Shown here one piece after another: positions 1 to 64,000 of a stretch of 64,000 nt of DNA. The number at the start of each line of letters is the position of its first letter. Position 1 is the stretch's first letter. The notes under the pieces are model-generated. The model made no database searches. It had not been told where the DNA came from and saw only the letters and a list, made by a program, of their open reading frames with translations. This DNA comes from Puia sp. Lineage in GTDB: Bacteria > Bacteroidota > Bacteroidia > Chitinophagales > Chitinophagaceae. The stretch covers positions 595 through 64,594 of the forward strand of contig DATJWE010000230.1 of the NCBI GenBank assembly GCA_035501475.1. Direction: 5' to 3'. The translations under genes were made by a program, and so were the position numbers.

Positions 1-328
1 TAACGGGAATGATGTGCTCGGGTGCGATGGGCTGTCCGTCAAATGTCCCGGTTGCTGAAATCGGTTTCGACTGAATCATGGTAAATGCCTGTCGATAAGT
101 TCCGCTGTTATTCAATGTCTGTAATCCTGCTTCCTTAAATTCATTACTGATAAAATCGGCAGCTTTTTCTATCCCCGGGCTGAATGTAGCCCTGCCCTGC
201 ATATCATCTGATGATAAGATTTTTTCAATACGCTCCACTTCCTGTGCATTGATAATGGTATGAATATCCTGGGCGGTTAAAGAACCAATTACAAATGTTG
301 CAAGCAACAAAAAAAACAATTTTCTCAT
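1..328 (-). CDS. M28-family (PA-domain type) aminopeptidase-like exported protein, N-terminal fragment; the 3' end lies outside the window
   Basis: My own minus-strand translation from the ATG at 326-328 gives MRKLFFLLLATFVIGSLTAQDIHTIINAQEVERIEKILSSDDMQGRATFSPGIEKAADFISNEFKEAGLQ... It has a signal peptide plus the LxSDxMxGR...KAAxFIxxxFxxxGL block typical of Bacteroidota M28 peptidase N-termini. The frame stays open to position 1. Confidence 0.5.
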   Translation of the reverse strand, partial: MRKLFFLLLATFVIGSLTAQDIHTIINAQEVERIEKILSSDDMQGRATFSPGIEKAADFISNEFKEAGLQTLNNSGTYRQAFTMIQSKPISATGTFDGQPIAPEHIIPV

Positions 329-346
329 ATTTGATTTTGATTATAT

Positions 347-368
347 AAAAAAACCCGCCAAATGCGGG
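347..368 (-). terminator. Rho-independent terminator after the LytTR regulator gene
   Basis: On the minus strand, CCCGC-atttg-GCGGG is followed by TTTTTTT. Two further GC-rich hairpins lie at 383-402 and 414-431. Confidence 0.6.
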
Positions 369-434
369 GGCAATTTATTTCCCCCGGCTCTGAAGAGCCG
401 GGCTAATTTCACACCTGCTTCCCGGCAGGCAGGT

Positions 435-1175
435 TTATAAGCTCATCATCTCTTTAAACTTCACAGTCTGTCTTCTACTGACTTCAATTTTCTCTCCACC
501 TCTTAACTCGAGCAGCAATCCTCCATTAAAATAGGGCTCGATTTTTTCAATCAGCCGCAGGTTCACGATATGTTTCCGGTTCGCCCTGAAAAAAACTTTT
601 TCATCCAGCCTCTCTTCCAATGCGTTTAATGATTTCAGGATAAGCGGTTTGTTCGGCCCGAAATACACTTTGGCATAATTCCCAACGCTTTCGAACAAAC
701 GAATATCAGAAAGTTTTACAAACCAGCAGCGTTCTCCATCCTTTACAAAAACCTGGTCGTGTTCATGAAGCAGGCTCTTATTGACAACGATCTCCTCATC
801 TGAAATCATTTCCCTGTCCCGGCTTTCTTCGAGATGCAGTTTCTGAATTGCGTCTGCCAGTCGTTTGGGTTCAACGGGCTTGAGGAGATAATCCAGCGCA
901 TTCACTTCAAATGCTTTCAGCGCATAATCGTCGTAAGCTGTGGTGAAAATTACATCGGGAGCTTTGTCCAGTTCTGCCAGCATATCGAAACCCGTTTTAC
1001 CAGGCATTTGAATATCCAGGAAAATAAGGTCCGGATTTAAACTATCTATTTTTTCAATCCCTTCATTAGCATTGGCCGCTTCTGCCACTACTTCGATTTC
1101 AGGAAAATCCTGCAACAATTTCTTCAGTTCATTTCTCGCCAGTCTTTCGTCATCGATAATAACTGCTTTGATCAT
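435..1175 (-). CDS. LytTR-family response regulator
   Basis: N-terminal receiver (VIIDDE...LIFLDIQMPGKTGF) and C-terminal LytTR DNA-binding domain. It sits 6 nt downstream of the kinase gene. Confidence 0.9.
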   Translation of the reverse strand: MIKAVIIDDERLARNELKKLLQDFPEIEVVAEAANANEGIEKIDSLNPDLIFLDIQMPGKTGFDMLAELDKAPDVIFTTAYDDYALKAFEVNALDYLLKPVEPKRLADAIQKLHLEESRDREMISDEEIVVNKSLLHEHDQVFVKDGERCWFVKLSDIRLFESVGNYAKVYFGPNKPLILKSLNALEERLDEKVFFRANRKHIVNLRLIEKIEPYFNGGLLLELRGGEKIEVSRRQTVKFKEMMSL

Positions 1176-1181
1176 ATCTTT

Positions 1182-2234
1182 TTATTTTGTAGGATCGACA
1201 GGAATCAATACTGTCGCTTCAACCATATTCCCCTTTAATTCCCTGATATCAAAATTAGCCTTCTGCCCAAACAATAATTGTAACCGGTTCCTTGTACTGA
1301 TCAGTCCGAATCCGTCGCCGTTCAACGTCCCGTTCAGGCGGCCTGTATTGCGGATCACCAGTTCATGATAGTTATCTTTGAAATCAGAAACAATTCTCAC
1401 CACACCTCCGTTAAGCTGTTTACTTATTCCATGCTTGATTGCATTCTCCACGAGCGTTTGCAACATCATTGGGGGAATAGGCTGGCTCAATGTGTTTTCA
1501 TCAATGAAATATTCAACCTGCAACCTGTCTTCAAAACGAATATGCTCCAACGCCAGATAATCTTTCACGATATCCAGTTCTTTTTCAAAAGAAACCGTTT
1601 CCTGCTTTTCCGTCTGCATGCTGCTGCGAAGTATATTACTCAATTCCGTGATGGCCGTCCTTGCACGGGTGGGATTTTCGTCGATCAATGCGCGGATGCT
1701 GTTTAGCGAATTAAAAATAAAATGAGGATTGATATGCGACTTGATCGTTTTTAATTCCAGTTCTTTTACCAGTGCTTCAAGTTTTAAAGTATCCAGTTGT
1801 TGCTTTCGGCTTTTTTCAATGTAATGATAGACGTAATAAATCAGTGTCCATGGAATAATCAAAAAACCATTTTGTAAAGAAGAAAGAAAGATACGGGTAG
1901 AAAGATCAAATTTTCTTTTTACAGTAGTCAGGTTAAATACGTCAACGATTCCTATCCTGATAAGACTTGCAATTACACTTACTACGATAACCCCAAGAAT
2001 AAATTTCGGAAAAGCCCTCTCCACCGGTAGCATCAGCCAGTTGGACCTGCGGATAAATTCCCGGAATAAATGAGTAGCCAGCATTCCGGAAAAAAACATC
2101 ACCACAATTTGTTCGATCGATTTGGAAGTGACCTTTTCGTCCATCAGATTCTCAAACAGGATAATGATTAGCGCCATCAGAGTCCATCCACCAATCTGGC
2201 ACCACCAATAATAACGAGCCGTGTTCTTAGGCAT
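1182..2234 (-). CDS. LytS/YehU-type membrane sensor histidine kinase
   Basis: Multi-span N-terminus, His_kinase H-box HINPHFIFNSLNSIRALI, and HATPase_c (LVENAIKHG...DGFGL). Confidence 0.85.
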   Translation of the reverse strand: MPKNTARYYWWCQIGGWTLMALIIILFENLMDEKVTSKSIEQIVVMFFSGMLATHLFREFIRRSNWLMLPVERAFPKFILGVIVVSVIASLIRIGIVDVFNLTTVKRKFDLSTRIFLSSLQNGFLIIPWTLIYYVYHYIEKSRKQQLDTLKLEALVKELELKTIKSHINPHFIFNSLNSIRALIDENPTRARTAITELSNILRSSMQTEKQETVSFEKELDIVKDYLALEHIRFEDRLQVEYFIDENTLSQPIPPMMLQTLVENAIKHGISKQLNGGVVRIVSDFKDNYHELVIRNTGRLNGTLNGDGFGLISTRNRLQLLFGQKANFDIRELKGNMVEATVLIPVDPTK

Positions 2235-2421
2235 AGCGGGTAAAAATAATCAAATTTTAATCCTCAAAGCTAAACCTTTCCCATTGCCGGAACCCGCCAT
2301 TTTGTATTAATGGCTAAATAAATAGGCTATCGGTTGAGCAGGAATATGAATCAAAGCGGGAAAACAAGCCGTTAAAACATGTTTTCCAGGCTTCTGTACG
2401 GTCTCTTTCAGCATAAAAATG

Positions 2422-2429
2422 TACTTTTG
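2422..2429 (+). promoter_or_regulatory. Bacteroidota -7 box (TACTTTTG) for dxs
   Basis: Matches TAnnTTTG and lies 21 nt upstream of the ATG at 2451. Confidence 0.45.
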
Positions 2430-2450
2430 TTCTTCGACAAAAATATATTG

Positions 2451-4382
2451 ATGGAAATCAACCCCGGACCTTTATTGAGCACGATCAATTCACCCGGTGA
2501 CCTGAAAAAGCTGAGCAGGGAACAATTACAGCAGGTGAGTGATGAGTTGCGGCAATATATTATTGATGTCGTGAGCCTGCATGGCGGTCATTTTGGTGCC
2601 AGTCTGGGTGTAGTGGAACTGACTGTGGCTCTCCATCACGTTTTCAATGCGCCCTATGATCAGCTCGTTTGGGATGTGGGCCACCAGGCTTATGGGCACA
2701 AGATTCTTACGGGTCGCAGGGATAATTTTTCCACCAACAGAAAATACAAGGGATTAAGCGGATTCCCGAACCGAAACGAAAGTGAATATGATACTTTCGG
2801 TGTAGGACATTCTTCCACTTCTATCAGTGCTGCGCTTGGGATGGCCATGGCTGCAAAATATAAAGGTGAAAACGACCGGAAGATTGTGGCCATTATCGGC
2901 GACGGCGCGTTGACTGCCGGCCTTGCATTTGAAGGAATGAACCATGCAGGAGTTGCCGATACTGATCTGCTCATTGTACTGAATGATAACTGTATGAGCA
3001 TCGATCCGAATGTTGGAGCGCTGAAAGAATACCTGACAGATATTACCACCTCCCAAACCTATAACAAACTGAAAGATGATATCTGGAAAGCCCTCGGCAA
3101 ACTCCCTGTGGGTGGGCATTTCAGCCGGGAGATCGCGAGCAAGATCGAACACAGTATAAAAAGTTTTGTCAATAAGAGCAGTAATTTATTTGAAGCGCTG
3201 AAGCTTCGTTATTTCGGTCCGATCGATGGACACAATCTCACCAAGCTGGTAGATACGCTGAATGATTTAAAAAATATCCCCGGACCAAAATTGCTCCATA
3301 TCATTACTGTTAAAGGGAAAGGATATTCGCTCGCTGAGAACGATCAAACCAAATGGCATGCCCCGGGATTGTTCGACAAGATTACCGGGGAAATCTATAA
3401 GAAGAAATATGAAACCCCGCAGCCACCGAAATACCAGGATGTATTCGGGCACACCATCATCGAGCTTGCAGAAAAAAATAAAAAAATCTTTGGCATCACC
3501 CCGGCCATGCCGAGTGGTTCTTCCCTGAAATTCATGATGGATAAAATGCCTGACCGTGCTTTTGACGTAGGCATCTGCGAGCAACATGCGGTAACATTGA
3601 GTGCAGGAATGGCAACACAGGGACTGAGACCATTCTGCAATATTTATTCCACTTTTATGCAGAGGGCATACGACCAGGTAATTCACGATGTGGCTATCCA
3701 GGACCTGCCTGTTATTTTCTGTCTGGACAGGGCAGGATTAGTCGGAGAAGACGGAGCTACTCATCATGGCGCCTACGACATTGCGTATATGCGCTGCGTG
3801 CCGAATATGATCGTGAGTGCACCGATGAATGAATCTGAATTGCGTAACCTGATGTACACTGCGCAGCTCGATTCCATCAATCATCCTTTTGTTATTCGTT
3901 ATCCCCGAGGCGAAGGTGTAATGCCGGAATGGAGAACGCCGCTGCAGGAAATAACCATCGGTAAAGGAAGAAAATTAAAAGATGGTGAAGACATTGCCAT
4001 TCTTTCAATTGGTCATCCTGGCAATTTTGTTACAACTGCAATTCGTGAACTAAGAACGGAAGGACTGAATCCTGCTCATTACGATATGCGTTTCGTAAAG
4101 CCATTGGATGAAGAGCTGCTTCATGAAGTATGCAGGAAGTTCGATAAAATAATTACAGTTGAAGACGGGACAGTCAGAGGAGGATTCGGCAGCGCTATCC
4201 TAGAATTCATGTCTGACCACAATTACAAAGCAGAAGTAAAAATCCTCGGAATTCCGGATACCATAATCGAACAGGGTACGCTTAAAGAACTCCAACATGA
4301 AGCCGGCTTTGATGCGCAAGCCATTACTCAGGCTGTCAGAGAAATGATGAAGGAAAAAATGAAAAGCAGCTTTTTGCAATAG
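2451..4382 (+). CDS. dxs: 1-deoxy-D-xylulose-5-phosphate synthase
   Basis: GHFGASLGVVELTVALH, the TPP motif GDGALTAGLAFEGMNHAG, and transketolase-like C-terminal domains. I prefer the ATG at 2451 (MEINPGPLL) to 2379 because the -7 box lies inside the longer ORF. Confidence 0.95.
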   Translation: MEINPGPLLSTINSPGDLKKLSREQLQQVSDELRQYIIDVVSLHGGHFGASLGVVELTVALHHVFNAPYDQLVWDVGHQAYGHKILTGRRDNFSTNRKYKGLSGFPNRNESEYDTFGVGHSSTSISAALGMAMAAKYKGENDRKIVAIIGDGALTAGLAFEGMNHAGVADTDLLIVLNDNCMSIDPNVGALKEYLTDITTSQTYNKLKDDIWKALGKLPVGGHFSREIASKIEHSIKSFVNKSSNLFEALKLRYFGPIDGHNLTKLVDTLNDLKNIPGPKLLHIITVKGKGYSLAENDQTKWHAPGLFDKITGEIYKKKYETPQPPKYQDVFGHTIIELAEKNKKIFGITPAMPSGSSLKFMMDKMPDRAFDVGICEQHAVTLSAGMATQGLRPFCNIYSTFMQRAYDQVIHDVAIQDLPVIFCLDRAGLVGEDGATHHGAYDIAYMRCVPNMIVSAPMNESELRNLMYTAQLDSINHPFVIRYPRGEGVMPEWRTPLQEITIGKGRKLKDGEDIAILSIGHPGNFVTTAIRELRTEGLNPAHYDMRFVKPLDEELLHEVCRKFDKIITVEDGTVRGGFGSAILEFMSDHNYKAEVKILGIPDTIIEQGTLKELQHEAGFDAQAITQAVREMMKEKMKSSFLQ

Positions 4383-4511
4383 GACATCGCCCAATCATTC
4401 AGGGTTATATTTCTGATTTCCCATAATAAAAACTAATGATTAAATTGAAGAGTGCTGTAGCACTTTCCTTTTTCCCAATTGTTGTCTTCTTTGTCAAAGC
4501 TGACCCCAAGC

Positions 4512-7475
4512 ATGCGAAGGATTGCAATCATATTCCTGTTGACCTGCCTGATCAGTGATGAATGTTTATCACAACAATATTCATTCGTTCATTATACTCC
4601 AAGAGATGGCCTGGTAAGTAACCATACCAAACTGATGTTCCAGGACAAAAAAGGGCTTTTGTATATCTCCACTGATGGTGGTCTGAGCATATATGATGGC
4701 ATACGATTTACCAACTATACTACCGATGATGGCTTAGCAACCAACATCATTAACGATATCGTGGAGATGGGAGATGACTCAGTTTGGATTATACCAAATT
4801 CTCCAAAGCTGCACTATCTGTCAAATGGACTGATCAAGGATATCGTTACTAGCGATGGATTTTATCCGGTCATCAACAAACTCATCAGGGCCAGCGACGG
4901 TTATTATTATGCGCTCGCCGACGAAGGACTGTTCCGGTTTGAAAAAAATCGTTTTGTGAAGATTGATCTTGTCGACAGCGCTGGCAAAGACATCGGCCGT
5001 TTTTTCATAAACGCAGTAGAATTCAACGGCAAGTTGCTCATTGTTACTGATCCCAATATTCATCCTTTGTCAGGACCCGGGCGACTGATCGTGTACGATT
5101 TCAAAAGTAGAAAAGCTGTCGCGGGCCAATCCCAGCTAGTTCGTTCCATCGTGGTTTCGCCGAAAGGAGATATCCTCCTCGCGACAAAAGAAGGGATTAA
5201 AAAAGTAGATGTGGCCTTCCTAAACCAGAATAAAATTCGCTTTAGTGTTTTGCCACCTGTCTATTCGACCACCGAAAATGTGCTCGCCGACTATTTGTAT
5301 TTTGATCATCAGAAAAACTTCTGGTTAAATTCACCAACAGGATTTATCAAAATAGATCCGTACGGGTTGTCAAAAACATTTTCTGTCAAAAACGGGCTCC
5401 CCGTGAACAACTATATTTCTGTTTTTGAGGACAAAGAAAATATTTTATGGTTTGCCGACGGACAAGCTGGCATCAGTAAAATGGTCAACACTCAATTTGA
5501 ATTGAATACTGAACTGAAACCGGGGTTTAATGCTAATGATGTTTATGCCGACGGGAGAACAGACAGTGTGTGGTTTCTGGATATCGCTCATAGCAAATTA
5601 CTATTGCTATCAGAAAAGGAGTCAAAGGAATTTGAATTTTTGCCCGGTGTATCCCACACCAATTTCCGTCTCATTGCAGCCAGGGGAAATAAAGTTTACC
5701 TGGCTGACCTCTTCAAAGTATTTGAATGCAGTTTTATTGATGGGAATAAGATTCGGCTCAAGGAAATGTATTCAGACGATATGAATCATGCTGTTACTTC
5801 GGGAATCACCCGAATAATGCCCGACAAATATGGCAATCTTATTCTTTCTTCCGACAGCATAACCGTGTTGCAACAGAACGGGAAGCTGATTTCTTATCCG
5901 CTTGGATATTATGCAGATAATTTTGCTCTCACAGCCGACGACAGAATTTGGGTAATTACGCGGTCCAACAGGTTATTTTTATTTCGTATTCATCCTGATG
6001 ATCAGGATCATTACCTGGAACTTCTGCACCTGTATTTCGCAGAATTGCCTTATAAAAATCCCCGGTCAATTTGTGTTGATAAAAAAGGAAATGTATGGAT
6101 AGGAACCAGGGATCGTGGACTCTTTTGCTTGTTTTTTAATGGACAAACCATCCTTTCGTGGAAACAGGTTACGACAAAAGATGGTCTGTCTGACAATTTT
6201 ATTTCTTTTCTCCATTGCGATGGGGATGATAATATCTGGGCCTGTTCGCCGGGAGGTTTGGATAAAATACAATTGACGAACAATGGTTTTTTTATTGAGC
6301 GCGTTACTGGTAGTAGTGGTCTTTATCAAAGCATTTCAAGAGTGCAGTCCAACAAAAACAATGAACATTGGGCAATATCCGGAGCAGGTGTAATCAAAAC
6401 AACAGACCATACGCTCCCAAATAATTTTCAACCGAAAATTATTTTCAGAGAAATATTCGAAGGAAAAAATAGGCTGAATATCAAATCAGCTACACCTTCA
6501 CTTTTCTACAATCAAAATAATCTAAGTTTTTCTGTGGCTGCTCCGAGTTTTATAGATGAAAGCCAGATTCGTTTCAGTTATCTGCTGAATGGAAGCAGTA
6601 ACAAAGCATGGAGCGATACGACATCTCAGGCACTGATCAATTTTGTAAATCTTTCGCCAGGGGAATATACACTCCGTGTAAAAGCCATTTTCATGAATAA
6701 CCTTTATCCTAGCCCCGAAACCGCTTACGCTTTTATTATCCATCCACCCTGGTGGCAGACCGCATGGTTTCGAATTGGGTTGGCTTTGTTATTTGTGGTC
6801 ATTGTGTGGTTAACTGTTCGTAGTTATTATCAGAGAAAATTATATCAACAACAGGTCTTATTGGAAAAACAACAGGCTGTTGATAAAGAAAGAACCAGAA
6901 TCGCTGCCGATATGCATGATGATCTCGGCTCGGGCTTATCTACGATTCGCTTCCTGGGTGAAAAAGTAAAACGAAATGTGTTCAGCGAAATAACGAGGGA
7001 TGATATTGAAAAAATGCAGCTCACTTCCATCGAACTCATCGACAAGATGAACGAGATCATCTGGACCATGAATGAAAAAAATGATTCGCTTGAAAACCTG
7101 GTTTATTATACAAGAACCTATGCCCTGGAATATTGTGCTGAAAATAATATCAATTGTACCATCCATTTGCCGGAAAATATTCCTGTCATCCCCGTAAGTG
7201 GAGAAACAAGAAGAAATATTTTTTTAACAGTCAAAGAAAGTCTTCACAATATTGTCAAGCATGCCGAAGCTAAAAATGTGGAAATTACTGTCGGGGTTTC
7301 AAAAAGCCTGGATATAACGATCAGGGACGATGGAAAAGGATTTGACAAGGACGATGATACTGAAGAAGGCAATGGCTTACGCAATATGCAGAAAAGAATC
7401 GAATCGATTGGAGGAGAAATAACCATTAAAAATGAAATGGGTGTAACAGTTGCATTGAGAACTCCGCTTGGCTGA
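4512..7475 (+). CDS. Periplasmic propeller/Y_Y_Y sensor histidine kinase (HisKA_3 type), cassette A
   Basis: Signal/TM MRRIAIIFLLTCLI and repeated two-component-regulator-propeller units. Y_Y_Y domain (IRFSYLLNGSSNKAWSD...GEYTLRVKA), TM helix WWQTAWFRIGLALLFVVIVWL, H-box RTRIAADMHDDLGSGL, and HATPase_c GNGLRNMQKRIESIGGEI. The ORF opens at 4479 (TTG); the first ATG is at 4512. Confidence 0.9.
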   Translation: MRRIAIIFLLTCLISDECLSQQYSFVHYTPRDGLVSNHTKLMFQDKKGLLYISTDGGLSIYDGIRFTNYTTDDGLATNIINDIVEMGDDSVWIIPNSPKLHYLSNGLIKDIVTSDGFYPVINKLIRASDGYYYALADEGLFRFEKNRFVKIDLVDSAGKDIGRFFINAVEFNGKLLIVTDPNIHPLSGPGRLIVYDFKSRKAVAGQSQLVRSIVVSPKGDILLATKEGIKKVDVAFLNQNKIRFSVLPPVYSTTENVLADYLYFDHQKNFWLNSPTGFIKIDPYGLSKTFSVKNGLPVNNYISVFEDKENILWFADGQAGISKMVNTQFELNTELKPGFNANDVYADGRTDSVWFLDIAHSKLLLLSEKESKEFEFLPGVSHTNFRLIAARGNKVYLADLFKVFECSFIDGNKIRLKEMYSDDMNHAVTSGITRIMPDKYGNLILSSDSITVLQQNGKLISYPLGYYADNFALTADDRIWVITRSNRLFLFRIHPDDQDHYLELLHLYFAELPYKNPRSICVDKKGNVWIGTRDRGLFCLFFNGQTILSWKQVTTKDGLSDNFISFLHCDGDDNIWACSPGGLDKIQLTNNGFFIERVTGSSGLYQSISRVQSNKNNEHWAISGAGVIKTTDHTLPNNFQPKIIFREIFEGKNRLNIKSATPSLFYNQNNLSFSVAAPSFIDESQIRFSYLLNGSSNKAWSDTTSQALINFVNLSPGEYTLRVKAIFMNNLYPSPETAYAFIIHPPWWQTAWFRIGLALLFVVIVWLTVRSYYQRKLYQQQVLLEKQQAVDKERTRIAADMHDDLGSGLSTIRFLGEKVKRNVFSEITRDDIEKMQLTSIELIDKMNEIIWTMNEKNDSLENLVYYTRTYALEYCAENNINCTIHLPENIPVIPVSGETRRNIFLTVKESLHNIVKHAEAKNVEITVGVSKSLDITIRDDGKGFDKDDDTEEGNGLRNMQKRIESIGGEITIKNEMGVTVALRTPLG

Positions 7476-7494
7476 ATTCAATAGGCAATTGACA

Positions 7495-7576
7495 ATAGAC
7501 AATAGGCAATAAGCAAATTTCGAATGGGAAGATCTTAAACATTGCCCTTGTCTGTTGCCTATTGCTTATTGTCTAT
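7495..7576. repeat. Long imperfect inverted repeat (22-nt arms, 38-nt spacer) built from CAATAGG/CAATAAG units
   Basis: The left arm ATAGACAATAGGCAATAAGCAA (7495-7516) pairs with the right arm TTGCCTATTGCTTATTGTCTAT (7555-7576) at 20 of 22 Watson-Crick positions, plus one G-U. Confidence 0.8.
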
Positions 7577-7592
7577 AACTTTCATCCTATTG
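7576..7592 (+). promoter_or_regulatory. Cassette promoter-like motif TAACTTTCATCCTATTG upstream of regulator A
   Basis: One of seven copies of TAAC(C/T)TTnnT(T/C)(A/C)TATT(G/T). It lies 32 nt before the ATG at 7625. Confidence 0.45.
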
Positions 7593-7624
7593 TCGCCTCC
7601 TGATTGTGTTACTAAATTTATCAT

Positions 7625-8251
7625 ATGATCCCCATTAAAGTTTGCATTGTTGAAGACCTGAAAGTGGTGCGTGAGGGAATATCGAGCCTGCTTGCCTTGG
7701 ACGAACGATTTGAAATGCTGAAAGCATTCTCAGATGCTGAAAGTGCTGCCAGGGAATTGCCTGCCTGGCAGCCGGACATTGTGATCATGGACATCAACCT
7801 TCCGGGAATGAATGGCATTGAGTGCATAAAAAAAGTGAAACCCATTTGTCCACATACCCAATTCATGATGTTCACCATCTATGAAAATGATGAAAAAGTT
7901 TTCGATGCGCTGGAAGCCGGTGCAAGCGGGTATCTGTTAAAGAAAACGCCTCTCTCAAAAATTGTTGAATCACTGGTTGAACTTCATGAAGGCGGTGCAC
8001 CCATGAGCATGCAGATCGCACGCAAGGTCATCGAAAAAATGCAGGGTGACAAAACAAAAGAAGATATCAGTGTTCTTACTTCACGTGAAAAGGAAGTTTT
8101 GGAATGCCTTGCAAAAGGCTGGCTATATAAAGAAATCGCAAATAAACTAAACATAACCATTGGAACCGTCCGGCAGCACATTCATAATATTTATGACAAG
8201 CTTCATGTACAAAACAGGACGGAGGCGCTGAACAAGTTGCTCAAGAAATAA
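7625..8251 (+). CDS. NarL/LuxR-family response regulator, cassette A
   Basis: Receiver (IVIMDINLPGMNGIE) plus GerE-type HTH (LTSREKEVLECLAKGWLYKEIANKLNITIGTVRQHIHNIYDKLHV). Confidence 0.95.
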   Translation: MIPIKVCIVEDLKVVREGISSLLALDERFEMLKAFSDAESAARELPAWQPDIVIMDINLPGMNGIECIKKVKPICPHTQFMMFTIYENDEKVFDALEAGASGYLLKKTPLSKIVESLVELHEGGAPMSMQIARKVIEKMQGDKTKEDISVLTSREKEVLECLAKGWLYKEIANKLNITIGTVRQHIHNIYDKLHVQNRTEALNKLLKK

Positions 8252-8269
8252 AAAAAAATTCACTACCGG

Positions 8270-8289
8270 TTTGAACCTCCGGGTTCAAA
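8270..8289 (+). terminator. Hairpin after regulator A (terminator-like, weak T-tract)
   Basis: TTTGAACC-tccg-GGTTCAAA, an 8-bp perfect stem 19 nt past the stop codon. Confidence 0.35.
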
Positions 8290-8365
8290 TGAAGGGATAT
8301 TTTATGCCTGCCCGTATCTCATGAATCCGTTGTTACGACTAACTCAATCACCATATAAACACAAC

Positions 8366-10387
8366 ATGAAAAACATCTTTCTTTTTTTATTTTTTTCAGC
8401 CTGTTTGTCGTCGATTCGGTCGGCAGGCCAGCAACCTCCAAAAGAAGATGCCCAAGCTATACTGGCCAGGGCACAGAAGATGCTGGACTCTGTGGCAAAA
8501 GCCAGGGGAATAAAAAGTCCTGATTTAAAAAGCATGACTGCTAACATGCCTAGTACGATGGGAACAAGTTTATCCAAACCCGACAGCCTTAAGTATTCCA
8601 TTCCACCGAGAAACGAAGGAGCACTTGCAGCCATTCCCCAAAAAACGTTATCGAAAGATGATTTAAAAAATTTTATCACAGGAGTCGATAAAAGATTGAC
8701 TGACATTCTCAAAAACGCAGGTGCTCAACTCCCCAATGTAGAATCATACGATGCAGGCACTTTATGCCAGGGAGCGATTATGAATCTCTTGCAAGGTGGT
8801 GGTGACGAAACCGCATGGCTGGCCATAAAAGCTATAGAAAAGGCTCCCGGAAATATTCTCGTCTTAAATAACTGCGGAGCCGTTTTAAATGGTTGCGGTT
8901 TTCAGCCCGTTGCTGTCCCTGTATTGCAAATAGCGCTGGACAAATCACCCAACAATAGCACCATTCAAAATAATTTGGGGCAGGCCTATATTGCATTGGG
9001 TGACGTACAAAAAGCGATGCTATATCTTCAGCAGTGTATCACAAAATCACCCCAAAATCCTCACGCCAATTTTTCGCTGGCTTGTATTTACAATTCAAGA
9101 GGAGACAAGGCCTCTGCATTAAAGTATGTTGAAAACTCTTTGCGCGGATCTTTCTCCGATGGCGCCTGGCATCTCCTTTACAAATTGAAAAAGGATCCAA
9201 AACTGATGGACTATATGAAAGATCGCTACCAGCAGCCAGTATATTTTGATGAAGACAAATATCACCTGCCGATGCAGTGTGAAAAAGTAGCCGACATTGG
9301 TGACAAGCAGGGTGAATATAAAAAATATCACACGATGGTTGAATCTGCCAAAAGACAAATGATGCAGATAGCAAATGAAGAAATGGAACTTGGAAAAAAA
9401 TCAATGCAGGAAAATATACAGAACTCAAGACAAAGCAATATTGCCAATGCGCCTTTTGCAGAATTGGGAAGCGCCATGCTGCTGGATATCTCGAACAAGA
9501 TGACAGAAGATGGGGGCCCTGAGATTGGTAAAAGACAAAAGGAATATAGGGACTCAATAAAAAGTCTGAATGACGAATACCTGAAGAAAAGAAACAATGC
9601 GCATTCCTGTCAGGAAGAAACAGGCCTGGCAAATCAATACATGGAGAAGATGGCTTTTGTCACGACGGAATACCAGAAAGCTTATCTGAGAATCTATAAA
9701 GATTATTATACTGATAATATTTTCTGGGGATTTTTTGCATATCCCGATGAACATATTAAGAAAGGCTTTTTTTGCAAATATGCGGCGAGCCTACTGGCTG
9801 TATTATCCCAACTTGCGGAAACCCATTTTTTAACCACCTGCGAAGCGCCTCCTGAAGTAGAAAAAGACACTGATAAAGTAGAAATACCTCGGCCTGATTG
9901 CCCAATCAATGTCGACCTGAATGTGATTGTTGGAAGCCTGCATCTTGATTGTGAAAAAATAAAATTCAGCACAAAAAGAGAATTTGGTGAAATAGGATTG
10001 CTCTTGGATGTAGAACATACATTCAATAAACACAGAACCACTATTGTAGTCGGCGCCGGGGTGGATGTGACTTTTGAAAAATCAGTAGGTAATCTCAAGG
10101 GAGAAGCGAGTGCAGCAGGAAAAATGCAATACTTCCTGACATTCGACGGAACCAGGCCTGCAGACATGGGCATGATCTGGAAAGGGGGAGTTTCATATAA
10201 GGAACAAATAACGAATGATTACGGTTTCAAAAACATTACTACGACAGATGCAGACTATACGATGACGACTACGTTAAGTGTGGTCAACGGATATGGTTTC
10301 GAAGGGGGAATTTATAAGCAGATAGATAAGGTCATGGGTATTCCTCCTGAGAAACAGATGAACCAGAATGTAAAAATCTACAAATAA
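8366..10387 (+). CDS. Exported TPR / coiled-coil protein with a Cys-bracketed beta-rich C-terminal domain (function unknown), cassette A
   Basis: Signal peptide MKNIFLFLFFSACLSSIRSAGQ at the internal ATG 8366. TPR units (NNLGQAYIALGDVQKAMLYLQQCITKSPQNPHANFSLACIYNSRGDKASALKYVENSL) and a K/E/Q-rich helical middle. The C-terminal domain starts at CPINVDL...LDCEKIKF. It is a full-length paralog of 20776-22869. Confidence 0.8.
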   Translation: MKNIFLFLFFSACLSSIRSAGQQPPKEDAQAILARAQKMLDSVAKARGIKSPDLKSMTANMPSTMGTSLSKPDSLKYSIPPRNEGALAAIPQKTLSKDDLKNFITGVDKRLTDILKNAGAQLPNVESYDAGTLCQGAIMNLLQGGGDETAWLAIKAIEKAPGNILVLNNCGAVLNGCGFQPVAVPVLQIALDKSPNNSTIQNNLGQAYIALGDVQKAMLYLQQCITKSPQNPHANFSLACIYNSRGDKASALKYVENSLRGSFSDGAWHLLYKLKKDPKLMDYMKDRYQQPVYFDEDKYHLPMQCEKVADIGDKQGEYKKYHTMVESAKRQMMQIANEEMELGKKSMQENIQNSRQSNIANAPFAELGSAMLLDISNKMTEDGGPEIGKRQKEYRDSIKSLNDEYLKKRNNAHSCQEETGLANQYMEKMAFVTTEYQKAYLRIYKDYYTDNIFWGFFAYPDEHIKKGFFCKYAASLLAVLSQLAETHFLTTCEAPPEVEKDTDKVEIPRPDCPINVDLNVIVGSLHLDCEKIKFSTKREFGEIGLLLDVEHTFNKHRTTIVVGAGVDVTFEKSVGNLKGEASAAGKMQYFLTFDGTRPADMGMIWKGGVSYKEQITNDYGFKNITTTDADYTMTTTLSVVNGYGFEGGIYKQIDKVMGIPPEKQMNQNVKIYK

Positions 10388-10395
10388 AGAAAATC

Positions 10396-11502
10396 ATGCG
10401 TAAAATATTTTTATTGATTTTATTCTTTTCTTCTGTGAATTGCATACTCGCCCAGGAAGCCTGCAATGATGCGCTTATCCTCCAGGTCAAAGGCAGTTGG
10501 AAAAAAGACCCTGATGCAAACATGAATGCCGGTAAAAATATAACTGTTATCAATAATCGAATTGACAATATCAGCGAGCTTTTTAAAACAGCATACCCGG
10601 ATCCAAGAGGAATTGAAGCGAAATGGTACCGAAGCATGGGAGCCTACCAAATCAACAAGAAAATAACTGCTTACAGCTTTCAATCATTGTATTTACCCTG
10701 GTATTGCAACCAACACCTGAAAAAAATGATGAAAAGTGACGAAACCGGAACCTGGGTCATTGTATCTGTCAACAGTTTCGGCGATTTCTTAACTGACCAA
10801 TACGATATGCTTCAAATACATGTTCATGAAAATCCTGTATACCTGTTGCCCAAACAAAATGGTGAATGGAAGGGTTATCCACTGTATCAAACACGTGCGT
10901 GGCGGGAAAGAAATTATTGCATTATTATTATGCATGAAGGGCAATTGCCCTGGAAAGCCATCACCCAGGAACAATACCTGAAAGCTATCCGGGCACAATG
11001 GGAAGAACAAAAAACCAAATTATCCGCCGGTTATGCCATCAATGAAGACAATCTAAAAAAATCAATTGCCGATAATGAAAAGAATCCCAACCTAAAAGAG
11101 GCAGACAAAGAAAAAATAAATGCATCCCTGCAGAAGCAATTGGAGGAAATTCAAAAAGAAGAAAAGGAAAATGCACCGAAAATGAACAAAGGTATGGATG
11201 ACAAAATCGCTGTAATTGATAATTATTTAAGTAAAACAAACTCTTCGACTCTCCAGGGGCCGGCAATCATGGATCGAAATACGGCCGGAGATTTTAGAGG
11301 AACATTTTCTACGGATGCAACAAAAGGAATTACACTTGTAACAGTTAACCCGGATTACTTCGATAACAAATTGCCTGACTATACGCCGCAACTAATGGTT
11401 CTGCTCTGGCGTTGGGACAATAATGCGCCATCGATGGATTTTAAAAAACAATTCGAAGAAAATTTCCCCGTTGAAAAATTAAGAGCCATGCTCGATAAAT
11501 AA
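10396..11502 (+). CDS. Exported hypothetical protein (368 aa)
   Basis: Signal peptide MRKIFLLILFFSSVNCILAQ and an 8-nt gap to the upstream gene. It has a central K/E-rich helical segment and no domain I recognise. Confidence 0.7.
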   Translation: MRKIFLLILFFSSVNCILAQEACNDALILQVKGSWKKDPDANMNAGKNITVINNRIDNISELFKTAYPDPRGIEAKWYRSMGAYQINKKITAYSFQSLYLPWYCNQHLKKMMKSDETGTWVIVSVNSFGDFLTDQYDMLQIHVHENPVYLLPKQNGEWKGYPLYQTRAWRERNYCIIIMHEGQLPWKAITQEQYLKAIRAQWEEQKTKLSAGYAINEDNLKKSIADNEKNPNLKEADKEKINASLQKQLEEIQKEEKENAPKMNKGMDDKIAVIDNYLSKTNSSTLQGPAIMDRNTAGDFRGTFSTDATKGITLVTVNPDYFDNKLPDYTPQLMVLLWRWDNNAPSMDFKKQFEENFPVEKLRAMLDK

Positions 11503-11511
11503 AACCTTCAA

Positions 11512-12882
11512 ATGAAATTAGTCATCTTCCTCATTGCAACAATTCTTTCCATGACAGATATATGCGCACAAAAAGAAAAATTTGATATCGCTAGTTTCAT
11601 TCCTCCAAAAGGATGGCAGCGCTTGGACTCGAATGGAATGGTCCTTTTTCAAAATATCAGAACGAATAATGGGTCAACCCGTTTCTGCCAGATTTTTTTA
11701 TTTCCGAGCCTGGCAAGCACCGGAGATCCTGCGAAAGATTTCGCTTCTGAATGGAATCGCATAGTCGTGAGAGCAACACACACTCAACAAAACCTGACCA
11801 CCGAAACTCAAAAAACTCCCGATGGTTGGATTGAAACAACCGGTTATGCCAATGTTCAGCAACAGGGAATTACTTATACCTGTATGCTTGTTTCTATTTC
11901 GGGATTTGGTAAAGTCATGAGTGTAATGGTGAACGTAGCGGGCCAGGAATTTATGGGAGAAGTGCAGCTTTTTTTTAATAATATGGATATGCGCGCTCCT
12001 GTCGTTTTGGGGGATTTGAATTCTAATCAAAAGCCCCCAGATGCGAGCACAGGAAGTCTTTCTGATTATGTATACACAGCGCCGCCCGGTTGGAGTATAA
12101 AACAATACTCGGATGGTATTGTAATTTCTGCGCCGGATCATGGGAACGAAAGATGTTTACTATCGTTATGGCCTATGCGAAATGCAGGAAGCGATCTATG
12201 GACGGATGCAAACAATATTTTCGCTGAGGTATTTAAAGGTTACCAGCCAAAAAATAATGGCTTAACACCCAACTCTATTATTAAAGGAATTTCGCCACAG
12301 GGCTGGGAATATGTCATCATCAAAAAATCAATTGGCATCAATGGATACGCGACAGTATTTGGTTTTTTGTTTGTAGCCAGACTCGGAAATCAACTGGCTC
12401 CAATCTCCGGAATATCCAAAGATCCGATGGTGAGTGCGTGTTTCGGGTTATTGCAAACAGATGTATGGCCGAAATTTTTTTACAGTCTTCAATTCAGGAA
12501 CTGGAAAAATTCCGCACCCGGCATTTCAAAGCAAATCATTGGTGACTGGATTGGCGGTGGAGCTACAGCTGCAGGCAAATTCAGTTTCGCTCCCAATGGA
12601 AGATATGCCAACGCGGAGGCCTCACAACAATATCATTCGATGTCCGATGGTGAAGTGCTTGCTACCACACAGGGATTTTTTGGAGATGGAGCTTATACAC
12701 TCAAAGGAAACCAGATAACGCTGATCAAAGACAGAGACAAAAATAATCCTGAACATGGTTATATCAGGGTTGAAGAAGAAAGCATTGACAATGGCATAAA
12801 CTGGACTGAAAAATTATTCCTGCTCAGAACATCTTCAGTTGATGGTAAGGAATACGAAGTAAGTTTAAGAAGAATGAAATAA
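11512..12882 (+). CDS. Exported hypothetical protein (456 aa) with an internal domain duplication
   Basis: Signal peptide MKLVIFLIATILSMTDICAQ and a 9-nt gap to the upstream gene. The block FIPPKGWQRLDSNGMVLF...RFCQIFLFP recurs as YTAPPGWSIKQYSDGIVIS...RCLLSLWP. Confidence 0.7.
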   Translation: MKLVIFLIATILSMTDICAQKEKFDIASFIPPKGWQRLDSNGMVLFQNIRTNNGSTRFCQIFLFPSLASTGDPAKDFASEWNRIVVRATHTQQNLTTETQKTPDGWIETTGYANVQQQGITYTCMLVSISGFGKVMSVMVNVAGQEFMGEVQLFFNNMDMRAPVVLGDLNSNQKPPDASTGSLSDYVYTAPPGWSIKQYSDGIVISAPDHGNERCLLSLWPMRNAGSDLWTDANNIFAEVFKGYQPKNNGLTPNSIIKGISPQGWEYVIIKKSIGINGYATVFGFLFVARLGNQLAPISGISKDPMVSACFGLLQTDVWPKFFYSLQFRNWKNSAPGISKQIIGDWIGGGATAAGKFSFAPNGRYANAEASQQYHSMSDGEVLATTQGFFGDGAYTLKGNQITLIKDRDKNNPEHGYIRVEEESIDNGINWTEKLFLLRTSSVDGKEYEVSLRRMK

Positions 12883-12935
12883 TATACCATATCAAAAAAT
12901 TCTTCATCATCTAAAGCAGAGCAACTCATCTTCTA

Positions 12936-12952
12936 TAACCTTCATTCTATTG
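12936..12952 (+). promoter_or_regulatory. Cassette promoter-like motif TAACCTTCATTCTATTG upstream of lipoprotein A
   Basis: A copy of the shared 17-nt motif, 43 nt before the ATG at 12996. Confidence 0.45.
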
Positions 12953-12995
12953 CTAAGGGTTTTTGTGGATAGTAGTTTTGAAAAAACCTTAGCGT

Positions 12996-14441
12996 ATGTA
13001 TGTACGACTCTTCCCCTATCGGTTTTCCCTCTTTACAGTCATTCTGTTTTTAATAAGCGGATGTATAAAAAATAATATCACAGGCACAAATTCAGGCACT
13101 CCGCCTCAACAACCACAAGCCACATCAGTTGGAACAACAACCGGTGATCAGGTTAGCCAGGTAATAGGACCAGGTGGTGGCTCGATTGCTTCCAGCGACA
13201 ATAGTGTTGAACTGGTAATTCCGGCCGGCGCATTGAGTTCTAGTACAACAATTACAATGCAACCCATTACCAATAATTGTCCGGGTGGACTCACTACAGG
13301 ATTCAGGTTTGGCCCCGATGGCTTGCACTTCAATCAGCCTGCCACAATGAAAATACATTACACCGCTGACATCCTTGGCAGCGCGTTCTCTGATTTCATG
13401 GGTATAGCATATCAGGATTCAAGCGGATATTGGCACAGAATAAAAGAATTGACAAATGACACCGTGAACAAAGTACTCACTGCAACCATTAAACATTTTA
13501 CTGACTATGCGCCATTTTCTTTGCTCATAATACATCCTCCTGCTGCCACGTTAAGACCAACCCAAACACTGAATTTGCAGGTACAGGTCGCCGAATCAGA
13601 TGATGATGATCTCCCTCCATTGTCCGGGCCCGATGGTCCTCCGGATGTCACTGCTGATCCTTACATCATTGTTTACAAAGACGGGAAATGCAACTGGGAG
13701 ATCAATGGTGGTCAGCAAAGCGCAAGCGCCGGCCAGTTTATTACAGATAACGGAACACTTAATATCACTTATCAGGCGCCTGACCAGGTACCGCAAACCG
13801 GCAATCCGGTAGCTGTGTCAGCAACAATTGATATGGGAGGAATGAAGTTGGACGGAAAAAAATACAATAAAACAATCCTTGTTTCTAATATCACCATCTC
13901 CGACAAATTGGTTTACCAGGTAGATCTTAAAATGGATGATGACGGGACTGGCGAATCGCCGAGTGGAACATTAAATGTCGAGTACAGAGATGAAGTCACA
14001 TTTAAATTGACAATGGTTTATGCCGTCAATCAGGGTGTCGATACAGCTATTTTTTCAGATATCCAAAACCAGGCGCCGACGATCGATCCATCATATTACC
14101 AGGACAAGAGTGGTTGTTCATCCTGCTCGGTAACTTATACCTGGCAATCGGATCCCAACGGCATGATAAATATTGATGGCGGGCATGGTATTGGAACTTC
14201 AGGACCCCAGGGTGAAAACATATCGCTCACTTTTAGTGGTAACGGAACATCCCCCAAATGGCAAACTGTAATTTGCGGCGATTTTGGCTGTGCAACCTCC
14301 TATTCAGGAGGAACTTCTTCCGGTAACTTTCCTTATGGCATGGAGTTTACAGATACAAAAGAACAGCAGAGCGTAGTACTTACTTCAAATCCTGTCAGCG
14401 GCCTTCCTGTAATAACAGCGGCAATAACACCACAACATTAA
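12996..14441 (+). CDS. Lipoprotein with an N-terminal ZU5-like domain ending in HFTD (function unknown), cassette A
   Basis: Lipobox LISGC at C23. GPGGGSIASSDNSVELVIPAGAL...FRFGPDGLHFNQPATMKIHY...IAYQ...TATIKHFTDYAPF fits the ZU5 pattern as I remember it. It is a paralog of 19081-20502. Confidence 0.75.
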   Translation: MYVRLFPYRFSLFTVILFLISGCIKNNITGTNSGTPPQQPQATSVGTTTGDQVSQVIGPGGGSIASSDNSVELVIPAGALSSSTTITMQPITNNCPGGLTTGFRFGPDGLHFNQPATMKIHYTADILGSAFSDFMGIAYQDSSGYWHRIKELTNDTVNKVLTATIKHFTDYAPFSLLIIHPPAATLRPTQTLNLQVQVAESDDDDLPPLSGPDGPPDVTADPYIIVYKDGKCNWEINGGQQSASAGQFITDNGTLNITYQAPDQVPQTGNPVAVSATIDMGGMKLDGKKYNKTILVSNITISDKLVYQVDLKMDDDGTGESPSGTLNVEYRDEVTFKLTMVYAVNQGVDTAIFSDIQNQAPTIDPSYYQDKSGCSSCSVTYTWQSDPNGMINIDGGHGIGTSGPQGENISLTFSGNGTSPKWQTVICGDFGCATSYSGGTSSGNFPYGMEFTDTKEQQSVVLTSNPVSGLPVITAAITPQH

Positions 14442-14481
14442 TACAAAGCTTTCCCCAAATCCATTCTAAAATAAAATCGTT

Positions 14482-15141
14482 ATGAAAAAAATATTCCTCT
14501 TCTTATTGATCTCAACACCGCTGTTTGTATTCAGCCAGAAGGACAGCGTAACCACTGCAAAACAAAACCCCAACGCGAAAACCACTTATTTCGGAGTCAA
14601 GGCCGGGCTTAATTTCTCCAATGTCACCAATGCCTCTTCTATCAGCGCCAGCAATCAGACAGGCTGGCACGCGGGAATCCTCGCTAATCTCGGAGGCAAA
14701 CTAATCTGTTTCCGGTTGGAAGTATTGTATTCCCAACAGGGATATGGTTATTCCACCGATTCCTCTTCAGGAGCATTCACACATCAGTATATTTCGATGT
14801 CGCAATTGATCGGCATCAACATCACTCACTTTGTACAGTTGCAATTCGGCGGACAAACGGGATACCTGCTTAATGCAAAAGCGACGAACAAGACCTCTAC
14901 AGGAAATGCAACTGCGGATAATATCCTGAGTTATTATAATCGTTTTGATTATGGCTATGGTGGAGGGATTGAAATCCATCCGATCGCGGGCCTGCTGATC
15001 GGAGCCAGGTATAATATCAGTTTGTCCAATTTGTATAATAATACATTTTCCACTTCATCAGGCGGATCCTATAGCACTTCTACACCCAGCATCGATTTCA
15101 AAAATAACGTGGTCCAGATTTTTGCGGGTTGGAAATTTTGA
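14482..15141 (+). CDS. Small outer-membrane beta-barrel (porin-family / OMP_b-brl_2-like), cassette A
   Basis: Signal peptide, then FGVKAGLNFSNVT...GARYNISLSNLY...VQIFAGWKF with a terminal aromatic residue. It is a paralog of 24074-24760. Confidence 0.8.
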   Translation: MKKIFLFLLISTPLFVFSQKDSVTTAKQNPNAKTTYFGVKAGLNFSNVTNASSISASNQTGWHAGILANLGGKLICFRLEVLYSQQGYGYSTDSSSGAFTHQYISMSQLIGINITHFVQLQFGGQTGYLLNAKATNKTSTGNATADNILSYYNRFDYGYGGGIEIHPIAGLLIGARYNISLSNLYNNTFSTSSGGSYSTSTPSIDFKNNVVQIFAGWKF

Positions 15142-15189
15142 TGTGCAAGATATTTGTACCCCCATTAACCGTACCTTATCCTTTGTGCG

Positions 15190-15219
15190 AATGCTGAATG
15201 TATTTGTGCGTTCAGCATT
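15190..15219 (+). terminator. Hairpin after OM barrel A (terminator-like)
   Basis: AATGCTGAA-12 nt-TTCAGCATT followed by TCGCGTTT. Confidence 0.35.
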
Positions 15220-15237
15220 TCGCGTTTAGCCTCCTGA

Positions 15238-15254
15238 TAACTTTCGTTCTATTT
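15238..15254 (+). promoter_or_regulatory. Cassette promoter-like motif TAACTTTCGTTCTATTT upstream of kinase B
   Basis: A copy of the shared 17-nt motif; the last base is T rather than G. Confidence 0.4.
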
Positions 15255-15315
15255 CTGCTTTACCAGCCTTCCGGTTTTCATTTTGCTTTAAAAAATAGTA
15301 AATTCAGAAAAATTT

Positions 15316-18300
15316 TTGGAAGCGCTTGTGAAAAAGAATCTCTTCGCCTGGATTCTGCTTTTCCTATTGGCATCATCTTTCCATGATGCGATTGCACAGC
15401 AATACCCGCTTTTTTATTATACGCCCAACGAAGGGCTGATCAACAGCCGCGTCAGGAATATCAAGCAGGACAGCCGGGGAAGAATTTACTTTATTACGTA
15501 CGGCGGACTGAGCGTGTATGACGGAACGCGCTTTACCAATTATGGACAGCAGGAAGGACTGGCCAACGAACTGATCAACGATGTGGTTGAAGTAGCGCCG
15601 GATTCATTGCTGGTTGCCACAAATACACAAAAATTAAATACGCTGGTGAACGGAAGAATCGGTGTCTATGAGACAGCCGATCATTTTTGTCCGCTCATTA
15701 ACCGGATGGTTAAAAGCAACGATGGCCCTTGGTATGCTGCTTCCGACAATGGTTTTTTTGTTTTGGATCAACACAAATTCTCTCGGCTCCCCTTTATTGA
15801 CTCAACGGGGAATGATATCGGCGTTGATCTCGACAATTTCATCGAATACAAAAATTTCTTCCTGGTCTCGCCCTGGAGAACCGATCTGAAACAGAAACTA
15901 ATCCTTTACAACAAACAAACCCGTAAAATCACTTATGTGTATTCGGGTGAACAGGTTATCTCCATGATCCGGGATTCCCGTGGCAGGATCTGGGTCAGCC
16001 AGCCTGATGGAATCGGGTTGATCGACACGGTACAACTTGAAGCGGGAAAAATCAGTATCGTTGATCCGCCGGAAAAATATGCAGCATTTAAAAAAACAAA
16101 AAGCGTTTCTGTTTTCTTCGATTCAAAAAACAGTCTCTGGCTCTACAATGCAAGTATCGTCGAGAAAATCTCAGCCGATGCTGAAACGGAAGTAATTGCT
16201 ACAGGGAAATCCCTGAAGGCAGGATACCTGCTCAATCTCTTTGAGGACCGTGAGGGAATTATCTGGATGGCATCGGACGGAAACGGAGCAATCAAGCTCA
16301 ACAGCACCGGCCTGCAGTTTATCACTGAACTGGCTTCGGCACCCCTGTTTGCTTCGGCCATCCGCCTGGAAGCCGACACCACCTGGCTTTTCAATGCGAC
16401 AAACAACGCAGTGTACCGTATTTTTAAAGAACAGTTGAAATTTTTCCGCGTGGCGGAAAAAATGGTAAGGCCCGGCAATATTTATATTATCGGGGATAAA
16501 ATTTTTCTTAGCGACCAGAAAAAACTGATCTGCATTAGCGGCAAAAATGATCCTAACGCATATCAACATGCGAAAATTGTAGTGGAAGTTCGCGGGGAGA
16601 ATCAATCCTTTGGCGATGGCCTGGTGGATCAGTATGGTTCCATCATCCAGATCCTGGATAGCGCCTATAATTATTTTTTAGCGGTGATCCGGAACAACCG
16701 CCTGATCGCCAGGCTGCCAATTGCAGGCCCTCCGGATCACGTCGTGACAGATAAATCGGGAAAATTATGGTTGGTGACGCGCAACAGTCACCTGATGGTT
16801 TTTTCGATTCATCCTGATCAGCCCTCCCGTTATCTTGAATTGGAAAGAGACCTTGGCACAGAATTTCCACTTTCCAATCCGAGATCAATCTGCATCGATA
16901 CAAGCAACAATGTTTGGATCGGAACACGCTTTAACGGGGTGATGAAACTTCAGGTTGAAGGACAAAAAATACATTCGGTTACCCGGTTCTCCACAAAAGA
17001 GGGACTTACCGATAATTTTGTTTATGTGCTGCATTGTGATGAGGAAAATAATATTTGGGCAGGTACGCAAACAGGGATCGATAAAATATTTTTTAAGAAC
17101 GGACATTATGTGATCAGTAACCTGAGCAGGAGTAATAATTTTTTTCAGACGATCAGCAAAATAGTTTCAGGCAGAGATCAGACCACCTGGGTAATGACAT
17201 CTGAAGGCACAATGTTCAAAATCAGATCCGCTGAATCAAGGCTGCCATCTGCTCCGCCCGTGCTCATTAGCCTATTGAATGTAAATGGCAATGCCATTAA
17301 TCAACCCCTCAATCAGTTTTCCCACGCCGAAAACAATTTATTGTTCAATGTCGCCGCTCCTTCATTCACGGATGAGAAAGCTGTGCGTTACAGTTACCTG
17401 CTTAGTGGTAGTAGCAATAACAAATGGAGTGATCCGTCATCCAATGCCAGTCTGAATTTTATTAATCTGGGGCCTGGAAAATATACCTTGTTTGTCAAAG
17501 CCCGGTTTCCGGATGCTATGTATGAACCTCAGCAAAACAGTTTCTCTTTTATCATTAATCCGCCCTGGTGGCAAACCTGGTGGTTCCGGACGTGCATGAC
17601 CGTTATACTCGCAGTCATCGTCATAGTTGTAATCAGAACGTATGTGAAAAGAAAACTGGTTAAACAACAGGCCATCCTCGAAAAACAACAGGCCATTCAA
17701 AAAGAGAGGACAAGAATTGCCACGGATATGCATGATGATCTGGGTGCAGGGCTTTCTTCCATCCGTTTCCTGTCGGAAAAGGTCAGACGAAATACATTTA
17801 GTGATATCACAAAAAATGATATTGATAAAATATTGGGCTCTTCCGAAGACCTGATCGACAAGATGAATGAAATCGTTTGGGCCATGAATGAAAAGAATGA
17901 TACGCTGGCCGATCTGCTGACTTATATCCGTTCCTACGCTAAAGAATATTGCGAGGAAAATGAAGTCAGGTGTGAAATCAAATTACCTGAAAACGTTCCC
18001 CATGTTTTTGTGAGCGGCGAGATAAGAAGAAATATTTTTCTCACCATCAAAGAAAGCCTCCACAACATTATTAAACATGCTGCAGCTTCTAAAACAGAAA
18101 TCGAATTTCATCTTAACTCCGGTCTCTCTGCCATAATCAGGGATAACGGCAAAGGTTTCGACATAAGCAAAATAAAAAAGGAAACAGAAGGAAATGGATT
18201 AAAAAATATGCGGAAAAGAATTGAATCCATCGGTGGTCATTTTGAAATATCCAACGGTCACGGTACTGTAATTGAAATCACGGTTCCGCTCTCATTATAA
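15316..18300 (+). CDS. Periplasmic propeller/Y_Y_Y sensor histidine kinase (HisKA_3 type), cassette B
   Basis: Same architecture as 4512-7475: VRYSYLLSGSSNNKWSD...GKYTLFVKA, WWQTWWFRTCMTVILAVIVIVVI, RTRIATDMHDDLGAGL, GNGLKNMRKRIESIGGHF. There is no ATG near the 5' end. The start is either TTG at 15316 or GTG at 15328 (VKKNLFAWILLFLLA). Confidence 0.9.
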   Translation: MEALVKKNLFAWILLFLLASSFHDAIAQQYPLFYYTPNEGLINSRVRNIKQDSRGRIYFITYGGLSVYDGTRFTNYGQQEGLANELINDVVEVAPDSLLVATNTQKLNTLVNGRIGVYETADHFCPLINRMVKSNDGPWYAASDNGFFVLDQHKFSRLPFIDSTGNDIGVDLDNFIEYKNFFLVSPWRTDLKQKLILYNKQTRKITYVYSGEQVISMIRDSRGRIWVSQPDGIGLIDTVQLEAGKISIVDPPEKYAAFKKTKSVSVFFDSKNSLWLYNASIVEKISADAETEVIATGKSLKAGYLLNLFEDREGIIWMASDGNGAIKLNSTGLQFITELASAPLFASAIRLEADTTWLFNATNNAVYRIFKEQLKFFRVAEKMVRPGNIYIIGDKIFLSDQKKLICISGKNDPNAYQHAKIVVEVRGENQSFGDGLVDQYGSIIQILDSAYNYFLAVIRNNRLIARLPIAGPPDHVVTDKSGKLWLVTRNSHLMVFSIHPDQPSRYLELERDLGTEFPLSNPRSICIDTSNNVWIGTRFNGVMKLQVEGQKIHSVTRFSTKEGLTDNFVYVLHCDEENNIWAGTQTGIDKIFFKNGHYVISNLSRSNNFFQTISKIVSGRDQTTWVMTSEGTMFKIRSAESRLPSAPPVLISLLNVNGNAINQPLNQFSHAENNLLFNVAAPSFTDEKAVRYSYLLSGSSNNKWSDPSSNASLNFINLGPGKYTLFVKARFPDAMYEPQQNSFSFIINPPWWQTWWFRTCMTVILAVIVIVVIRTYVKRKLVKQQAILEKQQAIQKERTRIATDMHDDLGAGLSSIRFLSEKVRRNTFSDITKNDIDKILGSSEDLIDKMNEIVWAMNEKNDTLADLLTYIRSYAKEYCEENEVRCEIKLPENVPHVFVSGEIRRNIFLTIKESLHNIIKHAAASKTEIEFHLNSGLSAIIRDNGKGFDISKIKKETEGNGLKNMRKRIESIGGHFEISNGHGTVIEITVPLSL

Positions 18301-18314
18301 CTTTAGTTATATTG
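18298..18314 (+). promoter_or_regulatory. Cassette promoter-like motif TAACTTTAGTTATATTG upstream of regulator B
   Basis: It overlaps the kinase B stop codon and lies 31 nt before the ATG at 18346. Confidence 0.45.
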
Positions 18315-18345
18315 TCATCTTTTCGTGGTAGCGTAAATTTATGCA

Positions 18346-18975
18346 ATGCAACCGATCAAAGTTTGTCTGGTAGAAGATGCTAAAGAAATACGTGAAGGCA
18401 TGATCAGCCTGCTGACTTTGGATCAGCGTTTTGAAGTGCTTGCAGCGTATACGGATGCTGAAGCAGCAGCAGAACATTTGCCTGACTGGAATGCAGACAT
18501 TGTGGTCATGGATATCAATCTGCCGGGAATGAGCGGCATTGAATGCATCAAAAAAGTAAAACGACAATGTCCCCATTCACAATTCATCATGTTCACGATT
18601 TATGAAGATGACGAAAAAGTGTTTGATGCGCTGGAAGCCGGAGCCAATGGCTATCTCCTGAAGAAAACGCCCCTTGCGAAAATCACCGATTCCCTGGTAG
18701 AGCTTTACGAAGGAGGAGCGCCGATGAGCACACAGATCGCGAGGAAAGTGATTGAAAAAATGCACATCGAGAATTTGGAAGACGACAAAAATATTTTATC
18801 TCCCCGCGAAAATGAAATCATTCAACTGCTTGCCAAAGGATTACTCTACAAAGAAATTTCGGAACAGCTTAATATCACCACAGGAACGGTTCGCCAGCAT
18901 ATTCACCGTATCTACGAAAAGCTACACGTTCAAAACCGCACCGAAGCCATCAATAAGGCTTTCGGGAATAAATAA
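18346..18975 (+). CDS. NarL/LuxR-family response regulator, cassette B
   Basis: About 70% identical to regulator A by my hand count. It has a receiver plus GerE HTH (LSPRENEIIQLLAKGLLYKEISEQLNITTGTVRQHIHRIYEKLHV). Confidence 0.95.
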   Translation: MQPIKVCLVEDAKEIREGMISLLTLDQRFEVLAAYTDAEAAAEHLPDWNADIVVMDINLPGMSGIECIKKVKRQCPHSQFIMFTIYEDDEKVFDALEAGANGYLLKKTPLAKITDSLVELYEGGAPMSTQIARKVIEKMHIENLEDDKNILSPRENEIIQLLAKGLLYKEISEQLNITTGTVRQHIHRIYEKLHVQNRTEAINKAFGNK

Positions 18976-19019
18976 CCAATAGTTTCACCCCAACCCTATT
19001 TCTTTCTCAAATCCGATGG

Positions 19020-19036
19020 TAACCTTTGTTATATTG
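19020..19036 (+). promoter_or_regulatory. Cassette promoter-like motif TAACCTTTGTTATATTG upstream of lipoprotein B
   Basis: A copy of the shared 17-nt motif, 44 nt before the ATG at 19081. Confidence 0.45.
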
Positions 19037-19080
19037 ACTCGCTTTTTTTCATCCAGTAGCTTTATCGGAAATTTTTTAAG

Positions 19081-20502
19081 ATGAAAAAAATCATAACCAT
19101 TACCATTACCTTATCCCTGATTTTATTTGTGCTCTGTTGTAAAAAAACAGACCTTCTTCCTTCGGGCAATAACAACAACAACAACAACAATAACAACAAT
19201 AATAATGTAACCCCTACTGCCACTGCTACCGGCACTCCGACCGGCCCGGCAATAAGCAAGTTCATACCATCCGGTGGCGGAAGCATTGCTACTGCCGATG
19301 GGAGGGTTGAGCTCGATTTTCCGAATGGTGCATTGCCTAATGGCGATACCATTACCATTCAAAATATTACGAACAATGGGCCCAATGGCCTGGGAGACGC
19401 CTATCGCTTTTTGCCTGAAGGATTAACATTCGCTAATCCTGTGACTGTAAAATTTCATTACGCAGACAGTGATGTTAATGGCACTATTCCCCAGTTGCTT
19501 GACATAGCATACCAGGAAGCGTCAGGCATATGGAAAGTAGCAGGAACCGCTTCTCTGGATGAATCATCGAACACTGTTAGCGTAACAACAACCCATTTTA
19601 CTGATTGGAATATTTTTACCAATTTACAAATCGAACCTGCTGACCCTATCAACCTTATTGGAGGAAACGAACTCAGGATAAATAAGACACAGGCATTTGA
19701 AATAAAGTACGTTGCTTCAACGAATGATGATGAGTTATCCGCTCCAAAGTCAGGTTCTACTACCTACAGCTCTGTTTCGTCTGAAATTGTAAACAATTGG
19801 TTAGTAAATAACCAGATCAACGGAAGCACAACATACGGAAAGATAGTCCCCGACAACACTATGAGTAGCGGATATGCTTCATGTACTTACACAGCCCCCG
19901 CACAAGTCCCGCCTTCCCAAAACCCAGTTACCATAAGTGTAAAGCTGCAGAATTTAGGTTATATCGATAGTCGTGTCGGTGCTTTCACTAATCTTTCATT
20001 GACCCGCTCGGTAAAAATCATAGGTAATGACTACACATATAATATTGTAATGAATTATGAAAATAACGAAGTTGATGGTGGCCTTCTAGGCTATCCATTT
20101 ACAGAAACGGATAAGGCTACGTTTACTGTAGTTGTAAAAAATGGAACTGATGTATCAATTACAAATATCGATAATTCGGCTTCCAGCGTAACACCAGGTA
20201 TGCAAACGGACGCTTTCAGCGGTCTCACCAGCACATTGGTCGATCCCGGTGAGCAATGGTTTGTTAGTTCAGGTTCGGGAGTAGTGTATAGTTTCCTTAA
20301 TCCACCAGCTGTCAACCTTACGATTAATTTTGATGTTAGCAAAGAGAAAGAACCAACATTTAATCGCAGTGATGGCGTATCCATTGGAGGTTATCCCATT
20401 GGCCTTGCACAACAGAGTTTCTCTTTTACGTTAAATGACAGCACACAAACATATACAGGAGATATTACATGGAATGCAACTGTAACGCCTGTCAGTCATT
20501 AA
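19081..20502 (+). CDS. Probable lipoprotein with a poly-Asn linker and a ZU5-like domain ending in HFTD (function unknown), cassette B
   Basis: Signal MKKIITITITLSLILFVLCC followed by N13. IPSGGGSIATADGRVELDFPNGAL...YRFLPEGLTFANPVTVKFHY...IAYQ...TTTHFTDWNIF aligns with 12996-14441. Confidence 0.75.
   Translation: MKKIITITITLSLILFVLCCKKTDLLPSGNNNNNNNNNNNNNVTPTATATGTPTGPAISKFIPSGGGSIATADGRVELDFPNGALPNGDTITIQNITNNGPNGLGDAYRFLPEGLTFANPVTVKFHYADSDVNGTIPQLLDIAYQEASGIWKVAGTASLDESSNTVSVTTTHFTDWNIFTNLQIEPADPINLIGGNELRINKTQAFEIKYVASTNDDELSAPKSGSTTYSSVSSEIVNNWLVNNQINGSTTYGKIVPDNTMSSGYASCTYTAPAQVPPSQNPVTISVKLQNLGYIDSRVGAFTNLSLTRSVKIIGNDYTYNIVMNYENNEVDGGLLGYPFTETDKATFTVVVKNGTDVSITNIDNSASSVTPGMQTDAFSGLTSTLVDPGEQWFVSSGSGVVYSFLNPPAVNLTINFDVSKEKEPTFNRSDGVSIGGYPIGLAQQSFSFTLNDSTQTYTGDITWNATVTPVSH
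19168..19206 (+). repeat. AAC/AAT trinucleotide tract encoding 13 consecutive Asn
   Basis: The sequence is aat(aac)6aat(aac)2(aat)3, in frame within 19081-20502. Confidence 0.95.
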
Positions 20503-20647
20503 TTATCCGGCAGGTATTTTAGGTTTTGAAAATTAATAAAACCATTTTTAAAATCTGCTGGTTCATCAACTTTTAATTAAAAACGGGCCGTACCCTTTCT
20601 CCAAATACAATTCTTTGAAAATTTCAATTTTTCGAAAAAGCAGATGA

Positions 20648-20664
20648 TAACTTTTGTTCTATTG
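20648..20664 (+). promoter_or_regulatory. Cassette promoter-like motif TAACTTTTGTTCTATTG upstream of the TPR protein B gene
   Basis: A copy of the shared 17-nt motif. Confidence 0.45.
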
Positions 20665-20775
20665 TGATTCTTCATAGCAGAATCTATTTTTATCAGGGCT
20701 GAATATCCAAATGAAATCGACCAGCAAACTCTCCCGTGATCTTTTTAACTACGAATGCTAAAAAACAAAGAAGGC

Positions 20776-22869
20776 ATGAAACGAAATTGTTTTCTCCTGC
20801 TGCTGGTTTCTTCCTGTTTTGTTATGGGGCAATCATCTCCTTCGCAGGCCGATCTAGAAAAAATTCAAAGGGAGGCGCAGCAAAAAGCAGAGGCAATAAA
20901 GAACGACCCAAAGTATAAGCAATACCTTGATAAATCCAATACATCTAGCACTGACCAACAACCGCAGATAACGCAGATGAATATTCCTGCCAACCCTTTT
21001 TCTCTTCAGAAACCGGATACGGCATTTTTATCAAAAATGAAAACACCGGAAAAAAACCTGAAGGCATTGGCATCGATTCCCGCAAAACCCATGTCGAAAG
21101 CAGATCTAAAACTCTTTCTATCAGATATAAAAAAGAAATTAGCCCCTGTCGTGCAAAGCAGCTATGGAACGAAACCACTCAACACTTCCGGCAAATCTGC
21201 CGCTTCCATTTCCGGCGAAGCGGTATTGTCATTTTATGCTGGTAAGCCCGAATATGCATTACTGTTAGGAATGGAATCCGTATCTCTCGACCCTGAAAAT
21301 GAAAATGCACTCAACAATTATGCGGCCATTCTGGGTCTTTGTGGTTTTCCATATAAAGCTGTTCCCATCCTGGATTATCTCAAACAGCAGGAGCCGGATA
21401 ATTCAACCGTCAATAATAACCTGGGGCAGGCCTATTTCCTGATGGGTGAGGTGGCAAAAGCTGCTGATTACCTCAGGCAGGCTGTTGCAGTAACACCTTA
21501 TCATCCAAATGCAAATATGTCACTCGCTTACCTCGCTTATATTAATGGCGATCAAACTGCGGCTGTACAATACTGTGAGAACTGTTTGCGCGGTGGATTT
21601 ATCAGTCACGCGTGGAATATGCTCAAATCGATCAAACCGGATGTGAAACTAATGGATTATATCAGGCATCGTTACAAGCAACCTGAAACTTTTAATGAGC
21701 ATAAGTATGAATTATTGCCCCAATGCCGCACAACAGACGAAGTGCCGAAGTTGCGTGCCCTTTACCAGGATTACCATACCATGCTCATGAGGCTGCAGGC
21801 CAAATACGAAAAAATGGCCAATGAAGAAGGAAAGATCTCAGCGCAAAACATCCAAAACAATATCATGCAAAAAGTCAAAAACGGTGGCGACCCGATGCGG
21901 CCTTTCGGCTGGTTTGCGAATATTGTGCTGGGTGATATTAGTAAAACACACGCGGAAAAACTGCTTGAAATGGACAAATATGATAAGCAGTTCGAGGCGA
22001 GACTCAAGGAACTGAATGATGCATATGAAGCAAAGAAAAAGGAAGTGAATGACAAATATGGCATATCTGACGATGGAGAAGGCGCTGCCAATACGGATAA
22101 TTCAGCCGCACGCTGCAATGCACTGAATGAACTCAACAATAGTTATCTGCCCGAATTTGCAGATTTGAGAGAAGCCTGGCAAAAAAAATGGATTTATGAA
22201 GAAAGAGATTATTTTAATGATGCTTCTTTCTGGTGTTATGTGGCTTCACTCGATGATCACCAATACCGGAAAGATTTTTATCAGCTGGTCAGTGAGTACC
22301 TGGGCCTGATGATAAAACTCAATCATACGCGCCTCATTGCATGCATTCACCGCAACAGTGATACAACGCACAAAAGACTAGATTCATTACAGTTCCAGGA
22401 AGGCAAATGCCCACTTGCAGCAAAAATTCCCATCGAGCAGATAAAATCGAGCATTAGCCTTAATTGTGAAAAAATAGGATTGGATGCGGAGATCGGAGAA
22501 GGGGTATCATTGGTAGCCACTCATTCTTTTGGCGGTTCCACAACACTTGCATTGGAAGCCGGCGTTCCTTTAATTCCTAAAGTGTTAAGCGGATCCATGC
22601 AATTCTATATCACTTTTGGCGGGGGAGCCCCGATGGATATCGGCGTGAAATGGGAAGCAGAGATGAAATTACCAGAGGCCCTGGGTGGTACCAATTCGGC
22701 GGGCTGGGGGCTGGGACTGAATTCCGGTGTTACTTTTACCGGAGAGGGTAAAATCCAGGCTGCATCTTCTAACTGGATTCAACAAAATGTTTTTGGATTG
22801 GATCCGCCGGCACCGCAAATCAATCCCAATGTTAAAATGTACAATTCCGGTAACAGTAGTGAAAAATAA
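20776..22869 (+). CDS. Exported TPR / coiled-coil protein with a Cys-bracketed beta-rich C-terminal domain (function unknown), cassette B
   Basis: Signal MKRNCFLLLLVSSCFVMGQ at ATG 20776 (the ORF opens at 20755). TPR units NNLGQAYFLMGEVAKAADYLRQAVAVTPYHPNANMSLAYLAYINGDQTAAVQYCENCL. C-terminal CPLAAKI...LNCEKIGL...NPNVKMYN. It is a paralog of 8366-10387. Confidence 0.8.
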   Translation: MKRNCFLLLLVSSCFVMGQSSPSQADLEKIQREAQQKAEAIKNDPKYKQYLDKSNTSSTDQQPQITQMNIPANPFSLQKPDTAFLSKMKTPEKNLKALASIPAKPMSKADLKLFLSDIKKKLAPVVQSSYGTKPLNTSGKSAASISGEAVLSFYAGKPEYALLLGMESVSLDPENENALNNYAAILGLCGFPYKAVPILDYLKQQEPDNSTVNNNLGQAYFLMGEVAKAADYLRQAVAVTPYHPNANMSLAYLAYINGDQTAAVQYCENCLRGGFISHAWNMLKSIKPDVKLMDYIRHRYKQPETFNEHKYELLPQCRTTDEVPKLRALYQDYHTMLMRLQAKYEKMANEEGKISAQNIQNNIMQKVKNGGDPMRPFGWFANIVLGDISKTHAEKLLEMDKYDKQFEARLKELNDAYEAKKKEVNDKYGISDDGEGAANTDNSAARCNALNELNNSYLPEFADLREAWQKKWIYEERDYFNDASFWCYVASLDDHQYRKDFYQLVSEYLGLMIKLNHTRLIACIHRNSDTTHKRLDSLQFQEGKCPLAAKIPIEQIKSSISLNCEKIGLDAEIGEGVSLVATHSFGGSTTLALEAGVPLIPKVLSGSMQFYITFGGGAPMDIGVKWEAEMKLPEALGGTNSAGWGLGLNSGVTFTGEGKIQAASSNWIQQNVFGLDPPAPQINPNVKMYNSGNSSEK

Positions 22870-22874
22870 CGGCA

Positions 22875-23951
22875 ATGTATATACTAATTTATTCAAAAAA
22901 AAACCTAATCATCGTTTTCCTATTTGCCGGTTATTCTATGATCGCGCAAAGCAGTTCCAGGCAAGCTGTATACTATCCGAATGCTGTAGTAATGGATAGC
23001 AAAAATAATTTGTATGTCAGTTGTAATTCACAGCAGCCCGACATTGTAAAAATTACACCTGATGGCCAGTCAACGGAGCTTATCTCTACAGTATTGTACC
23101 GGCACAGACCATCGCAAAAATGGGCATCCATCGATTTGTTCACTCCCGCAGGCATGGCCATTGATGAGGATGATACTATTTATATAGCAGACAAGGGAGC
23201 AGGAGATATATTGAAGGTTTCACCGGATGGGAAGGTTACCATTCTTGCAGGATATAAGGGCCACGTGATCAAAGACGGTCCGCTCTCCATTGCGTCTTTT
23301 AAAAGACCTTTTTTTATAGCGATTGACCGTAAAAAAAATATTTATGTAAGCGATGAAGGCGGTGACGAGAGAACGAACACCGAATATGGAGTAATCCGAA
23401 AAATTTCAGCCCGGGGTGAAGTGACCACACTGAAAGATCCTGCCAGCACTGAACTACATTTTGATGCAGCGGGTATGGTTTGTGATAAGGATGGAAATCT
23501 TTTTGTGTGTGACAGGACTGGCCGCTGCATAAAAAAAATTACGCCGGATGGAGATGTTTCTATATTGGGTGGACTTTGTGGAAAAAGAAAGACCGATCCC
23601 ATTTATAAGGAAGGAGATATTCAGACCGCAGAGTTTATGGAGCCATGGTACATTGCCTTGGACAAAGAAGGCCGGATTTATTTTTCCGATATACGGGTGA
23701 ACAGGATTATTAAATTAGCAGATAAAAAAATATCTACGGTAGCCGGTAATAGCAGGATTGACATGCAGCACAGCAATATCCAGGGATATTCTGAAGCCGG
23801 TTATGCAGATGGGCCAGCAAAGACAGCGCTCTTTAACGAACCCCTGGGAATTGTTTTCGATAAAAATGGGAACCTGCTCATTGCAGACGGGATGAACCAT
23901 TGCATCCGCAAACTTTCAAATGATGGGATGGTAAGCACATATTATAAATAG
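22875..23951 (+). CDS. Exported NHL-repeat beta-propeller protein
   Basis: About six repeats of the form PAGMAIDEDDTIYIADKGAGDILKVSPDGKV and PLGIVFDKNGNLLIADGMNHCIRKLSNDGMV. It has a signal peptide and a 5-nt gap to the upstream gene. Confidence 0.85.
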   Translation: MYILIYSKKNLIIVFLFAGYSMIAQSSSRQAVYYPNAVVMDSKNNLYVSCNSQQPDIVKITPDGQSTELISTVLYRHRPSQKWASIDLFTPAGMAIDEDDTIYIADKGAGDILKVSPDGKVTILAGYKGHVIKDGPLSIASFKRPFFIAIDRKKNIYVSDEGGDERTNTEYGVIRKISARGEVTTLKDPASTELHFDAAGMVCDKDGNLFVCDRTGRCIKKITPDGDVSILGGLCGKRKTDPIYKEGDIQTAEFMEPWYIALDKEGRIYFSDIRVNRIIKLADKKISTVAGNSRIDMQHSNIQGYSEAGYADGPAKTALFNEPLGIVFDKNGNLLIADGMNHCIRKLSNDGMVSTYYK

Positions 23952-24020
23952 AAAGGCTTTGTGCAGTTAAGGTATAATTTCCTTGTGGTTCCTTGCCATC
24001 AGGCCCGAATTTTTGCCCTT

Positions 24021-24037
24021 TAACTTTCGTTATATTG
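24021..24037 (+). promoter_or_regulatory. Cassette promoter-like motif TAACTTTCGTTATATTG upstream of OM barrel B
   Basis: A copy of the shared 17-nt motif, 36 nt before the ATG at 24074. Confidence 0.45.
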
Positions 24038-24073
24038 ACTGGACTGATTATTTGTTTTAACTTTTAGAAAAAA

Positions 24074-24760
24074 ATGAAAAACACCCTCTTCCTGGCAATT
24101 ATACTTTTGGTATCATGGCAAATCAGCATGGCCCAGCACGGAACTGACAGCACAAAAAATAAAAAACCACCCACGCAACATCATTCGATCGGAATCGGCC
24201 TGAAAGCGGGACTTAACTTCGCCAATGTAACGAATGCTTCGTCCATCAATAGCAGCCATGAAACAGGTTTTCATGCAGGAATAATATATGCTCCTCAATC
24301 CAAATCCATTATCGGTTCTTCTACTGAATTACTTTTTTCGAGACAGGGTTATAACTATGACTCGGGAACCAATACCGGAACAGTAAACCTGGATTATATT
24401 ATATTCCAACAGCTCATGGTCATTAACATTACCAAATTCGTCGCGATACAGCTGGGAGCCCAGTTTGCCTATCTCATCAATGCCAAGGTAGATAGCAGCA
24501 ACCAATACAATACAGGCAATGCTACAGCCAACGAGATCCTGAGTTATTATAACCGGTATGACTATGGCTTTGGCGCAGGTGTGGAAGTCCATCCTGTCAT
24601 GGGCCTGCTGGTTGGAGCGAGGTATAATATCAGTCTGAACAACCTGTATAAATCGCCGACTTCTTTTCCTTCAGGCGGTGTGCCTTCTTTTATTCCGAAT
24701 ACCAGTAGCATCAATCTGAAAAATAACCTGATCCAGATTTATGCGGGCTGGCGGTTCTGA
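24074..24760 (+). CDS. Small outer-membrane beta-barrel (porin-family / OMP_b-brl_2-like), cassette B
   Basis: IGLKAGLNFANVT...GARYNISLNNLY...IQIYAGWRF. It is a paralog of 14482-15141. Confidence 0.8.
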   Translation: MKNTLFLAIILLVSWQISMAQHGTDSTKNKKPPTQHHSIGIGLKAGLNFANVTNASSINSSHETGFHAGIIYAPQSKSIIGSSTELLFSRQGYNYDSGTNTGTVNLDYIIFQQLMVINITKFVAIQLGAQFAYLINAKVDSSNQYNTGNATANEILSYYNRYDYGFGAGVEVHPVMGLLVGARYNISLNNLYKSPTSFPSGGVPSFIPNTSSINLKNNLIQIYAGWRF

Positions 24761-24778
24761 CTTATAAAACCATCAGTT

Positions 24779-25345
24779 ATGAAACCATTAACCATTGGCC
24801 TTATCCTAATCATTTGCATTTATAACGTAAATGCACAAACGAATAATACCGCAACGGCAAAAGCACCTGATCCCCAGTTTTTAAATCACGTGTATTTTTA
24901 TCATGCAGATTCCCTGGCCTCATTGGAACAAATTGAGGCACGCTACAAATCAAAACCAAAAGGATTTGGAGGCAATGAGACCGGGTTTGAGATGAATGGA
25001 GAAAAATCCCCCGTCCGTATCAAGGCGGGGGATACTATCCGTTTCGCCGTGAAGATGAACGGAATGATGAGTGATCCGACAACAATGATCAAGCTATATC
25101 ATTTCGACTCCAGAAAAGGAAACCGGGAGGCCATTATGAATAGCCAGTCATCCATGTACAGCAAGGCGAAAGAACCTGAGAACACTATTGCTTTCAATGT
25201 TCAAAAATCCGGAAACGATGTTTTTATTATCATGCCGGCATCTGCACTCGGCACAGGCGAATATGGTTTCCTGAATATGATGCTGATGAATGGCGGCGGG
25301 ATGAAGATGAGTTATACTGTATTTGCTTTCGGTGTTGATCCCTGA
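24779..25345 (+). CDS. Exported hypothetical protein (188 aa)
   Basis: Signal peptide MKPLTIGLILIICIYNVNAQ, 18 nt after the barrel gene. I recognise no domain. Confidence 0.65.
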   Translation: MKPLTIGLILIICIYNVNAQTNNTATAKAPDPQFLNHVYFYHADSLASLEQIEARYKSKPKGFGGNETGFEMNGEKSPVRIKAGDTIRFAVKMNGMMSDPTTMIKLYHFDSRKGNREAIMNSQSSMYSKAKEPENTIAFNVQKSGNDVFIIMPASALGTGEYGFLNMMLMNGGGMKMSYTVFAFGVDP

Positions 25346-25570
25346 ATCCTTTCTACCGAAGGTTTGGATGGACACGGATTTGTACGATCCGTATTAATCT
25401 GTGGAATCTGTGTACTCCTTTTTTTCCAAATCCGGGAGAATATCTCCCCTTTCAAAAAATACTTTTCACAGATCATTAGCGTTTTATTAGTGTAGATCTT
25501 TCTGATTTCATTAAACCCGGGGCCCATCGCAAGGTCTTACTAAGCAATGGCCTTACATAAAATCGACGTT

Positions 25571-25642
25571 ATGAAAATGAAATTAGTTATAGGCGCTGTG
25601 ATTCTGGCTCTTGTAGGCCTGGCATCCGTAGGATTTTCATAG
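25571..25642 (+). CDS. Candidate 23-aa hydrophobic micropeptide (speculative)
   Basis: The ATG-to-TAG ORF encodes MKMKLVIGAVILALVGLASVGFS, a single TM-like helix. It lies in a 465-bp gap upstream of a strong plus-strand terminator. Confidence 0.2.
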   Translation: MKMKLVIGAVILALVGLASVGFS

Positions 25643-25772
25643 AGAAACCTCTTGAAGATCTTACTGCGGAGAATCAAATGACGAAGTGCTTACGCTGAAA
25701 AGAAGCAATATGTCTTGCATTATCAGGATCGCAGATAAAATATATTAGAACCCGTGGAGACTTTTAACACCG

Positions 25773-25803
25773 ACCTTGCAGGTTCAGACCTGCAAGGTTT
25801 TTT
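25773..25803 (+). terminator. Strong rho-independent terminator
   Basis: ACCTTGCAGGT-tcag-ACCTGCAAGGT, an 11-bp perfect stem, followed by TTTTTT. Confidence 0.8.
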
Positions 25804-25810
25804 AATTTTA

Positions 25811-26662
25811 TCAATAATCAAGCACACCCATCTTACCCGTTTCATAATCCCTGATGGCTTTCTGAATTTCTTCAAAACTATTCATCACGAAGGGGCCATA
25901 GCTGACCACTTTTTCCTTAATGGGCAGGCCGCCAAACAGGATCAGTTCTGCATCTTCTGTGGCTGAGAACACTATCTGGTCTCCATCTATATTGAAATCA
26001 ACAATCTGGCCCGCCTTGATTTCTTCACCCAGGATTTTTATTTTTCCTACCATGAGGTAAATGCCGGCAGCATAAGATGGGTCGACCTGAAATATGAACA
26101 GTTTGTCTTTATTCAATTTAATATGATGATAAAACATGGCTGTATGGGTCTGTACCGGAGATTTTTTCCCGTTGAAATCCCCTATCAGCGTTTTCACCCA
26201 TGCATCACCGTTATCCGTTACAGGCAATAATTCCGAATCATAATGCCGGAAGGAAGAAGCAATGAATTTTTTATTTGAAGGAAGATTAATCCAAACCTGC
26301 ATCAACTGTAATCTGCCTCCTTGCTGAAGGAAACGATCGGTGGGTCCTTCCGAATGAATGATACCCGACCCTGACGTCATCCAGTTCAGATCACCAGCTC
26401 TGGCAACCTGGTCATTTCCTTTACTGTCGCGATGAAAAAATTCTCCATCCAGCAAATAGGTAACCACTTCGAAACCCGCATGCGGATGTGGAGGAATCCG
26501 GATAGAAGCACCTGGTTCGACTTCTGTCGGAACCATATAGTCAATGAAAATAAAGGGATCCACCTGTTTCAGGTTACGCGTCGGCAATGCTCTCTTCACC
26601 TTGTTTGCACCAACCCATTCTGTGCTGGAATTATCTAATTGAGCTATTGTTCTTGTGGTCAT
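25811..26662 (-). CDS. Pirin-family protein (two-cupin, 283 aa)
   Basis: PHPHAGFEVVTYLLDGEF.HRDS.G and the C-terminal pirin domain GPFVMNSFEEIQKAIRDY. Confidence 0.85.
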   Translation of the reverse strand: MTTRTIAQLDNSSTEWVGANKVKRALPTRNLKQVDPFIFIDYMVPTEVEPGASIRIPPHPHAGFEVVTYLLDGEFFHRDSKGNDQVARAGDLNWMTSGSGIIHSEGPTDRFLQQGGRLQLMQVWINLPSNKKFIASSFRHYDSELLPVTDNGDAWVKTLIGDFNGKKSPVQTHTAMFYHHIKLNKDKLFIFQVDPSYAAGIYLMVGKIKILGEEIKAGQIVDFNIDGDQIVFSATEDAELILFGGLPIKEKVVSYGPFVMNSFEEIQKAIRDYETGKMGVLDY

Positions 26663-26674
26663 ATAAACTCCTTT

Positions 26675-27388
26675 TTAAGACAACATCGGAACTTCGATGG
26701 CTAATATTTCCGAAGATTTATCTGCTTTTATTGAGAATCCATCTGTTTCTGAAATGCCAATCGCATCTCTTTTTCCAATCTTTTTGTTATCAATTGTGAT
26801 TTCGCCATCAATAACAAAAACATACACTCCGTTCCCTTTAAATTTGGGTACGAGCGAAATTTCTTTTCCTTCTTCCAGATTAGCAAGCGCAAATCTTGCA
26901 TCCTGGTTGATCCAAAGTGCGTTTTCTTTTTGGTCCGGGCTCACTACGACCTGCCATTTGTTGATTCGGTCCTTTGTGTCAAATCTTCGTTGGTCATAGC
27001 GTGGTTTAATATCCCGTTGTTTTGGAAATACCCAGATCTGTAAAAAATTCGTGGGTTCTGTTTTTGAATGATTGAATTCCGAATGCCGGATCCCGCTTCC
27101 TGCACTCATAATCTGTACATCGCCTGTGCGGATAATACCGTCGGTACCGGTGCTGTCCTTATGTGCCAGAGAACCTTTCAATGGAATGGAAACGATCTCC
27201 ATATTGTCATGTGGATGTGTTCCAAAACCACCACCACCGCTGACGATATCGTCATTTAAAACCCTCAGTGCACCAAAATGAACCTTGGCCGGATCATACC
27301 AATGACCAAAACTGAAGGAATGGTGGCTGTCCAGCCATCCAAAATTGACATGCCCTCTTTCCGGGGCGGGGTAAAATATAGTTTGCAT
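26675..27388 (-). CDS. Pirin-like (YhhW/quercetinase-type) protein
   Basis: SFSFGHWYDP...FGALRVLNDD...HPHDNMEIVSIPLKGSLAHKDSTG. Confidence 0.85.
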   Translation of the reverse strand: MQTIFYPAPERGHVNFGWLDSHHSFSFGHWYDPAKVHFGALRVLNDDIVSGGGGFGTHPHDNMEIVSIPLKGSLAHKDSTGTDGIIRTGDVQIMSAGSGIRHSEFNHSKTEPTNFLQIWVFPKQRDIKPRYDQRRFDTKDRINKWQVVVSPDQKENALWINQDARFALANLEEGKEISLVPKFKGNGVYVFVIDGEITIDNKKIGKRDAIGISETDGFSIKADKSSEILAIEVPMLS

Positions 27389-27529
27389 ATATTTGATTTT
27401 AACGATGTTTAAACATCAATTATAATACCAATTCATCCTGGCAGGAAGATAAGCCCTGTACCAGACCTTTCGTCAGTTTCGGGAATCGTGATTCGGGTGA
27501 CGGAGGCTTTAAGAAGCCTGGGATCGTAG

Positions 27530-28351
27530 TTAAAGGGGAACTGAGACTATATTTTCATTAGGCCTTTCTGTGTTAAACTCAAGTACAAACTGATTTTTTC
27601 CTTCGCCCACGAGGATATTCATATACCCCTGCTGAACGAGTTCCAACAAAGACAGGAAAAGGAATATAGCATGGATCCTGTTTTCACAGACATCAAGAAT
27701 TTTTTCAAAGGGTAATACTTTTTCTTTCTCCACCATGGAAAGCACGTAGTCCCTGCTTTCTTCCATGGTGTAATTATATTGTATTACTGTATGGACCGGT
27801 TTGTTTTTCTCTTCCTGCATACGCTGCAGCACGCGTTCAAATGTTTTCATCAGTTTGAACAGCGTGATGGTTTGAATTTCCGTCCCCTCGGCCGATTCTT
27901 CTCCGATCTGTGACAATTCTTTTTGCAGATTGCCCCGCTTAATCAACATCATACGCTCGGCTTCCTTTTCGGCCATCCGGGCAGCAGCTTCTTTGTATCT
28001 TTTATATTCAAGCACTTTGTCGATCAGTTCCTGCCTAGGATCGATTTCGTTGCCCTGCTCATCCAGCTCTTTTCGCGGAAGTAACATCTTTGCTTTAATA
28101 CGCATTAAAGTGGAAATAAAAAGAATGAATTCGCTCGACAATTCAATGTTGACGCTTTCCTGCGAATGGATATAATCGATGAAGTCCTGGATGATTTTAT
28201 TAATTGGAATATTGTATATATCCAATTCATCCCTTTCTATAAAAAAAAGCAGCAGATCGAATGGCCCTTCAAACTGGGAAAGTTTGATTTGATAAGAGGC
28301 AGCGTTCACTAATAAATATTTTAATGATGAATACCTTTCAAGTTCCGGCAA
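27530..28351 (-). CDS. scpA: Segregation and condensation protein A
   Basis: LSQFEGPFDLLLFFIERDELDIYNIPINKI is the ScpA N-terminal signature. Confidence 0.85.
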   Translation of the reverse strand: MPELERYSSLKYLLVNAASYQIKLSQFEGPFDLLLFFIERDELDIYNIPINKIIQDFIDYIHSQESVNIELSSEFILFISTLMRIKAKMLLPRKELDEQGNEIDPRQELIDKVLEYKRYKEAAARMAEKEAERMMLIKRGNLQKELSQIGEESAEGTEIQTITLFKLMKTFERVLQRMQEEKNKPVHTVIQYNYTMEESRDYVLSMVEKEKVLPFEKILDVCENRIHAIFLFLSLLELVQQGYMNILVGEGKNQFVLEFNTERPNENIVSVPL

Positions 28352-28381
28352 ATGTATGAAATCGCAAGGGAAGAAAATTCC

Positions 28382-29320
28382 TTATAATTTCACAGCCAAT
28401 CCTATCCCCAATATCTCCTGGACCTGCAATGTCGGCCCTCCGGGAGTTCCATCGCTCTTGACCGATTTGATATCATTATCATAGATAAGATTTAGTGAGA
28501 AGGTCACAGCGAGAACACCGGTCACTTTTACCGCAAGCAGATTGGTCATGTTGATATCGATGTCCTGCGGGTTGCGAAGATAATTGGAGAACAGATCAAG
28601 ACGACCAGTGTACACGGAGTTTGCTCCCACTTTGTGCATGTAATTAATCGTCGCATAGGCTCCGAATTCAAACCTTACATTTTTTCCGGAATCCACTCCA
28701 AAGGCTCCGGCGCTTGCCAGGGAATCATTTTTGACGATTACCCATCTTGCTGAAGCAGGGGAAACAAATACTGAAAAATGATCATCGGGCTTATAATTGA
28801 TACCTGGCGAAAGCAATACATAGGCAGGAGAGAAAAAATCCGAAGTTAGTATTTTGGTTGTGTCGTTGGGATAGTTATATCCTTTTGCGAATTGTGACCT
28901 GAAATTGAACAAGGCGCTCACATACCAGCTTTTAGCCACTTCATACCCGTATTTTGAAAGCAGATCAATTCTGTCATCTGTTTTTCGTGTACCCAGGCTC
29001 GTTGTTTTTACCCCGCCAATAGCAAGATTAAGTGTGTTGTCCCAGGAATACTTTCCTTTTTTGTAAAAGGCATAGCCGTAAAAAGTGCTGTTTAGTGCGA
29101 GAGAAGATTTATCGCCCCCCGCGGCCCAGTTACTTAAAGCTGCCTGGTTAAAAGTCAGCGTGAACAATCCCCCTGTTTTCCAGATCTTCGGAATCGTATC
29201 GTTCGGGTCCTTTTTTATTTCCTGAGAGGCATCTTTTTTGATGTTCTGTAAATCCTTATCCTGTGCATGCAGCATTACGATAGTGAACAGCATGCAGAAT
29301 CCCATGCAAAATTTTTTCAT
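28382..29320 (-). CDS. DUF3078-family outer-membrane protein
   Basis: Signal peptide plus WKTGGLFTLTFNQAALSNWAAGGDKSSLAL, which is characteristic of DUF3078. Confidence 0.75.
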   Translation of the reverse strand: MKKFCMGFCMLFTIVMLHAQDKDLQNIKKDASQEIKKDPNDTIPKIWKTGGLFTLTFNQAALSNWAAGGDKSSLALNSTFYGYAFYKKGKYSWDNTLNLAIGGVKTTSLGTRKTDDRIDLLSKYGYEVAKSWYVSALFNFRSQFAKGYNYPNDTTKILTSDFFSPAYVLLSPGINYKPDDHFSVFVSPASARWVIVKNDSLASAGAFGVDSGKNVRFEFGAYATINYMHKVGANSVYTGRLDLFSNYLRNPQDIDINMTNLLAVKVTGVLAVTFSLNLIYDNDIKSVKSDGTPGGPTLQVQEILGIGLAVKL

Positions 29321-29367
29321 AGTCTCTGTTTGTGGTATGATAAAATGCGATGAAAAATTTTTTGAAA

Positions 29368-29739
29368 TTATTTCTTTTTCAATTCATCGCGAATCTCGGC
29401 AAGCAGTTTTTCTGTAGCCGTTGGCTCAACTGCCGGGGGAACTTTTTTCTTTTCTATCGCTTTAGCAGCCTTAACAATGAGGAACAGGATGAAGGCAACA
29501 ATAATAAATTTAATGATTGCGGCAAGAAATTTGCCGTATTTAACCGTACCAATAGTTAGTTTATCTAGGTCTTCCACTTTCGCTGCTCTCAGGGCGGGTG
29601 TTAACAGAAGAGGTGTAACAACATCATCAACCAATGAGGAAACGATTGCCGTAAACGCTGCACCAATAACCACCGCAACCGCAAGGTCAATTACATTTCC
29701 GCGGAGGGCAAAATCCTTAAACTCTTTGAAGATACTCAT
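29368..29739 (-). CDS. mscL: Large-conductance mechanosensitive channel
   Basis: MSIFKEFKDFALRGNVIDLAVAVVIGAAF. I prefer the ATG at 29739 to the upstream in-frame start. Confidence 0.9.
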   Translation of the reverse strand: MSIFKEFKDFALRGNVIDLAVAVVIGAAFTAIVSSLVDDVVTPLLLTPALRAAKVEDLDKLTIGTVKYGKFLAAIIKFIIVAFILFLIVKAAKAIEKKKVPPAVEPTATEKLLAEIRDELKKK

Positions 29740-29917
29740 AAAATAGCAGTTTAATGTTAATGAAGATAGCACGAATTACACAAATTACACGGGCTAAATA
29801 TTGGACGAATTGTTTGCATCTTATATGAATTTGGATTGAATAGAGAATGTTATTTCCAGCCTCAAAAATTGTTAATCATACGATTTCATCAATTAGTGCA
29901 ATCCGCGTATTTCGTGA

Positions 29918-30481
29918 TTAAACTGACATGATCTCTTTTTCTTTTGTGGAAAGATGTTTTTCGACCAGGGAAATATATTTATCTGTCATTTCCTGCATTT
30001 TCTTTTCAGCATCTTTGGTTGCGTCTTCACTCAGCCCCTGCTTTTGCAATTTCTTTATATGTTCAATGGCATCACGCCTGATATTCCTGACAGCGACCTT
30101 CGAATGTTCTCCTTCAGCATTGGCTCTTTTTACATATTCCTTTCTCCTTTCTTCCGTCAGCGGAGGCATAAACAATCGGATAATATTGCCGTCGTTTTGA
30201 GGAGTGACACCCAGGTTGGCCGCGATGATTGCTCTTTCAATCGGCTGCAGCATGTTTTTTTCCCAGGGTTGAATCGTCAGAGTTCGGACATCCATCACCG
30301 ATATATTAGCTACCTGGTTCATCGGCGTGGGATTGCCGTAATAATCGATCGTAAGCCCATCAAGCATTTGAGGATTCGCTTTGCCGGCCCTGATTTTGAT
30401 CAGTTCATTTTCAAGATGATTGATTACTTTTTGCATGGAGCCCTGTGAATCGTTGAGGGTCCGGGCTAGATCGTCTGCCAT
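29918..30481 (-). CDS. frr: Ribosome recycling factor
   Basis: Full-length RRF pattern: IRAGKANPQMLDGLTIDYYG...PPLTEERRKEYVK...VAVRNIRRDA. Confidence 0.95.
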   Translation of the reverse strand: MADDLARTLNDSQGSMQKVINHLENELIKIRAGKANPQMLDGLTIDYYGNPTPMNQVANISVMDVRTLTIQPWEKNMLQPIERAIIAANLGVTPQNDGNIIRLFMPPLTEERRKEYVKRANAEGEHSKVAVRNIRRDAIEHIKKLQKQGLSEDATKDAEKKMQEMTDKYISLVEKHLSTKEKEIMSV

Positions 30482-30686
30482 AAATAGATAATTAAGCGGG
30501 ATGCAAACCTACATCAAAACAAAAATTACACAAAAAAAATGATTTTGTGAATTTGAATCCGAAAATCATATCGGCAGATAAGCAGTAATGTATTGAAAAT
30601 ATTTTCGCTCGACGATACCAGATGAGAAACTCACGCGAAGCCGCGATATATTTCTTACAAAATAAAAGGAATGCTATTCAGGCCTG

Positions 30687-31826
30687 TTAATTCTTTTGTT
30701 CCAGGATGGGATCTTTAACAAAAGTAACCAGTTTGGATTCGTTTATCTTGCCGTTCTCGTTAGCATTTTTGGACACAATTAATTTTGGTTTGCTACGTGC
30801 ATAATACGAGATCGCAATAAAACCAAAAAAGAAAACAAATACGGAAAGAATCAGCAAGGTGCATCCCAACGATCTTCCCAGATAGACCAGGGTAACCAAC
30901 CCAAGGTTCATAGCCACAAGAAGCAGGGTAATGGCTTTATGTGAAAGTCCTCTGTCGAGTAAAAGATGATGAATATGGTTTCGGTCAGGACTGAAAGGAG
31001 AACGCCTTTTAAATATTCTTATGGAAAATACCCGTAACGTATCCAGCAGGGGGATCATGAGGATGGTGAAACCAATGGCTGCAGCGGATTCCAACGGCTG
31101 TGCATTTTCGGCCGGATTGCTTGAATCAATAAATTTAATGGCCAGGATTGCATTAATCACTCCGATCAACAAAGAACCCGTATCACCCATAAATATTTTT
31201 GCCGGCTGAAAATTAAAAATCAGGAAAGCCATCAGGCTACCGCAAAGTGAAAACGCAAGAATATAATATGCGGGCATATTGACACTGAAAAAATAAATCC
31301 CGAATAATGCTGATGACATTAATCCAAGACTGCCAGCAAGTCCATCTACTCCATCAATAAGATTGAAAGAATTAATAATTACAATAACTGCAAAATACGT
31401 AATCAGCAGGCTGAACATTTCCGGCAATTGGTGAATCCCCAAAAAACCATTCATATCTCTGATCTGAATTCTTCCATAATAAATAATAAGAAATGCAGCG
31501 AGTACCTGACCGATAAATTTTTTTATGGGGGAGATAACCAGGATATCATCCTTCAGTCCAAGGAAAAAAATCACCAGGGTTGCAGCAATAAAATATTGAA
31601 ATTCGTAAGAAGCCCTGAAGTTAACAGTGAGCAGGCAGCCAAACACAAATCCCGCGAAAATGCCGATTCCGCCCAAAGGAGTAATTGCTGTTTGATGTAT
31701 TTTACGTGCATCAGGGACATCAAACAATTTCTTCATTTCGGCAACATTAATAATCACCGGGATGGCCAGGAAAGTAATGGTAAATGAGATGGCTACAGAG
31801 AGTATAACATCAAACATTGGCCTCAT
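30687..31826 (-). CDS. MraY/WecA-family (GT4) undecaprenyl-phosphate sugar-phosphate transferase
   Basis: A polytopic protein with NLIDGVDGLA and MGDTGSLLIG motifs. The ATG at 31826 is preceded by a -7 box. Confidence 0.8.
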   Translation of the reverse strand: MRPMFDVILSVAISFTITFLAIPVIINVAEMKKLFDVPDARKIHQTAITPLGGIGIFAGFVFGCLLTVNFRASYEFQYFIAATLVIFFLGLKDDILVISPIKKFIGQVLAAFLIIYYGRIQIRDMNGFLGIHQLPEMFSLLITYFAVIVIINSFNLIDGVDGLAGSLGLMSSALFGIYFFSVNMPAYYILAFSLCGSLMAFLIFNFQPAKIFMGDTGSLLIGVINAILAIKFIDSSNPAENAQPLESAAAIGFTILMIPLLDTLRVFSIRIFKRRSPFSPDRNHIHHLLLDRGLSHKAITLLLVAMNLGLVTLVYLGRSLGCTLLILSVFVFFFGFIAISYYARSKPKLIVSKNANENGKINESKLVTFVKDPILEQKN

Positions 31827-31835
31827 TTTGTAATA

Positions 31836-31843
31836 CAAAAATA
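31836..31843 (-). promoter_or_regulatory. -7 box TATTTTTG for the WecA-like gene
   Basis: TAnnTTTG on the minus strand, 9 nt from the ATG. Confidence 0.4.
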
Positions 31844-32016
31844 CAATTCCGATTTCTTGCGACAAATCCAGCCTAACCTTAAAAAACCTTCAATCGTATT
31901 AATCATCTTCTATCAAAAACTTCAGGCAGCAGATTGATGAGTTCTACAGAGCGAATAGGAAGGCAAATTAAAGTAAAAGTTTAATATTCGCTCGTATAAA
32001 CGATAAATAAATTCCA

Positions 32017-32024
32017 TAGCTTTG
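32017..32024 (+). promoter_or_regulatory. -7 box TAGCTTTG for the transketolase subunit gene
   Basis: TAnnTTTG, 28 nt upstream of the ATG at 32053. Confidence 0.4.
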
Positions 32025-32052
32025 CCGCCTGTGTTAAGATAAATAGTTTTAT

Positions 32053-32886
32053 ATGCCTGATTTAAAAGCAATTGCCGCGCAAATTAGAAGGGATATTGTC
32101 CGAATGGTTCATGGAGCTAACAGTGGTCATCCGGGCGGCTCATTAGGTTGTACTGACTTTTTTACTGCCTTGTACTTCGAAGTCATGCATCACAATCCTA
32201 AGTTTACAATGGATGGTAAAAATGAAGATATTTTTTTTCTATCTAATGGTCATATTTCACCTGTCTTTTATTCAGCACTTGCCCGCTCCGGTTATTTTGA
32301 TATCAAAGAGCTCGCCACCTTTCGAAAAATTAATTCCCGTTTGCAGGGTCATCCCGCTACACATGAGCATCTTCCAGGTATTCGTGTTGCCTCAGGTTCT
32401 CTGGGACAGGGCTTAAGCGTTGCTATCGGAGCTGCCCTATCAAAAAAACTCAATAACGATAAAAATATTGTGTTCTCCTTACACGGTGATGGTGAATTAG
32501 ATGAAGGTCAGATTTGGGAAGCGGCCATGTTTGCCCACCATCACAAAGTAGATAACCTGATTTCAACAGTCGACTGGAACCATGCGCAAATAGATGGCCC
32601 CACCGAAAAAGTGATGGACCTGGGAAATATACGATTGAAATTTGAAGCCTTTGGATGGACCACATTGGAAATGAATGGCAACGACATCGATGAAGTGATT
32701 GCGACACTGAATAAAGCAAAAGGCCTGCTCGGAAAAGAAAAACCGGTGGCCATCATGATGCATACAATAATGGGCAAAGGAGTCGATTTTATGGAAGGTG
32801 ATTATCATTGGCATGGTGTGGCTCCCAATGATGAACAACTGCAAAAAGCATTGGCGCAGTTACCTGAGACGCTCGGAGATTATTGA
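32053..32886 (+). CDS. Transketolase, N-terminal (TPP-binding) subunit of a split enzyme
   Basis: GHPGGSLGCTDFFTALYF...NGHISPVFYS...HGDGELDEGQIWEA. The 277 aa cover only the N-terminal half of a transketolase. Confidence 0.85.
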   Translation: MPDLKAIAAQIRRDIVRMVHGANSGHPGGSLGCTDFFTALYFEVMHHNPKFTMDGKNEDIFFLSNGHISPVFYSALARSGYFDIKELATFRKINSRLQGHPATHEHLPGIRVASGSLGQGLSVAIGAALSKKLNNDKNIVFSLHGDGELDEGQIWEAAMFAHHHKVDNLISTVDWNHAQIDGPTEKVMDLGNIRLKFEAFGWTTLEMNGNDIDEVIATLNKAKGLLGKEKPVAIMMHTIMGKGVDFMEGDYHWHGVAPNDEQLQKALAQLPETLGDY

Positions 32887-32907
32887 CAATTGGCAGCTCA
32901 ATTAATA

Positions 32908-34131
32908 CTAGCTTCTCAATTCTATCGGTTGTGTCGCAGCTTTGCGCGAAGGGAACCATGAAGCAAGCAACGCTACAATAAAAATTGTCGCCAGCACAAG
33001 CAAAAAATCAGTAGGAATTAATTTCACCGGATAATAATCAATAAGAAATGAATCACCCTGCAGCGGGACCAGTTTGTATTTTACCTGCATCCAGCAAACA
33101 AGAATTGCTATAAGTATTCCAGCCACACCACCAACTAAGGCCAGGAGCATTCCTTCACTTAAAAAAATCCTTTGTACATAACGGTTGTCTGCACCCAATG
33201 CTTTCAACACCTGGATATCTTTTTGCTTTTCCAAAACAAGCATCGTCAATGCTCCAACCATATTAAAAGCCGCGACAATAAGAATAAGCGTCAAAACGCA
33301 ATAGATTACCCATTTTTCCATTCGCATTACATGATACAAACTTTCATTCTGCTCATACCTGGTTTGAACAATGCAGGAAGTTCCGAACAAGTTCTGCAAG
33401 GAAGATTTGACCAGATTGGATTGCGCGGGGTTTTTCAATGCAATTTCAATTCCGGTATATTCATCAGGCTGCAGACCCAGCATTTGTTTCATGAAATCAA
33501 TATTGGTGATCACATATTTGTTGTCAAAATCCTGCTGAATCAGAAAAGTACCTGTGGCAGCGATATTTTCCGTGCTTACTGAAGCCATAGGGTCAGTCGG
33601 GTTCGATAATTCTGCTTTTTTAAACAGGTAAACGGAGATAGGAAGAAGGGTACGATCCGATTCCAGCCCCAATGCATTTTCAATCCCATTTCCTAACACG
33701 GCCCCCGGATGATCTGCAGTACCAAGATCGAATTTTCCCTTTACCAGCTTTTGTGATACGCCGGTTATTTTTTTATAGTTGCTGTCGACTCCTTTCAGCA
33801 CAACCGCCTGCAGCGACCCGTATTGCAAAAGGGCCTTATCTTCGACTACCAGCGAATACCCACGGATATCCCTATTCGCATTCAATTGTTGCAACTGGTT
33901 GCCGGATAATTTAATAAACCTCCCTTCCTTTGGCGATACTTTTAAATCGGTATAAAATGCAGAATAGAGGGATTGAACCAGGCCTTCCAATCCGTTAAAA
34001 ACACTTAGCACAATAATAAGCGATGCAGTGCCTACAATGATGGCAGCCACACTCACCCAGGAAATCACATTGATGGCATTGGTGGATTTTTTTGCTTTGA
34101 AGTATCGCCAGGCAAAGAGAAAGTTCAACAT
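32908..34131 (-). CDS. FtsX-like ABC transporter permease (LolC/E-type)
   Basis: N-terminal TM, a large periplasmic loop (MacB-PCD-like), and a C-terminal FtsX 3-TM module with LKALGA. Confidence 0.8.
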   Translation of the reverse strand: MLNFLFAWRYFKAKKSTNAINVISWVSVAAIIVGTASLIIVLSVFNGLEGLVQSLYSAFYTDLKVSPKEGRFIKLSGNQLQQLNANRDIRGYSLVVEDKALLQYGSLQAVVLKGVDSNYKKITGVSQKLVKGKFDLGTADHPGAVLGNGIENALGLESDRTLLPISVYLFKKAELSNPTDPMASVSTENIAATGTFLIQQDFDNKYVITNIDFMKQMLGLQPDEYTGIEIALKNPAQSNLVKSSLQNLFGTSCIVQTRYEQNESLYHVMRMEKWVIYCVLTLILIVAAFNMVGALTMLVLEKQKDIQVLKALGADNRYVQRIFLSEGMLLALVGGVAGILIAILVCWMQVKYKLVPLQGDSFLIDYYPVKLIPTDFLLVLATIFIVALLASWFPSRKAATQPIELRS

Positions 34132-34158
34132 CAGGATTAATGAGTAATGAATTTAATA

Positions 34159-34530
34159 TTACTTCTCCGGTGAAGATTCCCGGTTTTTTATTTCTTTAAA
34201 AAGCGTTTCCATTTTATCTACATATTCCAGGCTGTCGTCAATAAAAAAACTTAACTGGGGCATTATTCGAAGTTGGCGTTTTATGGAGCTCACCAGTTCT
34301 TTTTTAATTTCCCAGGCTCGCTCTTCAATTTTTTTCATTGTTTCTTTGCTGTCTTTCACTTTGAAAAAGCTGAGGTAAATCCTTGCTTCGGCGAGATCGG
34401 GAGTCATTTTTACAGAGGCAACAGAGACCATTCCCCCATCCATCATATTCAGTCCCAGATGCCGAAAAACGGTACTCAATTCTTCTTCCAGTAATGCAGC
34501 AACCTGTTTCTGGCGTTTTCCTTCTTGCAT
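34159..34530 (-). CDS. rbfA: Ribosome-binding factor A
   Basis: The size and the pattern VSVASVKMTPDLAEARIYLS...RIMPQLSFFIDDSLE fit RbfA. Confidence 0.8.
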   Translation of the reverse strand: MQEGKRQKQVAALLEEELSTVFRHLGLNMMDGGMVSVASVKMTPDLAEARIYLSFFKVKDSKETMKKIEERAWEIKKELVSSIKRQLRIMPQLSFFIDDSLEYVDKMETLFKEIKNRESSPEK

Positions 34531-34624
34531 AATCATTAACAATTTTCAATGTAAATTTACGGCTATTTAATTGAAGTTGACAGTTCACAGTTGACAGTTC
34601 ACTTCAATTGATAATCGGTAATAA

Positions 34625-36442
34625 ATGAAACGTTTTTCCATTATTCTTACCTATTTAAGTTCCCAGAAACGAAATATAATCCTCTATTTTATTTTTAATC
34701 TCCTATCTGTTCTGTTTTCACTTGTTTCCCTGGCCATGCTGGCTCCTTTCCTGCAACTTCTTTTCGGGAAAGAAAAGATGGTTGACAGGCAGCCTTCATT
34801 TTCATTTTCAGCCAATGGCCTGCTTAATTATATTAAATATGTATTGAGTTCGCTCATTCAAAACCACAATGAAGTATATGCGCTGGCTGCCATTTGCGTG
34901 ATCATCATTGTAGCGGTTTTCTTCAAAAATATTTTTTTATATTTTTCTTATCGTGTCCTGGCTCCCATGCGGAACCGGGTTATGACCAGGCTGAGAGCTG
35001 ACCTGTATTCAAAAATCCTTGAACTCCCGATCGGTTTTTTTACTGAGCAGCGCAAGGGAGATCTTATCAGCCGGATGAGCAATGATGCCAACGAAATCGA
35101 ATGGAGTGTGATGGCCGCACTGGAGGGATTGATCAAGGATCCCATGAATATTATTCTCATTCTCGCTTCTCTCATTTTTTTAAGTCCCGCACTATCGTTG
35201 TTTCTTTTTGTTTTGCTTCCACTCACCGGTTTCATCATCGGCAGAGTGAGCAGGTCATTGAAAAAACAATCTACCATCGCGCAGGAGCAGCAGGGAATCC
35301 TGATGTCCATACTTGATGAAACATTGGGCGGACTAAGAGTGATCAAAGCATTCAATGCAGAAAAATTATTGCAAAGCAGGTTTTTCAAAACCAATAATTA
35401 CCTGAATACAGTCCGGAATAAAATCATGTTTCGAAGGGATCTGGCATCACCGATGTCAGAATTTTTAGGCGTACTTGTATTGAGTTGCATTTTATGGTTT
35501 GGAGGAAGACTTGTACTTTCTCATCATACACTTGCTCCTGAAGCTTTCATTACTTATATTGCCCTATTCTCGCAAATCATCCCTCCTGCCAAGTCATTGT
35601 CGACTGCGTTCTATAATGTACAACGCGGCCGGGCCGCCATTGAGCGTATTGAAGGTATTCTAAATGTTCCTGTAACTGTGCAGGAACCTGCAAATCCGAA
35701 AACGCTCACCTGTTTTAAAGATAGTATCGAATTTAGAAATGTAAGATTTGCTTATGACGATGTAATAATTCTTGACAATATCAACCTCAAAATTGAAAAA
35801 GGGAAAACCATTGCGCTGGTGGGATCATCAGGCGCCGGAAAATCGACACTGGCTGATCTCATCCCCCGTTTTCATGACGTAACCGGCGGTGAACTATTAA
35901 TCGATGGGATCAATATCAAAGAATATTCACTACACTCACTGAGAAGCCAGATGAGTATTGTGACCCAGGAACCTATATTATTCAATGACACGATTGCGAA
36001 CAATATTAATCTTGGAAGTGACCAGGCAAGTCCCGAAGAAATCGAACAGGCAGCAAAAGTGGCGAATGCGCATAATTTTATAATCCAGAAAGAATCTTTG
36101 TACGAAACGAATATAGGCGACAGGGGAAGCAAACTGAGTGGTGGAGAAAGACAGAGGCTAACCATTGCGCGTGCAGTGTTGAAAAACCCGCCTATTCTTA
36201 TTCTTGATGAAGCCACTTCTTCTCTCGACACGGAAAGTGAACGTCTTGTCCAGGATGCCATCGATCACATGATGCAGAACCGCACGAGTATTGTCATTGC
36301 TCACCGGCTGAGTACTATCCGCCACGCTGATGAAATTATCGTGTTACAAAAAGGAAAAATTGTTGAAAGAGGAAACCATGAACAGTTGATCGAAAACAAC
36401 GGTTTTTATAAACGGTTAGTAGAAATGCAAGAGATAAAATAG
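34625..36442 (+). CDS. ABC exporter, fused permease/ATPase (MsbA-like)
   Basis: A six-TM domain plus an NBD with GSSGAGKST, LSGGERQRLTIARA and ILILDEATSSLD. Confidence 0.9.
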   Translation: MKRFSIILTYLSSQKRNIILYFIFNLLSVLFSLVSLAMLAPFLQLLFGKEKMVDRQPSFSFSANGLLNYIKYVLSSLIQNHNEVYALAAICVIIIVAVFFKNIFLYFSYRVLAPMRNRVMTRLRADLYSKILELPIGFFTEQRKGDLISRMSNDANEIEWSVMAALEGLIKDPMNIILILASLIFLSPALSLFLFVLLPLTGFIIGRVSRSLKKQSTIAQEQQGILMSILDETLGGLRVIKAFNAEKLLQSRFFKTNNYLNTVRNKIMFRRDLASPMSEFLGVLVLSCILWFGGRLVLSHHTLAPEAFITYIALFSQIIPPAKSLSTAFYNVQRGRAAIERIEGILNVPVTVQEPANPKTLTCFKDSIEFRNVRFAYDDVIILDNINLKIEKGKTIALVGSSGAGKSTLADLIPRFHDVTGGELLIDGINIKEYSLHSLRSQMSIVTQEPILFNDTIANNINLGSDQASPEEIEQAAKVANAHNFIIQKESLYETNIGDRGSKLSGGERQRLTIARAVLKNPPILILDEATSSLDTESERLVQDAIDHMMQNRTSIVIAHRLSTIRHADEIIVLQKGKIVERGNHEQLIENNGFYKRLVEMQEIK

Positions 36443-36512
36443 TTTCACACCTGAAAAACACCGGTCCCGAATTTCGACCCAAATATTTATTTTTATTAAA
36501 TAATCAACTCAC

Positions 36513-38627
36513 ATGAGAAAATTGTTAGTACGCAGCTGCATGCTCCTTTTGTTCATTGGCCTGATTGGTTTTTCCTATGCACAGAAAAAAGAACTTAGTT
36601 ATGATCAGATTTTTAAATCTGCTGCATCGGATATCCTTAAGCCTTTACCTACTGTTGATGGGTGGGTGGATGATGAACATTATTTAATCGTGCAAAAAGA
36701 TGAAACGGATGGAAAGATGAAAGAAATGTCTGTAGATGTAAAAACAGGCAAAGCTTCGGTTTATATAAAGCCTGAAGGAAGCGACAATACACACCAGTCC
36801 GATATCAGCAATCTACACCCGGGTGAGAAGGAAAAAAATATGACTCCTTCTCCTGATAGGAAATGGGTGGCTTTCACCAAGGATAATGATTTGTTCGCAA
36901 AAGAAGTGAGTACCGGGAAAGAAATCAGGTTTACCAATGATGGTTCGGATAATGTGTACAGCGGTTATGCGGCATGGTTATATTACGAAGAAATATTGGG
37001 AAGATCCTCCCGCTACCGTGCATTCTGGTGGAGCCCTGACAGCAAACATATTGCCTATATGCATTTCGATGAATCACAAGTGCCTGTTTTTCCCATTTAT
37101 AATTCCGAGGGACAGCATGGTTCATTGGAGAAAGAGCATTACCCAAAAGCTGGCGATAAAAACCCCGTGGTGAAAATCGGCATCACCAGTGTTGATAATC
37201 CGACAACTGTGTGGAGTGATTTCAATGAAAAAGATGATCAGTATTTCGGTATGCCGGAATGGACACCAGATGGTTCTTCTTTATGGGTGCAATGGATGCC
37301 AAGAAGCCAGGACAATTTGAAAATATATGCCGTTGATCCTGCTAACGGTAGCAAGAAAGAAATATATGACGAGAAGCAAAAAACATGGGTAGATCTCGAT
37401 CTCGAAAACAGGATCAATTTTGTTCCCGGAACAAAGCAGTTTATTATAAAGAGCGATAAAAGCGGGTGGATGCATTTGTATTTGTATAACATCGATGGAA
37501 CACTGGTGAACCCGGTCACCCAAGGAGATTTCACCGTAACCGAATTGGTTAAGATTGATGAAAAAGAGAAGCTGGTATATTTCAGGGCACGTAAAGAAAA
37601 TTCTGCCCGTTTTGATTTCTACAAAATAAATATGAACGGAAAAGGCCTGACGAGATTGAGCTTCGGCAATTATTCGCACGACGTAATAAAAATTTCTCCG
37701 AGCGGAAAATATTTTATCACAACCTATTCCAGTCTTTCTACTCCATCCAGGATGGCTCTTGTGGATAATAATGGAAAAATAATCAGAGAACTGGGCGACA
37801 GTAAAGGTTCAGCCTTCGACGACTATGAACTTTCTAAAACTGGATTGGTGTATGTAAAATCGGCCGATGGTTTATTCAATTTACCAATGACGATTACTTA
37901 TCCGCATCATTTTGATCCGTCAAAAAAATATCCTGTATTGATCAGCATTTATGGAGGCCCCAATGCCGGCACAGTATATGACCGATGGAGCAGGAATTTT
38001 TTGAACACCCAGTGGTGGTCGAAGGAAGGACTGATTCAGGTATCGATGGACAACCGCAGCAGCGGGCATTTCGGTAAAGCCGGCATGAATTATATCTACA
38101 GGCAGTTAGGGAAATATGAAATTGAAGATTATATGGATTGTGGTCGATGGCTGCGCTCGCAACCTTTTGTTGATTCTTCCAAAATATGCATTACAGGTGG
38201 CAGCTTTGGCGGGTATATTACCTGCATGGCGCTGACTTATGGAGCAGATGTATTCAATTATGGTCTTGCCAATTTTTCGGTTACTGATTGGAGTTTGTAT
38301 GATACGCATTATACCGAAAGATATATGGATATGCCACAGGAAAATCCGGACGGATACAAAATTACTTCCCCCCAAACCTATGTAAACAAATATCGCGGGT
38401 TGATCCGCATTGTCCATGGGAATATGGATGACAATGTACACATGCAAAACAGTATCCAGCTAATCAATAAGCTGGAGGATCTGGACAAAAACTTCGAATT
38501 CATGATTTATCCCGGTGGCCGGCATGGATGGGGTGGGCCAAAAGCAGTTCAGTTGCGCAATGAAAGCAATAAATTTATCTACGATAATTTGCTCAACAAG
38601 TCCATGCCAGATCAGTTTTGGAAATGA
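36513..38627 (+). CDS. S9B dipeptidyl-peptidase IV family serine peptidase
   Basis: Signal peptide, DPPIV_N propeller region, catalytic GGSFGGY, and distal D/H (HGNMDDNVH). Confidence 0.85.
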   Translation: MRKLLVRSCMLLLFIGLIGFSYAQKKELSYDQIFKSAASDILKPLPTVDGWVDDEHYLIVQKDETDGKMKEMSVDVKTGKASVYIKPEGSDNTHQSDISNLHPGEKEKNMTPSPDRKWVAFTKDNDLFAKEVSTGKEIRFTNDGSDNVYSGYAAWLYYEEILGRSSRYRAFWWSPDSKHIAYMHFDESQVPVFPIYNSEGQHGSLEKEHYPKAGDKNPVVKIGITSVDNPTTVWSDFNEKDDQYFGMPEWTPDGSSLWVQWMPRSQDNLKIYAVDPANGSKKEIYDEKQKTWVDLDLENRINFVPGTKQFIIKSDKSGWMHLYLYNIDGTLVNPVTQGDFTVTELVKIDEKEKLVYFRARKENSARFDFYKINMNGKGLTRLSFGNYSHDVIKISPSGKYFITTYSSLSTPSRMALVDNNGKIIRELGDSKGSAFDDYELSKTGLVYVKSADGLFNLPMTITYPHHFDPSKKYPVLISIYGGPNAGTVYDRWSRNFLNTQWWSKEGLIQVSMDNRSSGHFGKAGMNYIYRQLGKYEIEDYMDCGRWLRSQPFVDSSKICITGGSFGGYITCMALTYGADVFNYGLANFSVTDWSLYDTHYTERYMDMPQENPDGYKITSPQTYVNKYRGLIRIVHGNMDDNVHMQNSIQLINKLEDLDKNFEFMIYPGGRHGWGGPKAVQLRNESNKFIYDNLLNKSMPDQFWK

Positions 38628-38689
38628 TAATGAGTGAACAGGCAGGCGGCCGCGAAAAATTGAATTGGCCCCCTGTTTTCATTATTTAT

Positions 38690-39139
38690 TTAAAATTTCC
38701 TGATCAGGTAAACACCAGCGATTAATAATATTGCGCCGGCAATTCTACCTAAAGAAATTTCTTTTATTGCAACCCCGAACCATCCGAAGTGATCAAGCAA
38801 TAAGGCGATCCCCATTTGCCCGGCAAGCACCAGGCTGAAAGATAAAGCAGCTCCCAAACGTGGAAGCAAAACGACAATTCCGGCAACAAAAAATGCCCCC
38901 AGTAATCCGCCGATCCATAACCACCAGGGAGACTGTCGGAAGGGAATCTGTCCGACATGAATCTCACGAGCGATGAGCAGATAAGAGAGCAAAGCAAGGG
39001 TTCCCACCGCAAAAGAAACGAACGCGGCGACTACCGGGCTACTAACGGTCCTGGCTAACCGCGTATTAATGGCGGCCTGCACTGGAAGAATGGCGCCCAG
39101 GGCAAGTGCCATAATAATGAAAAAAAATCGGGATTGCAT
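38690..39139 (-). CDS. DMT-superfamily small membrane transporter (YdcZ/DUF606-like)
   Basis: A 149-aa, 5-TM hydrophobic protein. The assignment rests on its composition pattern only. Confidence 0.55.
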   Translation of the reverse strand: MQSRFFFIIMALALGAILPVQAAINTRLARTVSSPVVAAFVSFAVGTLALLSYLLIAREIHVGQIPFRQSPWWLWIGGLLGAFFVAGIVVLLPRLGAALSFSLVLAGQMGIALLLDHFGWFGVAIKEISLGRIAGAILLIAGVYLIRKF

Positions 39140-39252
39140 ATTGATGTTCGGTTTAAGATGTGGATTGTTTATCCGGAATCATTCATTCACGAAAAAAACA
39201 AAAAGGATTGCTGTCAGAGCAATCCTTTACGAATATACAATAGAATGAAATT

Positions 39253-40083
39253 TTATTTATTCATTGTCTGTTTGGCTTCAATGCTCAATGTAGCGTGAGG
39301 CACTGCTTTTAATCTGGCCTTGTCGATGAGTTTTCCGGTGACGCGACAGATACCATAGGTTTTGTTTTCAATACGCATCAACGCTTTTTCAAGATGATCG
39401 ATGAATGTGATCTGGCGGCTAGCCATCTGGCTAAGCTGCTCACGTTCCATGCTCATGCTGCCATCTTCCATGGTCATATAGCGGTTGTCAGTGTCATCTC
39501 CACCCATTTCATCCTTTCTCGTAATCAAACCCTGGAGGTAAGACAATTCTTTTTTTGCTGCATCCAATTTTTTCATGATCAGATCCCTGAATTCTGCAAG
39601 TTCAGCATCACTATATCTCATGGTTGGTCCGGTTTGTTCTTGTTGTAAGGTGTCTAAAACTGATTTAGTAAATTCTGGTTCATATTTACGAACCGTTTTT
39701 GTCCTGATTTCTGGTATAACAACCTTGCCTGGTTTCACATGTTGGGCGGTCTTTTTAATTTCCTGTTTGTGCAATTGCGGACCAATGGTCTTCACATCAT
39801 GCTTTTGTTCTGGCTTTTTTGTTTCAGTCTTTGAAATCAAATGTTTAACAACGCCCGTGCCGGATTTTACCACCGCGTGCTGTTTTTTAGTTGTTTCTTT
39901 TACAATAGGCTTTTTAGCGTGAACAGGTTTTTTGGCTGCCTGTCTGGCTATCTTTTTAGGCATGGCTTTTTTAGCGGACTTTATAGCCACTTTTTTGACC
40001 CCAGCTTTTTTTGCTGCAGGTTTTACCGCTTTTTTAGGAGCAGCCTTTTTAGCGGGTTTCGCCGCTTTCTTCTTGGTTGCCAT
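39253..40083 (-). CDS. DksA/TraR-family protein with a long Lys/Ala/Pro-rich histone-H1-like N-terminal extension
   Basis: The C-terminus ALMRIENKTYGICRVTGKLIDKARLKAVPHATLSIEAK is DksA/TraR-like but keeps only one of the four Cys. The N-terminus is KKKAAKPAKKAAPKKAVKPAAKKAG... The ATG at 40083 lies 4 nt after the ileS stop. Confidence 0.75.
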   Translation of the reverse strand: MATKKKAAKPAKKAAPKKAVKPAAKKAGVKKVAIKSAKKAMPKKIARQAAKKPVHAKKPIVKETTKKQHAVVKSGTGVVKHLISKTETKKPEQKHDVKTIGPQLHKQEIKKTAQHVKPGKVVIPEIRTKTVRKYEPEFTKSVLDTLQQEQTGPTMRYSDAELAEFRDLIMKKLDAAKKELSYLQGLITRKDEMGGDDTDNRYMTMEDGSMSMEREQLSQMASRQITFIDHLEKALMRIENKTYGICRVTGKLIDKARLKAVPHATLSIEAKQTMNK

Positions 40084-40087
40084 ACTG

Positions 40088-43000
40088 TTAGACTTTTTTT
40101 GTGACAAAGACTTTTAAGGGAACATCATTTACTTCAATTTCAGTGCCATTGGCAATTTCTGGCACTAATTCCAATCTATCTGCCAAAATTTCGGCGCAAA
40201 TATAGTGATTAAATTGCGTTATGGAATCCTCAAGGGCCGCAGCTTCAGCGATTTTTACCAGAATTCTGTCCGTAAGCTCATAACCGTTATCCTTACGTAT
40301 TTTCTGGATCCTGTTCACCAGTTCCCTGGCATTGCCTTCATTCTCCAATTCGGGTGTGACTTTGATATCCAGCGCTACTGTAAGTGTGGCTTTGGTTGCT
40401 ACCATCCAGCCGGGAATATCTTCGCTGCTGATCTCTACTTCATGAAGCTGTAATATTAACGGTTCATTATCAATTGTCAAAGTATAACTACCCTCTTTTT
40501 CAAGTTTGTTGATATCTGCCTGGGTGAAATCATTCAATGCTGCAGTCACTGATTTCATCCTGGAGCCTAATTTTTTACCCAATGCAACAAAATTGGGTTT
40601 GATTTTTTTCTTGATGAACCCGTCTGCATCAGTCAGGTATTCTATTTCTTTTACATTCACTTCAGTCTTGATAAGATCTTCTACTTTTCGTAACTGCTCT
40701 TTCATGAAAGGATTCAAAACCGGGATCAACACTTTTTGTAAAGGTTGGCGGACCTTGATGTTTACTTTTTTCCTGAGGGATAAAATCAGGGAGGATGCAT
40801 CCTGAGCCAGTTGCATTCTTTCTTCCAGCGCCAGGTCAACTGCAGGTTTATCAAAGGCCGGGAAAAAAGTATGATGAACAGATTCAACGTTGCTGCGTCG
40901 AGTAACTTCATTCAGGTTATTGAATAACCAGTCAGCAAAGAAAGGAGAAACGGGAGCAATCAATCCGGCAATTGTCTCCAGGCATTGGTATAAGGTCTGG
41001 TAGGCGCATAATTTATCATGACCATAATCTCCTTTCCAGAAACGTCGCCTGCAAAGACGCACGTACCAGTTACTAAGTTGTCCATCCAGAAAATCTTCGA
41101 TTAGCCGTCCGGCGATGGTTGGTTCATAATCGTCGAAGCTGTCAGTAACTTTTTTTACCAGTGTATTGAGTGAAGATAAAATCCACCGGTCTATCTCAGG
41201 ACGCTCTTGTAAAGGAATTAGTGATTCTTTAAAAGCAAATCCATCCACGTTGGCATAGAGCGCGAAAAACTGATATGTATTATATAATGTCCCAAAAAAT
41301 TTCCGTTGGACTTCTTTAATACCTTCGATATCGAATTTCATGCTTTCCCAGGGAGATGCATTTGTTATCAGGTACCATCTCGTTGCATCTGCACCGAATT
41401 TTTCGATGGTCTGAAATGGATCAACTACATTACCCAGTCGCTTGCTCATCTTATTGCCATTCTTATCCAATACCAATCCATTCGACACACAGGTTTTGTA
41501 AGCCACGCTGTTGAATAACATGGCTGCGATTGCATGCAGGGTATAAAACCATCCCCTGGTCTGATCCACTCCTTCTGCAATAAAATCGGCAGGAAAATTC
41601 TTCGCAAAAATTTCTTTATTCTCAAATGGGAAATGCCATTGCGCATAGGGCATTGCTCCTGAATCAAACCAGACATCAATCAGATCAGGGATGCGTATCA
41701 TTTTTTTACCTGATTCACTCACGAGGATAATTTCATCCACATAGGGTTTATGAAGATCCAGGTTGTTTGTTGATGAGGAATTTTTTCCGAACAATTGGTG
41801 GTTGATTTCATTCCCCAATACCTTCCTTGCTTTCTCCGCTTCGGTCAATAATTCGCTGATTGATCCGATACATTTTTCTTCGCTTTCATCTTCGGTTCTC
41901 CATATCGGAAGAGGAGTTCCCCAAAAACGACTACGGCTGAGGTTCCAGTCAACCATATTCTCCAGCCAGTTTCCAAAGCGGCCTTCGCCAGTGGATGCAG
42001 GTTTCCAATTGATCGTTTTATTCAGTTCTACCATTCGATCTTTCATGGCAGTTGTCCTGATAAACCAGGCATCCAGGGGATAATACAAAATTGGTTTGTC
42101 GGTACGCCAACAGTGCGGATAACTGTGTTCATATTTCTCAATTTTAAAGGCCCGGTTTTCTTTTTTCAATTTCACACAGATATCCACGTTCACATCGACG
42201 TATTTTGGATCGTCTTTATAATTTTTTACATAGCGATTGCTGAATTCACCGAGCCCGTCAATAAATTTGCCCTGCTTATCAACCATGATCAGAATGCCGA
42301 TATCATATTTTTTACCCACTCTAAAATCGTCTGCACCAAAAGCAGGAGCGGTGTGCACGATTCCGGTGCCGTCTTCTGTGGTTACAAAATCTCCCAATAA
42401 AATTTTAAAGGCATTCGGATTATCTGTTTTATTTGCTTCAAAGGGAAGAAGCTGCTCGTAAGAAATTCCTTCAAGATCATTTCCTTTGAATTCAGCAAGG
42501 ATTTCGAATGTTCCGATTTTATTTCCGGCTGTGTTGCTCTCAGTGATCATTATAATGCCAGGTTCCGGCAAGCCCTCGTAAGCAAAATAGGAATTGAACC
42601 TGTCTTTCGCCAGGATAACATTTATAGTTTGGTTGGTATAAGTATTTTTAGTTCTTACAAGCTGATAAGTAATATTTCCGCCAAGAGTCAGACCCAAGTT
42701 GGAGGGGAGGGTCCAGGGTGTTGTTGTCCATGCTAAAAAGAAAACCTCACCATCTTGTGCAGCATCAAATAAAAAATTTGATTTCTTATTATTGACTGCT
42801 TTAAACATTGCCACACAGCTCGTGTCCTTCACGTCTTTATAGGTCCCGGGCTGGTTCAGCTCGTGCGAGCTTAATCCTGTCCCTGCTGCCGGGGAATAGG
42901 GTTGAATGCTTACACTTTCATACAATAATCTTTCCCCGTTTACTTTTTTTTCGTAGAGCTGCTTCAACAGCCACCACAGGGTTTCAATATAGCTATTTTC

Positions 43001-43459
43001 AAATGTGATATAAGGATCATCCAGGTCGACCCAATAACCCATCTTGTTGGTCAGCTCATCCCATTTATCTTTATACCGCAACACGGCTTCACGGCATTTT
43101 TTATTATACTCATCAACCGAGATGGTTTTACCTATATCCTCTTTTGTGATACCTAATTCCTTTTCAACTCCCAGTTCCACCGGAAGACCATGAGTATCCC
43201 AGCCGCCTTTTCTTTTTACCTGGAAACCCCGCATGGTTTTATACCGGCATACCAAATCCTTTAACGTTCGGCTAATAACATGATGAATCCCGGGCATTCC
43301 ATTTGCGCTCGGCGGTCCCTCATAAAAAACAAAGGGGGCAGCGCCTTCCCTGACCTCGATGCTTTTTTTAAATGCCTGCTCAGTTTTCCATTTCTCAAGT
43401 ATGTCCGTTCCAATAGATGGCAGATTCAATTGCTGGTATTCCCGATACCTTGCTGGCAT
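40088..43459 (-). CDS. ileS: Isoleucine--tRNA ligase
   Basis: An 1123-aa class I aaRS with PPSANGMPGIHHV (HIGH) and KMSKRLGN (KMSKS). Confidence 0.97.
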   Translation of the reverse strand: MPARYREYQQLNLPSIGTDILEKWKTEQAFKKSIEVREGAAPFVFYEGPPSANGMPGIHHVISRTLKDLVCRYKTMRGFQVKRKGGWDTHGLPVELGVEKELGITKEDIGKTISVDEYNKKCREAVLRYKDKWDELTNKMGYWVDLDDPYITFENSYIETLWWLLKQLYEKKVNGERLLYESVSIQPYSPAAGTGLSSHELNQPGTYKDVKDTSCVAMFKAVNNKKSNFLFDAAQDGEVFFLAWTTTPWTLPSNLGLTLGGNITYQLVRTKNTYTNQTINVILAKDRFNSYFAYEGLPEPGIIMITESNTAGNKIGTFEILAEFKGNDLEGISYEQLLPFEANKTDNPNAFKILLGDFVTTEDGTGIVHTAPAFGADDFRVGKKYDIGILIMVDKQGKFIDGLGEFSNRYVKNYKDDPKYVDVNVDICVKLKKENRAFKIEKYEHSYPHCWRTDKPILYYPLDAWFIRTTAMKDRMVELNKTINWKPASTGEGRFGNWLENMVDWNLSRSRFWGTPLPIWRTEDESEEKCIGSISELLTEAEKARKVLGNEINHQLFGKNSSSTNNLDLHKPYVDEIILVSESGKKMIRIPDLIDVWFDSGAMPYAQWHFPFENKEIFAKNFPADFIAEGVDQTRGWFYTLHAIAAMLFNSVAYKTCVSNGLVLDKNGNKMSKRLGNVVDPFQTIEKFGADATRWYLITNASPWESMKFDIEGIKEVQRKFFGTLYNTYQFFALYANVDGFAFKESLIPLQERPEIDRWILSSLNTLVKKVTDSFDDYEPTIAGRLIEDFLDGQLSNWYVRLCRRRFWKGDYGHDKLCAYQTLYQCLETIAGLIAPVSPFFADWLFNNLNEVTRRSNVESVHHTFFPAFDKPAVDLALEERMQLAQDASSLILSLRKKVNIKVRQPLQKVLIPVLNPFMKEQLRKVEDLIKTEVNVKEIEYLTDADGFIKKKIKPNFVALGKKLGSRMKSVTAALNDFTQADINKLEKEGSYTLTIDNEPLILQLHEVEISSEDIPGWMVATKATLTVALDIKVTPELENEGNARELVNRIQKIRKDNGYELTDRILVKIAEAAALEDSITQFNHYICAEILADRLELVPEIANGTEIEVNDVPLKVFVTKKV

Positions 43460-43490
43460 AAATAATCTATAAAGGCGTGAAAAATGGGTG

Positions 43491-43498
43491 CAAAGTTA
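43491..43498 (-). promoter_or_regulatory. -7 box TAACTTTG for ileS
   Basis: TAnnTTTG on the minus strand, 31 nt from the ATG. Confidence 0.45.
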
Positions 43499-44058
43499 CG
43501 TCAATAAGAAAGATCATTACATAAAAATGTAGTTTTCAGGGGGCTAAGTGCTTTCTTGTAGATCCCTTTTCGAATGGATTTTGCCATTGTTAAATTTTGG
43601 TCAAAAAAATAAAAAAAGCTGGAGATAGGGCTGCTTTTATCCACATTCCTCTCCTTTGGCATAATTTATGTTTTTAATTTCCAAGTTCTCTGTTTTAGTA
43701 AAAATTGAAGTAAGATATTGATTTTTAATCCTTTAAAAAACAGAGCCAACTGGATTGTATCCAATAATATCCAATGATTGCTTTTAGCAGAAATAATATT
43801 TCGTTCAATTACATGAAAAAGTCTTTTCTACGGTTTAGGGTTTAGGGGTTAAAAAGGGGGGTATTCCTACTCCCCTTCCTTTTATTCCTGACTGTAACCT
43901 ACCTTATCTTATTTCAAAAATCCGGACCATCCCGTTTTTAATCTCTTTTTTGCCTTAGAAAAACCTATAATATACATCGGTAAGAATTTACCAATGTCCG
44001 GGAATCACCGTCAAACCAGTTTCCGAAAGACCACCTTTTTGCCCCTTATTGTAAAAAG

Positions 44059-44073
44059 CCTCCTCCAAGGAGG
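44059..44073. terminator. Bidirectional-looking terminator downstream of hemJ
   Basis: AAAAAG-CCTCC-tccaa-GGAGG-TTTTTT, with A/T tracts on both sides. Confidence 0.55.
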
Positions 44074-44122
44074 TTTTTTATTTGGTCCTAACTATTTTAG
44101 ACGGAGATTGATAGAAATTGAA

Positions 44123-44650
44123 TCAACTGCCGGAACGAAGACGCTTGTAGATATTTATCGCGCTAAGCAGTATCACCATTAATAAAACGAGCCCCACCAG
44201 TGCACGTAACCAGCTCATTGTTTCTTTTACAGTGGCAATAAATATAATACTAAAAAGAAAAACAGTGGCCACCTCATTCCATATTCTCAGTTGCTGCGAA
44301 GTATATTTAAAAATACCCCTTGCCTGCTGCCTGTAAATAACGTGCAGGGAAAAATGATAGAGATATAACAACACTACAAAGATTAACTTAACTGCAAGCC
44401 ATTTCGGAAATGATCCCATGAGATACCAAACCCAGGGACCCAAAATCAAGGTCAGCATAGCAGATGGCCATGTTATTCCCAGCCATAATCTTTTTATCAT
44501 CACGCCAAACTGTTCTTGTAAAATTCTTTTCCTGGGTTCTTCTTTTTCTTCTGCTTCCGTGTTGTAAATAAATAAGCGGACAATATAAAATAATCCGCTA
44601 AACCAGGTGACTATGAAAATAATGTGCAGGGCTTTGATATAATTGTACAT
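44123..44650 (-). CDS. hemJ: Protoporphyrinogen IX oxidase, HemJ type
   Basis: IKALHIIFIVTWFSGLFYIVRLFIY and a 4-5 TM topology, typical of the HemJ (TIGR00701-like) family. It is adjacent to hemH. Confidence 0.8.
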   Translation of the reverse strand: MYNYIKALHIIFIVTWFSGLFYIVRLFIYNTEAEEKEEPRKRILQEQFGVMIKRLWLGITWPSAMLTLILGPWVWYLMGSFPKWLAVKLIFVVLLYLYHFSLHVIYRQQARGIFKYTSQQLRIWNEVATVFLFSIIFIATVKETMSWLRALVGLVLLMVILLSAINIYKRLRSGS

Positions 44651-44721
44651 TTCAGTTGGTTTATGATTGGCTGCGATGAAAAGTTAAATTTCCTATCCAC
44701 TCTAAATGGCAAACAAAAATC

Positions 44722-45777
44722 TTACCCATGCAAAATCATCGACTGATCGCCTGCAATATATTTTTTTATCCATCCCGCAACTGCATTCACCCACAATCGA
44801 TCGTCGTTTAAACAGGGAATCATTGTAAATGTTTCTCCTCCGGCTGACAAAAAACTTTCCTTTCCGCGCATGGCTATTTCTTCCAGCGTTTCCAGGCAAT
44901 CGCTTACAAAAGCGGGACAAACCAGGACTAATTTTTTAATTCCTTCTTTGGGCATATCCAGCAACCGGAAATCAGTATAAGGTTTCAACCACTCTTCCCT
45001 GCCCAATCTCGATTGAAACGAATAACTGAATTTATCTGCAGGAATTTTCAATTGTTTAGTAACTAAGTCTGTTGTTGTCAAACATTGATGACGATAACAT
45101 TTTGCGTGAGCCGGTGAATCGGTTTCGCAACAATTAGCTGCCCGGAGACAATGATGACCAGTAATATCAGTTTTTTTCAGGTGCCGTTCAGGAATTCCAT
45201 GATAGCTGAATAATATATGATCATAAGGTTGTTGCAGATAGGGCTCAATATGTTTACTCAGCGCAGCGATATAGTCTGCATTATTATAATAAGGTTTGAT
45301 AATTGTAAGATTAAATCCATGTCTAGCTTTTTTATGGATTTCTTTCGCCTGCTCTACCGCCGTCTCATATGAAGACATGGCATAGTGCGGATACATGGGA
45401 ATGGCAATCACTTCTTCGATACCCTTCACTTTTGCGATAAGATGATTATAAGCTGTTGCAACAGATGGGTTACCATAACGCATCGCAATTTCCACCGGCC
45501 CTTCTATTTGTTGTTGAAGCAGGTCCCGGAATTGCCTGGTGATGGCAACCAGCGGAGATCCATTATTTGTCCAGATCTTTTTATATGCTTCTGCGGATTT
45601 AGAAGCTCTGAAGGGAACAATAATGCCTCCTACAAGTAATTTTCTGAAGAGGAAGGGATAATCAATCACTCTCTTGTCCATAAGGAATTCCATAAGGTAA
45701 CGACGCAAATCCTTAACGCCAGTGGAATCCGGAGATCCAAGATTCAGCAAAATTATTCCACACCTTTTTGTATTCAT
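44722..45777 (-). CDS. hemH: Ferrochelatase
   Basis: GIILLNLGSPDS...YPHYAMSSYET...FSYHGIPE. I prefer the ATG at 45777 because the longer ORF starts at TTG and contains the -7 box. Confidence 0.92.
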   Translation of the reverse strand: MNTKRCGIILLNLGSPDSTGVKDLRRYLMEFLMDKRVIDYPFLFRKLLVGGIIVPFRASKSAEAYKKIWTNNGSPLVAITRQFRDLLQQQIEGPVEIAMRYGNPSVATAYNHLIAKVKGIEEVIAIPMYPHYAMSSYETAVEQAKEIHKKARHGFNLTIIKPYYNNADYIAALSKHIEPYLQQPYDHILFSYHGIPERHLKKTDITGHHCLRAANCCETDSPAHAKCYRHQCLTTTDLVTKQLKIPADKFSYSFQSRLGREEWLKPYTDFRLLDMPKEGIKKLVLVCPAFVSDCLETLEEIAMRGKESFLSAGGETFTMIPCLNDDRLWVNAVAGWIKKYIAGDQSMILHG

Positions 45778-45785
45778 GCTGCCTG

Positions 45786-45793
45786 CAAAAGTA
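45786..45793 (-). promoter_or_regulatory. -7 box TACTTTTG for hemH-hemJ
   Basis: On the minus strand, 8 nt before the ATG at 45777. Confidence 0.45.
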
Positions 45794-45939
45794 ACGACTG
45801 CCAATAATCAAAGCGTATACACGAGCAGGCATTCTTAAAAAAAAAAAACTGACATTTCTCAATCTGAAGACTAAGGAAGATCAAGCGGATAAATGACAAT
45901 CCAATGACACAAAAATTCGGTTAGCGATAACCGCAGATT

Positions 45940-45947
45940 TACTTTTG
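45940..45947 (+). promoter_or_regulatory. -7 box TACTTTTG for the hemA operon
   Basis: 11 nt before the ATG at 45959. Confidence 0.45.
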
Positions 45948-45958
45948 TCGTATTGTAA

Positions 45959-47200
45959 ATGATGAATAGGAACAAGCCCATAGATTTATTGAATTTTTTT
46001 GTAGCAGGCATCAATTATAAAAAAACCGATGCCCTGGTGAGAGGTTCATTTGCCATCAGCCAGGAACAATATGAAAACATTCTTGCCCTCGCACCATCAC
46101 GTGGATTAAATGAACTATTCATTTTGTCAACCTGCAACCGCACGGAAATTTATGGATTTGCTGAATCGGCCGGGCAGCTTGTCGATCTCCTATGCTCCCA
46201 GACAGTGGGCAGTAGGGGATTGTTTACTGAACTCGCCTATATCAAAAAAGGGCCTGATGCAATCAATCATTTTTTTAATGTAGCTGCTGGTCTTGATTCC
46301 CAAATCTTAGGTGATTATGAAATAATCGGGCAAATCAAACAGGCGATAAAATTTGCAAGAGAAAGAAAATTTATTCATTCTTTTACTGAAAGAATGGTAA
46401 ACAGCGTTCTTCAGTCATCTAAAGTGATAAAAAATGAAACGGGACTCAGTGGAGGAACTGTTTCCGTTTCTTTTACCGCCGTGCAGTATATCAGGGAAAA
46501 AGTAGTTGATGCTGAAAACAAAAAAATTCTTTTGATAGGAGTGGGTAAGATCGGCAAATCCACCTGCAAAAACCTGATCGACTATCTCTCTGCGAAGCAA
46601 ATCACACTTATTAACCGCACTGAAGAAAAAGCAGCTGATCTCGCTGGTGAACTTGGAATTTATTATGCCCCGGCAGATGCGTTGGAACAACAGATCACCG
46701 CTGCAGACATTATTCTTGTGGCAACTAACGCCAATGAGCCCGTTATATTAAAAAATCAACTTGAAAATAAAGGAAAGAAACTTATTCTCGATTTGTCCAT
46801 TCCCTATAATGTTGAAAACCAGGTCAGGGACCTTCCCAATATCCAGCTTGTTGATGTTGATGAACTATCGAAACTGAAAGACGAAACAATCAGGAAACGG
46901 GAAGCAGAAATTCCGAAAGCAAAAGCAATCATTTCAAAACATTTTAATGAGCTGATGGAATGGCATGAAATGCGTAAACATGTTCCTGTTCTCAAAGCAG
47001 TAAAAACGAAACTGAAAGAAATTCATACCTCTCCATTATTTTTACAGTCATCTTCTGACGAAGATTTTCTCAACAACGGCGCGGATGAAAAAATCCAGCG
47101 CGTAATTAATGGAATGGCAACAAAAATGCGCAACCATAATCAGCGGGGTTGCCATTATATTGAAGCCATCAATGAGTTCATTGCCAGTAGCACAAACTGA
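45959..47200 (+). CDS. hemA: Glutamyl-tRNA reductase
   Basis: GINYKKTDALVRGSFA...LSTCNRTEIY...GVGKIGKST. Confidence 0.92.
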   Translation: MMNRNKPIDLLNFFVAGINYKKTDALVRGSFAISQEQYENILALAPSRGLNELFILSTCNRTEIYGFAESAGQLVDLLCSQTVGSRGLFTELAYIKKGPDAINHFFNVAAGLDSQILGDYEIIGQIKQAIKFARERKFIHSFTERMVNSVLQSSKVIKNETGLSGGTVSVSFTAVQYIREKVVDAENKKILLIGVGKIGKSTCKNLIDYLSAKQITLINRTEEKAADLAGELGIYYAPADALEQQITAADIILVATNANEPVILKNQLENKGKKLILDLSIPYNVENQVRDLPNIQLVDVDELSKLKDETIRKREAEIPKAKAIISKHFNELMEWHEMRKHVPVLKAVKTKLKEIHTSPLFLQSSSDEDFLNNGADEKIQRVINGMATKMRNHNQRGCHYIEAINEFIASSTN

Positions 47201-47205
47201 CAACC

Positions 47206-48174
47206 ATGCGCAAGCTGCTCCGGATCGGAACAAGAGAAAGCCAATTGGCTGTCTGGCAGGCAAACCAGGTAAAAAATTTATTGGCTCATCACGATATCAA
47301 ATCAAAACTTGTTTATATAAAAAGTGAAGGGGATCTTGATCTGAAAACTCCTTTGTATGAAATGGGTGTACAGGGAATATTTACAAGAAGTCTTGACACT
47401 GCCTTACTGAATGACAGGATTGATATTGCCGTACACTCAATGAAAGATGTGCCCACCCAGATGGCCCAGGGTATTGCTCAGGCTGCAGTATTGAAAAGAG
47501 GAAATCCGAAAGATCTTCTTGTGTGTAAAGGTGAACGGGAAAATATATCAGGCAGGCTTTCTATATTGAAAGATCAGTCAACCCAACCTGATGACTCCGG
47601 TGGTCCTGCATTGACAATCGCTACCAGCAGCATTCGCCGCAGAGCACAATGGTTGAATCGATATCCTGGACATCACCTGGAAAACCTGCGAGGCAATATC
47701 AATACCCGGTTGCGGAAGCTGGTCCAGAGCAATTGGGACGGAGCCATTTTTGCTGCTGCGGGATTGGAAAGAATGGAACTTCGGTCAACCAATACCATTG
47801 AACTTGAATGGATGCTGCCTGCGCCAGCCCAGGGTGCGATTGTAGTTGTTTGTAAAGAAGGAGATAACAACATGCTCGAGCATTGTCATCATTTGCACGA
47901 CGAGCAAACCGCGCTCTGCACTAAAATCGAACGGGATTTTCTCCGGACTTTATTAGGCGGTTGCTCCACACCTATCGCAGCGCTGGCTGAAATTGAAGAA
48001 GATGATTTGTATTTCAGGGGTAATATATTAACCCCGGACGGCCAACAGAAAGCTGAAATAGAAAAAATATTACCGGTAGACAAATCCATGAATATCGGCA
48101 ATACGGCTGCAGAAGAAATACTGAATAATGGAGGAGAAGAAATCATAGCCCGGATTCGACATGCAAAAAACTAA
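47206..48174 (+). CDS. hemC: Hydroxymethylbilane synthase (porphobilinogen deaminase)
   Basis: IGTRESQLAVWQA...AVHSMKDVP...RGNINTRLRKL...GGCSTPIAA. Confidence 0.92.
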   Translation: MRKLLRIGTRESQLAVWQANQVKNLLAHHDIKSKLVYIKSEGDLDLKTPLYEMGVQGIFTRSLDTALLNDRIDIAVHSMKDVPTQMAQGIAQAAVLKRGNPKDLLVCKGERENISGRLSILKDQSTQPDDSGGPALTIATSSIRRRAQWLNRYPGHHLENLRGNINTRLRKLVQSNWDGAIFAAAGLERMELRSTNTIELEWMLPAPAQGAIVVVCKEGDNNMLEHCHHLHDEQTALCTKIERDFLRTLLGGCSTPIAALAEIEEDDLYFRGNILTPDGQQKAEIEKILPVDKSMNIGNTAAEEILNNGGEEIIARIRHAKN

Positions 48175-48901
48175 AGCACGCATATTATCGACTGCAATTC
48201 TTTCCCAATCACTCATTGATATGGGAAGAGAAAATGGTATGATCATCGACACCATTTCATTCACAGACATCCGGCCGTCGGTCAATGAAGAAACAGAAAA
48301 AAAGATAGCTGAGTTCAGTTCTAAAAAAATGACCGCTGTTTTCACCAGTGCGCACGCAGCAGAAACCCTGATAAACAAACTCCAATCCAAGAAACCTGAC
48401 TGGAAAATTTATTGCACCGCCGGCAATACTAAAAAGACTGTCAGCAAATATTTTGGAGAAGGCTTAATTGCAGGGGCTGGCGCCAACGCAGTTTCTATTG
48501 CTGATAAAATTGTGGCTGATCACATAAAAGAAGTACTATTTTTTTGCGGTAACCTGAGAAGGGATGAGATACCATCTTCACTTGCCAACCATGGAATTAA
48601 AGTGCATGAGGTTGCTGTCTATAATACAATACTAACACCTCAGCCTGTCGACAATAATTATAATGGAATTTTATTTTTCAGCCCCAGCGCCGTCGAAAGT
48701 TATTTTTCCGCAAATAAACCGGAAAAAGAGGTCGTATTATTTGCCATTGGCGATACTACTGCAGGATCAATAAAAAAATTTTCTCAAAATAAAATAGTTA
48801 TCAGTGAATCACCGGAAAAGGAAGGCCTGAGTAAATTAGCCATCAGGTATTTTCAAAACCATCCGGTTCATTACCCGACACATGACCAGTTTAAAAAATA
48901 A
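48161..48901 (+). CDS. hemD: Uroporphyrinogen-III synthase (HEM4 family)
   Basis: Called from its size, its position between hemC and hemE with overlapping stops and starts, and its two-lobe alpha/beta pattern. Sequence motifs are weak in this family. Confidence 0.65.
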
Positions 48902-49925
48902 TTTATTACTGCGGGCCCTCAGGGGGGAACAGGTGGAACGGCCACCGGTTTGGATGATGCGACAGGCCGGCCGTTATTTACCCGACTACATGAAGTTGAA
49001 AGACAAATATTCTTTTTTTGAACGCGTGCAAAATCCAGAACTCGCAACCGCCATCACGCTTCAACCGGTGGATCAGATCGGAGTGGATGCTGCCATTATT
49101 TTTTCTGATATTCTTGTCGTCCTGCAGGCCATGGGACTTGAAGTGCAGCTGATCGAAAACAAAGGGCCTCTTTTACCCAACCCTGTGAAAAATGCTGCAG
49201 ATATAAAGCGGGTTCATCTTCCGGAAGTAAAAAAAGAACTGGACTATGTTTTCAAAGCATTACAATTGACTAAAAAAGAACTTAATGGCCGGGTGCCTTT
49301 GATTGGTTTTGCCGGTGCTCCCTGGACCTTACTATGCTATATGGTAGAAGGGCAAGGATCTAAAACATTTGACCAGGCCAAGGCATTTTGTTATACACAG
49401 CCTGAACTGGCTCATCTTTTATTGCAGATGATTACTGACACTACAATTGCTTATGTGCAGGAACAGGTTCGGTCAGGCGCAGACGTTATACAGATTTTTG
49501 ACAGCTGGGGCGGATTATTAAGTCCTGATGATTTCAAAAATTTATCATTACAGTATATCAGGCAGATTATTGAATCTTTAAAAGAGGAATCACTGTCAAT
49601 CATCTTTGCCAAAGGCGCCTGGCATGCACTCGGAAGTATGGCCGAAACAGGCGCCAACGGACTTGGGCTGGATTGGTGTATTTCTCCAACGATGGCGAGA
49701 AAATTTTCAGGAAACGATATTACGCTGCAGGGCAATCTGGATCCTGCCAAATTATTATCCCCGATTCCAGATATAAAAAGAGAAGTCCGGAAAATGGTTG
49801 AAGAATTCGGCAGCCAAAGATATATTGCGAATCTTGGTCACGGCATATTGCCAAATGTTCCCGTTGATCATGCGCGGGCTTTCGTGGAAACAGTTAAAAA
49901 TTATCATTTCGAAAAAGTAGTATGA
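48882..49925 (+). CDS. hemE: Uroporphyrinogen decarboxylase
   Basis: [16 protein letters not shown]...IIFSDILV...NLGHGILP. Confidence 0.95.
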
Positions 49926-49971
49926 GGGTTTTGATTTTTATCACGACAGTAAAAGAATAACCTGAAATATT

Positions 49972-50928
49972 ATGATAGATAACCCGGCAATAAATAAAAA
50001 AGAAACGCTTGCTTTCAGGGAAAAGTGGATTTTGCATATTATTGACCTGCAACAACATATTTGCAGCAGGTTGGAAGAAACGGATGGCGGAACACAATTC
50101 ATAGAAGATGAGTGGCAAAGATCGCCGGACGGAAAAGGTGGTGGCGGCAAGACAAGAGTGATCACAAATGGACAGGTATTCGAAAAAGGAGGTGTGAATT
50201 CATCTGTTGTGTATGGAAAAGTGAGTGATATTATGCGCAAACAATTGAAAATCGAGGGCGATAAATGGTTTGCCTGCGGATTATCGATTATCATTCATCC
50301 ATTGAATCCTTATGTCCCGACCGTACATGCCAACTGGCGCTATTTTGAATTGTATGATGAAACTGGTTTCGCTACAGACCGTTGGTTTGGTGGCGGCACT
50401 GATCTCACCCCCTATTATCTTTTTGAAGAAGATGCAACACATTTTCATCGCACCCTAAAAAATGCTACAGATCCTTTTGGTCCCGAATTATATGGCCAAT
50501 ATAAAAAGGCATGCGATGACTATTTTTGTAATACGCACAGGAATAAAGAAAGACGTGGTATTGGAGGCATTTTCTATGACTATCTTCGTCCCAAGGACGA
50601 GATTGATGCAGAAAACTTAATGCGTTTTCAGGAAGCCTGTGGCAATGCTTTTTTAGAGGCCTATATTCCGATCGTAGATAAGCGAAAAAATACTGAATAT
50701 ACTGAGCGGGAAATCGGGTGGCAGGAAATCAGGCGTGGACGTTATGTAGAATTCAACTTAATTCATGACAGAGGTACTTTGTTCGGGCTAAAAACCGGAG
50801 GTCGTACGGAAAGCATTTTGATCAGCCTTCCTCCCCGGGCAAGATGGGAATATGATTATCGACCTGAACCCGGGAGTGCGGAAGAACAATTATTAAGTGT
50901 ATGCCTTGAGCCAAAGGAATGGATATAA
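49972..50928 (+). CDS. hemF: Oxygen-dependent coproporphyrinogen-III oxidase
   Basis: GGGGKTRVITNGQVFEKGGVNSSVV...WFGGGTDLTPYY...RRGRYVEFNL. Confidence 0.92.
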   Translation: MIDNPAINKKETLAFREKWILHIIDLQQHICSRLEETDGGTQFIEDEWQRSPDGKGGGGKTRVITNGQVFEKGGVNSSVVYGKVSDIMRKQLKIEGDKWFACGLSIIIHPLNPYVPTVHANWRYFELYDETGFATDRWFGGGTDLTPYYLFEEDATHFHRTLKNATDPFGPELYGQYKKACDDYFCNTHRNKERRGIGGIFYDYLRPKDEIDAENLMRFQEACGNAFLEAYIPIVDKRKNTEYTEREIGWQEIRRGRYVEFNLIHDRGTLFGLKTGGRTESILISLPPRARWEYDYRPEPGSAEEQLLSVCLEPKEWI

Positions 50929-50947
50929 ACTTTTTTAAAAAAATAAA

Positions 50948-51922
50948 ATGTATTTGCAGAGAAGAAACAGAATCTTACGTCAGTCACAAGCGATTCGTTC
51001 ACTGGTAGCCGAAACAATACTGACGCCAAATGATTTTATCGTCCCTTTGTTCATAGATGAAGGCAAGGGAGTGCAAACCGAAATTGCCTCTATGCCCGGG
51101 TATTACCGCAATAGTTTAGATATTACAGTGAAAGAAGTGAAAGCGTTATGGGATTTGGGATTGAAAGCTGTTTTATTATTTATAAAATGCAGGGACGAGT
51201 TGAAGGATAACACGGGTAAAGAAGCCTGGAACAGTAATGGATTGATGCAGCAAAGTATCCGTTCGATTAAGGAGGCAATTCCAGGAATAACTGTAATGAC
51301 TGATGTTGCACTCGATCCTTATTCGTCCTATGGACATGACGGCATCGTCAAAAATAATGAAATCGTCAATGATGAAACAGTCGAAGCCCTGGTTCGGATG
51401 AGTTTGAGTCATGCCGAGGCCGGAGCGGATTTTGTTGCGCCAAGCGATATGATGGACGGCCGCATTGGAGCTATCAGGAAAGGATTCGAAGAAAACGGTT
51501 TTACTAAAACAGGCATCATGGCATACAGCGCCAAGTATGCATCCTGTTTTTATGGGCCATTTCGTGATGCGCTCGATTCAGCGCCCGGATTTGGTGATAA
51601 GAAATCCTACCAGATGGATTATTCCAATCGGATTGAAGCAATCCGGGAAGCACAGATGGATGTGGAAGAAGGAGCAGATATCGTCATGGTGAAACCGGCC
51701 CTTGCTTATCTCGATATTATCCGTGAAGTAAAAAATGCAGTAACCGTTCCCGTTAGCGCTTACAATATTAGTGGAGAATATGCAATGATCAAGGCGGCAG
51801 CCAAAATGGGATGGATCGACGAAAAGAAGGCCATAGTGGAAACATTGACTGCAATCAAAAGAGCCGGAGCTGATTTGATTGCAACGTATTTCGCCCAAGA
51901 CATGGCAAAGCTGATCAATTGA
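50948..51922 (+). CDS. hemB: Porphobilinogen synthase (Asp-rich, non-zinc active-site type)
   Basis: DVALDPYSSYGHDGI occupies the place of the Cys-rich zinc motif. Also present: MVKPALAYLDII and AYNISGEYAM. Confidence 0.92.
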   Translation: MYLQRRNRILRQSQAIRSLVAETILTPNDFIVPLFIDEGKGVQTEIASMPGYYRNSLDITVKEVKALWDLGLKAVLLFIKCRDELKDNTGKEAWNSNGLMQQSIRSIKEAIPGITVMTDVALDPYSSYGHDGIVKNNEIVNDETVEALVRMSLSHAEAGADFVAPSDMMDGRIGAIRKGFEENGFTKTGIMAYSAKYASCFYGPFRDALDSAPGFGDKKSYQMDYSNRIEAIREAQMDVEEGADIVMVKPALAYLDIIREVKNAVTVPVSAYNISGEYAMIKAAAKMGWIDEKKAIVETLTAIKRAGADLIATYFAQDMAKLIN

Positions 51923-51958
51923 AAAATCTCAACTTTTTATTTTGATCCGGCATTAAAA

Positions 51959-53242
51959 ATGACTCACGAAAAAAGCAAACAATTATTCGACCGGGCTCAG
52001 AAAAGCATCCCCGGAGGTGTCAATTCGCCGGTCCGTGCATTCAGGAGCGTCGGTGGTTCACCTTTATTCATCAGCCGGGCTAAAGGCGCTTATCTCTACG
52101 ACGCAGATGGGAATAAATATATTGACTATATCTCTTCCTGGGGTCCGATGATCCTCGGTCATGCCTATGAACCTGTCGTCAAAGCCATTCAGGAAAAAGC
52201 GCCATTCTCCACTTCTTATGGAGCCCCAACAGAACTGGAGGTCGAAATGGCAGAACTGATCATCAGCATGGTCCCGAATGTGGATTTAATCAGAATGGTC
52301 AGCAGCGGCACAGAAGCCTGTATGAGTGCCATCCGTCTGGCCAGGGGATTTACTGGAAAAAATAAAATTATCAAATTCGAAGGTCACTATCACGGACATG
52401 CGGATTCTTTCCTGGTGAAAGCCGGGAGTGGCGTGGCCACTTTCAATATTCAAACGGTACCCGGAGTTACAGCCGGTGTAGCCAATGATACCCTGACCTG
52501 TTCTTATAATGACCTGCCTGCCGTTGAGCAATTAGCGCATGAGCATCGGGGTGAGATAGCAGCGATCATAGTAGAGCCTGTTGCCGGAAATATGGGCTGC
52601 ATTCTTCCCAAACCCGGTTATCTTGAAGGATTAAGGAAGATATGTGATGAAAAAAATATCGTATTCATTCTTGATGAAGTGATGACCGGTTTTCGCCTGG
52701 CTCCGGGTGGGGCACAGGAAAAATTAAATATTCGCGCTGATCTCGTAACCTATGGTAAAGTGATTGGCGGTGGAATGCCTGTTGGTGCTTTTGGGGGCAA
52801 AAAAGAAATTATGGAACATATTACACCGTTAGGAAATGTCTACCAGGCGGGTACCCTGAGTGGGAACCCGATCGCCATGATCGCTGGATATACGATACTG
52901 AAAGAATTAAAAAATAACCCCTACATTTATAAAGAACTGGATGAAAAAACAATTTATCTCAGTCAGGGATTGGATAAAGTTTTTCAGTCGACAAATATTC
53001 TTTATGTAATCAACCAGTTGGGTTCGATGATCAGTGTGCATTTCAGCGATCACCCGGTGACTGATTTTACTTCGGCGGCTTCTGCAGATAATCAACGGTT
53101 CAAAAAATTTTTCCATGCCATGTTGGAAAAAGGCATCTATCTTCCTCCCTCTCCTTATGAAAGCTGGTTCCTTAACAATGCGCTAACCAAAGAAGACCTG
53201 GATTACACCATTCAGGCCGCAGGAACTGCTCTGTCATCCTAA
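51959..53242 (+). CDS. hemL: Glutamate-1-semialdehyde 2,1-aminomutase
   Basis: [10 protein letters not shown]...[13 protein letters not shown]...DEVMTGFR...[14 protein letters not shown]. Confidence 0.95.
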
Positions 53243-53294
53243 CTTTGTTCCTCAGCATCTCTGCGTCATATCAATCATTACAAAAAATTTTGTC

Positions 53295-53759
53295 ATGAAA
53301 GTTTTATTCATCTCCATTTCAATCATTCTCCTCCTGACCACTTTTACAGCCTGTGAACAACAAACTATTCCGAATAACAATCAGGCTTCAATCGATTCAT
53401 TAAAAAAAATGATTGAACAGCTCAAACCCGGCCTGGGTGAATACATGATTCAAATCAAATATCACCACGATGAACTCGCCAAAGCCATCGCGGCGAAAGA
53501 TTACGCAAGAGCTGCCTATGAAATCGATGAGATAAAAGAAACCACAGAAAAAATACAACAACTGAATATCACCAACGACAAACTACAACAGCCATTTGCC
53601 TTTTTTTATGATAAATACCTGAAAGCTCCGCTGGATATTCTTGCAGCTGCTGCAGCTAAAAAAGACGATGCTACCCTGCGTACAAATCTGGTTTCCCTAA
53701 CCAATAACTGTAACAGCTGTCATCATGAAAACAATATGAGTTTTATGAAAATACAATAA
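53295..53759 (+). CDS. Lipoprotein with a C-terminal CXXCH haem-binding motif (class II cytochrome c / c-prime-like four-helix protein)
   Basis: Lipobox TTFTAC, a helical Ala/Lys/Glu-rich body, and a single CNSCH at 53709-53723, 11 residues before the C-terminus. Confidence 0.6.
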   Translation: MKVLFISISIILLLTTFTACEQQTIPNNNQASIDSLKKMIEQLKPGLGEYMIQIKYHHDELAKAIAAKDYARAAYEIDEIKETTEKIQQLNITNDKLQQPFAFFYDKYLKAPLDILAAAAAKKDDATLRTNLVSLTNNCNSCHHENNMSFMKIQ

Positions 53760-53783
53760 CGGAGCGGGATATACGATGTTCCA

Positions 53784-54725
53784 TTAGCGAAGTAACAACT
53801 CGCAGGGTTTCAGCCCGGTATGTTTTTTAAAAGCTGTGGAAAAATGGGAGATCGAAGAATAGCCCAGCATGACAGACACTTCAGTAACACTCAATCCCTT
53901 TTCATAAAGCAGGTATCTGGCGTGTTCCATTCGCTGACCCTGATAAAAATCAAAAATAGTAGTCCCAAACATTTCTTTGAATCCTTTTTTCAAATAACAT
54001 TCATTGATGGCCACTTTCCGGCTCAGCTGTTTAATAGTGAGCGGCTCTCCTATATGACGTAACAATATTTCTCTCGCATTGGCTATCTTTTCCCGATCTG
54101 CTTCATTTGCCAGGAATTTACACTGAAAACTGTCTATCTCCTTTTCTCCTAACATACATTCCAGGCTGTATAATAACAACATTTGCGTTTGAGCATTAAT
54201 GTAGATATTTTCCATGCTCCCATTATAGCTGTGGTTGAGCAATGCTTCAAGCACCATTCGCGTCCTGGTGCAAAGCGACATTATCTTTGAAAAGGATGAA
54301 GGATGTTTGAAATGGAGAATATTTTCAGTAACAGAAGCCGCCAACTTACCCTGTTTTACAAACTGCGATAAATGAACGGGCGAAAACCTGAAGCTCAGCA
54401 CATCCACACTTTCTACCCGCTCAGCACAATTGCGCGATGAGGTCCATTTACAGGAATCACATTCCGTCTCTTTTTCCTTACAGTACACATTTCCTGCAAT
54501 ACAAAACCGCAATTCAAAATAATTTTCCTTTGGTTTATCCTTTTTGTAATGATATACCATCATGCCCAGATCGTCGAGGCTCCATTGCGGTCGTTTCATA
54601 TAACGCCTTATCGTGTATTGAACGGATCCCGGTATCTGGCATTCTCTTTCCTGCAGCAGGACCAATTCATCCTGCATAACAGGCTGTTTATAAGCCAACG
54701 ATAATATATCTGGCGGTTGATGCAC
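53784..54725 (-). CDS. AraC-family transcriptional regulator with a Cys-rich N-terminal domain
   Basis: C-terminal HTH_18 (LSVTEVSVMLGYSSISHFSTAFKKHTGLKPCE). The N-terminal part carries C-x6-C-x6-C-x2-C-x7-C. Confidence 0.85.
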   Translation of the reverse strand: MHQPPDILSLAYKQPVMQDELVLLQERECQIPGSVQYTIRRYMKRPQWSLDDLGMMVYHYKKDKPKENYFELRFCIAGNVYCKEKETECDSCKWTSSRNCAERVESVDVLSFRFSPVHLSQFVKQGKLAASVTENILHFKHPSSFSKIMSLCTRTRMVLEALLNHSYNGSMENIYINAQTQMLLLYSLECMLGEKEIDSFQCKFLANEADREKIANAREILLRHIGEPLTIKQLSRKVAINECYLKKGFKEMFGTTIFDFYQGQRMEHARYLLYEKGLSVTEVSVMLGYSSISHFSTAFKKHTGLKPCELLLR

Positions 54726-54890
54726 TTTCAGACGGCAAATTTAAGTCGTTAAAAGCAATAATCAATGTCTGGTTACTGTCATGATTTTGGCTCCCCGGCA
54801 CGGTTTTTTCAAAAAAAACATACTCCTTTTTGAATCAAAAAATATATGAAAATAAAGCTCAAAACCTCTCTCAAACGCCTTATTTTTTCG

Positions 54891-56951
<2,061 letters not shown>

Positions 56952-57045
56952 CCGAAAAGAAGCCTGAATCGGTTTGCTAATATTGTTTTACCTTTAGCTG
57001 GTGATCATCCTGGTGAACAATTACCAACCTTTAAAATTATAAGAG

Positions 57046-57249
57046 ATGTCGACAGTAACACTTACTGCATATAATGTAAAGACCAAAGAAAAAAATGTAC
57101 CTATCCTTGATGCAGTGATTACAAAAACAGCAAAAGGAGCTTATATGGCCCAGGGCCATGATGGCAAAGGCAACAAGCTGACTACTTTGCTGGGTGAAGA
57201 AAAAGCGATGGCTGCAATTAAAGCGGGCATCGCAAAGCAGGGCTGGTAA
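57046..57249 (+). CDS. Small conserved-looking hypothetical protein (67 aa)
   Basis: A clean ATG-to-TAA ORF encoding MSTVTLTAYNVKTKEKNVPILDAVITKTAKGAYMAQGHDGKGNKLTTLLGEEKAMAAIKAGIAKQGW. It has globular, non-repetitive composition, and I recognise no family. Confidence 0.5.
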   Translation: MSTVTLTAYNVKTKEKNVPILDAVITKTAKGAYMAQGHDGKGNKLTTLLGEEKAMAAIKAGIAKQGW

Positions 57250-57323
57250 TTATTTTTTGCGGGATTTATAAGAATAAACCTGGGATCCTTTCGAATCAAA
57301 AGATCGTTCAGATCAAAATGACT

Positions 57324-58523
57324 TTATACAAAGTCCAGATAAACAGCTCCACTGCCTAATATCTTCCCGTCATCACTGTCAAGCCATTTATTCAGGACAG
57401 TAGCATATACATTCTTAAAATCAATAGAATGTTTGAGATCGCCTTCATTCAGGTCGTTCAGATCCGGCATGGGGTTGATCAGCCCTTTTTGTTTTAATCC
57501 CCCGCTAATCATGAACATATTATTCGCAGTACCATGATCGGTTCCTCCGCTTGCGTTCTGGGATACCCTTCTTCCGAATTCTGAAAAAGTCATCAGCAAA
57601 ACATCCTGGAAACGATTGTTGGCTTTCAGGTCAGACACAAATGCTTTGACCGCATCATTCAGTTCAGTGAACAAACGCTGTTGCTGCGCCTGTTGATTGA
57701 CGTGAGTATCAAAGCTTCCCAAAGAAAGATAATAAACCTTGGTATTGATATCTGAAAAAATCAGGGAAGCGATAGTATGCAGGCTTTTTCCTAATTCGGT
57801 ATTCGGATAGGAAGCTGCAGAAGGACGCAATTTGCTTTGTTCAAAAATATAATCTGCGCTCGACAAAGTTTCCGCCATCACTTTGTACAGATATTCCGCT
57901 GGCTGATCATTTTCTTTGTTCACGTGATCTGATACCAGGTCCTTGAAATATTTCTCCTGGCTCGTATCATACAATCGACGCGGATCTTTCAACGCAATTC
58001 CTTTTACCTGGTCTCCTTTAAGAGCGAGACTTAAAATATCATCGATTTCCAATGCTTGTGTAGGCTTTTCACAGCCGGCACACTGCGCGTCGAGATATCT
58101 GCCCAGCCAACCGGTGGTTATATATTGATTGCTTTCACTCGCCGTTTGCCAGATATCCATACTGCGAAAATGTGAACGATCAGGATTCGGATATCCCACA
58201 CCGTTAAGAATACCCAGGCCGCCCTCATCATAAAGCTCTTTCAATGCACTCAGCGCAGGATGCAATCCTACTTCATCTGTAATGAGTAGTGATTTGCTTT
58301 TATCTATTCCTAATCCGGGACGAACCTTATAGTATATGTCGTTTCGGACCGGTATCACTGTATTCAATCCATCATTGCCACCGCTGCATTGCAGTACAAC
58401 CAATACCCTGTTTCCCGGCATTACCATCTTTGGCTGCTCCAACGCTTTTAAAAACTTCGGAAGCATAAAAGATGCTGTGGTCAGCGATCCCATCTGCAAA
58501 AAAGCTCTTCGTTTAATTAACAT
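57324..58523 (-). CDS. DUF1501-family (sulfatase-fold) protein with a Tat signal
   Basis: Twin-arginine MLIKRRAFLQMGSL and CSGGNDGLNTVIP. I prefer the ATG at 58523 to the longer ORF. Confidence 0.8.
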   Translation of the reverse strand: MLIKRRAFLQMGSLTTASFMLPKFLKALEQPKMVMPGNRVLVVLQCSGGNDGLNTVIPVRNDIYYKVRPGLGIDKSKSLLITDEVGLHPALSALKELYDEGGLGILNGVGYPNPDRSHFRSMDIWQTASESNQYITTGWLGRYLDAQCAGCEKPTQALEIDDILSLALKGDQVKGIALKDPRRLYDTSQEKYFKDLVSDHVNKENDQPAEYLYKVMAETLSSADYIFEQSKLRPSAASYPNTELGKSLHTIASLIFSDINTKVYYLSLGSFDTHVNQQAQQQRLFTELNDAVKAFVSDLKANNRFQDVLLMTFSEFGRRVSQNASGGTDHGTANNMFMISGGLKQKGLINPMPDLNDLNEGDLKHSIDFKNVYATVLNKWLDSDDGKILGSGAVYLDFV

Positions 58524-58537
58524 GCTTTGTGTTTTGA

Positions 58538-58631
58538 GCTGAACGCTTAATGCTAAATGCTTAACGCAAACAATTAATAAGCGTTCGGTCCTACGCATTC
58601 TGCGTTTTGCGTTCCGCGTTAAGCGTTCAGC
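58538..58631. repeat. 13-bp perfect inverted repeat GCTGAACGCTTAA / TTAAGCGTTCAGC bracketing the DUF1800-DUF1501 junction
   Basis: The arms lie at 58538-58550 and 58619-58631. There are extra GAACGCTTA/AACGC copies between them. The right arm overlaps the DUF1800 stop codon. Confidence 0.85.
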
Positions 58632-60096
58632 ATAATTGATATTCCGGCGTACTCATCAACTGTATCGTTGTGGACTTAATTCTGTTTTCCCTGCTGCCCG
58701 AGTCAATATATTTTGAAAAAGTATTTTCACTCACGCCCGATTTTGACTGTAATACTATTCCTGATATGGCTGCAGATAATTTATCGTCAGCAACTCCGTC
58801 GAATTTCTTTAGGTAAGTATCCCAGTTAATTTGGGCCCTGATCGCCTGACCTACCTTCACTTTACCAACTCCTTTCAGTTTTATTTTTTCTTCGGAGATA
58901 TCCTTCATACCCATCATCTGATCATCGTCATCCTTGGGCCTCATCGAAAATTCATCCGAGGCATATATGATTTGCGGAATACGGAGACGGAACATGAGCG
59001 TGGAACTGTCAATCCAGTTGGTGCCTCCGGGCCATCCGGCCACATTGGGCGGATAAAAAAGCAATTGGCCAAGCAATCTTTGCACGAGCAACTGCACTTC
59101 TTCATTTTCAATTTGCATGGGAAGCATTCTCCGGATGCCGACAATTAATTCGACAGGAGATTTGATGTGAGACCCAATATTATTCGTATCATAAAACCAT
59201 TCGCTGGTAAAAATATCTTCCATCAGGGACTTAATATCATAATGACTTTGATAGAAGCGGGAAGCAAGCCAGGATAGTTTCGACTCATCAACCGTATCGT
59301 TCACAAAAAACCGGTAAATTTTCTTTGTAATAAAAGCAGCTGTCTGTTTTTGCTCCAATAAAATATCGAGCACATCGTCTCCGTCAAAATTTCCTGTCTT
59401 ACCGAGTACCGTTTTGACACCGGTATCGTGCTGTTGCTTTCTGAAAACGAACTCTCCCTGCAGATTGGCTCCCCATCCGGTAAATGCCCTTGCAGCCTCC
59501 TTGACATCTTTCTCAGAATAATTTCCTCGTCCCATGGTAAACAACTCCATGACTTCACGGGCAAAATTTTCGTTGGGATGGTCTTTTTTATTCTGATTAT
59601 TATTAAGAAAATTGATCATTGCCGCGCTCTTACTCACTTCATGTAAGAGATCTCCAAAATTTCCCAGTGCATTTCTGCGGATGATATCCAACAGCAGTTG
59701 CTGATAAAAAATATTCAGGTTGTGCGAGGCAAAATGTCCATGCCAGAAGAGAGACATTTTTTCACGAAGCTGTGCATCGCTGTTCACCATTTCATTCAGC
59801 CAGGCCAGATTGAGGTTTTTAATATCCTCCTGCGATTGCTTGCGAACCTGCTTTTTCTGTTCTTCGGACAATTCATTTTTTTGAAGCCTGGCTACATCGC
59901 CCACTCCCATCACCAGTCCTTTCAGCATATTGTTTGCAACGTCGATATATTCTGGAGATTTAGACGATGCCTTCATGATCACTTTCAAATATGATTTTTG
60001 CGAAGCGTTGGGCAATTGGCTGATATCTTCAGCCATCGGACCAAAACCCGCCCTCCATAACAAATGCTGATTCTTTTGTTGATTGGTAACTGTCAT
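58627..60096 (-). CDS. DUF1800-family protein
   Basis: HLLWRAGFGP and MSLFWHGHFAS are DUF1800 hallmarks. It is paired with DUF1501, as is usual. Confidence 0.8.
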   Translation of the reverse strand: MTVTNQQKNQHLLWRAGFGPMAEDISQLPNASQKSYLKVIMKASSKSPEYIDVANNMLKGLVMGVGDVARLQKNELSEEQKKQVRKQSQEDIKNLNLAWLNEMVNSDAQLREKMSLFWHGHFASHNLNIFYQQLLLDIIRRNALGNFGDLLHEVSKSAAMINFLNNNQNKKDHPNENFAREVMELFTMGRGNYSEKDVKEAARAFTGWGANLQGEFVFRKQQHDTGVKTVLGKTGNFDGDDVLDILLEQKQTAAFITKKIYRFFVNDTVDESKLSWLASRFYQSHYDIKSLMEDIFTSEWFYDTNNIGSHIKSPVELIVGIRRMLPMQIENEEVQLLVQRLLGQLLFYPPNVAGWPGGTNWIDSSTLMFRLRIPQIIYASDEFSMRPKDDDDQMMGMKDISEEKIKLKGVGKVKVGQAIRAQINWDTYLKKFDGVADDKLSAAISGIVLQSKSGVSENTFSKYIDSGSRENRIKSTTIQLMSTPEYQLC

Positions 60097-60227
60097 TTCC
60101 CGGTTTTCTGTAAAATGTAAAGTCTGACCCGTTGGCCTTTGACTACTATTCCAACGTAAAGTTTAATAAAGAAATTTTGGAAGAGAAAGACATTAACAAA
60201 CCTGTCTATGACTACGGGCAGGATACC

Positions 60228-61499
60228 CTACTCAATAGAGGGGCTGCCAAAATAAGGATGCAATGATTTAGGCAGCGAAATCCCTTTTTCTGTCTGATGA
60301 TTTTCCAGCATGCATGCAATGATCCTGGGCAGTGCCAGTGAGCTGCCATTCAAAGAATGAACCAACTGTGTTTTCCCTTTTGCGTCTTTGAAACGAATTT
60401 TCATCCGGTTGGTTTGAAAAGTTTCAAAATTGGACACAGAACTCACTTCCAGCCATTTTTTTTGGGCTGCGCTGAACACTTCAAAATCATAAGTCAGTGC
60501 AGAGGCAAAGCTCATATCGCCTCCGCATAATTTTATAATCCGGTATTGCAATTCGAGCGACTGCAATAATTTTTCGACATGGCTGGTCATTTCTTCCAGC
60601 ACATTATAACTTTTTTCCGGGTGAGTAAGCTGAACAATTTCCACTTTATCAAACTGGTGAACACGGTTCAATCCCCGCACATCTTTCCCATAACTTCCGG
60701 CCTCTCTCCGGAAACAGGGAGTATAGGCAGTCATCTTAATCGGAAGCTCATTTTCTTTTACAATCACATCTCTATAAATATTGGTTACCGGAACTTCGGC
60801 TGTGGGTATCAGGTAGTACTGGTCTTCATTCACAAAATACATCTGGGCTTCTTTATCCGGCAGCTGGCCGGTTCCGAATGCGCTGGCTTCATTGACCATA
60901 TGCGGTGGAAGGTATTCGGTATATCCCGCTGCAGTATTATAATCCAGAAAATATTGAACGAGTGCGCGCACCAGCCTGGCTCCCTTATTCACGAAAAGAG
61001 GAAATCCGCTGCCCGTAATTTTATTTCCCAATTCAAAATCGATGAGATTGTATTTTTTTGCAAGATCCCAATGTGGAATGGCATGGGCATGCAATGCAGG
61101 CTCCGTTCCGCCCTGGCGGATAAGTTCATTCTCCTCCGGCGTTTTACCTGGAGGAACAGAAGCAGCAGGAATATTCGGCAGGGTTACCAATGCTTCATTC
61201 AACTGAAATTCAGTTTTGCTGAGTTGATCTGCAATTGGTCCAAGGCTTGACTTAAGCGATGCAACTTCCTTTTTTTTATTTTCAGCTGTTTCTTTCTCGC
61301 CTTTTGCAATTAGTTGGCCAATTTCTTTCGAAGCTGAATTTATTTTAGACTGTGTATTATCAGATTCCAATTGAAGTTTCTTGCGCTGATCATCCAGCAT
61401 CAGAATGGTATCAATCAAATCAAGTGATGCAAAATTTTTAATCGATAATCTTTGTTTTACCAGGCCCGGATGCTCGCGTATAAATGCCAGTTGTAACAT
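60228..61499 (-). CDS. serS: Serine--tRNA ligase
   Basis: MLQLAFIREHPGLVKQRL..., an N-terminal coiled-coil arm, and class II motifs (TPCFRREAGSYGKDVRGLNRVHQF; GSSLALPR). The start is at ATG 61499. Confidence 0.95.
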   Translation of the reverse strand: MLQLAFIREHPGLVKQRLSIKNFASLDLIDTILMLDDQRKKLQLESDNTQSKINSASKEIGQLIAKGEKETAENKKKEVASLKSSLGPIADQLSKTEFQLNEALVTLPNIPAASVPPGKTPEENELIRQGGTEPALHAHAIPHWDLAKKYNLIDFELGNKITGSGFPLFVNKGARLVRALVQYFLDYNTAAGYTEYLPPHMVNEASAFGTGQLPDKEAQMYFVNEDQYYLIPTAEVPVTNIYRDVIVKENELPIKMTAYTPCFRREAGSYGKDVRGLNRVHQFDKVEIVQLTHPEKSYNVLEEMTSHVEKLLQSLELQYRIIKLCGGDMSFASALTYDFEVFSAAQKKWLEVSSVSNFETFQTNRMKIRFKDAKGKTQLVHSLNGSSLALPRIIACMLENHQTEKGISLPKSLHPYFGSPSIE

Positions 61500-61514
61500 C
61501 TCACAAAATTTTCG

Positions 61515-61522
61515 CAAAGGTA
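61515..61522 (-). promoter_or_regulatory. -7 box TACCTTTG for serS
   Basis: TAnnTTTG on the minus strand, 15 nt from the ATG. The proximal tandem-repeat unit supplies a TTG 20 nt upstream. Confidence 0.4.
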
Positions 61523-61529
61523 GTTGGTG

Positions 61530-61592
61530 GTCGGGAGACCACCAACGGCAGTCGGGAGACCACCAACGGCAGTCGGGAGACCGCTAACGGCG
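61530..61592. repeat. Three tandem copies of a 21-bp unit (GTCGGGAGACCACCAACGGCA)
   Basis: Copies 1 and 2 are identical (61530-61550 and 61551-61571). Copy 3 (61572-61592) has 3 mismatches. Confidence 0.95.
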
Positions 61593-61705
61593 CGGGTGAT
61601 GACCTGTTGTCGATTGGAAGATCAACGGTTGCTGGCTAAGAGGTCACGAGTGAAAGAAAATCATTGACTCGTGTGAAAATCTTAATTTCAATAAAAATCT
61701 TTTTT

Positions 61706-62038
61706 ATGATTGAGCAAGGTATGATCACCAGCGGCATTGAACTGAGCGGATATCGCATCACAAAAAACCTGGGAATTGTGAGAGGCATAACAGTGCGTTC
61801 ACGGAGCCTGGTAGGTAATATTGCCGGGGGTTTGCAGAGTTTATTTGGCGGTCGTTTATCCGTCTACGTGGATTTGTGTGAAACTACCCGCGAAGAAGCG
61901 TTCCAGCACATGATGCAACATGCAGAAGAACGTGGGGCCAATGCGATTATCAGCATGCGATATGATGCCAATGAAGTGATGGATGGAATTACCGAAGTGC
62001 TTGCTTATGGTACCGCAGTCGTTGTCGAGCGGATTTAA
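61706..62038 (+). CDS. ybjQ: YbjQ/UPF0145-family protein
   Basis: MITSGIELSGYRITKNLGIVRGITVRS...ANAIISMRYD. The start is at ATG 61706 or 61721; the ORF opens at TTG 61664. Confidence 0.8.
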   Translation: MIEQGMITSGIELSGYRITKNLGIVRGITVRSRSLVGNIAGGLQSLFGGRLSVYVDLCETTREEAFQHMMQHAEERGANAIISMRYDANEVMDGITEVLAYGTAVVVERI

Positions 62039-62039
62039 T

Positions 62040-62486
62040 CTATGGCTTTTTATACAGGTTTTCCTGATGTCTTTGCATCCATCGGTCAACCTTGGTTAAG
62101 GGAACAAAACCGAATTGACTGTATAAGCCATGCGCATCTCGCGTGGCCAACATAAAGCGTCGCAGGCCTTGCAGGTCAGGATGGGACAGGATGACCTGCA
62201 TCAGTCTTTTACCCAGTCCCAGCCCGCGATATTCTTCTTCAATAAATACATCTGCCAGATAAGCAAAGGTAGCCAGGTCGGAAATTACTCTGGCAAACCC
62301 GATCTGCTTTTCACCATGATATACGCCAAAACACAGGGATCCTTCGATTGATTTGCGTACTGTTTCTATTGGAATATTTTCCGCCCAATAAGAAGTAGAA
62401 AGAAATTGATGAATATAGGGTGTATTGAGCCTGTACTTATCGATGGAGATCGCGAAATTATCTTTTTCCCATAAAGTATTTTTCAT
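62040..62486 (-). CDS. GNAT-family N-acetyltransferase
   Basis: Acetyl-CoA-binding motif FIEEEYRGLGLGKRLMQ. Confidence 0.85.
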   Translation of the reverse strand: MKNTLWEKDNFAISIDKYRLNTPYIHQFLSTSYWAENIPIETVRKSIEGSLCFGVYHGEKQIGFARVISDLATFAYLADVFIEEEYRGLGLGKRLMQVILSHPDLQGLRRFMLATRDAHGLYSQFGFVPLTKVDRWMQRHQENLYKKP

Positions 62487-62503
62487 ATAACAAAACTAAA
62501 ATA

Positions 62504-62530
62504 AAAAGGGCTGCTTCACTGCGCCCTTTT
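62504..62530 (-). terminator. Rho-independent terminator after the SnoaL-like gene
   Basis: AAAAGGGC-tGC...GCg-GCCCTTTT, with a T-tract on the minus strand. Confidence 0.6.
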
Positions 62531-62578
62531 TAAATTGTTCAGTCGGGAGTAATTGGCTTGCACCAAATGAAAAATAAT

Positions 62579-63019
62579 CTACGAGCCCAACTGGTGCATA
62601 AAATCCTGATGATCCCAACTGATCCGGATCTCATCGATTTTATTTTCTCCATTCAGATGGAAAATAAAAATATGATCACTGTCGAACCGAAGGCCTTTGC
62701 TTGGAATGCCTGCAAAATCTTTAGTCTGCGTTCCGCATATCACAACCTGGCAACGGACGGTATTTTCTCCTTCTGCAATTGCAGCATCTAATGTGTTATC
62801 AATATCCGGAAAAGCATCTATCAGGCCAGACCAGATCGCTCTGCCCAATTCTCCGATCTTTCCCCGACCTGCGTCGCCAAGTGGCTCGAAATACACGAGT
62901 CCTTCAGGATTACAGAAGCTCATCATTTTTTCAACGCTCTTTTGCTGATAAGCAAACATAAATTCAACACAGGCATTTTTCAGGCTTAATTCGCGTTCCT
63001 GTTGTATAAGTACTGACAT
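62579..63019 (-). CDS. SnoaL-like / NTF2-fold ester-cyclase family protein
   Basis: A 146-aa protein matching the SnoaL-like cyclase pattern: ...FAGIPSKGLRFDSDHIFIFHLNGENKIDEIRISWD. Confidence 0.7.
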   Translation of the reverse strand: MSVLIQQERELSLKNACVEFMFAYQQKSVEKMMSFCNPEGLVYFEPLGDAGRGKIGELGRAIWSGLIDAFPDIDNTLDAAIAEGENTVRCQVVICGTQTKDFAGIPSKGLRFDSDHIFIFHLNGENKIDEIRISWDHQDFMHQLGS

Positions 63020-63056
63020 AACAATTTATTTTATTGGTGAAAGATGAGTGATATTG

Positions 63057-63815
63057 TTAATGCAATTTTTTCCAGGTTTCTGAAAGACCATTGTCCCAAC
63101 CGCTCTGTGAAAATTTGTTTTCTGAGAGCATGGCTATTTTGAATTCAGAAACGGGATGATCGGGAGTGCCCCATGACCAATACTCGATTTTTTCCGTTAG
63201 TGTTTTCCCATCATATTGATAAGTACCTCCGCCGGCTCCGATAAATCTTTTCTTTGTCATATCAAAATACGCAAAAGCAAACCGTGGATAAGCAAAAATT
63301 TTTCGGACCATTACATTTTTGTATTCGCCCTCTCCCAGTTTCTCCTTTCCCCATTGCCCGGCCTCCATGACCCATGCTCCTTCCAGGGAATTATTTTTCA
63401 AAGGCTCGCTGCTGCTTATTCTCTGATACTCTTCCTCGATAGAATAATCTTTATACTTTGCTGAGTTAATTTTCCCTTCCTGCGTGTATTTATCCTTTTC
63501 CAGTTTATAGTTGAATGTAATGACAGAACCGGCAGCAGTACTGTCCCAGGACCAAAAATGAACGGTCTCGATATATTTGCCCTTGGATATGCGGTAAGTG
63601 CCTCCACCACAACCGTCGAACCACCAGGGCGAACCGGAAAAAAAAGCCCCAATCCAATATCCGTCTTTAAATATTTTGATGACAGTTATGGAATCGGTAT
63701 TCATGCTTTCATTTGCATATTTAGCTTTTTCGACTTTGAACGCGCCGTCCAAATTTTGTTGCCCTATGGAGGTTGCAGAAGCGAACCACAGTAGAGGGAA
63801 AATAATTTTTTTCAT
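63057..63815 (-). CDS. Exported hypothetical protein with two tandem lipocalin-like repeats
   Basis: A signal peptide, then a duplicated block: KIFKDGYWIGAFF...GCGGGTYRISKGKYIETVHFWSWDS recurs as KIFAYPRFAFAYF...GAGGGTYQYDGKTLTEKIEYWSWGT. Confidence 0.65.
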   Translation of the reverse strand: MKKIIFPLLWFASATSIGQQNLDGAFKVEKAKYANESMNTDSITVIKIFKDGYWIGAFFSGSPWWFDGCGGGTYRISKGKYIETVHFWSWDSTAAGSVITFNYKLEKDKYTQEGKINSAKYKDYSIEEEYQRISSSEPLKNNSLEGAWVMEAGQWGKEKLGEGEYKNVMVRKIFAYPRFAFAYFDMTKKRFIGAGGGTYQYDGKTLTEKIEYWSWGTPDHPVSEFKIAMLSENKFSQSGWDNGLSETWKKLH

Positions 63816-63901
63816 TGCATTTACTTTTGCAGTAAAAGTAAAATGCTACAAATAAAAACTATTGTAAAGACGCGACAACCCGATTGTAAAAATGCGACAA
63901 T

Positions 63902-64000
63902 TCAGCGATGCTTTTCCTGAACCGGTTTGTTTACAATATTTGCCAGTTCCGTATTTTCCTCGAGGTATTGTTTAGGTGTGCGGCCCGTGAATTCCAAAAA
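63902..64000 (-). CDS. AraC-family regulator, C-terminal fragment; the 5' end lies outside the window
   Basis: My own translation gives FLEFTGRTPKQYLEENTELANIVNKPVQEKHR*. The F-x-G-x-TP-x-x-Y tail is typical of AraC HTH domains. Confidence 0.5.
   Translation of the reverse strand, partial: FLEFTGRTPKQYLEENTELANIVNKPVQEKHR

Follow-up and report, generated by a model that had tools for sequence, protein, structure and literature searches.

The region described here, a part of the chromosome of a Puia (Chitinophagaceae) MAG from a soil bacterium, is probably best read, from its sequence and that of its relatives, as an envelope regulon, specific to Chitinophagaceae and controlled by two-component systems, of which an ancient duplication left two copies. 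The window, that is, the whole 64-kb stretch of DNA that was analysed, contains two tandem cassettes, A and B, which together comprise 14 ORFs, all on the + strand (Table 1), and no further copies of the cassette genes were found elsewhere in its 64 kb. The original prediction had placed all 14 ORFs where they are found, and its propeller/Y_Y_Y kinases, NarL-type regulators, NHL propeller and small outer-membrane barrels are all recovered by Pfam models. A signal peptide is visible at the N-terminus of every non-regulatory cassette product, as had been stated, and the two lipoproteins show lipobox cysteines.

Table 1. Coordinates of the genes, promoter boxes and other features of cassettes A and B in the window.
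Feature	Position (nt)	Strand	Remarks
Sensor kinase A	4479..7475	+	Pfam Reg_prop, Y_Y_Y, HisKA_3, HATPase_c
Long hairpin	7479..7571	+	Lies after the kinase A stop codon and before box 1
Box 1, TAACTTTCATCCTATTG	7576..7592	+	-7 box TAAATTT 7613-7619; regulator A ATG 7625
Regulator A, NarL/FixJ-type	7625..8251	+	Pfam REC, GerE
TPR-X A, exported	8321..10387	+	Pfam TPR
368-aa partner protein, exported	10396..11502	+	Cassette A
456-aa protein, exported	11512..12882	+	Cassette A
Box 2, TAACCTTCATTCTATTG	12936..12952	+	-7 box TAGTTTT 12973-12979; lipoprotein A ATG 12996
Lipoprotein A (481 aa)	12996..14441	+	Lipobox LISGC, ZU5 domain, beta-rich C-terminal domains
H167-F168-T169 of lipoprotein A	13494-13502	+	Predicted self-cleavage site
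Small outer-membrane beta-barrel A (219 aa)	14482..15141	+	Pfam OMP_b-brl_2, E 5e-16
Box 3, TAACTTTCGTTCTATTT, one mismatch	15238..15254	+	Upstream of kinase B
Sensor kinase B	15316..18300	+	Pfam; architecture as kinase A
Box 4, TAACTTTAGTTATATTG	18298..18314	+	Overlaps the kinase B stop codon; -7 box TAAATTT 18334-18340; regulator B ATG 18346
Regulator B, NarL/FixJ-type	18346..18975	+	Pfam REC, GerE
Box 5, TAACCTTTGTTATATTG	19020..19036	+	-7 box TAGCTTT 19057-19063; lipoprotein B ATG 19081
Lipoprotein B (473 aa)	19081..20502	+	Lipobox VLCC, poly-Asn linker
HFT motif of lipoprotein B (aa 172-174)	19594-19602	+	
Box 6, TAACTTTTGTTCTATTG, consensus form	20648..20664	+	-7 box TATTTTT 20685-20691; upstream of TPR-X B
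TPR-X B (704 aa), exported	20755..22869	+	Pfam TPR
NHL beta-propeller (358 aa), exported	22875..23951	+	Pfam NHL, E 3e-20
Box 7, TAACTTTCGTTATATTG	24021..24037	+	-7 box TAACTTT 24058-24064; barrel B ATG 24074
Small outer-membrane beta-barrel B (228 aa)	24074..24760	+	Pfam OMP_b-brl_2, E 7e-15
188-aa protein, exported, Met-rich subfamily	24779..25345	+	Cassette B

All-against-all BLASTP between the cassettes gives exactly the five full-length paralog pairs that had been proposed: the kinases (39.5% identity, full length), the regulators (72.1%, against about 70% by the earlier hand count), the TPR-X proteins (29.8% over 714 aa), the lipoproteins (30.8% over 429 aa) and the barrels (49.5%). Orthologs in other Puia MAGs are far closer than these in-window paralogs. 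The TPR-X of locus L004 is 62% identical to TPR-X A, and TPR-X B has orthologs of 81–82% identity in loci L010 and L018 (82% in L010), whereas TPR-X A and B share 30%. Since L004 also keeps the order of the window, with cassette A followed by a B-type kinase, these comparisons indicate that the duplication of the cassette is old, in agreement with the original prediction.

Both sensor kinases are about 1000 aa in length. In kinase A, which likely starts at the ATG at 4512, a signal or TM segment is followed in the periplasm by Reg_prop propellers and Y_Y_Y; a hydrophobic TM segment at approximately aa 760–782 then leads to HisKA_3 and HATPase_c. The kinase cores of A and B are 61% identical and their sensors 35%, and the recognition helices of regulators A and B are nearly identical. 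The hairpin downstream of kinase A (RNA fold of -34.1 kcal/mol, z = -5.5, with none of 200 shuffles as stable) may be a terminator or an insulator.

The two cassettes are tied together by a 17-bp promoter box with the consensus TAACYTTYRTYMTATTG, the last three bases of which form the -33 TTG of the Bacteroidota promoter and copies of which lie upstream of seven transcription units, both cassettes counted. With at most one mismatch the box has seven matches in the 64 kb, all on the + strand and all upstream of cassette genes; a scan with a tolerance of two mismatches gave nine matches compared with 0.49 expected, and none of 100 shuffles reached nine. A further 30 copies occur in the related loci of other genomes, mostly 30–45 nt upstream of cluster genes, and of the 88 ORFs that follow an exact 17-mer match in metagenome contigs, 49 are members of the cassette families. 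This shared box lends direct sequence support to the signal regulation that had been predicted. Kinase A has no box upstream and TPR-X A has none of its own; TPR-X A is probably co-transcribed with regulator A.

The box could instead be recognized by an alternative sigma factor or by some other activator, with the two-component systems being members of the regulon rather than its controllers, a reading that we regard as distinctly unlikely. It would fit the position of the box, which is asymmetric, without dyad symmetry, and abuts position -33. It would also fit the triad-only loci, in which the box occurs and no two-component system lies within 10 kb, and the lack of a box at kinase A. However, a TAnnTTT element of normal sigma-A type, in agreement with the -7 consensus of Bacteroidota (PMC9723704), follows the box at the normal distance (19–21 nt 3' in the alignment) in six of the seven window units, 19–20 nt from the box in these six, the kinase B promoter (box 3) being the one without a canonical -7 box at the usual distance, and no sigma factor gene is present in or beside the cassettes. 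Moreover, the commonest gene behind the box is that of the regulator A/B orthogroup (18 of the 88 metagenome downstream ORFs), and all 18 regulators found behind it in metagenomes are 54–72% identical to regulator A. In the genome loci the box precedes six of eight regulators of this orthogroup versus none of 23 of the distant NarL type. That this orthogroup stands behind the box most often is the usual pattern of positive autoregulation and argues for control by the two-component systems.

TPR-X A is annotated as a 688-aa ORF and probably starts at M16 (nt 8366), since the 100%-identical database protein has 673 aa. Its N-terminal half consists of a signal peptide, a disordered linker and TPRs at about aa 100–300, and its C-terminal half is modelled by AlphaFold as a four-helix bundle (aa 323–498), a Cys-containing linker and a beta meander (aa 530–662), the beta domain being of moderate model confidence (pLDDT 60–77). 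The TPRs of the original prediction were borne out by Pfam, whereas its coiled coil gives way to a predicted bundle of four long helices and a beta meander. The family has conserved cysteines and comprises 251 representative clusters at E ≤ 1e-10. The TPR segments also give weak, sub-threshold matches to BcsC, PilW and PrsT models.

The 368-aa protein, whose gene adjoins that of TPR-X in most related loci, has two globular parts separated by a charged helical segment, and two of its cysteines are invariant. The NHL propeller gene occupies in cassette B the slot that 368 occupies in cassette A, and NHL and 368 alternate in the slot after TPR-X across the related loci. N-terminal fusions to TPR-X are found for 368 in at least 11 representative clusters and for NHL in at least nine; gene fusion ties both proteins to TPR-X. 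Among the relatives of the 456-aa protein, some match Lipocalin_4 or DUF5004, the lipocalin-like scores being weak.

A neighbourhood survey of 46 related loci in other Chitinophagaceae MAGs confirmed that the families co-occur beyond this locus, with gene order conserved across genera. Either 368 or NHL accompanies TPR-X in 31 of 36 loci and the 456 family does so in 27 of 36, so that the most constant core is TPR-X, then 368 or NHL, then 456, and not the five duplicated families that had been proposed for this role, although these do co-occur. Cluster content varies between genomes: ZU5 (12 loci), the barrel (9) and the 188 family (8) each occur in only a third to half of the loci, counted among the 25 that have 8 kb or more of downstream sequence. 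The HisKA_3/NarL pair is often found, with a HisKA_3 kinase in 18 of the 26 loci with enough upstream sequence; in many loci a different TPR-sensor kinase, paired with a distant NarL regulator, is found in addition to the propeller type or in its place.

Hypothetical exported proteins restricted to particular lineages are frequent in Bacteroidota, and the region might hold no functional module at all, only two ordinary two-component systems that lie by chance beside unrelated exported hypotheticals, or else belong to an already described pathway such as a PUL, a T9SS cargo set, a pilus or adhesin operon or polysaccharide export. The variable cluster composition and the sub-threshold TPR matches would agree with this explanation. 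These readings are nevertheless largely refuted already, and we give them hardly any credence: gene order is kept between genera, fusions are known and the shared promoter box is regulon-specific. Pfam, NCBIfam and PADLOC models were run on the proteins of the window, PDB sequence profiles on the family alignments and Foldseek on two TPR-X models only, and none of these searches matched a described pathway, as had been anticipated. By Pfam and NCBIfam, the cassettes of the window lack a SusC/D pair, a T9SS C-terminal domain (Por_Secre_tail), pilin, adhesin domain, glycoside hydrolase and synthase genes. The 368-aa, 456-aa and 188-aa proteins and the C-terminal domain of TPR-X have no Pfam, NCBIfam, PADLOC or PDB sequence match, and the C-terminal half of TPR-X has no fold match in Foldseek with the two models.

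The ZU5-like character that had been assigned to the lipoprotein family holds for lipoprotein A (Pfam E 4e-7; 30.7 bits, cut-off 21), while the match of lipoprotein B is weak (E 0.06). The original prediction recognized no catalytic motif in any non-regulatory product; this has to be corrected, as both lipoproteins carry an HF(S/T) motif, which is invariant in the cluster homologs (18 of 18) and which 103 of 120 wider homologs also contain. PIDD and Nup98 are cleaved at an HFS motif, which aligns with the SF/S of FIIND (PMC3210808), and cutting between the F and S of HFS has been demonstrated for microbial GAIN-like domains (bioRxiv 10.64898/2026.05.12.724683). For bacterial ZU5 domains, a role as autopeptidases that release Sec-exported surface proteins has been suggested (PMC3482391). 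The lipoproteins of the window share this self-cleavage motif with ZU5/GAIN domains, and their cleavage is predicted here from sequence. The ZU5 lipoprotein family is wider than the module and stands alone in Niastella, Fibrella and Archangium, and may therefore lack specificity to it. The original reading of the module is supported, with the wider ZU5 family and the many loci with a different TPR-sensor kinase among the points to be corrected.

TPR-X, 368 or NHL and 456 might instead handle cargo, as chaperones, adaptors, export aids or inhibitors for exported effectors, which we consider unlikely. In 16 related loci TPR-X is directly preceded by a gene whose product has a signal peptide, DUF7452 and a C-terminus that varies, being Hcp-like in nine of 22 members (Pfam E 2e-20; the profile of the Hcp-like family matches PDB Hcp3, 3he1, at 2e-8) and an astacin/myroilysin-like metallopeptidase in eight of 22. 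The DUF7452-X/TPR-X/368 triplet is repeated in tandem and followed by a single 456 gene and often by ZU5, 188 or barrel genes, a layout that may be likened to cargo-specific adaptors beside shared machinery, and ZU5 domains have been put forward as the releasing peptidases of Sec-exported toxins (PMC3482391). However, no paper naming DUF7452 was found, and there is no DUF7452 gene in the 64-kb window or in the triad-only loci (L002, L006–L008), so that on this reading the cassettes of the window would be cargo-less or their cargo would be encoded elsewhere. Toxin/immunity pairs and known secretion-system components are likewise lacking.

At the end of cassette B, the 188-aa gene is probably co-transcribed with barrel B, from which it is separated by an 18-nt gap, and the 188 family flanks a barrel gene in about ten other loci. 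Barrel A also matches the NCBIfam TDE1717 family, under its cut-off. The 188-aa subfamily whose genes follow that of the barrel is rich in Met (5–9%, two loops containing MxM or MxxM clusters; 7.4% Met and MxM clusters in the protein of the window), which we take to be reminiscent of periplasmic Cu(I)-binding proteins, and a response of the module to envelope metal stress, for example copper or silver, could be imagined. This is very improbable, as the 188-aa protein has no CusF, CopC or PcoE match in Pfam, NCBIfam or PDB sequences, a second 188 subfamily is not Met-rich, the cassettes encode no efflux pump, P-type ATPase or multicopper oxidase, and propeller/Y_Y_Y sensors are not known as metal sensors.

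For the preferred reading, a regulon of the envelope under two-component control, we propose the following working model. An extracytoplasmic ligand on the propeller sensor would activate the kinase, and sensors A and B, being just 35% identical, probably recognize different ligands. The phosphorylated regulator would then bind the 17-bp box, which overlaps -33 as does a class II activator site, and activate transcription of the structural operons as well as of its own gene; with the recognition helices of both regulators almost the same, the cassettes probably cross-activate. TPR-X would be a scaffold, in the periplasm or associated with the outer membrane, on which its partner (368 or NHL) and the 456-aa protein are held. 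Lipoprotein A would cut itself between F168 and T169 and lipoprotein B between F173 and T174, the lipid-anchored ZU5 piece keeping the C-terminal piece non-covalently and hence in a releasable state, and the barrel and the 188-aa protein would form the outer-membrane end. If this is true, the net effect would be an inducible remodelling of the cell surface.

The two cassettes comprise 14 open reading frames (ORFs) on one strand, at the coordinates of the original prediction, and a Pfam search assigned them the domains that had been named there. Both kinases (about 1000 residues) contain Reg_prop repeats and Y_Y_Y, HisKA_3 and HATPase_c domains, both regulators (about 208 residues) are composed of REC and GerE domains, and TPRs are present in the two exported proteins of about 700 residues, here termed TPR-X (688 residues in cassette A and 704 in cassette B); two OMP_b-brl_2 barrels and one NHL propeller were also found among the cassette products. 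The 368-, 456- and 188-residue exported proteins, which give their lengths as names to the families 368, 456 and 188, had no match in Pfam, NCBIfam or PADLOC. An all-against-all BLASTP comparison of the cassette products returned exactly five full-length pairs, the same five as proposed: the kinases (39.5% identical), the regulators (72.1%), the TPR proteins (29.8%), the lipoproteins (30.8%) and the barrels (49.5%). The 688-residue TPR-X has a 100% identical counterpart in a MAG of Puia sp., a genus of Chitinophagaceae (Bacteroidota). No further copies of the cassette genes occur elsewhere in the window, the rest of which consists of housekeeping genes, with dxs directly upstream and two pirins downstream, and also ileS, gyrB, hemA and others. 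The position next to dxs is also seen in three related loci of other genomes (L004, L009 and L064), and the cassettes are an old chromosomal locus and not a mobile island.

Further features flank the cassettes. Genes for a kinase of the LytS type (His_kinase) and for a LytTR regulator lie just upstream of dxs, and stand-alone homologs of the cassette lipoproteins in Niastella and Fibrella are located within a few kilobases of His_kinase/LytTR genes; this nearness may be a coincidence. A 23-codon ORF for a hydrophobic peptide, MKMKLVIGAVILALVGLASVGFS, lies in the 465 nt that separate the last cassette gene from the pirins; it lacks the 17-bp promoter element described below.

Locations of features in the window and in related loci
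Feature	Sequence	Position	Strand
LytS-type kinase and LytTR regulator	window	435-2234	-
Fourteen cassette ORFs	window	4479-25345	
Cassette A	window	4512-15141	
Hairpin, kinase A to regulator A	window	7479-7571	
Cassette B	window	15316-25345	
Asparagine run of lipoprotein B	window	19168-19206 (aa 30-42)	
Gene of Met-rich 188 protein	window	24779-25345	
23-codon ORF	window	25571-25642	+
Terminator	window	25772-25799	
Two-mismatch box	window	39238-39254	-
Two-mismatch box	window	45939-45955	+
HF(S/T) motif	lipoprotein A	aa 167-169	
HF(S/T) motif	lipoprotein B	aa 172-174	
Stand-alone ZU5 homolog near His_kinase/LytTR genes	L074	2910-4654	
Stand-alone ZU5 homolog near His_kinase/LytTR genes	L075	7128-11508	
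TPR-sensor kinase	L026	5493-7559	-
TPR-sensor kinase	L031	7752-9788	-
DUF7452 gene (example)	L011	2881-4026	

Focusing on the age of the duplication, orthologs of cassette B were found in L010 and L018 (TPR-X 81-82% identical; regulator of L010 89%) and an ortholog of cassette A in L004 (TPR-X 62% and regulator 80% identical). As L004 ends in the start of a B-type kinase, the order of A followed by B is kept in another Puia MAG, and relatives outside Puia exist for both the A-type and the B-type TPR-X. The duplication predates the species that carry these orthologs, in agreement with the old duplication originally proposed.

The conservation of the gene set was surveyed by using a TPR-protein profile to scan a single genome from each species, which gave 70 loci in which ORFs were called and compared with the proteins of the window. 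The strong loci were nearly all from Chitinophagaceae MAGs (Puia, Ferruginibacter, Flavisolibacter, Segetibacter, Lacibacter and 'uncultured Chitinophaga sp.' bins), and the set is conserved as a module. Where 2.5 kb or more of sequence followed the TPR gene, 31 of 36 loci had 368 or NHL, usually directly after that gene, and 27 of 36 had 456; among loci with at least 8 kb downstream, the lipoprotein with a ZU5 domain (hereafter ZU5) was present in 12 of 25, the 188 family in 8 of 25 and the barrel in 9 of 25; and a HisKA_3 kinase and a NarL regulator were present in 18 and 17, respectively, of the 26 loci with at least 6 kb upstream. The recurrent full order is TPR-X, 368 or NHL, 456, ZU5, 188, barrel and 188 (L016, L017, L026, L031, L038, L041 and L044). 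The 368 and NHL proteins take turns in one slot after TPR-X, and they are also fused to the TPR-X N-terminus, 368 in at least 11 and NHL in at least nine representative clusters; the shared slot and the fusions are strong evidence, from gene arrangement, that 368 and NHL work with TPR-X. The original prediction had taken the five duplicated families as the core of the system. Because loci exist that contain only TPR-X, 368 and 456 without the rest (L001, L002 and L006-L008), the constant core is instead this triad. The predicted locus is real, and its interpretation stands with corrections. The ZU5 family is broader than the cluster, with at least 120 homologs, including some from Niastella, Fibrella, Dyadobacter, Archangium and Nitrospirota, and it also occurs without the other families; a check of the neighbourhoods of distant homologs in Niastella, Fibrella and Archangium found no shared partner. 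Many loci also carry a second type of kinase of about 660 residues, with a TPR sensor and HisKA_3, divergent from the structural genes, and the 207-residue NarL regulator beside it is only about 30% identical to the regulators of the window; this pair may provide a second regulatory input.

The AlphaFold model of TPR-X, built from a 21-sequence alignment, had a mean pLDDT of 72.8. It begins with a signal peptide and a disordered linker, followed by TPRs at residues of about 100-300 (pLDDT >90), a four-helix bundle at residues 323-498 in which three helices are about 45 residues long (pLDDT 80-94), a cysteine-containing linker and an antiparallel β-meander at residues 530-662 with three strands of 18-19 residues (pLDDT 60-77). 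Five cysteines are invariant in the C-terminal half, which fits an oxidizing compartment. A Foldseek search with the full-length model returned TPR proteins alone, and residues 305-688 were therefore modelled separately; this part gave nothing significant against the PDB (best E 0.08, TM <0.22) or against a viral library (best E 0.006, TM <0.2). Pore-forming toxins, outer-membrane barrels and ssRNA-phage maturation proteins appeared in the fold lists, all non-significantly, and were set aside. The C-terminal domain has no Pfam model, and a profile search of PDB sequences with TPR-X matched TPR designs only. In an exhaustive profile search, 251 representative clusters were matched at E <= 1e-10 and 453 at E <= 1e-3, so that the TPR-X domain comprises about 250 to 450 clusters at 50% identity. 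Among the matches listed, the full-length ones carry the TPR-X domain behind about 250-330 N-terminal residues or within a protein of about 1000 residues, the latter being mostly recognizable 368 or NHL fusions, and the remaining listed matches are short fragments. TPR-X would serve as a scaffold.

The families 368, 456 and 188 gave only noise in profile searches against PDB sequences, and a G-beta match of the 456 family was rejected as a weak repeat match. In Pfam scans of the individual members, Lipocalin_4 was matched weakly by four of the 20 proteins of the 456 family, and the 368 family gave no consistent match. Kinship between 456 and 188, between 368 and the TPR-X C-terminus and between ZU5 and 188 was also discarded, as the profile-profile alignments covered signal peptides only. 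Four sequence families, namely the C-terminal domain of TPR-X, 368, 456 and 188, thus have no counterpart in Pfam, NCBIfam or solved-structure sequences, and they are candidates for new domain definitions. The 188 family itself falls into two subfamilies, one encoded before the barrel with a KYDTIIVKH extension and one encoded after the barrel that is rich in methionine (5-9%), with MxM clusters in two loops; the latter, which includes the 188 protein of the window, has a methionine pattern reminiscent of Cu(I)-binding loops.

The lipoprotein of cassette A (481 residues) matches the Pfam ZU5 model with 30.7 bits (cut-off 21, E 4e-7), and that of cassette B (473 residues), its full-length paralog, with only 14 bits; the profile of the family matches, weakly, the ZU5 domains of ZO-1 and ankyrin in the PDB. 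The motif HF(S/T) is conserved at the C-terminal end of the ZU5 domain in all 18 cluster homologs; among wider homologs, 103 of 120 have it. In PIDD and Nup98, self-cleavage takes place at an HFS motif, which corresponds in alignment to SF/S of the FIIND of NLRP1 and CARD8 (PMC3210808); for bacterial ZU5 domains, a role as autopeptidases that release Sec-exported surface proteins and toxins has been proposed (PMC3482391); and microbial GAIN-like (MAIN) domains were recently shown to be cut between F and S of HFS, with the fragments staying bound (bioRxiv 10.64898/2026.05.12.724683). Given this conservation and the known cleavage at HFS, cleavage is predicted between F168 and T169 in lipoprotein A and between F173 and T174 in lipoprotein B. 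By profile and motif, the lipoproteins thus appear to fit the self-cleaving ZU5 class, with likenesses to PIDD, FIIND and GAIN in the ZU5 match and the invariant HF(S/T) at the domain end, and to the bacterial ZU5 and MAIN proteins in being exported and tethered to the envelope, as proposed for the former (PMC3482391) and shown for the latter (bioRxiv 10.64898/2026.05.12.724683). The ZU5 domain of the window proteins differs from this class in being N-terminal, directly behind the lipid anchor, so the predicted cleavage would free the C-terminal 300 or so residues, held as a releasable fragment by the lipid-anchored ZU5 piece; in contrast to the ZU5/GAIN class, the part predicted to be released has no recognizable RHS repeats or toxin, adhesion or enzyme domains. 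Within the family, a lipobox is present in the Puia-type members only, and the signal peptides of the Ferruginibacter-type members end in AQ or GQ, for which cleavage by signal peptidase I is expected. Directly behind the lipobox, lipoprotein B has a run of 13 asparagines, a low-complexity tether, and the linker of lipoprotein A is rich in Gly, Thr and Gln and lacks the Asn run. If the cleavage is true, autoproteolytic shedding of surface proteins by bacteria, an idea newly shown for microbial GAIN-like domains, would extend to Gram-negative outer-membrane lipoproteins, and the Bacteroidota lipoproteins with HF(S/T) behind the lipid anchor would form a large predicted self-cleaving set.

Both cassettes share a 17-bp promoter element (the box). 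Allowing up to one mismatch, the pattern TAACYTTYRTYMTATTG occurs seven times in the window, each time on the + strand and ahead of a cassette gene (regulator A, lipoprotein A, kinase B, regulator B, lipoprotein B, TPR-X B and barrel B, in this order boxes 1-7), with none outside the cassettes in 64 kb. With at most two mismatches there were nine matches against 0.49 expected, a number reached in none of 100 shuffles; two of them lie outside the cassettes, the one on the + strand ending 4 nt 5' of the hemA start codon, and by this expectation one or two such matches could be due to chance. The related loci hold 30 further copies, most of them 30-45 nt 5' of TPR-X, regulator, ZU5, 188 or barrel genes or just 5' of accessory exported-protein genes; one lies within a DUF7452 coding sequence (L011) and one has no cluster gene ahead (L020). 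The loci reduced to the triad have exactly one copy each, 44 nt ahead of TPR-X. When all copies were aligned, the terminal TTG fell at the Bacteroidota -33 position and a conserved TAnnTTT, the -7 consensus of Bacteroidota sigma-A (PMC9723704), lay 19-21 nt downstream; the box therefore extends an otherwise normal promoter in the upstream direction and lies at the position of a class II activator site.

At least 120 metagenome contigs (L077-L196) contain the exact 17-mer, and 49 of the 88 ORFs behind it belong to cassette families: the NarL regulator (18), the barrel (15), 188 (nine), 368, TPR-X and ZU5 (two each) and NHL (one). The others include OmpA-family proteins (five), PD40/DPPIV_N-type propellers (three or four) and YadA-head/Peptidase_S74 fibres (two), and the wider regulon is therefore centred on the envelope. 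The box is specific to this regulon and tied to one regulator orthogroup: all 18 boxed metagenome regulators are 54-72% identical to regulator A, and the box is upstream of six of the eight genome-locus regulators of this orthogroup versus none of 23 distant NarL regulators. The recognition helices of the two window regulators are nearly identical, whereas the kinase sensors are only 35% and the kinase cores 61% identical. The regulators would bind the box, and the simplest reading of these sequences is positive autoregulation, with one DNA site common to both cassettes and separate signals feeding in.

With respect to transcription units, no box precedes kinase A, and a strong, nearly perfect hairpin of about 93 nt (-34 kcal/mol, z = -5.5) separates its stop codon from the promoter box of regulator A; this hairpin has no U-run after it and may be a terminator or insulator. 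Box 1 likely drives regulator A, probably together with TPR-X A, 368 and 456, as the gaps are 69, 8 and 9 nt, there is no box before TPR-X A and the layout of L004 is alike. The other likely units are lipoprotein A with barrel A (box 2), kinase B and regulator B (boxes 3 and 4), lipoprotein B (box 5), TPR-X B with NHL (box 6) and barrel B with the 188 gene (box 7). A scan for sigma-70 promoters and intrinsic terminators gave counts at the level of chance, as expected for Bacteroidota, and the sole strong terminator lies past the last cassette gene.

In 16 related loci, a gene for a protein with a signal peptide, a DUF7452 domain (PF24249) and a variable C-terminus lies just upstream of TPR-X (among these loci are L011, L013, L016, L021, L023, L024, L026, L028, L032, L033, L035-L037, L039 and L040). 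The C-terminus is T6SS Hcp-like in nine of 22 members (E 2e-20) and resembles an astacin/myroilysin-like metallopeptidase in eight of 22; it is unusual for an Hcp-like domain to follow a Sec signal peptide. This adjacency, together with triplets of DUF7452-X, TPR-X and 368 that repeat in tandem, supports the alternative that TPR-X and 368 handle DUF7452-type cargo, although the window itself has no DUF7452 gene.

The sensors of the cassettes resemble those of the Bacteroides HTCS, of which the heparin sensor BT4663 is an example with a propeller/Y_Y_Y sensor: a large periplasmic Reg_prop and Y_Y_Y sensor (Reg_prop E 3e-17 and 2e-20, Y_Y_Y E 1e-8 in both kinases) is joined through one TM segment to a cytoplasmic kinase. 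However, the cassette kinases are of the HisKA_3 type with a separate REC and GerE regulator, in place of fused REC and AraC domains, and the regulated genes form no polysaccharide utilisation locus (PUL). A Pfam search found neither REC nor HTH_AraC in the kinases, which end with HATPase_c; without such a receiver or AraC fusion, the system is not an HTCS. HisKA_3 and HATPase_c are above the cut-offs in both kinases, and Response_reg (E 1e-23) and GerE (E 1e-16 to 1e-17) were found in both regulators; together, kinase and regulator form an ordinary two-component system of the NarL class whose sensor is HTCS-like. This system shares with NarX/NarL the classes of kinase and regulator and a regulon in which a common upstream DNA site also marks the gene of the regulator itself, but the box overlaps the Bacteroidota -33 element, and the sensor domain and target genes are unrelated. 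The box is also asymmetric, and it bears no evident resemblance to the NarL heptamer pairs.

The cast of a periplasmic long-helix TPR protein, a β-propeller, an outer-membrane lipoprotein and outer-membrane proteins recalls the envelope-spanning Tol-Pal/CpoB complex, and OmpA-family and PD40 (TolB-like) genes are boxed in the metagenomes. The cassettes nevertheless contain no TolQ, TolR or TolA, no PD40 TolB and no OmpA-like Pal, their propeller being of the NHL type and their lipoprotein of the ZU5 type, and an OmpA-like domain is absent from the proteins of the window; no kinship with Tol-Pal was found by sequence or fold, and Tol-Pal is universal, whereas the cassette genes are lineage-specific and predicted to be inducible. 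With BcsC, PgaA and PelB, TPR-X shares an N-terminal periplasmic TPR array and a C-terminal β-rich domain, with a weak match to the BcsC model in the TPRs only, but its C-terminus is modelled as four long helices and about nine strands instead of a barrel of 16-18 strands, and no synthase or modifying genes are near the cassettes. No cassette product matched the marks of a PUL (SusC/SusD, Plug and glycoside hydrolase families), none of the ten non-regulatory products has a T9SS C-terminal sorting domain, and none matched a PADLOC defence model better than E 0.007; a T9SS-type CTD is present on some accessory genes of other genomes. The defining features of a PUL, a T9SS cargo set, a TPR-barrel exporter, Tol-Pal and the known defence systems are thus missing, and a literature search found no mention of DUF7452, the box sequence or the composition of the cluster.

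In conclusion, the locus is best read as an envelope regulon under two-component control, the output of which would be a remodelling of the cell surface, with shedding of the lipoproteins as a possible part. We consider it rather unlikely that TPR-X, 368 or NHL, 456, ZU5, 188 and the barrel constitute a new Chitinophagaceae envelope machine, switched on through the box by the propeller-sensor kinase and the NarL regulator, that displays and sheds surface proteins via ZU5 or delivers DUF7452 effectors (Hcp-like and astacin-like); for several of its parts, the curated libraries searched contained no related sequence, and one domain is without a match among known structures. Soil and rhizosphere are rich in Chitinophagaceae, the envelope biology of which has been little explored, and a recognizable cis-element with a matching regulator orthogroup opens both signal and response to direct study. 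Even if this were merely an envelope-stress regulon, it would still be of use as a marker and as a model of regulation in the family Chitinophagaceae.

Follow-up and report, generated by a model that had tools for sequence, protein, structure and literature searches.

We examined whether two paralogous lipoproteins encoded in a 64,000-nucleotide stretch of DNA (hereafter, the window) from Puia sp., a soil bacterium of the Chitinophagaceae, are likely to cleave themselves at a conserved His-Phe-Thr motif, and what such cleavage would mean for proteins of the bacterial envelope. Both open reading frames are present as an earlier note on this DNA had described, they are paralogs, and the peptide strings quoted there agree with the translations: gene W1 (12996–14441) encodes a ZU5 lipoprotein of 481 aa, and gene W2 (19081–20502) encodes a paralogous ZU5 lipoprotein of 473 aa. 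All features discussed here lie on the forward strand. The two proteins are 31% identical over 429 aa (BLASTP, E = 8e-41). W1 has at least 120 homologs, mostly 410–500 aa long, and a protein 100% identical to it (P0001) was found in public metagenome assemblies, while an NCBIfam search returned no family for W1 or W2.

Lipoprotein layout and the ZU5 domain

W1 carries the sequence signature of a bacterial lipoprotein, namely a signal peptide (12996–13064, MYVRLFPYRFSLFTVILFLISGC; modelled helix at residues 6–21) ending in the lipobox LISG-C23, the cysteine of which is kept in at least 90% of alignment A1. A lipobox-like site was present in at least 150 of 206 single-domain relatives, as called by a crude pattern rather than a dedicated SPII predictor. 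The lipobox of W2 (FVLCC) is atypical, with either Cys19 or Cys20 as the predicted lipidated residue. The residues following the W1 cysteine (IKNNI) include no acidic ones, and thus no Bacteroides-type surface-export signal is apparent. A low-complexity tether (residues 24–52, 13065–13151; low pLDDT over residues 21–40) leads from the lipid anchor to the ZU5 domain; the median length of this linker in the family is 22 aa. The ZU5 beta-sandwich (residues 53–176, 13152–13523) is followed by an Ig-like beta-sandwich (residues 177–301, 13524–13898), delimited by modelled strands and a conserved Y-x-AP...NPV-x-VSA signature, and by a divergent C-terminal all-beta domain (residues 302–481, 13899–14438), which was modelled separately and is a putative cargo or ligand-binding head. 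The order in W1 is therefore lipobox, tether, ZU5, Ig and barrel, without a C-terminal anchor. The ZU5 domain of W2, which belongs to alignments A1 and A2, was placed by BLASTP alignment to W1 at residues 58–181 (19252–19623).

Judged by sequence profile and predicted structure, the N-terminal domain of W1 is a genuine ZU5 fold, which bears out the ZU5-like assignment of the earlier note: W1 passes the gathering score of Pfam ZU5 (PF00791; 30.7 bits against 21, E = 4e-7, residues 53–126), and when its AlphaFold model is compared with solved structures, ZU5 domains rank first and make up almost all of the matches. W2 scored 14.1 bits, under the threshold. Across the family, 60 of 91 members matched Pfam ZU5 at E <= 0.01, and there were no competing families. 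The W1 model has a pLDDT of 88.4 overall and of 95–98 within the ZU5 domain. Foldseek comparison of this model with the PDB gave ZU5 structures at all of ranks 1–15 (including 4d8o, E = 1.7e-7, and 3f59, TMt 0.64), with isolated ankyrin ZU5 superposing at TM 0.63–0.64. Additionally, a ZU5-only family profile searched against PDB sequences matched the ZU5 domains of ankyrin, ZO-1 and UNC5B (E = 2e-5 to 0.09; ankyrin best, 2e-5), the ankyrin-B alignment stopping one residue short of the family's His. No self-cleaving structure (NLRP1, CARD8, Nup98 or GAIN) was among the best 50 fold matches or in the profile search.

The HFT motif and predicted self-cleavage

A six-frame search for HF[ST][DE][WYF] found only two occurrences in the window, at 13494 and 19594, which confirms the HFTD sites reported previously. 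These are H167-F168-T169-D170 of W1 (13494–13505; predicted scissile bond F168/T169, between 13499 and 13500) and H172-F173-T174-D175 of W2 (19594–19605; predicted scissile bond F173/T174), and the two occupy homologous positions. In the AlphaFold model of W1, HFT lies in a two-residue turn between strand 160–167 and the last ZU5 strand, 170–175. This position suits a candidate cleavage site, which is how the earlier note had read the motif, since in self-cleaving ZU5/FIIND domains the site likewise lies in the turn preceding the last ZU5 strand; the model thus places in W1 the H-hydrophobic-[S/T] turn by which the autoproteolytic ZU5/GAIN-B/Nup98-C class is recognized. Because a genuine ZU5 fold ends here in a conserved His-Phe-Thr, the motif of known self-cutting domains, W1 and W2 are predicted to be, very probably, self-cleaving. 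Taking sequence, model and analogy together, we consider it probable that W1 and W2 are Sec-exported, lipid-anchored envelope proteins whose first folded domain is a member of the autoproteolytic ZU5/GAIN-B/Nup98-C superfamily, and that the resulting fragments are held together before the cargo is released.

The HF[ST] motif was also well conserved across homologues, a point that the earlier note had marked for checking: H-x-[S/T] occurred in 257 of 280 domains (HFS 189, HFT 60, HLS 6, HLT 2). The conservation statistics come from unselected sets, an alignment of 122 members and 280 domains from 265 proteins. These were used instead of alignment A2, in which the "invariant His" is biased because motif-less members were omitted when its sequences were chosen. 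Of the 122 members, 110 retain H, 110 have F (another 9 have L), 114 have S/T and 92 have D; the mean column identity is 21%, so that the motif stands far above background. F and H ranked 9th and 11th in conservation among 148 domain columns. The strand after the predicted cut is conserved as D-[WYF]-x-x-[FVLI].

This conserved turn with its buried Phe could be partly structural. Taken to its end, that thought makes the domain non-catalytic, a scaffold or a module for interactions as in ankyrin, UNC5 and ZO-1; HF[ST]D[WY] would then be kept only as a tight turn with a buried aromatic, and the protein would stay a single chain. We regard this as unlikely. It is favored by the best structural and sequence matches, which are non-cleaving ZU5 domains, and by the 23 of 280 domains (approximately 8%) that match the profile along their full length without the motif; the latter also indicate that cleavage is not essential for folding. 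Nevertheless, if the turn were only structural, its nucleophile position should accept A, G or N as well, whereas S/T was seen there in 257 of the 259 His-keeping domains (Gly in the other 2), a pattern that, at the level of sequence, agrees with a class in which only S/T serves as the nucleophile. His and S/T were, moreover, lost together (both present in 257 domains, His only in 2, S/T only in 3, neither in 12; Fisher p = 1.4e-16, phylogeny ignored). Ankyrin has no His at this place, its alignment ending in TTN against TTH in the family, and cleavage is known from bacterial domains that carry the family's motif. The His does not predict cleavage strictly, since in Nup98 and CARD8 a mutation at this position has only a mild effect. 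There are also GAIN domains that have a consensus motif and still fail to cleave.

For the probable case of self-cleavage, we infer the following chemistry, persistence of the complex and release from the observed fold, motif position, motif conservation, lipobox and domain layout. Once the protein is exported and lipidated at Cys23 (in W2, at Cys19 or Cys20), the ZU5 sandwich would fold, burying Phe168 and straining the tight turn H167-F168-T169. The hydroxyl of Thr169, helped by His167, would then attack the carbonyl of Phe168 in an N-to-O acyl shift, and the resulting ester would be hydrolyzed. The products would be a lipidated 15-kDa ZU5 fragment (residues 23–168) and a 33-kDa fragment (residues 169–481) beginning TDYAPFSLLII; the calculated masses are 15.3 and 33.2 kDa for W1 and 16.0 and 32.3 kDa for W2, whose second fragment would begin TDWNIF. 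Strand 170–175, the first of the second fragment, would stay inserted as the last ZU5 strand, and so, we propose, the Ig-plus-barrel cargo would be held non-covalently, to be freed later by force, unfolding or degradation of the ZU5 domain. Since the anchor and ZU5 are N-terminal and the cargo is C-terminal, the anchor side would keep the ZU5 body and the released piece would have a new N-terminus, which is the polarity of PIDD, CARD8 and NLRP1 and the reverse of that of GAIN and wall-anchored MAIN proteins.

The cargo side is the variable part of the protein. Median identity to W1 across the family was 40% for ZU5, 33% for Ig and 16% for the C-terminal domain. In this respect the split predicted in the earlier note holds, with a head on the lipid anchor and a C-terminal part that diverges. 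Most homologs align to W1 only up to about residue 300. The Ig domain gave secondary Foldseek matches to titin M3 (probability 1.00) and LAR Ig1-2 (0.92), and conserved residues in this region are W234, A261, P262, P266, N270, V272, V274 and S275. Modelled alone, the C-terminal domain has 12 strands (pLDDT 87.9, pTM 0.82); comparison of this model with PDB folds gave nothing significant (best E = 0.05), the weak matches being small up-and-down barrels (OmpA, avidins and a haemophore). BAM substrates are expected to end in an aromatic residue. A membrane-inserted OmpA-like barrel (match probability 0.82) was considered and rejected because the TM is low (0.33) and the C-terminal ends (...TPQH or ...TPVSH) have no terminal aromatic. 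In the part of the MAIN dataset covered here, DPAM gives relatives a lipocalin/LpqH/TbpB-type assignment (10.64898/2026.05.12.724683), which the present comparison did not confirm. That the ZU5-Ig stalk is conserved while the head evolves fast suggests, from sequence comparison, diversified ligand recognition.

The high divergence of the cargo would also be expected of a diffusible binder, and in the model only the short strand 170–175, plus any ZU5–Ig contacts, would retain the C-terminal fragment. Self-cleavage might accordingly serve constitutive maturation or shedding, with the Ig-barrel part leaving at once as a free periplasmic or secreted protein and no hold-and-release step. We find this rather improbable: in every characterized relative (GAIN, MAIN, PIDD and CARD8/NLRP1) the fragments stay together, the post-cleavage strand is conserved, and a lipid anchor would be pointless for a cargo that left at once. 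Finally, the idea that an unrelated beta-rich lipoprotein came by its ZU5 likeness and HFT by chance, to which W2 alone, under the Pfam threshold, lends something, is effectively refuted by profile, sequence-to-PDB and structure comparisons that each independently indicate ZU5 and by retention of the motif in more than 250 homologs.

Gene cassettes and a possible signalling role

Both genes lie in cassettes of envelope and signalling genes. A small outer-membrane beta-barrel gene (OMP_b-brl_2; Pfam, 5.2e-16) at 14482–15141 begins 40 nt downstream of W1 and is its likely operon partner; a homologous OMP gene is directly downstream of the ZU5 gene at related loci L004, L006, L013, L019, L020 and L028. 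Cassette A includes a two-component system (4479–8251) composed, according to Pfam, of a Reg_prop/Y_Y_Y histidine kinase (4479–7475) and a LuxR-type response regulator (7625–8251). The corresponding system of cassette B (15316–18975; kinase 15316–18300, regulator 18346–18975; also by Pfam) is directly upstream of W2. The two systems are paralogous, with 39% identity between the kinases and 72% between the regulators. Homologous kinase–regulator pairs are directly upstream of a ZU5 gene at L004 (twice), L012, L014, L017, L024 and L025. In Chitinophagaceae, this placement is seen at no fewer than 7 independent loci.

Cassette A further encodes secreted proteins (8321–12882), namely a TPR protein (8321–10387, from TPR matches), p368 (10396–11502) and p456 (11512–12882), homologs of which are found beside ZU5 genes in shuffled order at L004, L014, L017, L018, L024, L025 and L028. 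The secreted proteins of cassette B (20755–25345) are a TPR protein (20755–22869), an NHL propeller (22875–23951), an OMP barrel (24074–24760) paralogous to that at 14482–15141, and p188 (24779–25345). At L009, TPR and NHL homologs with 81–82% identity are downstream of the ZU5 gene, and the arrangement at L024 is alike. These related loci were obtained by a search seeded with a six-sequence alignment. The linkage of the kinase–regulator pair to the ZU5 gene is repeated while other cassette genes shuffle. The cassette association holds only among closer Chitinophagaceae relatives; around the genes of more distant homologs (in Niastella vici and Dyadobacter), the cassette of the window is not found. 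Scans for sigma-70 promoters and terminators over the two cassettes gave no more matches than shuffling would lead one to expect, or fewer, and are thus uninformative, Bacteroidota promoters being outside the models of the scan. The small OMP and the TPR-plus-beta protein might help to export a barrel-type lipoprotein in the manner of Slam; in the latter protein, only the TPR segment matches any solved structure.

This neighborhood allows a signalling device to be imagined, although we consider it very doubtful. The Ig-barrel head would bind an envelope or environmental ligand, and the kinase next to it in the cassette would, through its periplasmic propeller/Y_Y_Y domain, detect the release of the head, the emptied ZU5 groove or the new TDYAPF N-terminus, with the OMP barrel and the TPR protein acting as export or docking partners. 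If this were true, it would be a bacterial counterpart of the "cleave, hold, release, signal" behavior of adhesion GPCRs and FIIND proteins that feeds into a two-component system. The linkage is explained equally well, however, if the kinase and regulator simply control transcription of the cassette. The sensor kinase that recurs beside the ZU5 gene is a concrete starting point in the search for a signalling role.

Comparison with known self-cleaving and ZU5 proteins

The closest bacterial precedent is the MAIN (Microbial Autoproteolysis INducing) domain, found, for example, in Bacillus subtilis YfkN (Brogan and Rudner, bioRxiv 10.64898/2026.05.12.724683). MAIN, a family defined by PSI-BLAST from the YfkN domain, is the recent name for the bacterial branch of the ZU5/GAIN-B/Nup98-C superfamily. 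Its domains cleave at HF/S in vitro and in vivo; cleavage is lost with S-to-A and recovered with S-to-T, and the two fragments purify together (10.64898/2026.05.12.724683). As ZU5 autopeptidases had been predicted in 2012 and MAIN cleavage at HF/S was shown in 2026, in a dataset that already includes Bacteroidota proteins built like W1, the rarity that the earlier note ascribed to bacterial cleave-and-stay-attached modules was overstated. Compared by description, MAIN proteins and W1/W2 are alike in being bacterial, Sec-exported and envelope-anchored, with H-F-S/T in a beta-turn and S and T interchangeable. [quoted passage not shown] In the part of the MAIN dataset covered here, many Bacteroidota proteins are annotated as ZU5, then Ig/Big_2, then Myco_19_kDa, TbpB_B_D or YceI, and such ZU5-Ig-small-barrel proteins come from Chitinophaga, Niastella, Niabella, Flavihumibacter, Dyadobacter and Fibrella (10.64898/2026.05.12.724683). 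These genera also carry W1 homologs; four W1-homolog accessions were absent among the supplementary table rows listed. Brogan and Rudner do not discuss the ZU5-Ig-barrel subgroup or report a link to signalling genes, and found no signalling role for bacterial MAIN domains (10.64898/2026.05.12.724683).

According to a prediction by Zhang et al. (2012), bacterial polymorphic toxins of the RHS/TcdB type carry ZU5 autopeptidases in their N-terminal part; the authors explicitly extended this to bacterial surface proteins (PMC3482391). As in W1 and W2, ZU5 is near the N-terminus of these secreted proteins, and cleavage is predicted to free the distal part at the surface. However, they are very large, with SpvB, beta-propeller, RHS and toxin domains, whereas W1 and W2 lack both toxin and RHS parts and are not accompanied by an immunity gene. 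The active site proposed for the toxins is a "CxH" thiol motif, which does not match the H-F-[S/T] of W1/W2.

Among eukaryotic proteins, PIDD self-cleaves at HF/S (S446 and S588) and the FIIND of CARD8 and NLRP1 at SF/S. W1 shares with them the Pfam-type ZU5 fold and, at its predicted site, a buried Phe and a position directly ahead of the last ZU5 strand. In these proteins, the N-terminal fragment retains the ZU5 body, the C-terminal fragment bears the effector, and both stay associated. They are cytosolic, and ZU5 is followed by UPA and then a death-fold domain. W1 has a generic Ig-like sandwich, a possible counterpart of UPA, after ZU5 and, by contrast, no death domain or CARD: no helical domain was seen in the model and no Pfam Death or CARD match was obtained, and in long Foldseek alignments to ZU5-UPA proteins only ZU5 superposes (query-normalized TM of about 0.23). 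GAIN domains (adhesion GPCRs and polycystin-1; HL/T) also cleave and stay attached. They share with W1 the H-hydrophobic-[S/T] turn before the last strand, and some members of the W1 family carry HLS or HLT, comparable to the GAIN HL/T. Conversely, W1 has no Cys-rich GPS signature, no 7TM domain and the opposite polarity; its model has no helices after the signal peptide, and hence no GAIN-A, and Pfam gave no GPS/GAIN match. The ZU5 domains of ankyrin, UNC5B and ZO-1 provide the best structural (E = 1.7e-7 to 1e-4, TM of about 0.64) and sequence matches and share the signatures GG-x-hydrophobic...IP-x-GA-hydrophobic and P-x-G-x-x-F-x-x-P-hydrophobic with W1; these are non-cleaving, cytosolic protein-interaction modules without the His.

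The ZU5 profile matched 1,268 clusters (50% identity) at E <= 1e-30, which is an upper bound on family size, and 22,545 at E <= 1e-3. If cleavage is true, hold-and-release of the ZU5/GAIN type would extend from Gram-positive wall-anchored giants to small Gram-negative lipoproteins of Bacteroidota, Myxococcota and Nitrospirota, with a polarity opposite to that of the MAIN giants and the same as that of the animal innate-immunity sensors PIDD, NLRP1 and CARD8. A 48-kDa protein of this kind would also be a compact bacterial system in which to study how ZU5 autoproteolysis works, chemically and mechanically. The self-cleavage mechanism itself is not new; what is new is the architecture. W1 and W2 are set apart by their reversed polarity, in which an N-terminal lipid anchor and ZU5 domain precede a divergent C-terminal Ig-plus-barrel cargo, and by their place in shuffled envelope cassettes with a Y_Y_Y histidine kinase, a LuxR-type regulator and a small outer-membrane barrel.

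ZU5 fold and domain layout of the lipoproteins

We examined two paralogous lipoproteins, W1 (481 aa; ORF at 12996–14441, plus strand) and W2 (473 aa; 19081–20502, plus strand), which share 31% identity over 429 residues (E = 8e-41). A six-frame search of the 64-kb window for HF[ST][DE][WYF] returned exactly two sites, at homologous positions of the two proteins: H167-F168-T169-D170 of W1 (from 13494, plus strand) and H172-F173-T174-D175 of W2 (from 19594, plus strand). Coordinates, residue numbers and peptide strings reported for both proteins in an earlier note were all correct against the ORFs and this search.

Pfam ZU5 (PF00791) matched residues 53–126 of W1 with 30.7 bits (gathering score, 21), and W2 with only 14.1 bits, under that score. 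ZU5 was matched at E <= 0.01 by 60 of the 91 aligned family members, among which no second Pfam family recurred. The AlphaFold2 model of W1 (input alignment, n = 91 sequences; mean pLDDT 88.4, pTM 0.74) comprised, in order, the helical signal peptide, a disordered tether and three domains: beta-sandwiches at about residues 53–176 (pLDDT 95–98) and 177–301, then an all-beta domain at about 302–481. When this model was compared with the PDB using Foldseek, ranks 1–15 were ZU5 structures without exception, including ankyrin-B ZU5-ZU5-UPA-DD (E = 1.7e-7), ankyrin-R ZU5 (target-normalised TM 0.64) and UNC5b (E = 2.8e-5); Ig-like domains, corresponding to the W1 middle domain, followed at lower ranks. 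A profile of the ZU5 region only matched the ZU5 domains of ankyrin-3, -2 and -1, ZO-1 and UNC5B (E = 2e-5 to 0.09), the ankyrin-B alignment stopping one residue short of the motif His. Because the Pfam, family, structural and profile results agree, assignment of the N-terminal domain to ZU5 is solid, and the fold suspected in the earlier note is borne out by the W1 Pfam score and the 15 top Foldseek ranks.

W1 has a classical lipobox (LISG-C23), whose Cys was kept in at least 90% of the family alignment. A lipobox-like site preceding a low-complexity tether (median 22 residues) was present in at least 150 of 206 single-domain relatives. The W2 tether includes 13 Asn codons in a row (19168–19206), and the poly-Leu ORF antisense to them (19062–19358, minus strand) is almost certainly an artefact. 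Since K and G, not acidic residues, predominated after the Cys, a Bacteroides-type surface-export signal is not evident from the sequence. Median identity to W1 was 40% for ZU5, 33% for the Ig-like domain and 16% for the C-terminal domain, and the alignment to most homologs reached only about residue 300; ZU5 and the Ig-like domain make up a conserved stalk, and the C-terminal domain is far more divergent. Modeled alone (pLDDT 87.9), the latter had no significant match among PDB folds (best E = 0.05), its weak resemblances being to small up-and-down barrels.

The family consists of small proteins (about 48 kDa) from Gram-negative phyla, namely Bacteroidota, and also Myxococcota and Nitrospirota. 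The ZU5 profile matched 1,268 clusters (50% identity) at E <= 1e-30, an upper bound on the lipoprotein family as the count covers the whole profile, and 22,545 at E <= 1e-3; this lipoprotein type made up almost all of the best 150 listed clusters.

Motif conservation and proposed self-cleavage

In the W1 model, strand 160–167 ends in H167, F168–T169 forms the turn, and 170–175 is the last sandwich strand. The H-x-(S/T) cleavage site of GAIN and of bacterial MAIN (Microbial Autoproteolysis INducing) domains lies in "a conserved beta-turn" (Brogan and Rudner, bioRxiv 10.64898/2026.05.12.724683), and the W1 motif is modeled in the same place as reported for self-cleaving ZU5-type domains. Among 122 unselected sequences, H was present in 110, F in 110 (L in 9) and S/T in 114 (S 80, T 34), followed by D in 92 and then an aromatic residue in 112. 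Conservation across homologues was likewise found in 257 of 280 domains (265 proteins) carrying H-x-[S/T] (HFS 189, HFT 60, HLS 6, HLT 2), and F and H ranked 9th and 11th in conservation among 148 domain columns. His and S/T were both present in 257 domains, His alone in 2, S/T alone in 3 and neither in 12 (Fisher p = 1.4e-16, domains counted without regard to phylogeny). Limitation of the nucleophile position to S/T, together with joint His–S/T loss, is what a catalytic pair would predict. About 8% of family domains lost the motif while keeping the fold, as also occurs in GAIN and eukaryotic ZU5 families. For the ZU5 lipoproteins, fold, motif position, conservation pattern, lipobox and domain layout are established.

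Some relatives (database proteins P0121, P0122, P0131, P0148 and P0193) have 3–6 tandem ZU5 domains. Every complete repeat of P0148 and P0193 keeps HF[ST] or HLT, which would mean several cleavages per protein; repeats of P0121 and P0131 with Gly in place of the nucleophile (HAG, WFG, RFG, AFG) are presumably inactive.

We consider it probable that W1 undergoes cis-autoproteolysis at F168/T169, yielding a non-covalent ZU5/cargo complex whose cargo is releasable later. As to chemistry, persistence, release and purpose, we infer that an N-to-O acyl shift would cut this bond in cis, helped by His167 and by strain imposed by the buried Phe. The lipid-anchored ZU5 would hold the Ig-barrel cargo non-covalently, with the leading strand of the C-terminal fragment remaining within the sandwich; force, unfolding or degradation could later free the cargo. 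The predicted fragments would be a lipidated ZU5 body of 15.3 kDa and a 33.2-kDa piece starting TDYAPFSLLII for W1, and 16.0 and 32.3 kDa for W2, the second starting TDWNIF. Alternatively, ZU5 may lack catalysis, the turn being conserved for structure: the closest relatives with solved structures are domains of ankyrin, UNC5 and ZO-1 that do not cleave, which speaks against self-cleavage, but neither an S/T-only nucleophile nor joint His–S/T loss would be expected of a turn kept for structure alone, and we regard this as unlikely. Cleavage with immediate shedding seems slightly less likely still; the cleavage products of MAIN remain associated in vitro and in vivo (Brogan and Rudner, bioRxiv 10.64898/2026.05.12.724683). 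That the ZU5 and motif resemblance arose by chance is scarcely credible. All available computational tests favoured the original reading of a ZU5-like domain with a candidate self-cleavage site.

Cassettes and gene context

The window contains paralogous cassettes in tandem (4479–25345), each starting with a Reg_prop/Y_Y_Y HisKA_3 kinase and a LuxR-type regulator. Cassette A (4479–15141, plus strand) continues with a TPR protein, p368, p456, W1 and OMP_b-brl_2; cassette B (15316–25345, plus strand) with W2, a TPR protein, an NHL propeller, OMP_b-brl_2 and p188. The A and B copies shared 72% identity in the regulator, 50% in the OMP barrel, 39% in the kinase, 31% in the ZU5 lipoprotein and 30% in the TPR protein; their gene order differed, as it also does among related genomes. 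Judging from N-termini, the products other than kinases, regulators and p188 appear to carry signal peptides.

Of 33 related loci, at least 7 independent ones had a homologous kinase–regulator pair directly upstream of a ZU5 gene and at least 6 had a small OMP barrel homolog directly downstream; TPR, p368, p456, NHL and p188 homologs recurred in shuffled order. Because these neighbors recur in related loci and the context was absent around more distant ZU5 homologs, the earlier note's term "cassette" is apt for Chitinophagaceae. A role of the ZU5 lipoprotein as a cleave-hold-release co-sensor for the adjoining two-component system is improbable. For MAIN, no signaling role is known (Brogan and Rudner, bioRxiv 10.64898/2026.05.12.724683).

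The 40 nt between W1 and the OMP gene contain no terminator-like element, pointing to co-transcription. A perfect 9-bp inverted repeat (AATGCTGAA...TTCAGCATT, 12-nt loop; 15190–15219) lies 49 nt past the OMP stop codon that closes cassette A and may be a terminator lacking a T-run. The secreted TPR proteins (8321–10387, 688 aa; 20755–22869, 704 aa; plus strand) have TPR repeats only at about residues 165–280; their other ~400 residues, a helical stretch and then a beta-rich C-terminus, had no Pfam, NCBIfam or PDB match. With barrel-type lipoproteins and a small OMP encoded next to them, they might act as partners in export or docking, in a way conceptually similar to Slam. No family could be assigned to the predicted proteins p368 (10396–11502), p456 (11512–12882) and p188 (24779–25345; all plus strand). 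The N-termini of p368 and p456 resemble signal peptides, and homologs of the three recur as neighbors of ZU5 lipoprotein genes elsewhere in Chitinophagaceae (L014, L017, L018, L020, L024, L025, L028). Paired ZU5 lipoprotein genes, adjacent or around a small OMP (ZU5-OMP-ZU5), occur in related loci L023 (5986–9333) and L028 (1117–3754), indicating local paralog expansion of the module. The flanks hold housekeeping genes for DXP synthase, a DPP-IV family peptidase and GyrB (2379–4382, 36513–38627, 54945–56951); the cassettes therefore lie on the chromosome rather than on any evident mobile element.

Comparison with known autoproteolytic systems

Bacterial GAIN-B/ZU5-like MAIN domains, e.g., in YfkN of Bacillus subtilis, cut between F and S of HFS by Edman sequencing, and cleavage is abolished by S1346A and restored by S-to-T (Brogan and Rudner, bioRxiv 10.64898/2026.05.12.724683). 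That study's tables list many Bacteroidota entries with ZU5, Ig/Big_2 and then Myco_19_kDa, TbpB_B_D or YceI, from Chitinophaga, Niastella, Niabella, Flavihumibacter, Flavisolibacter, Dyadobacter, Fibrella, Fibrisoma and Algoriphagus. Their three-domain layout is identical to that of W1 and W2, and several of these genera also harbor homologs of the two proteins. Four homolog accessions had no match among the table entries covered; the family is therefore linked to the MAIN dataset by fold class, motif, architecture and taxon. This ZU5-Ig-barrel subgroup is not discussed in the paper's text (bioRxiv 10.64898/2026.05.12.724683).

Virtually all MAIN proteins run from signal peptide through ectodomains and MAIN to a C-terminal anchor (Brogan and Rudner, bioRxiv 10.64898/2026.05.12.724683). 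W1 and W2, with an N-terminal lipid anchor, ZU5 first and variable cargo C-terminal, reverse the order of wall-anchored MAIN and of GAIN, and have their polarity in common with PIDD, CARD8 and NLRP1, as well as with the N-terminal ZU5 domains predicted for RHS toxins (Zhang et al. 2012, PMC3482391). The same authors predicted such domains to be autopeptidases that release bacterial surface proteins. The mechanism belongs to a known class, now experimentally validated in MAIN, and several homologs already carry the automatic UniProt label "ZU5 domain-containing protein". New here are the lipoprotein architecture with its reversed polarity, a rapidly evolving head, and the recurrent association with genes for a sensor kinase and a small OMP.
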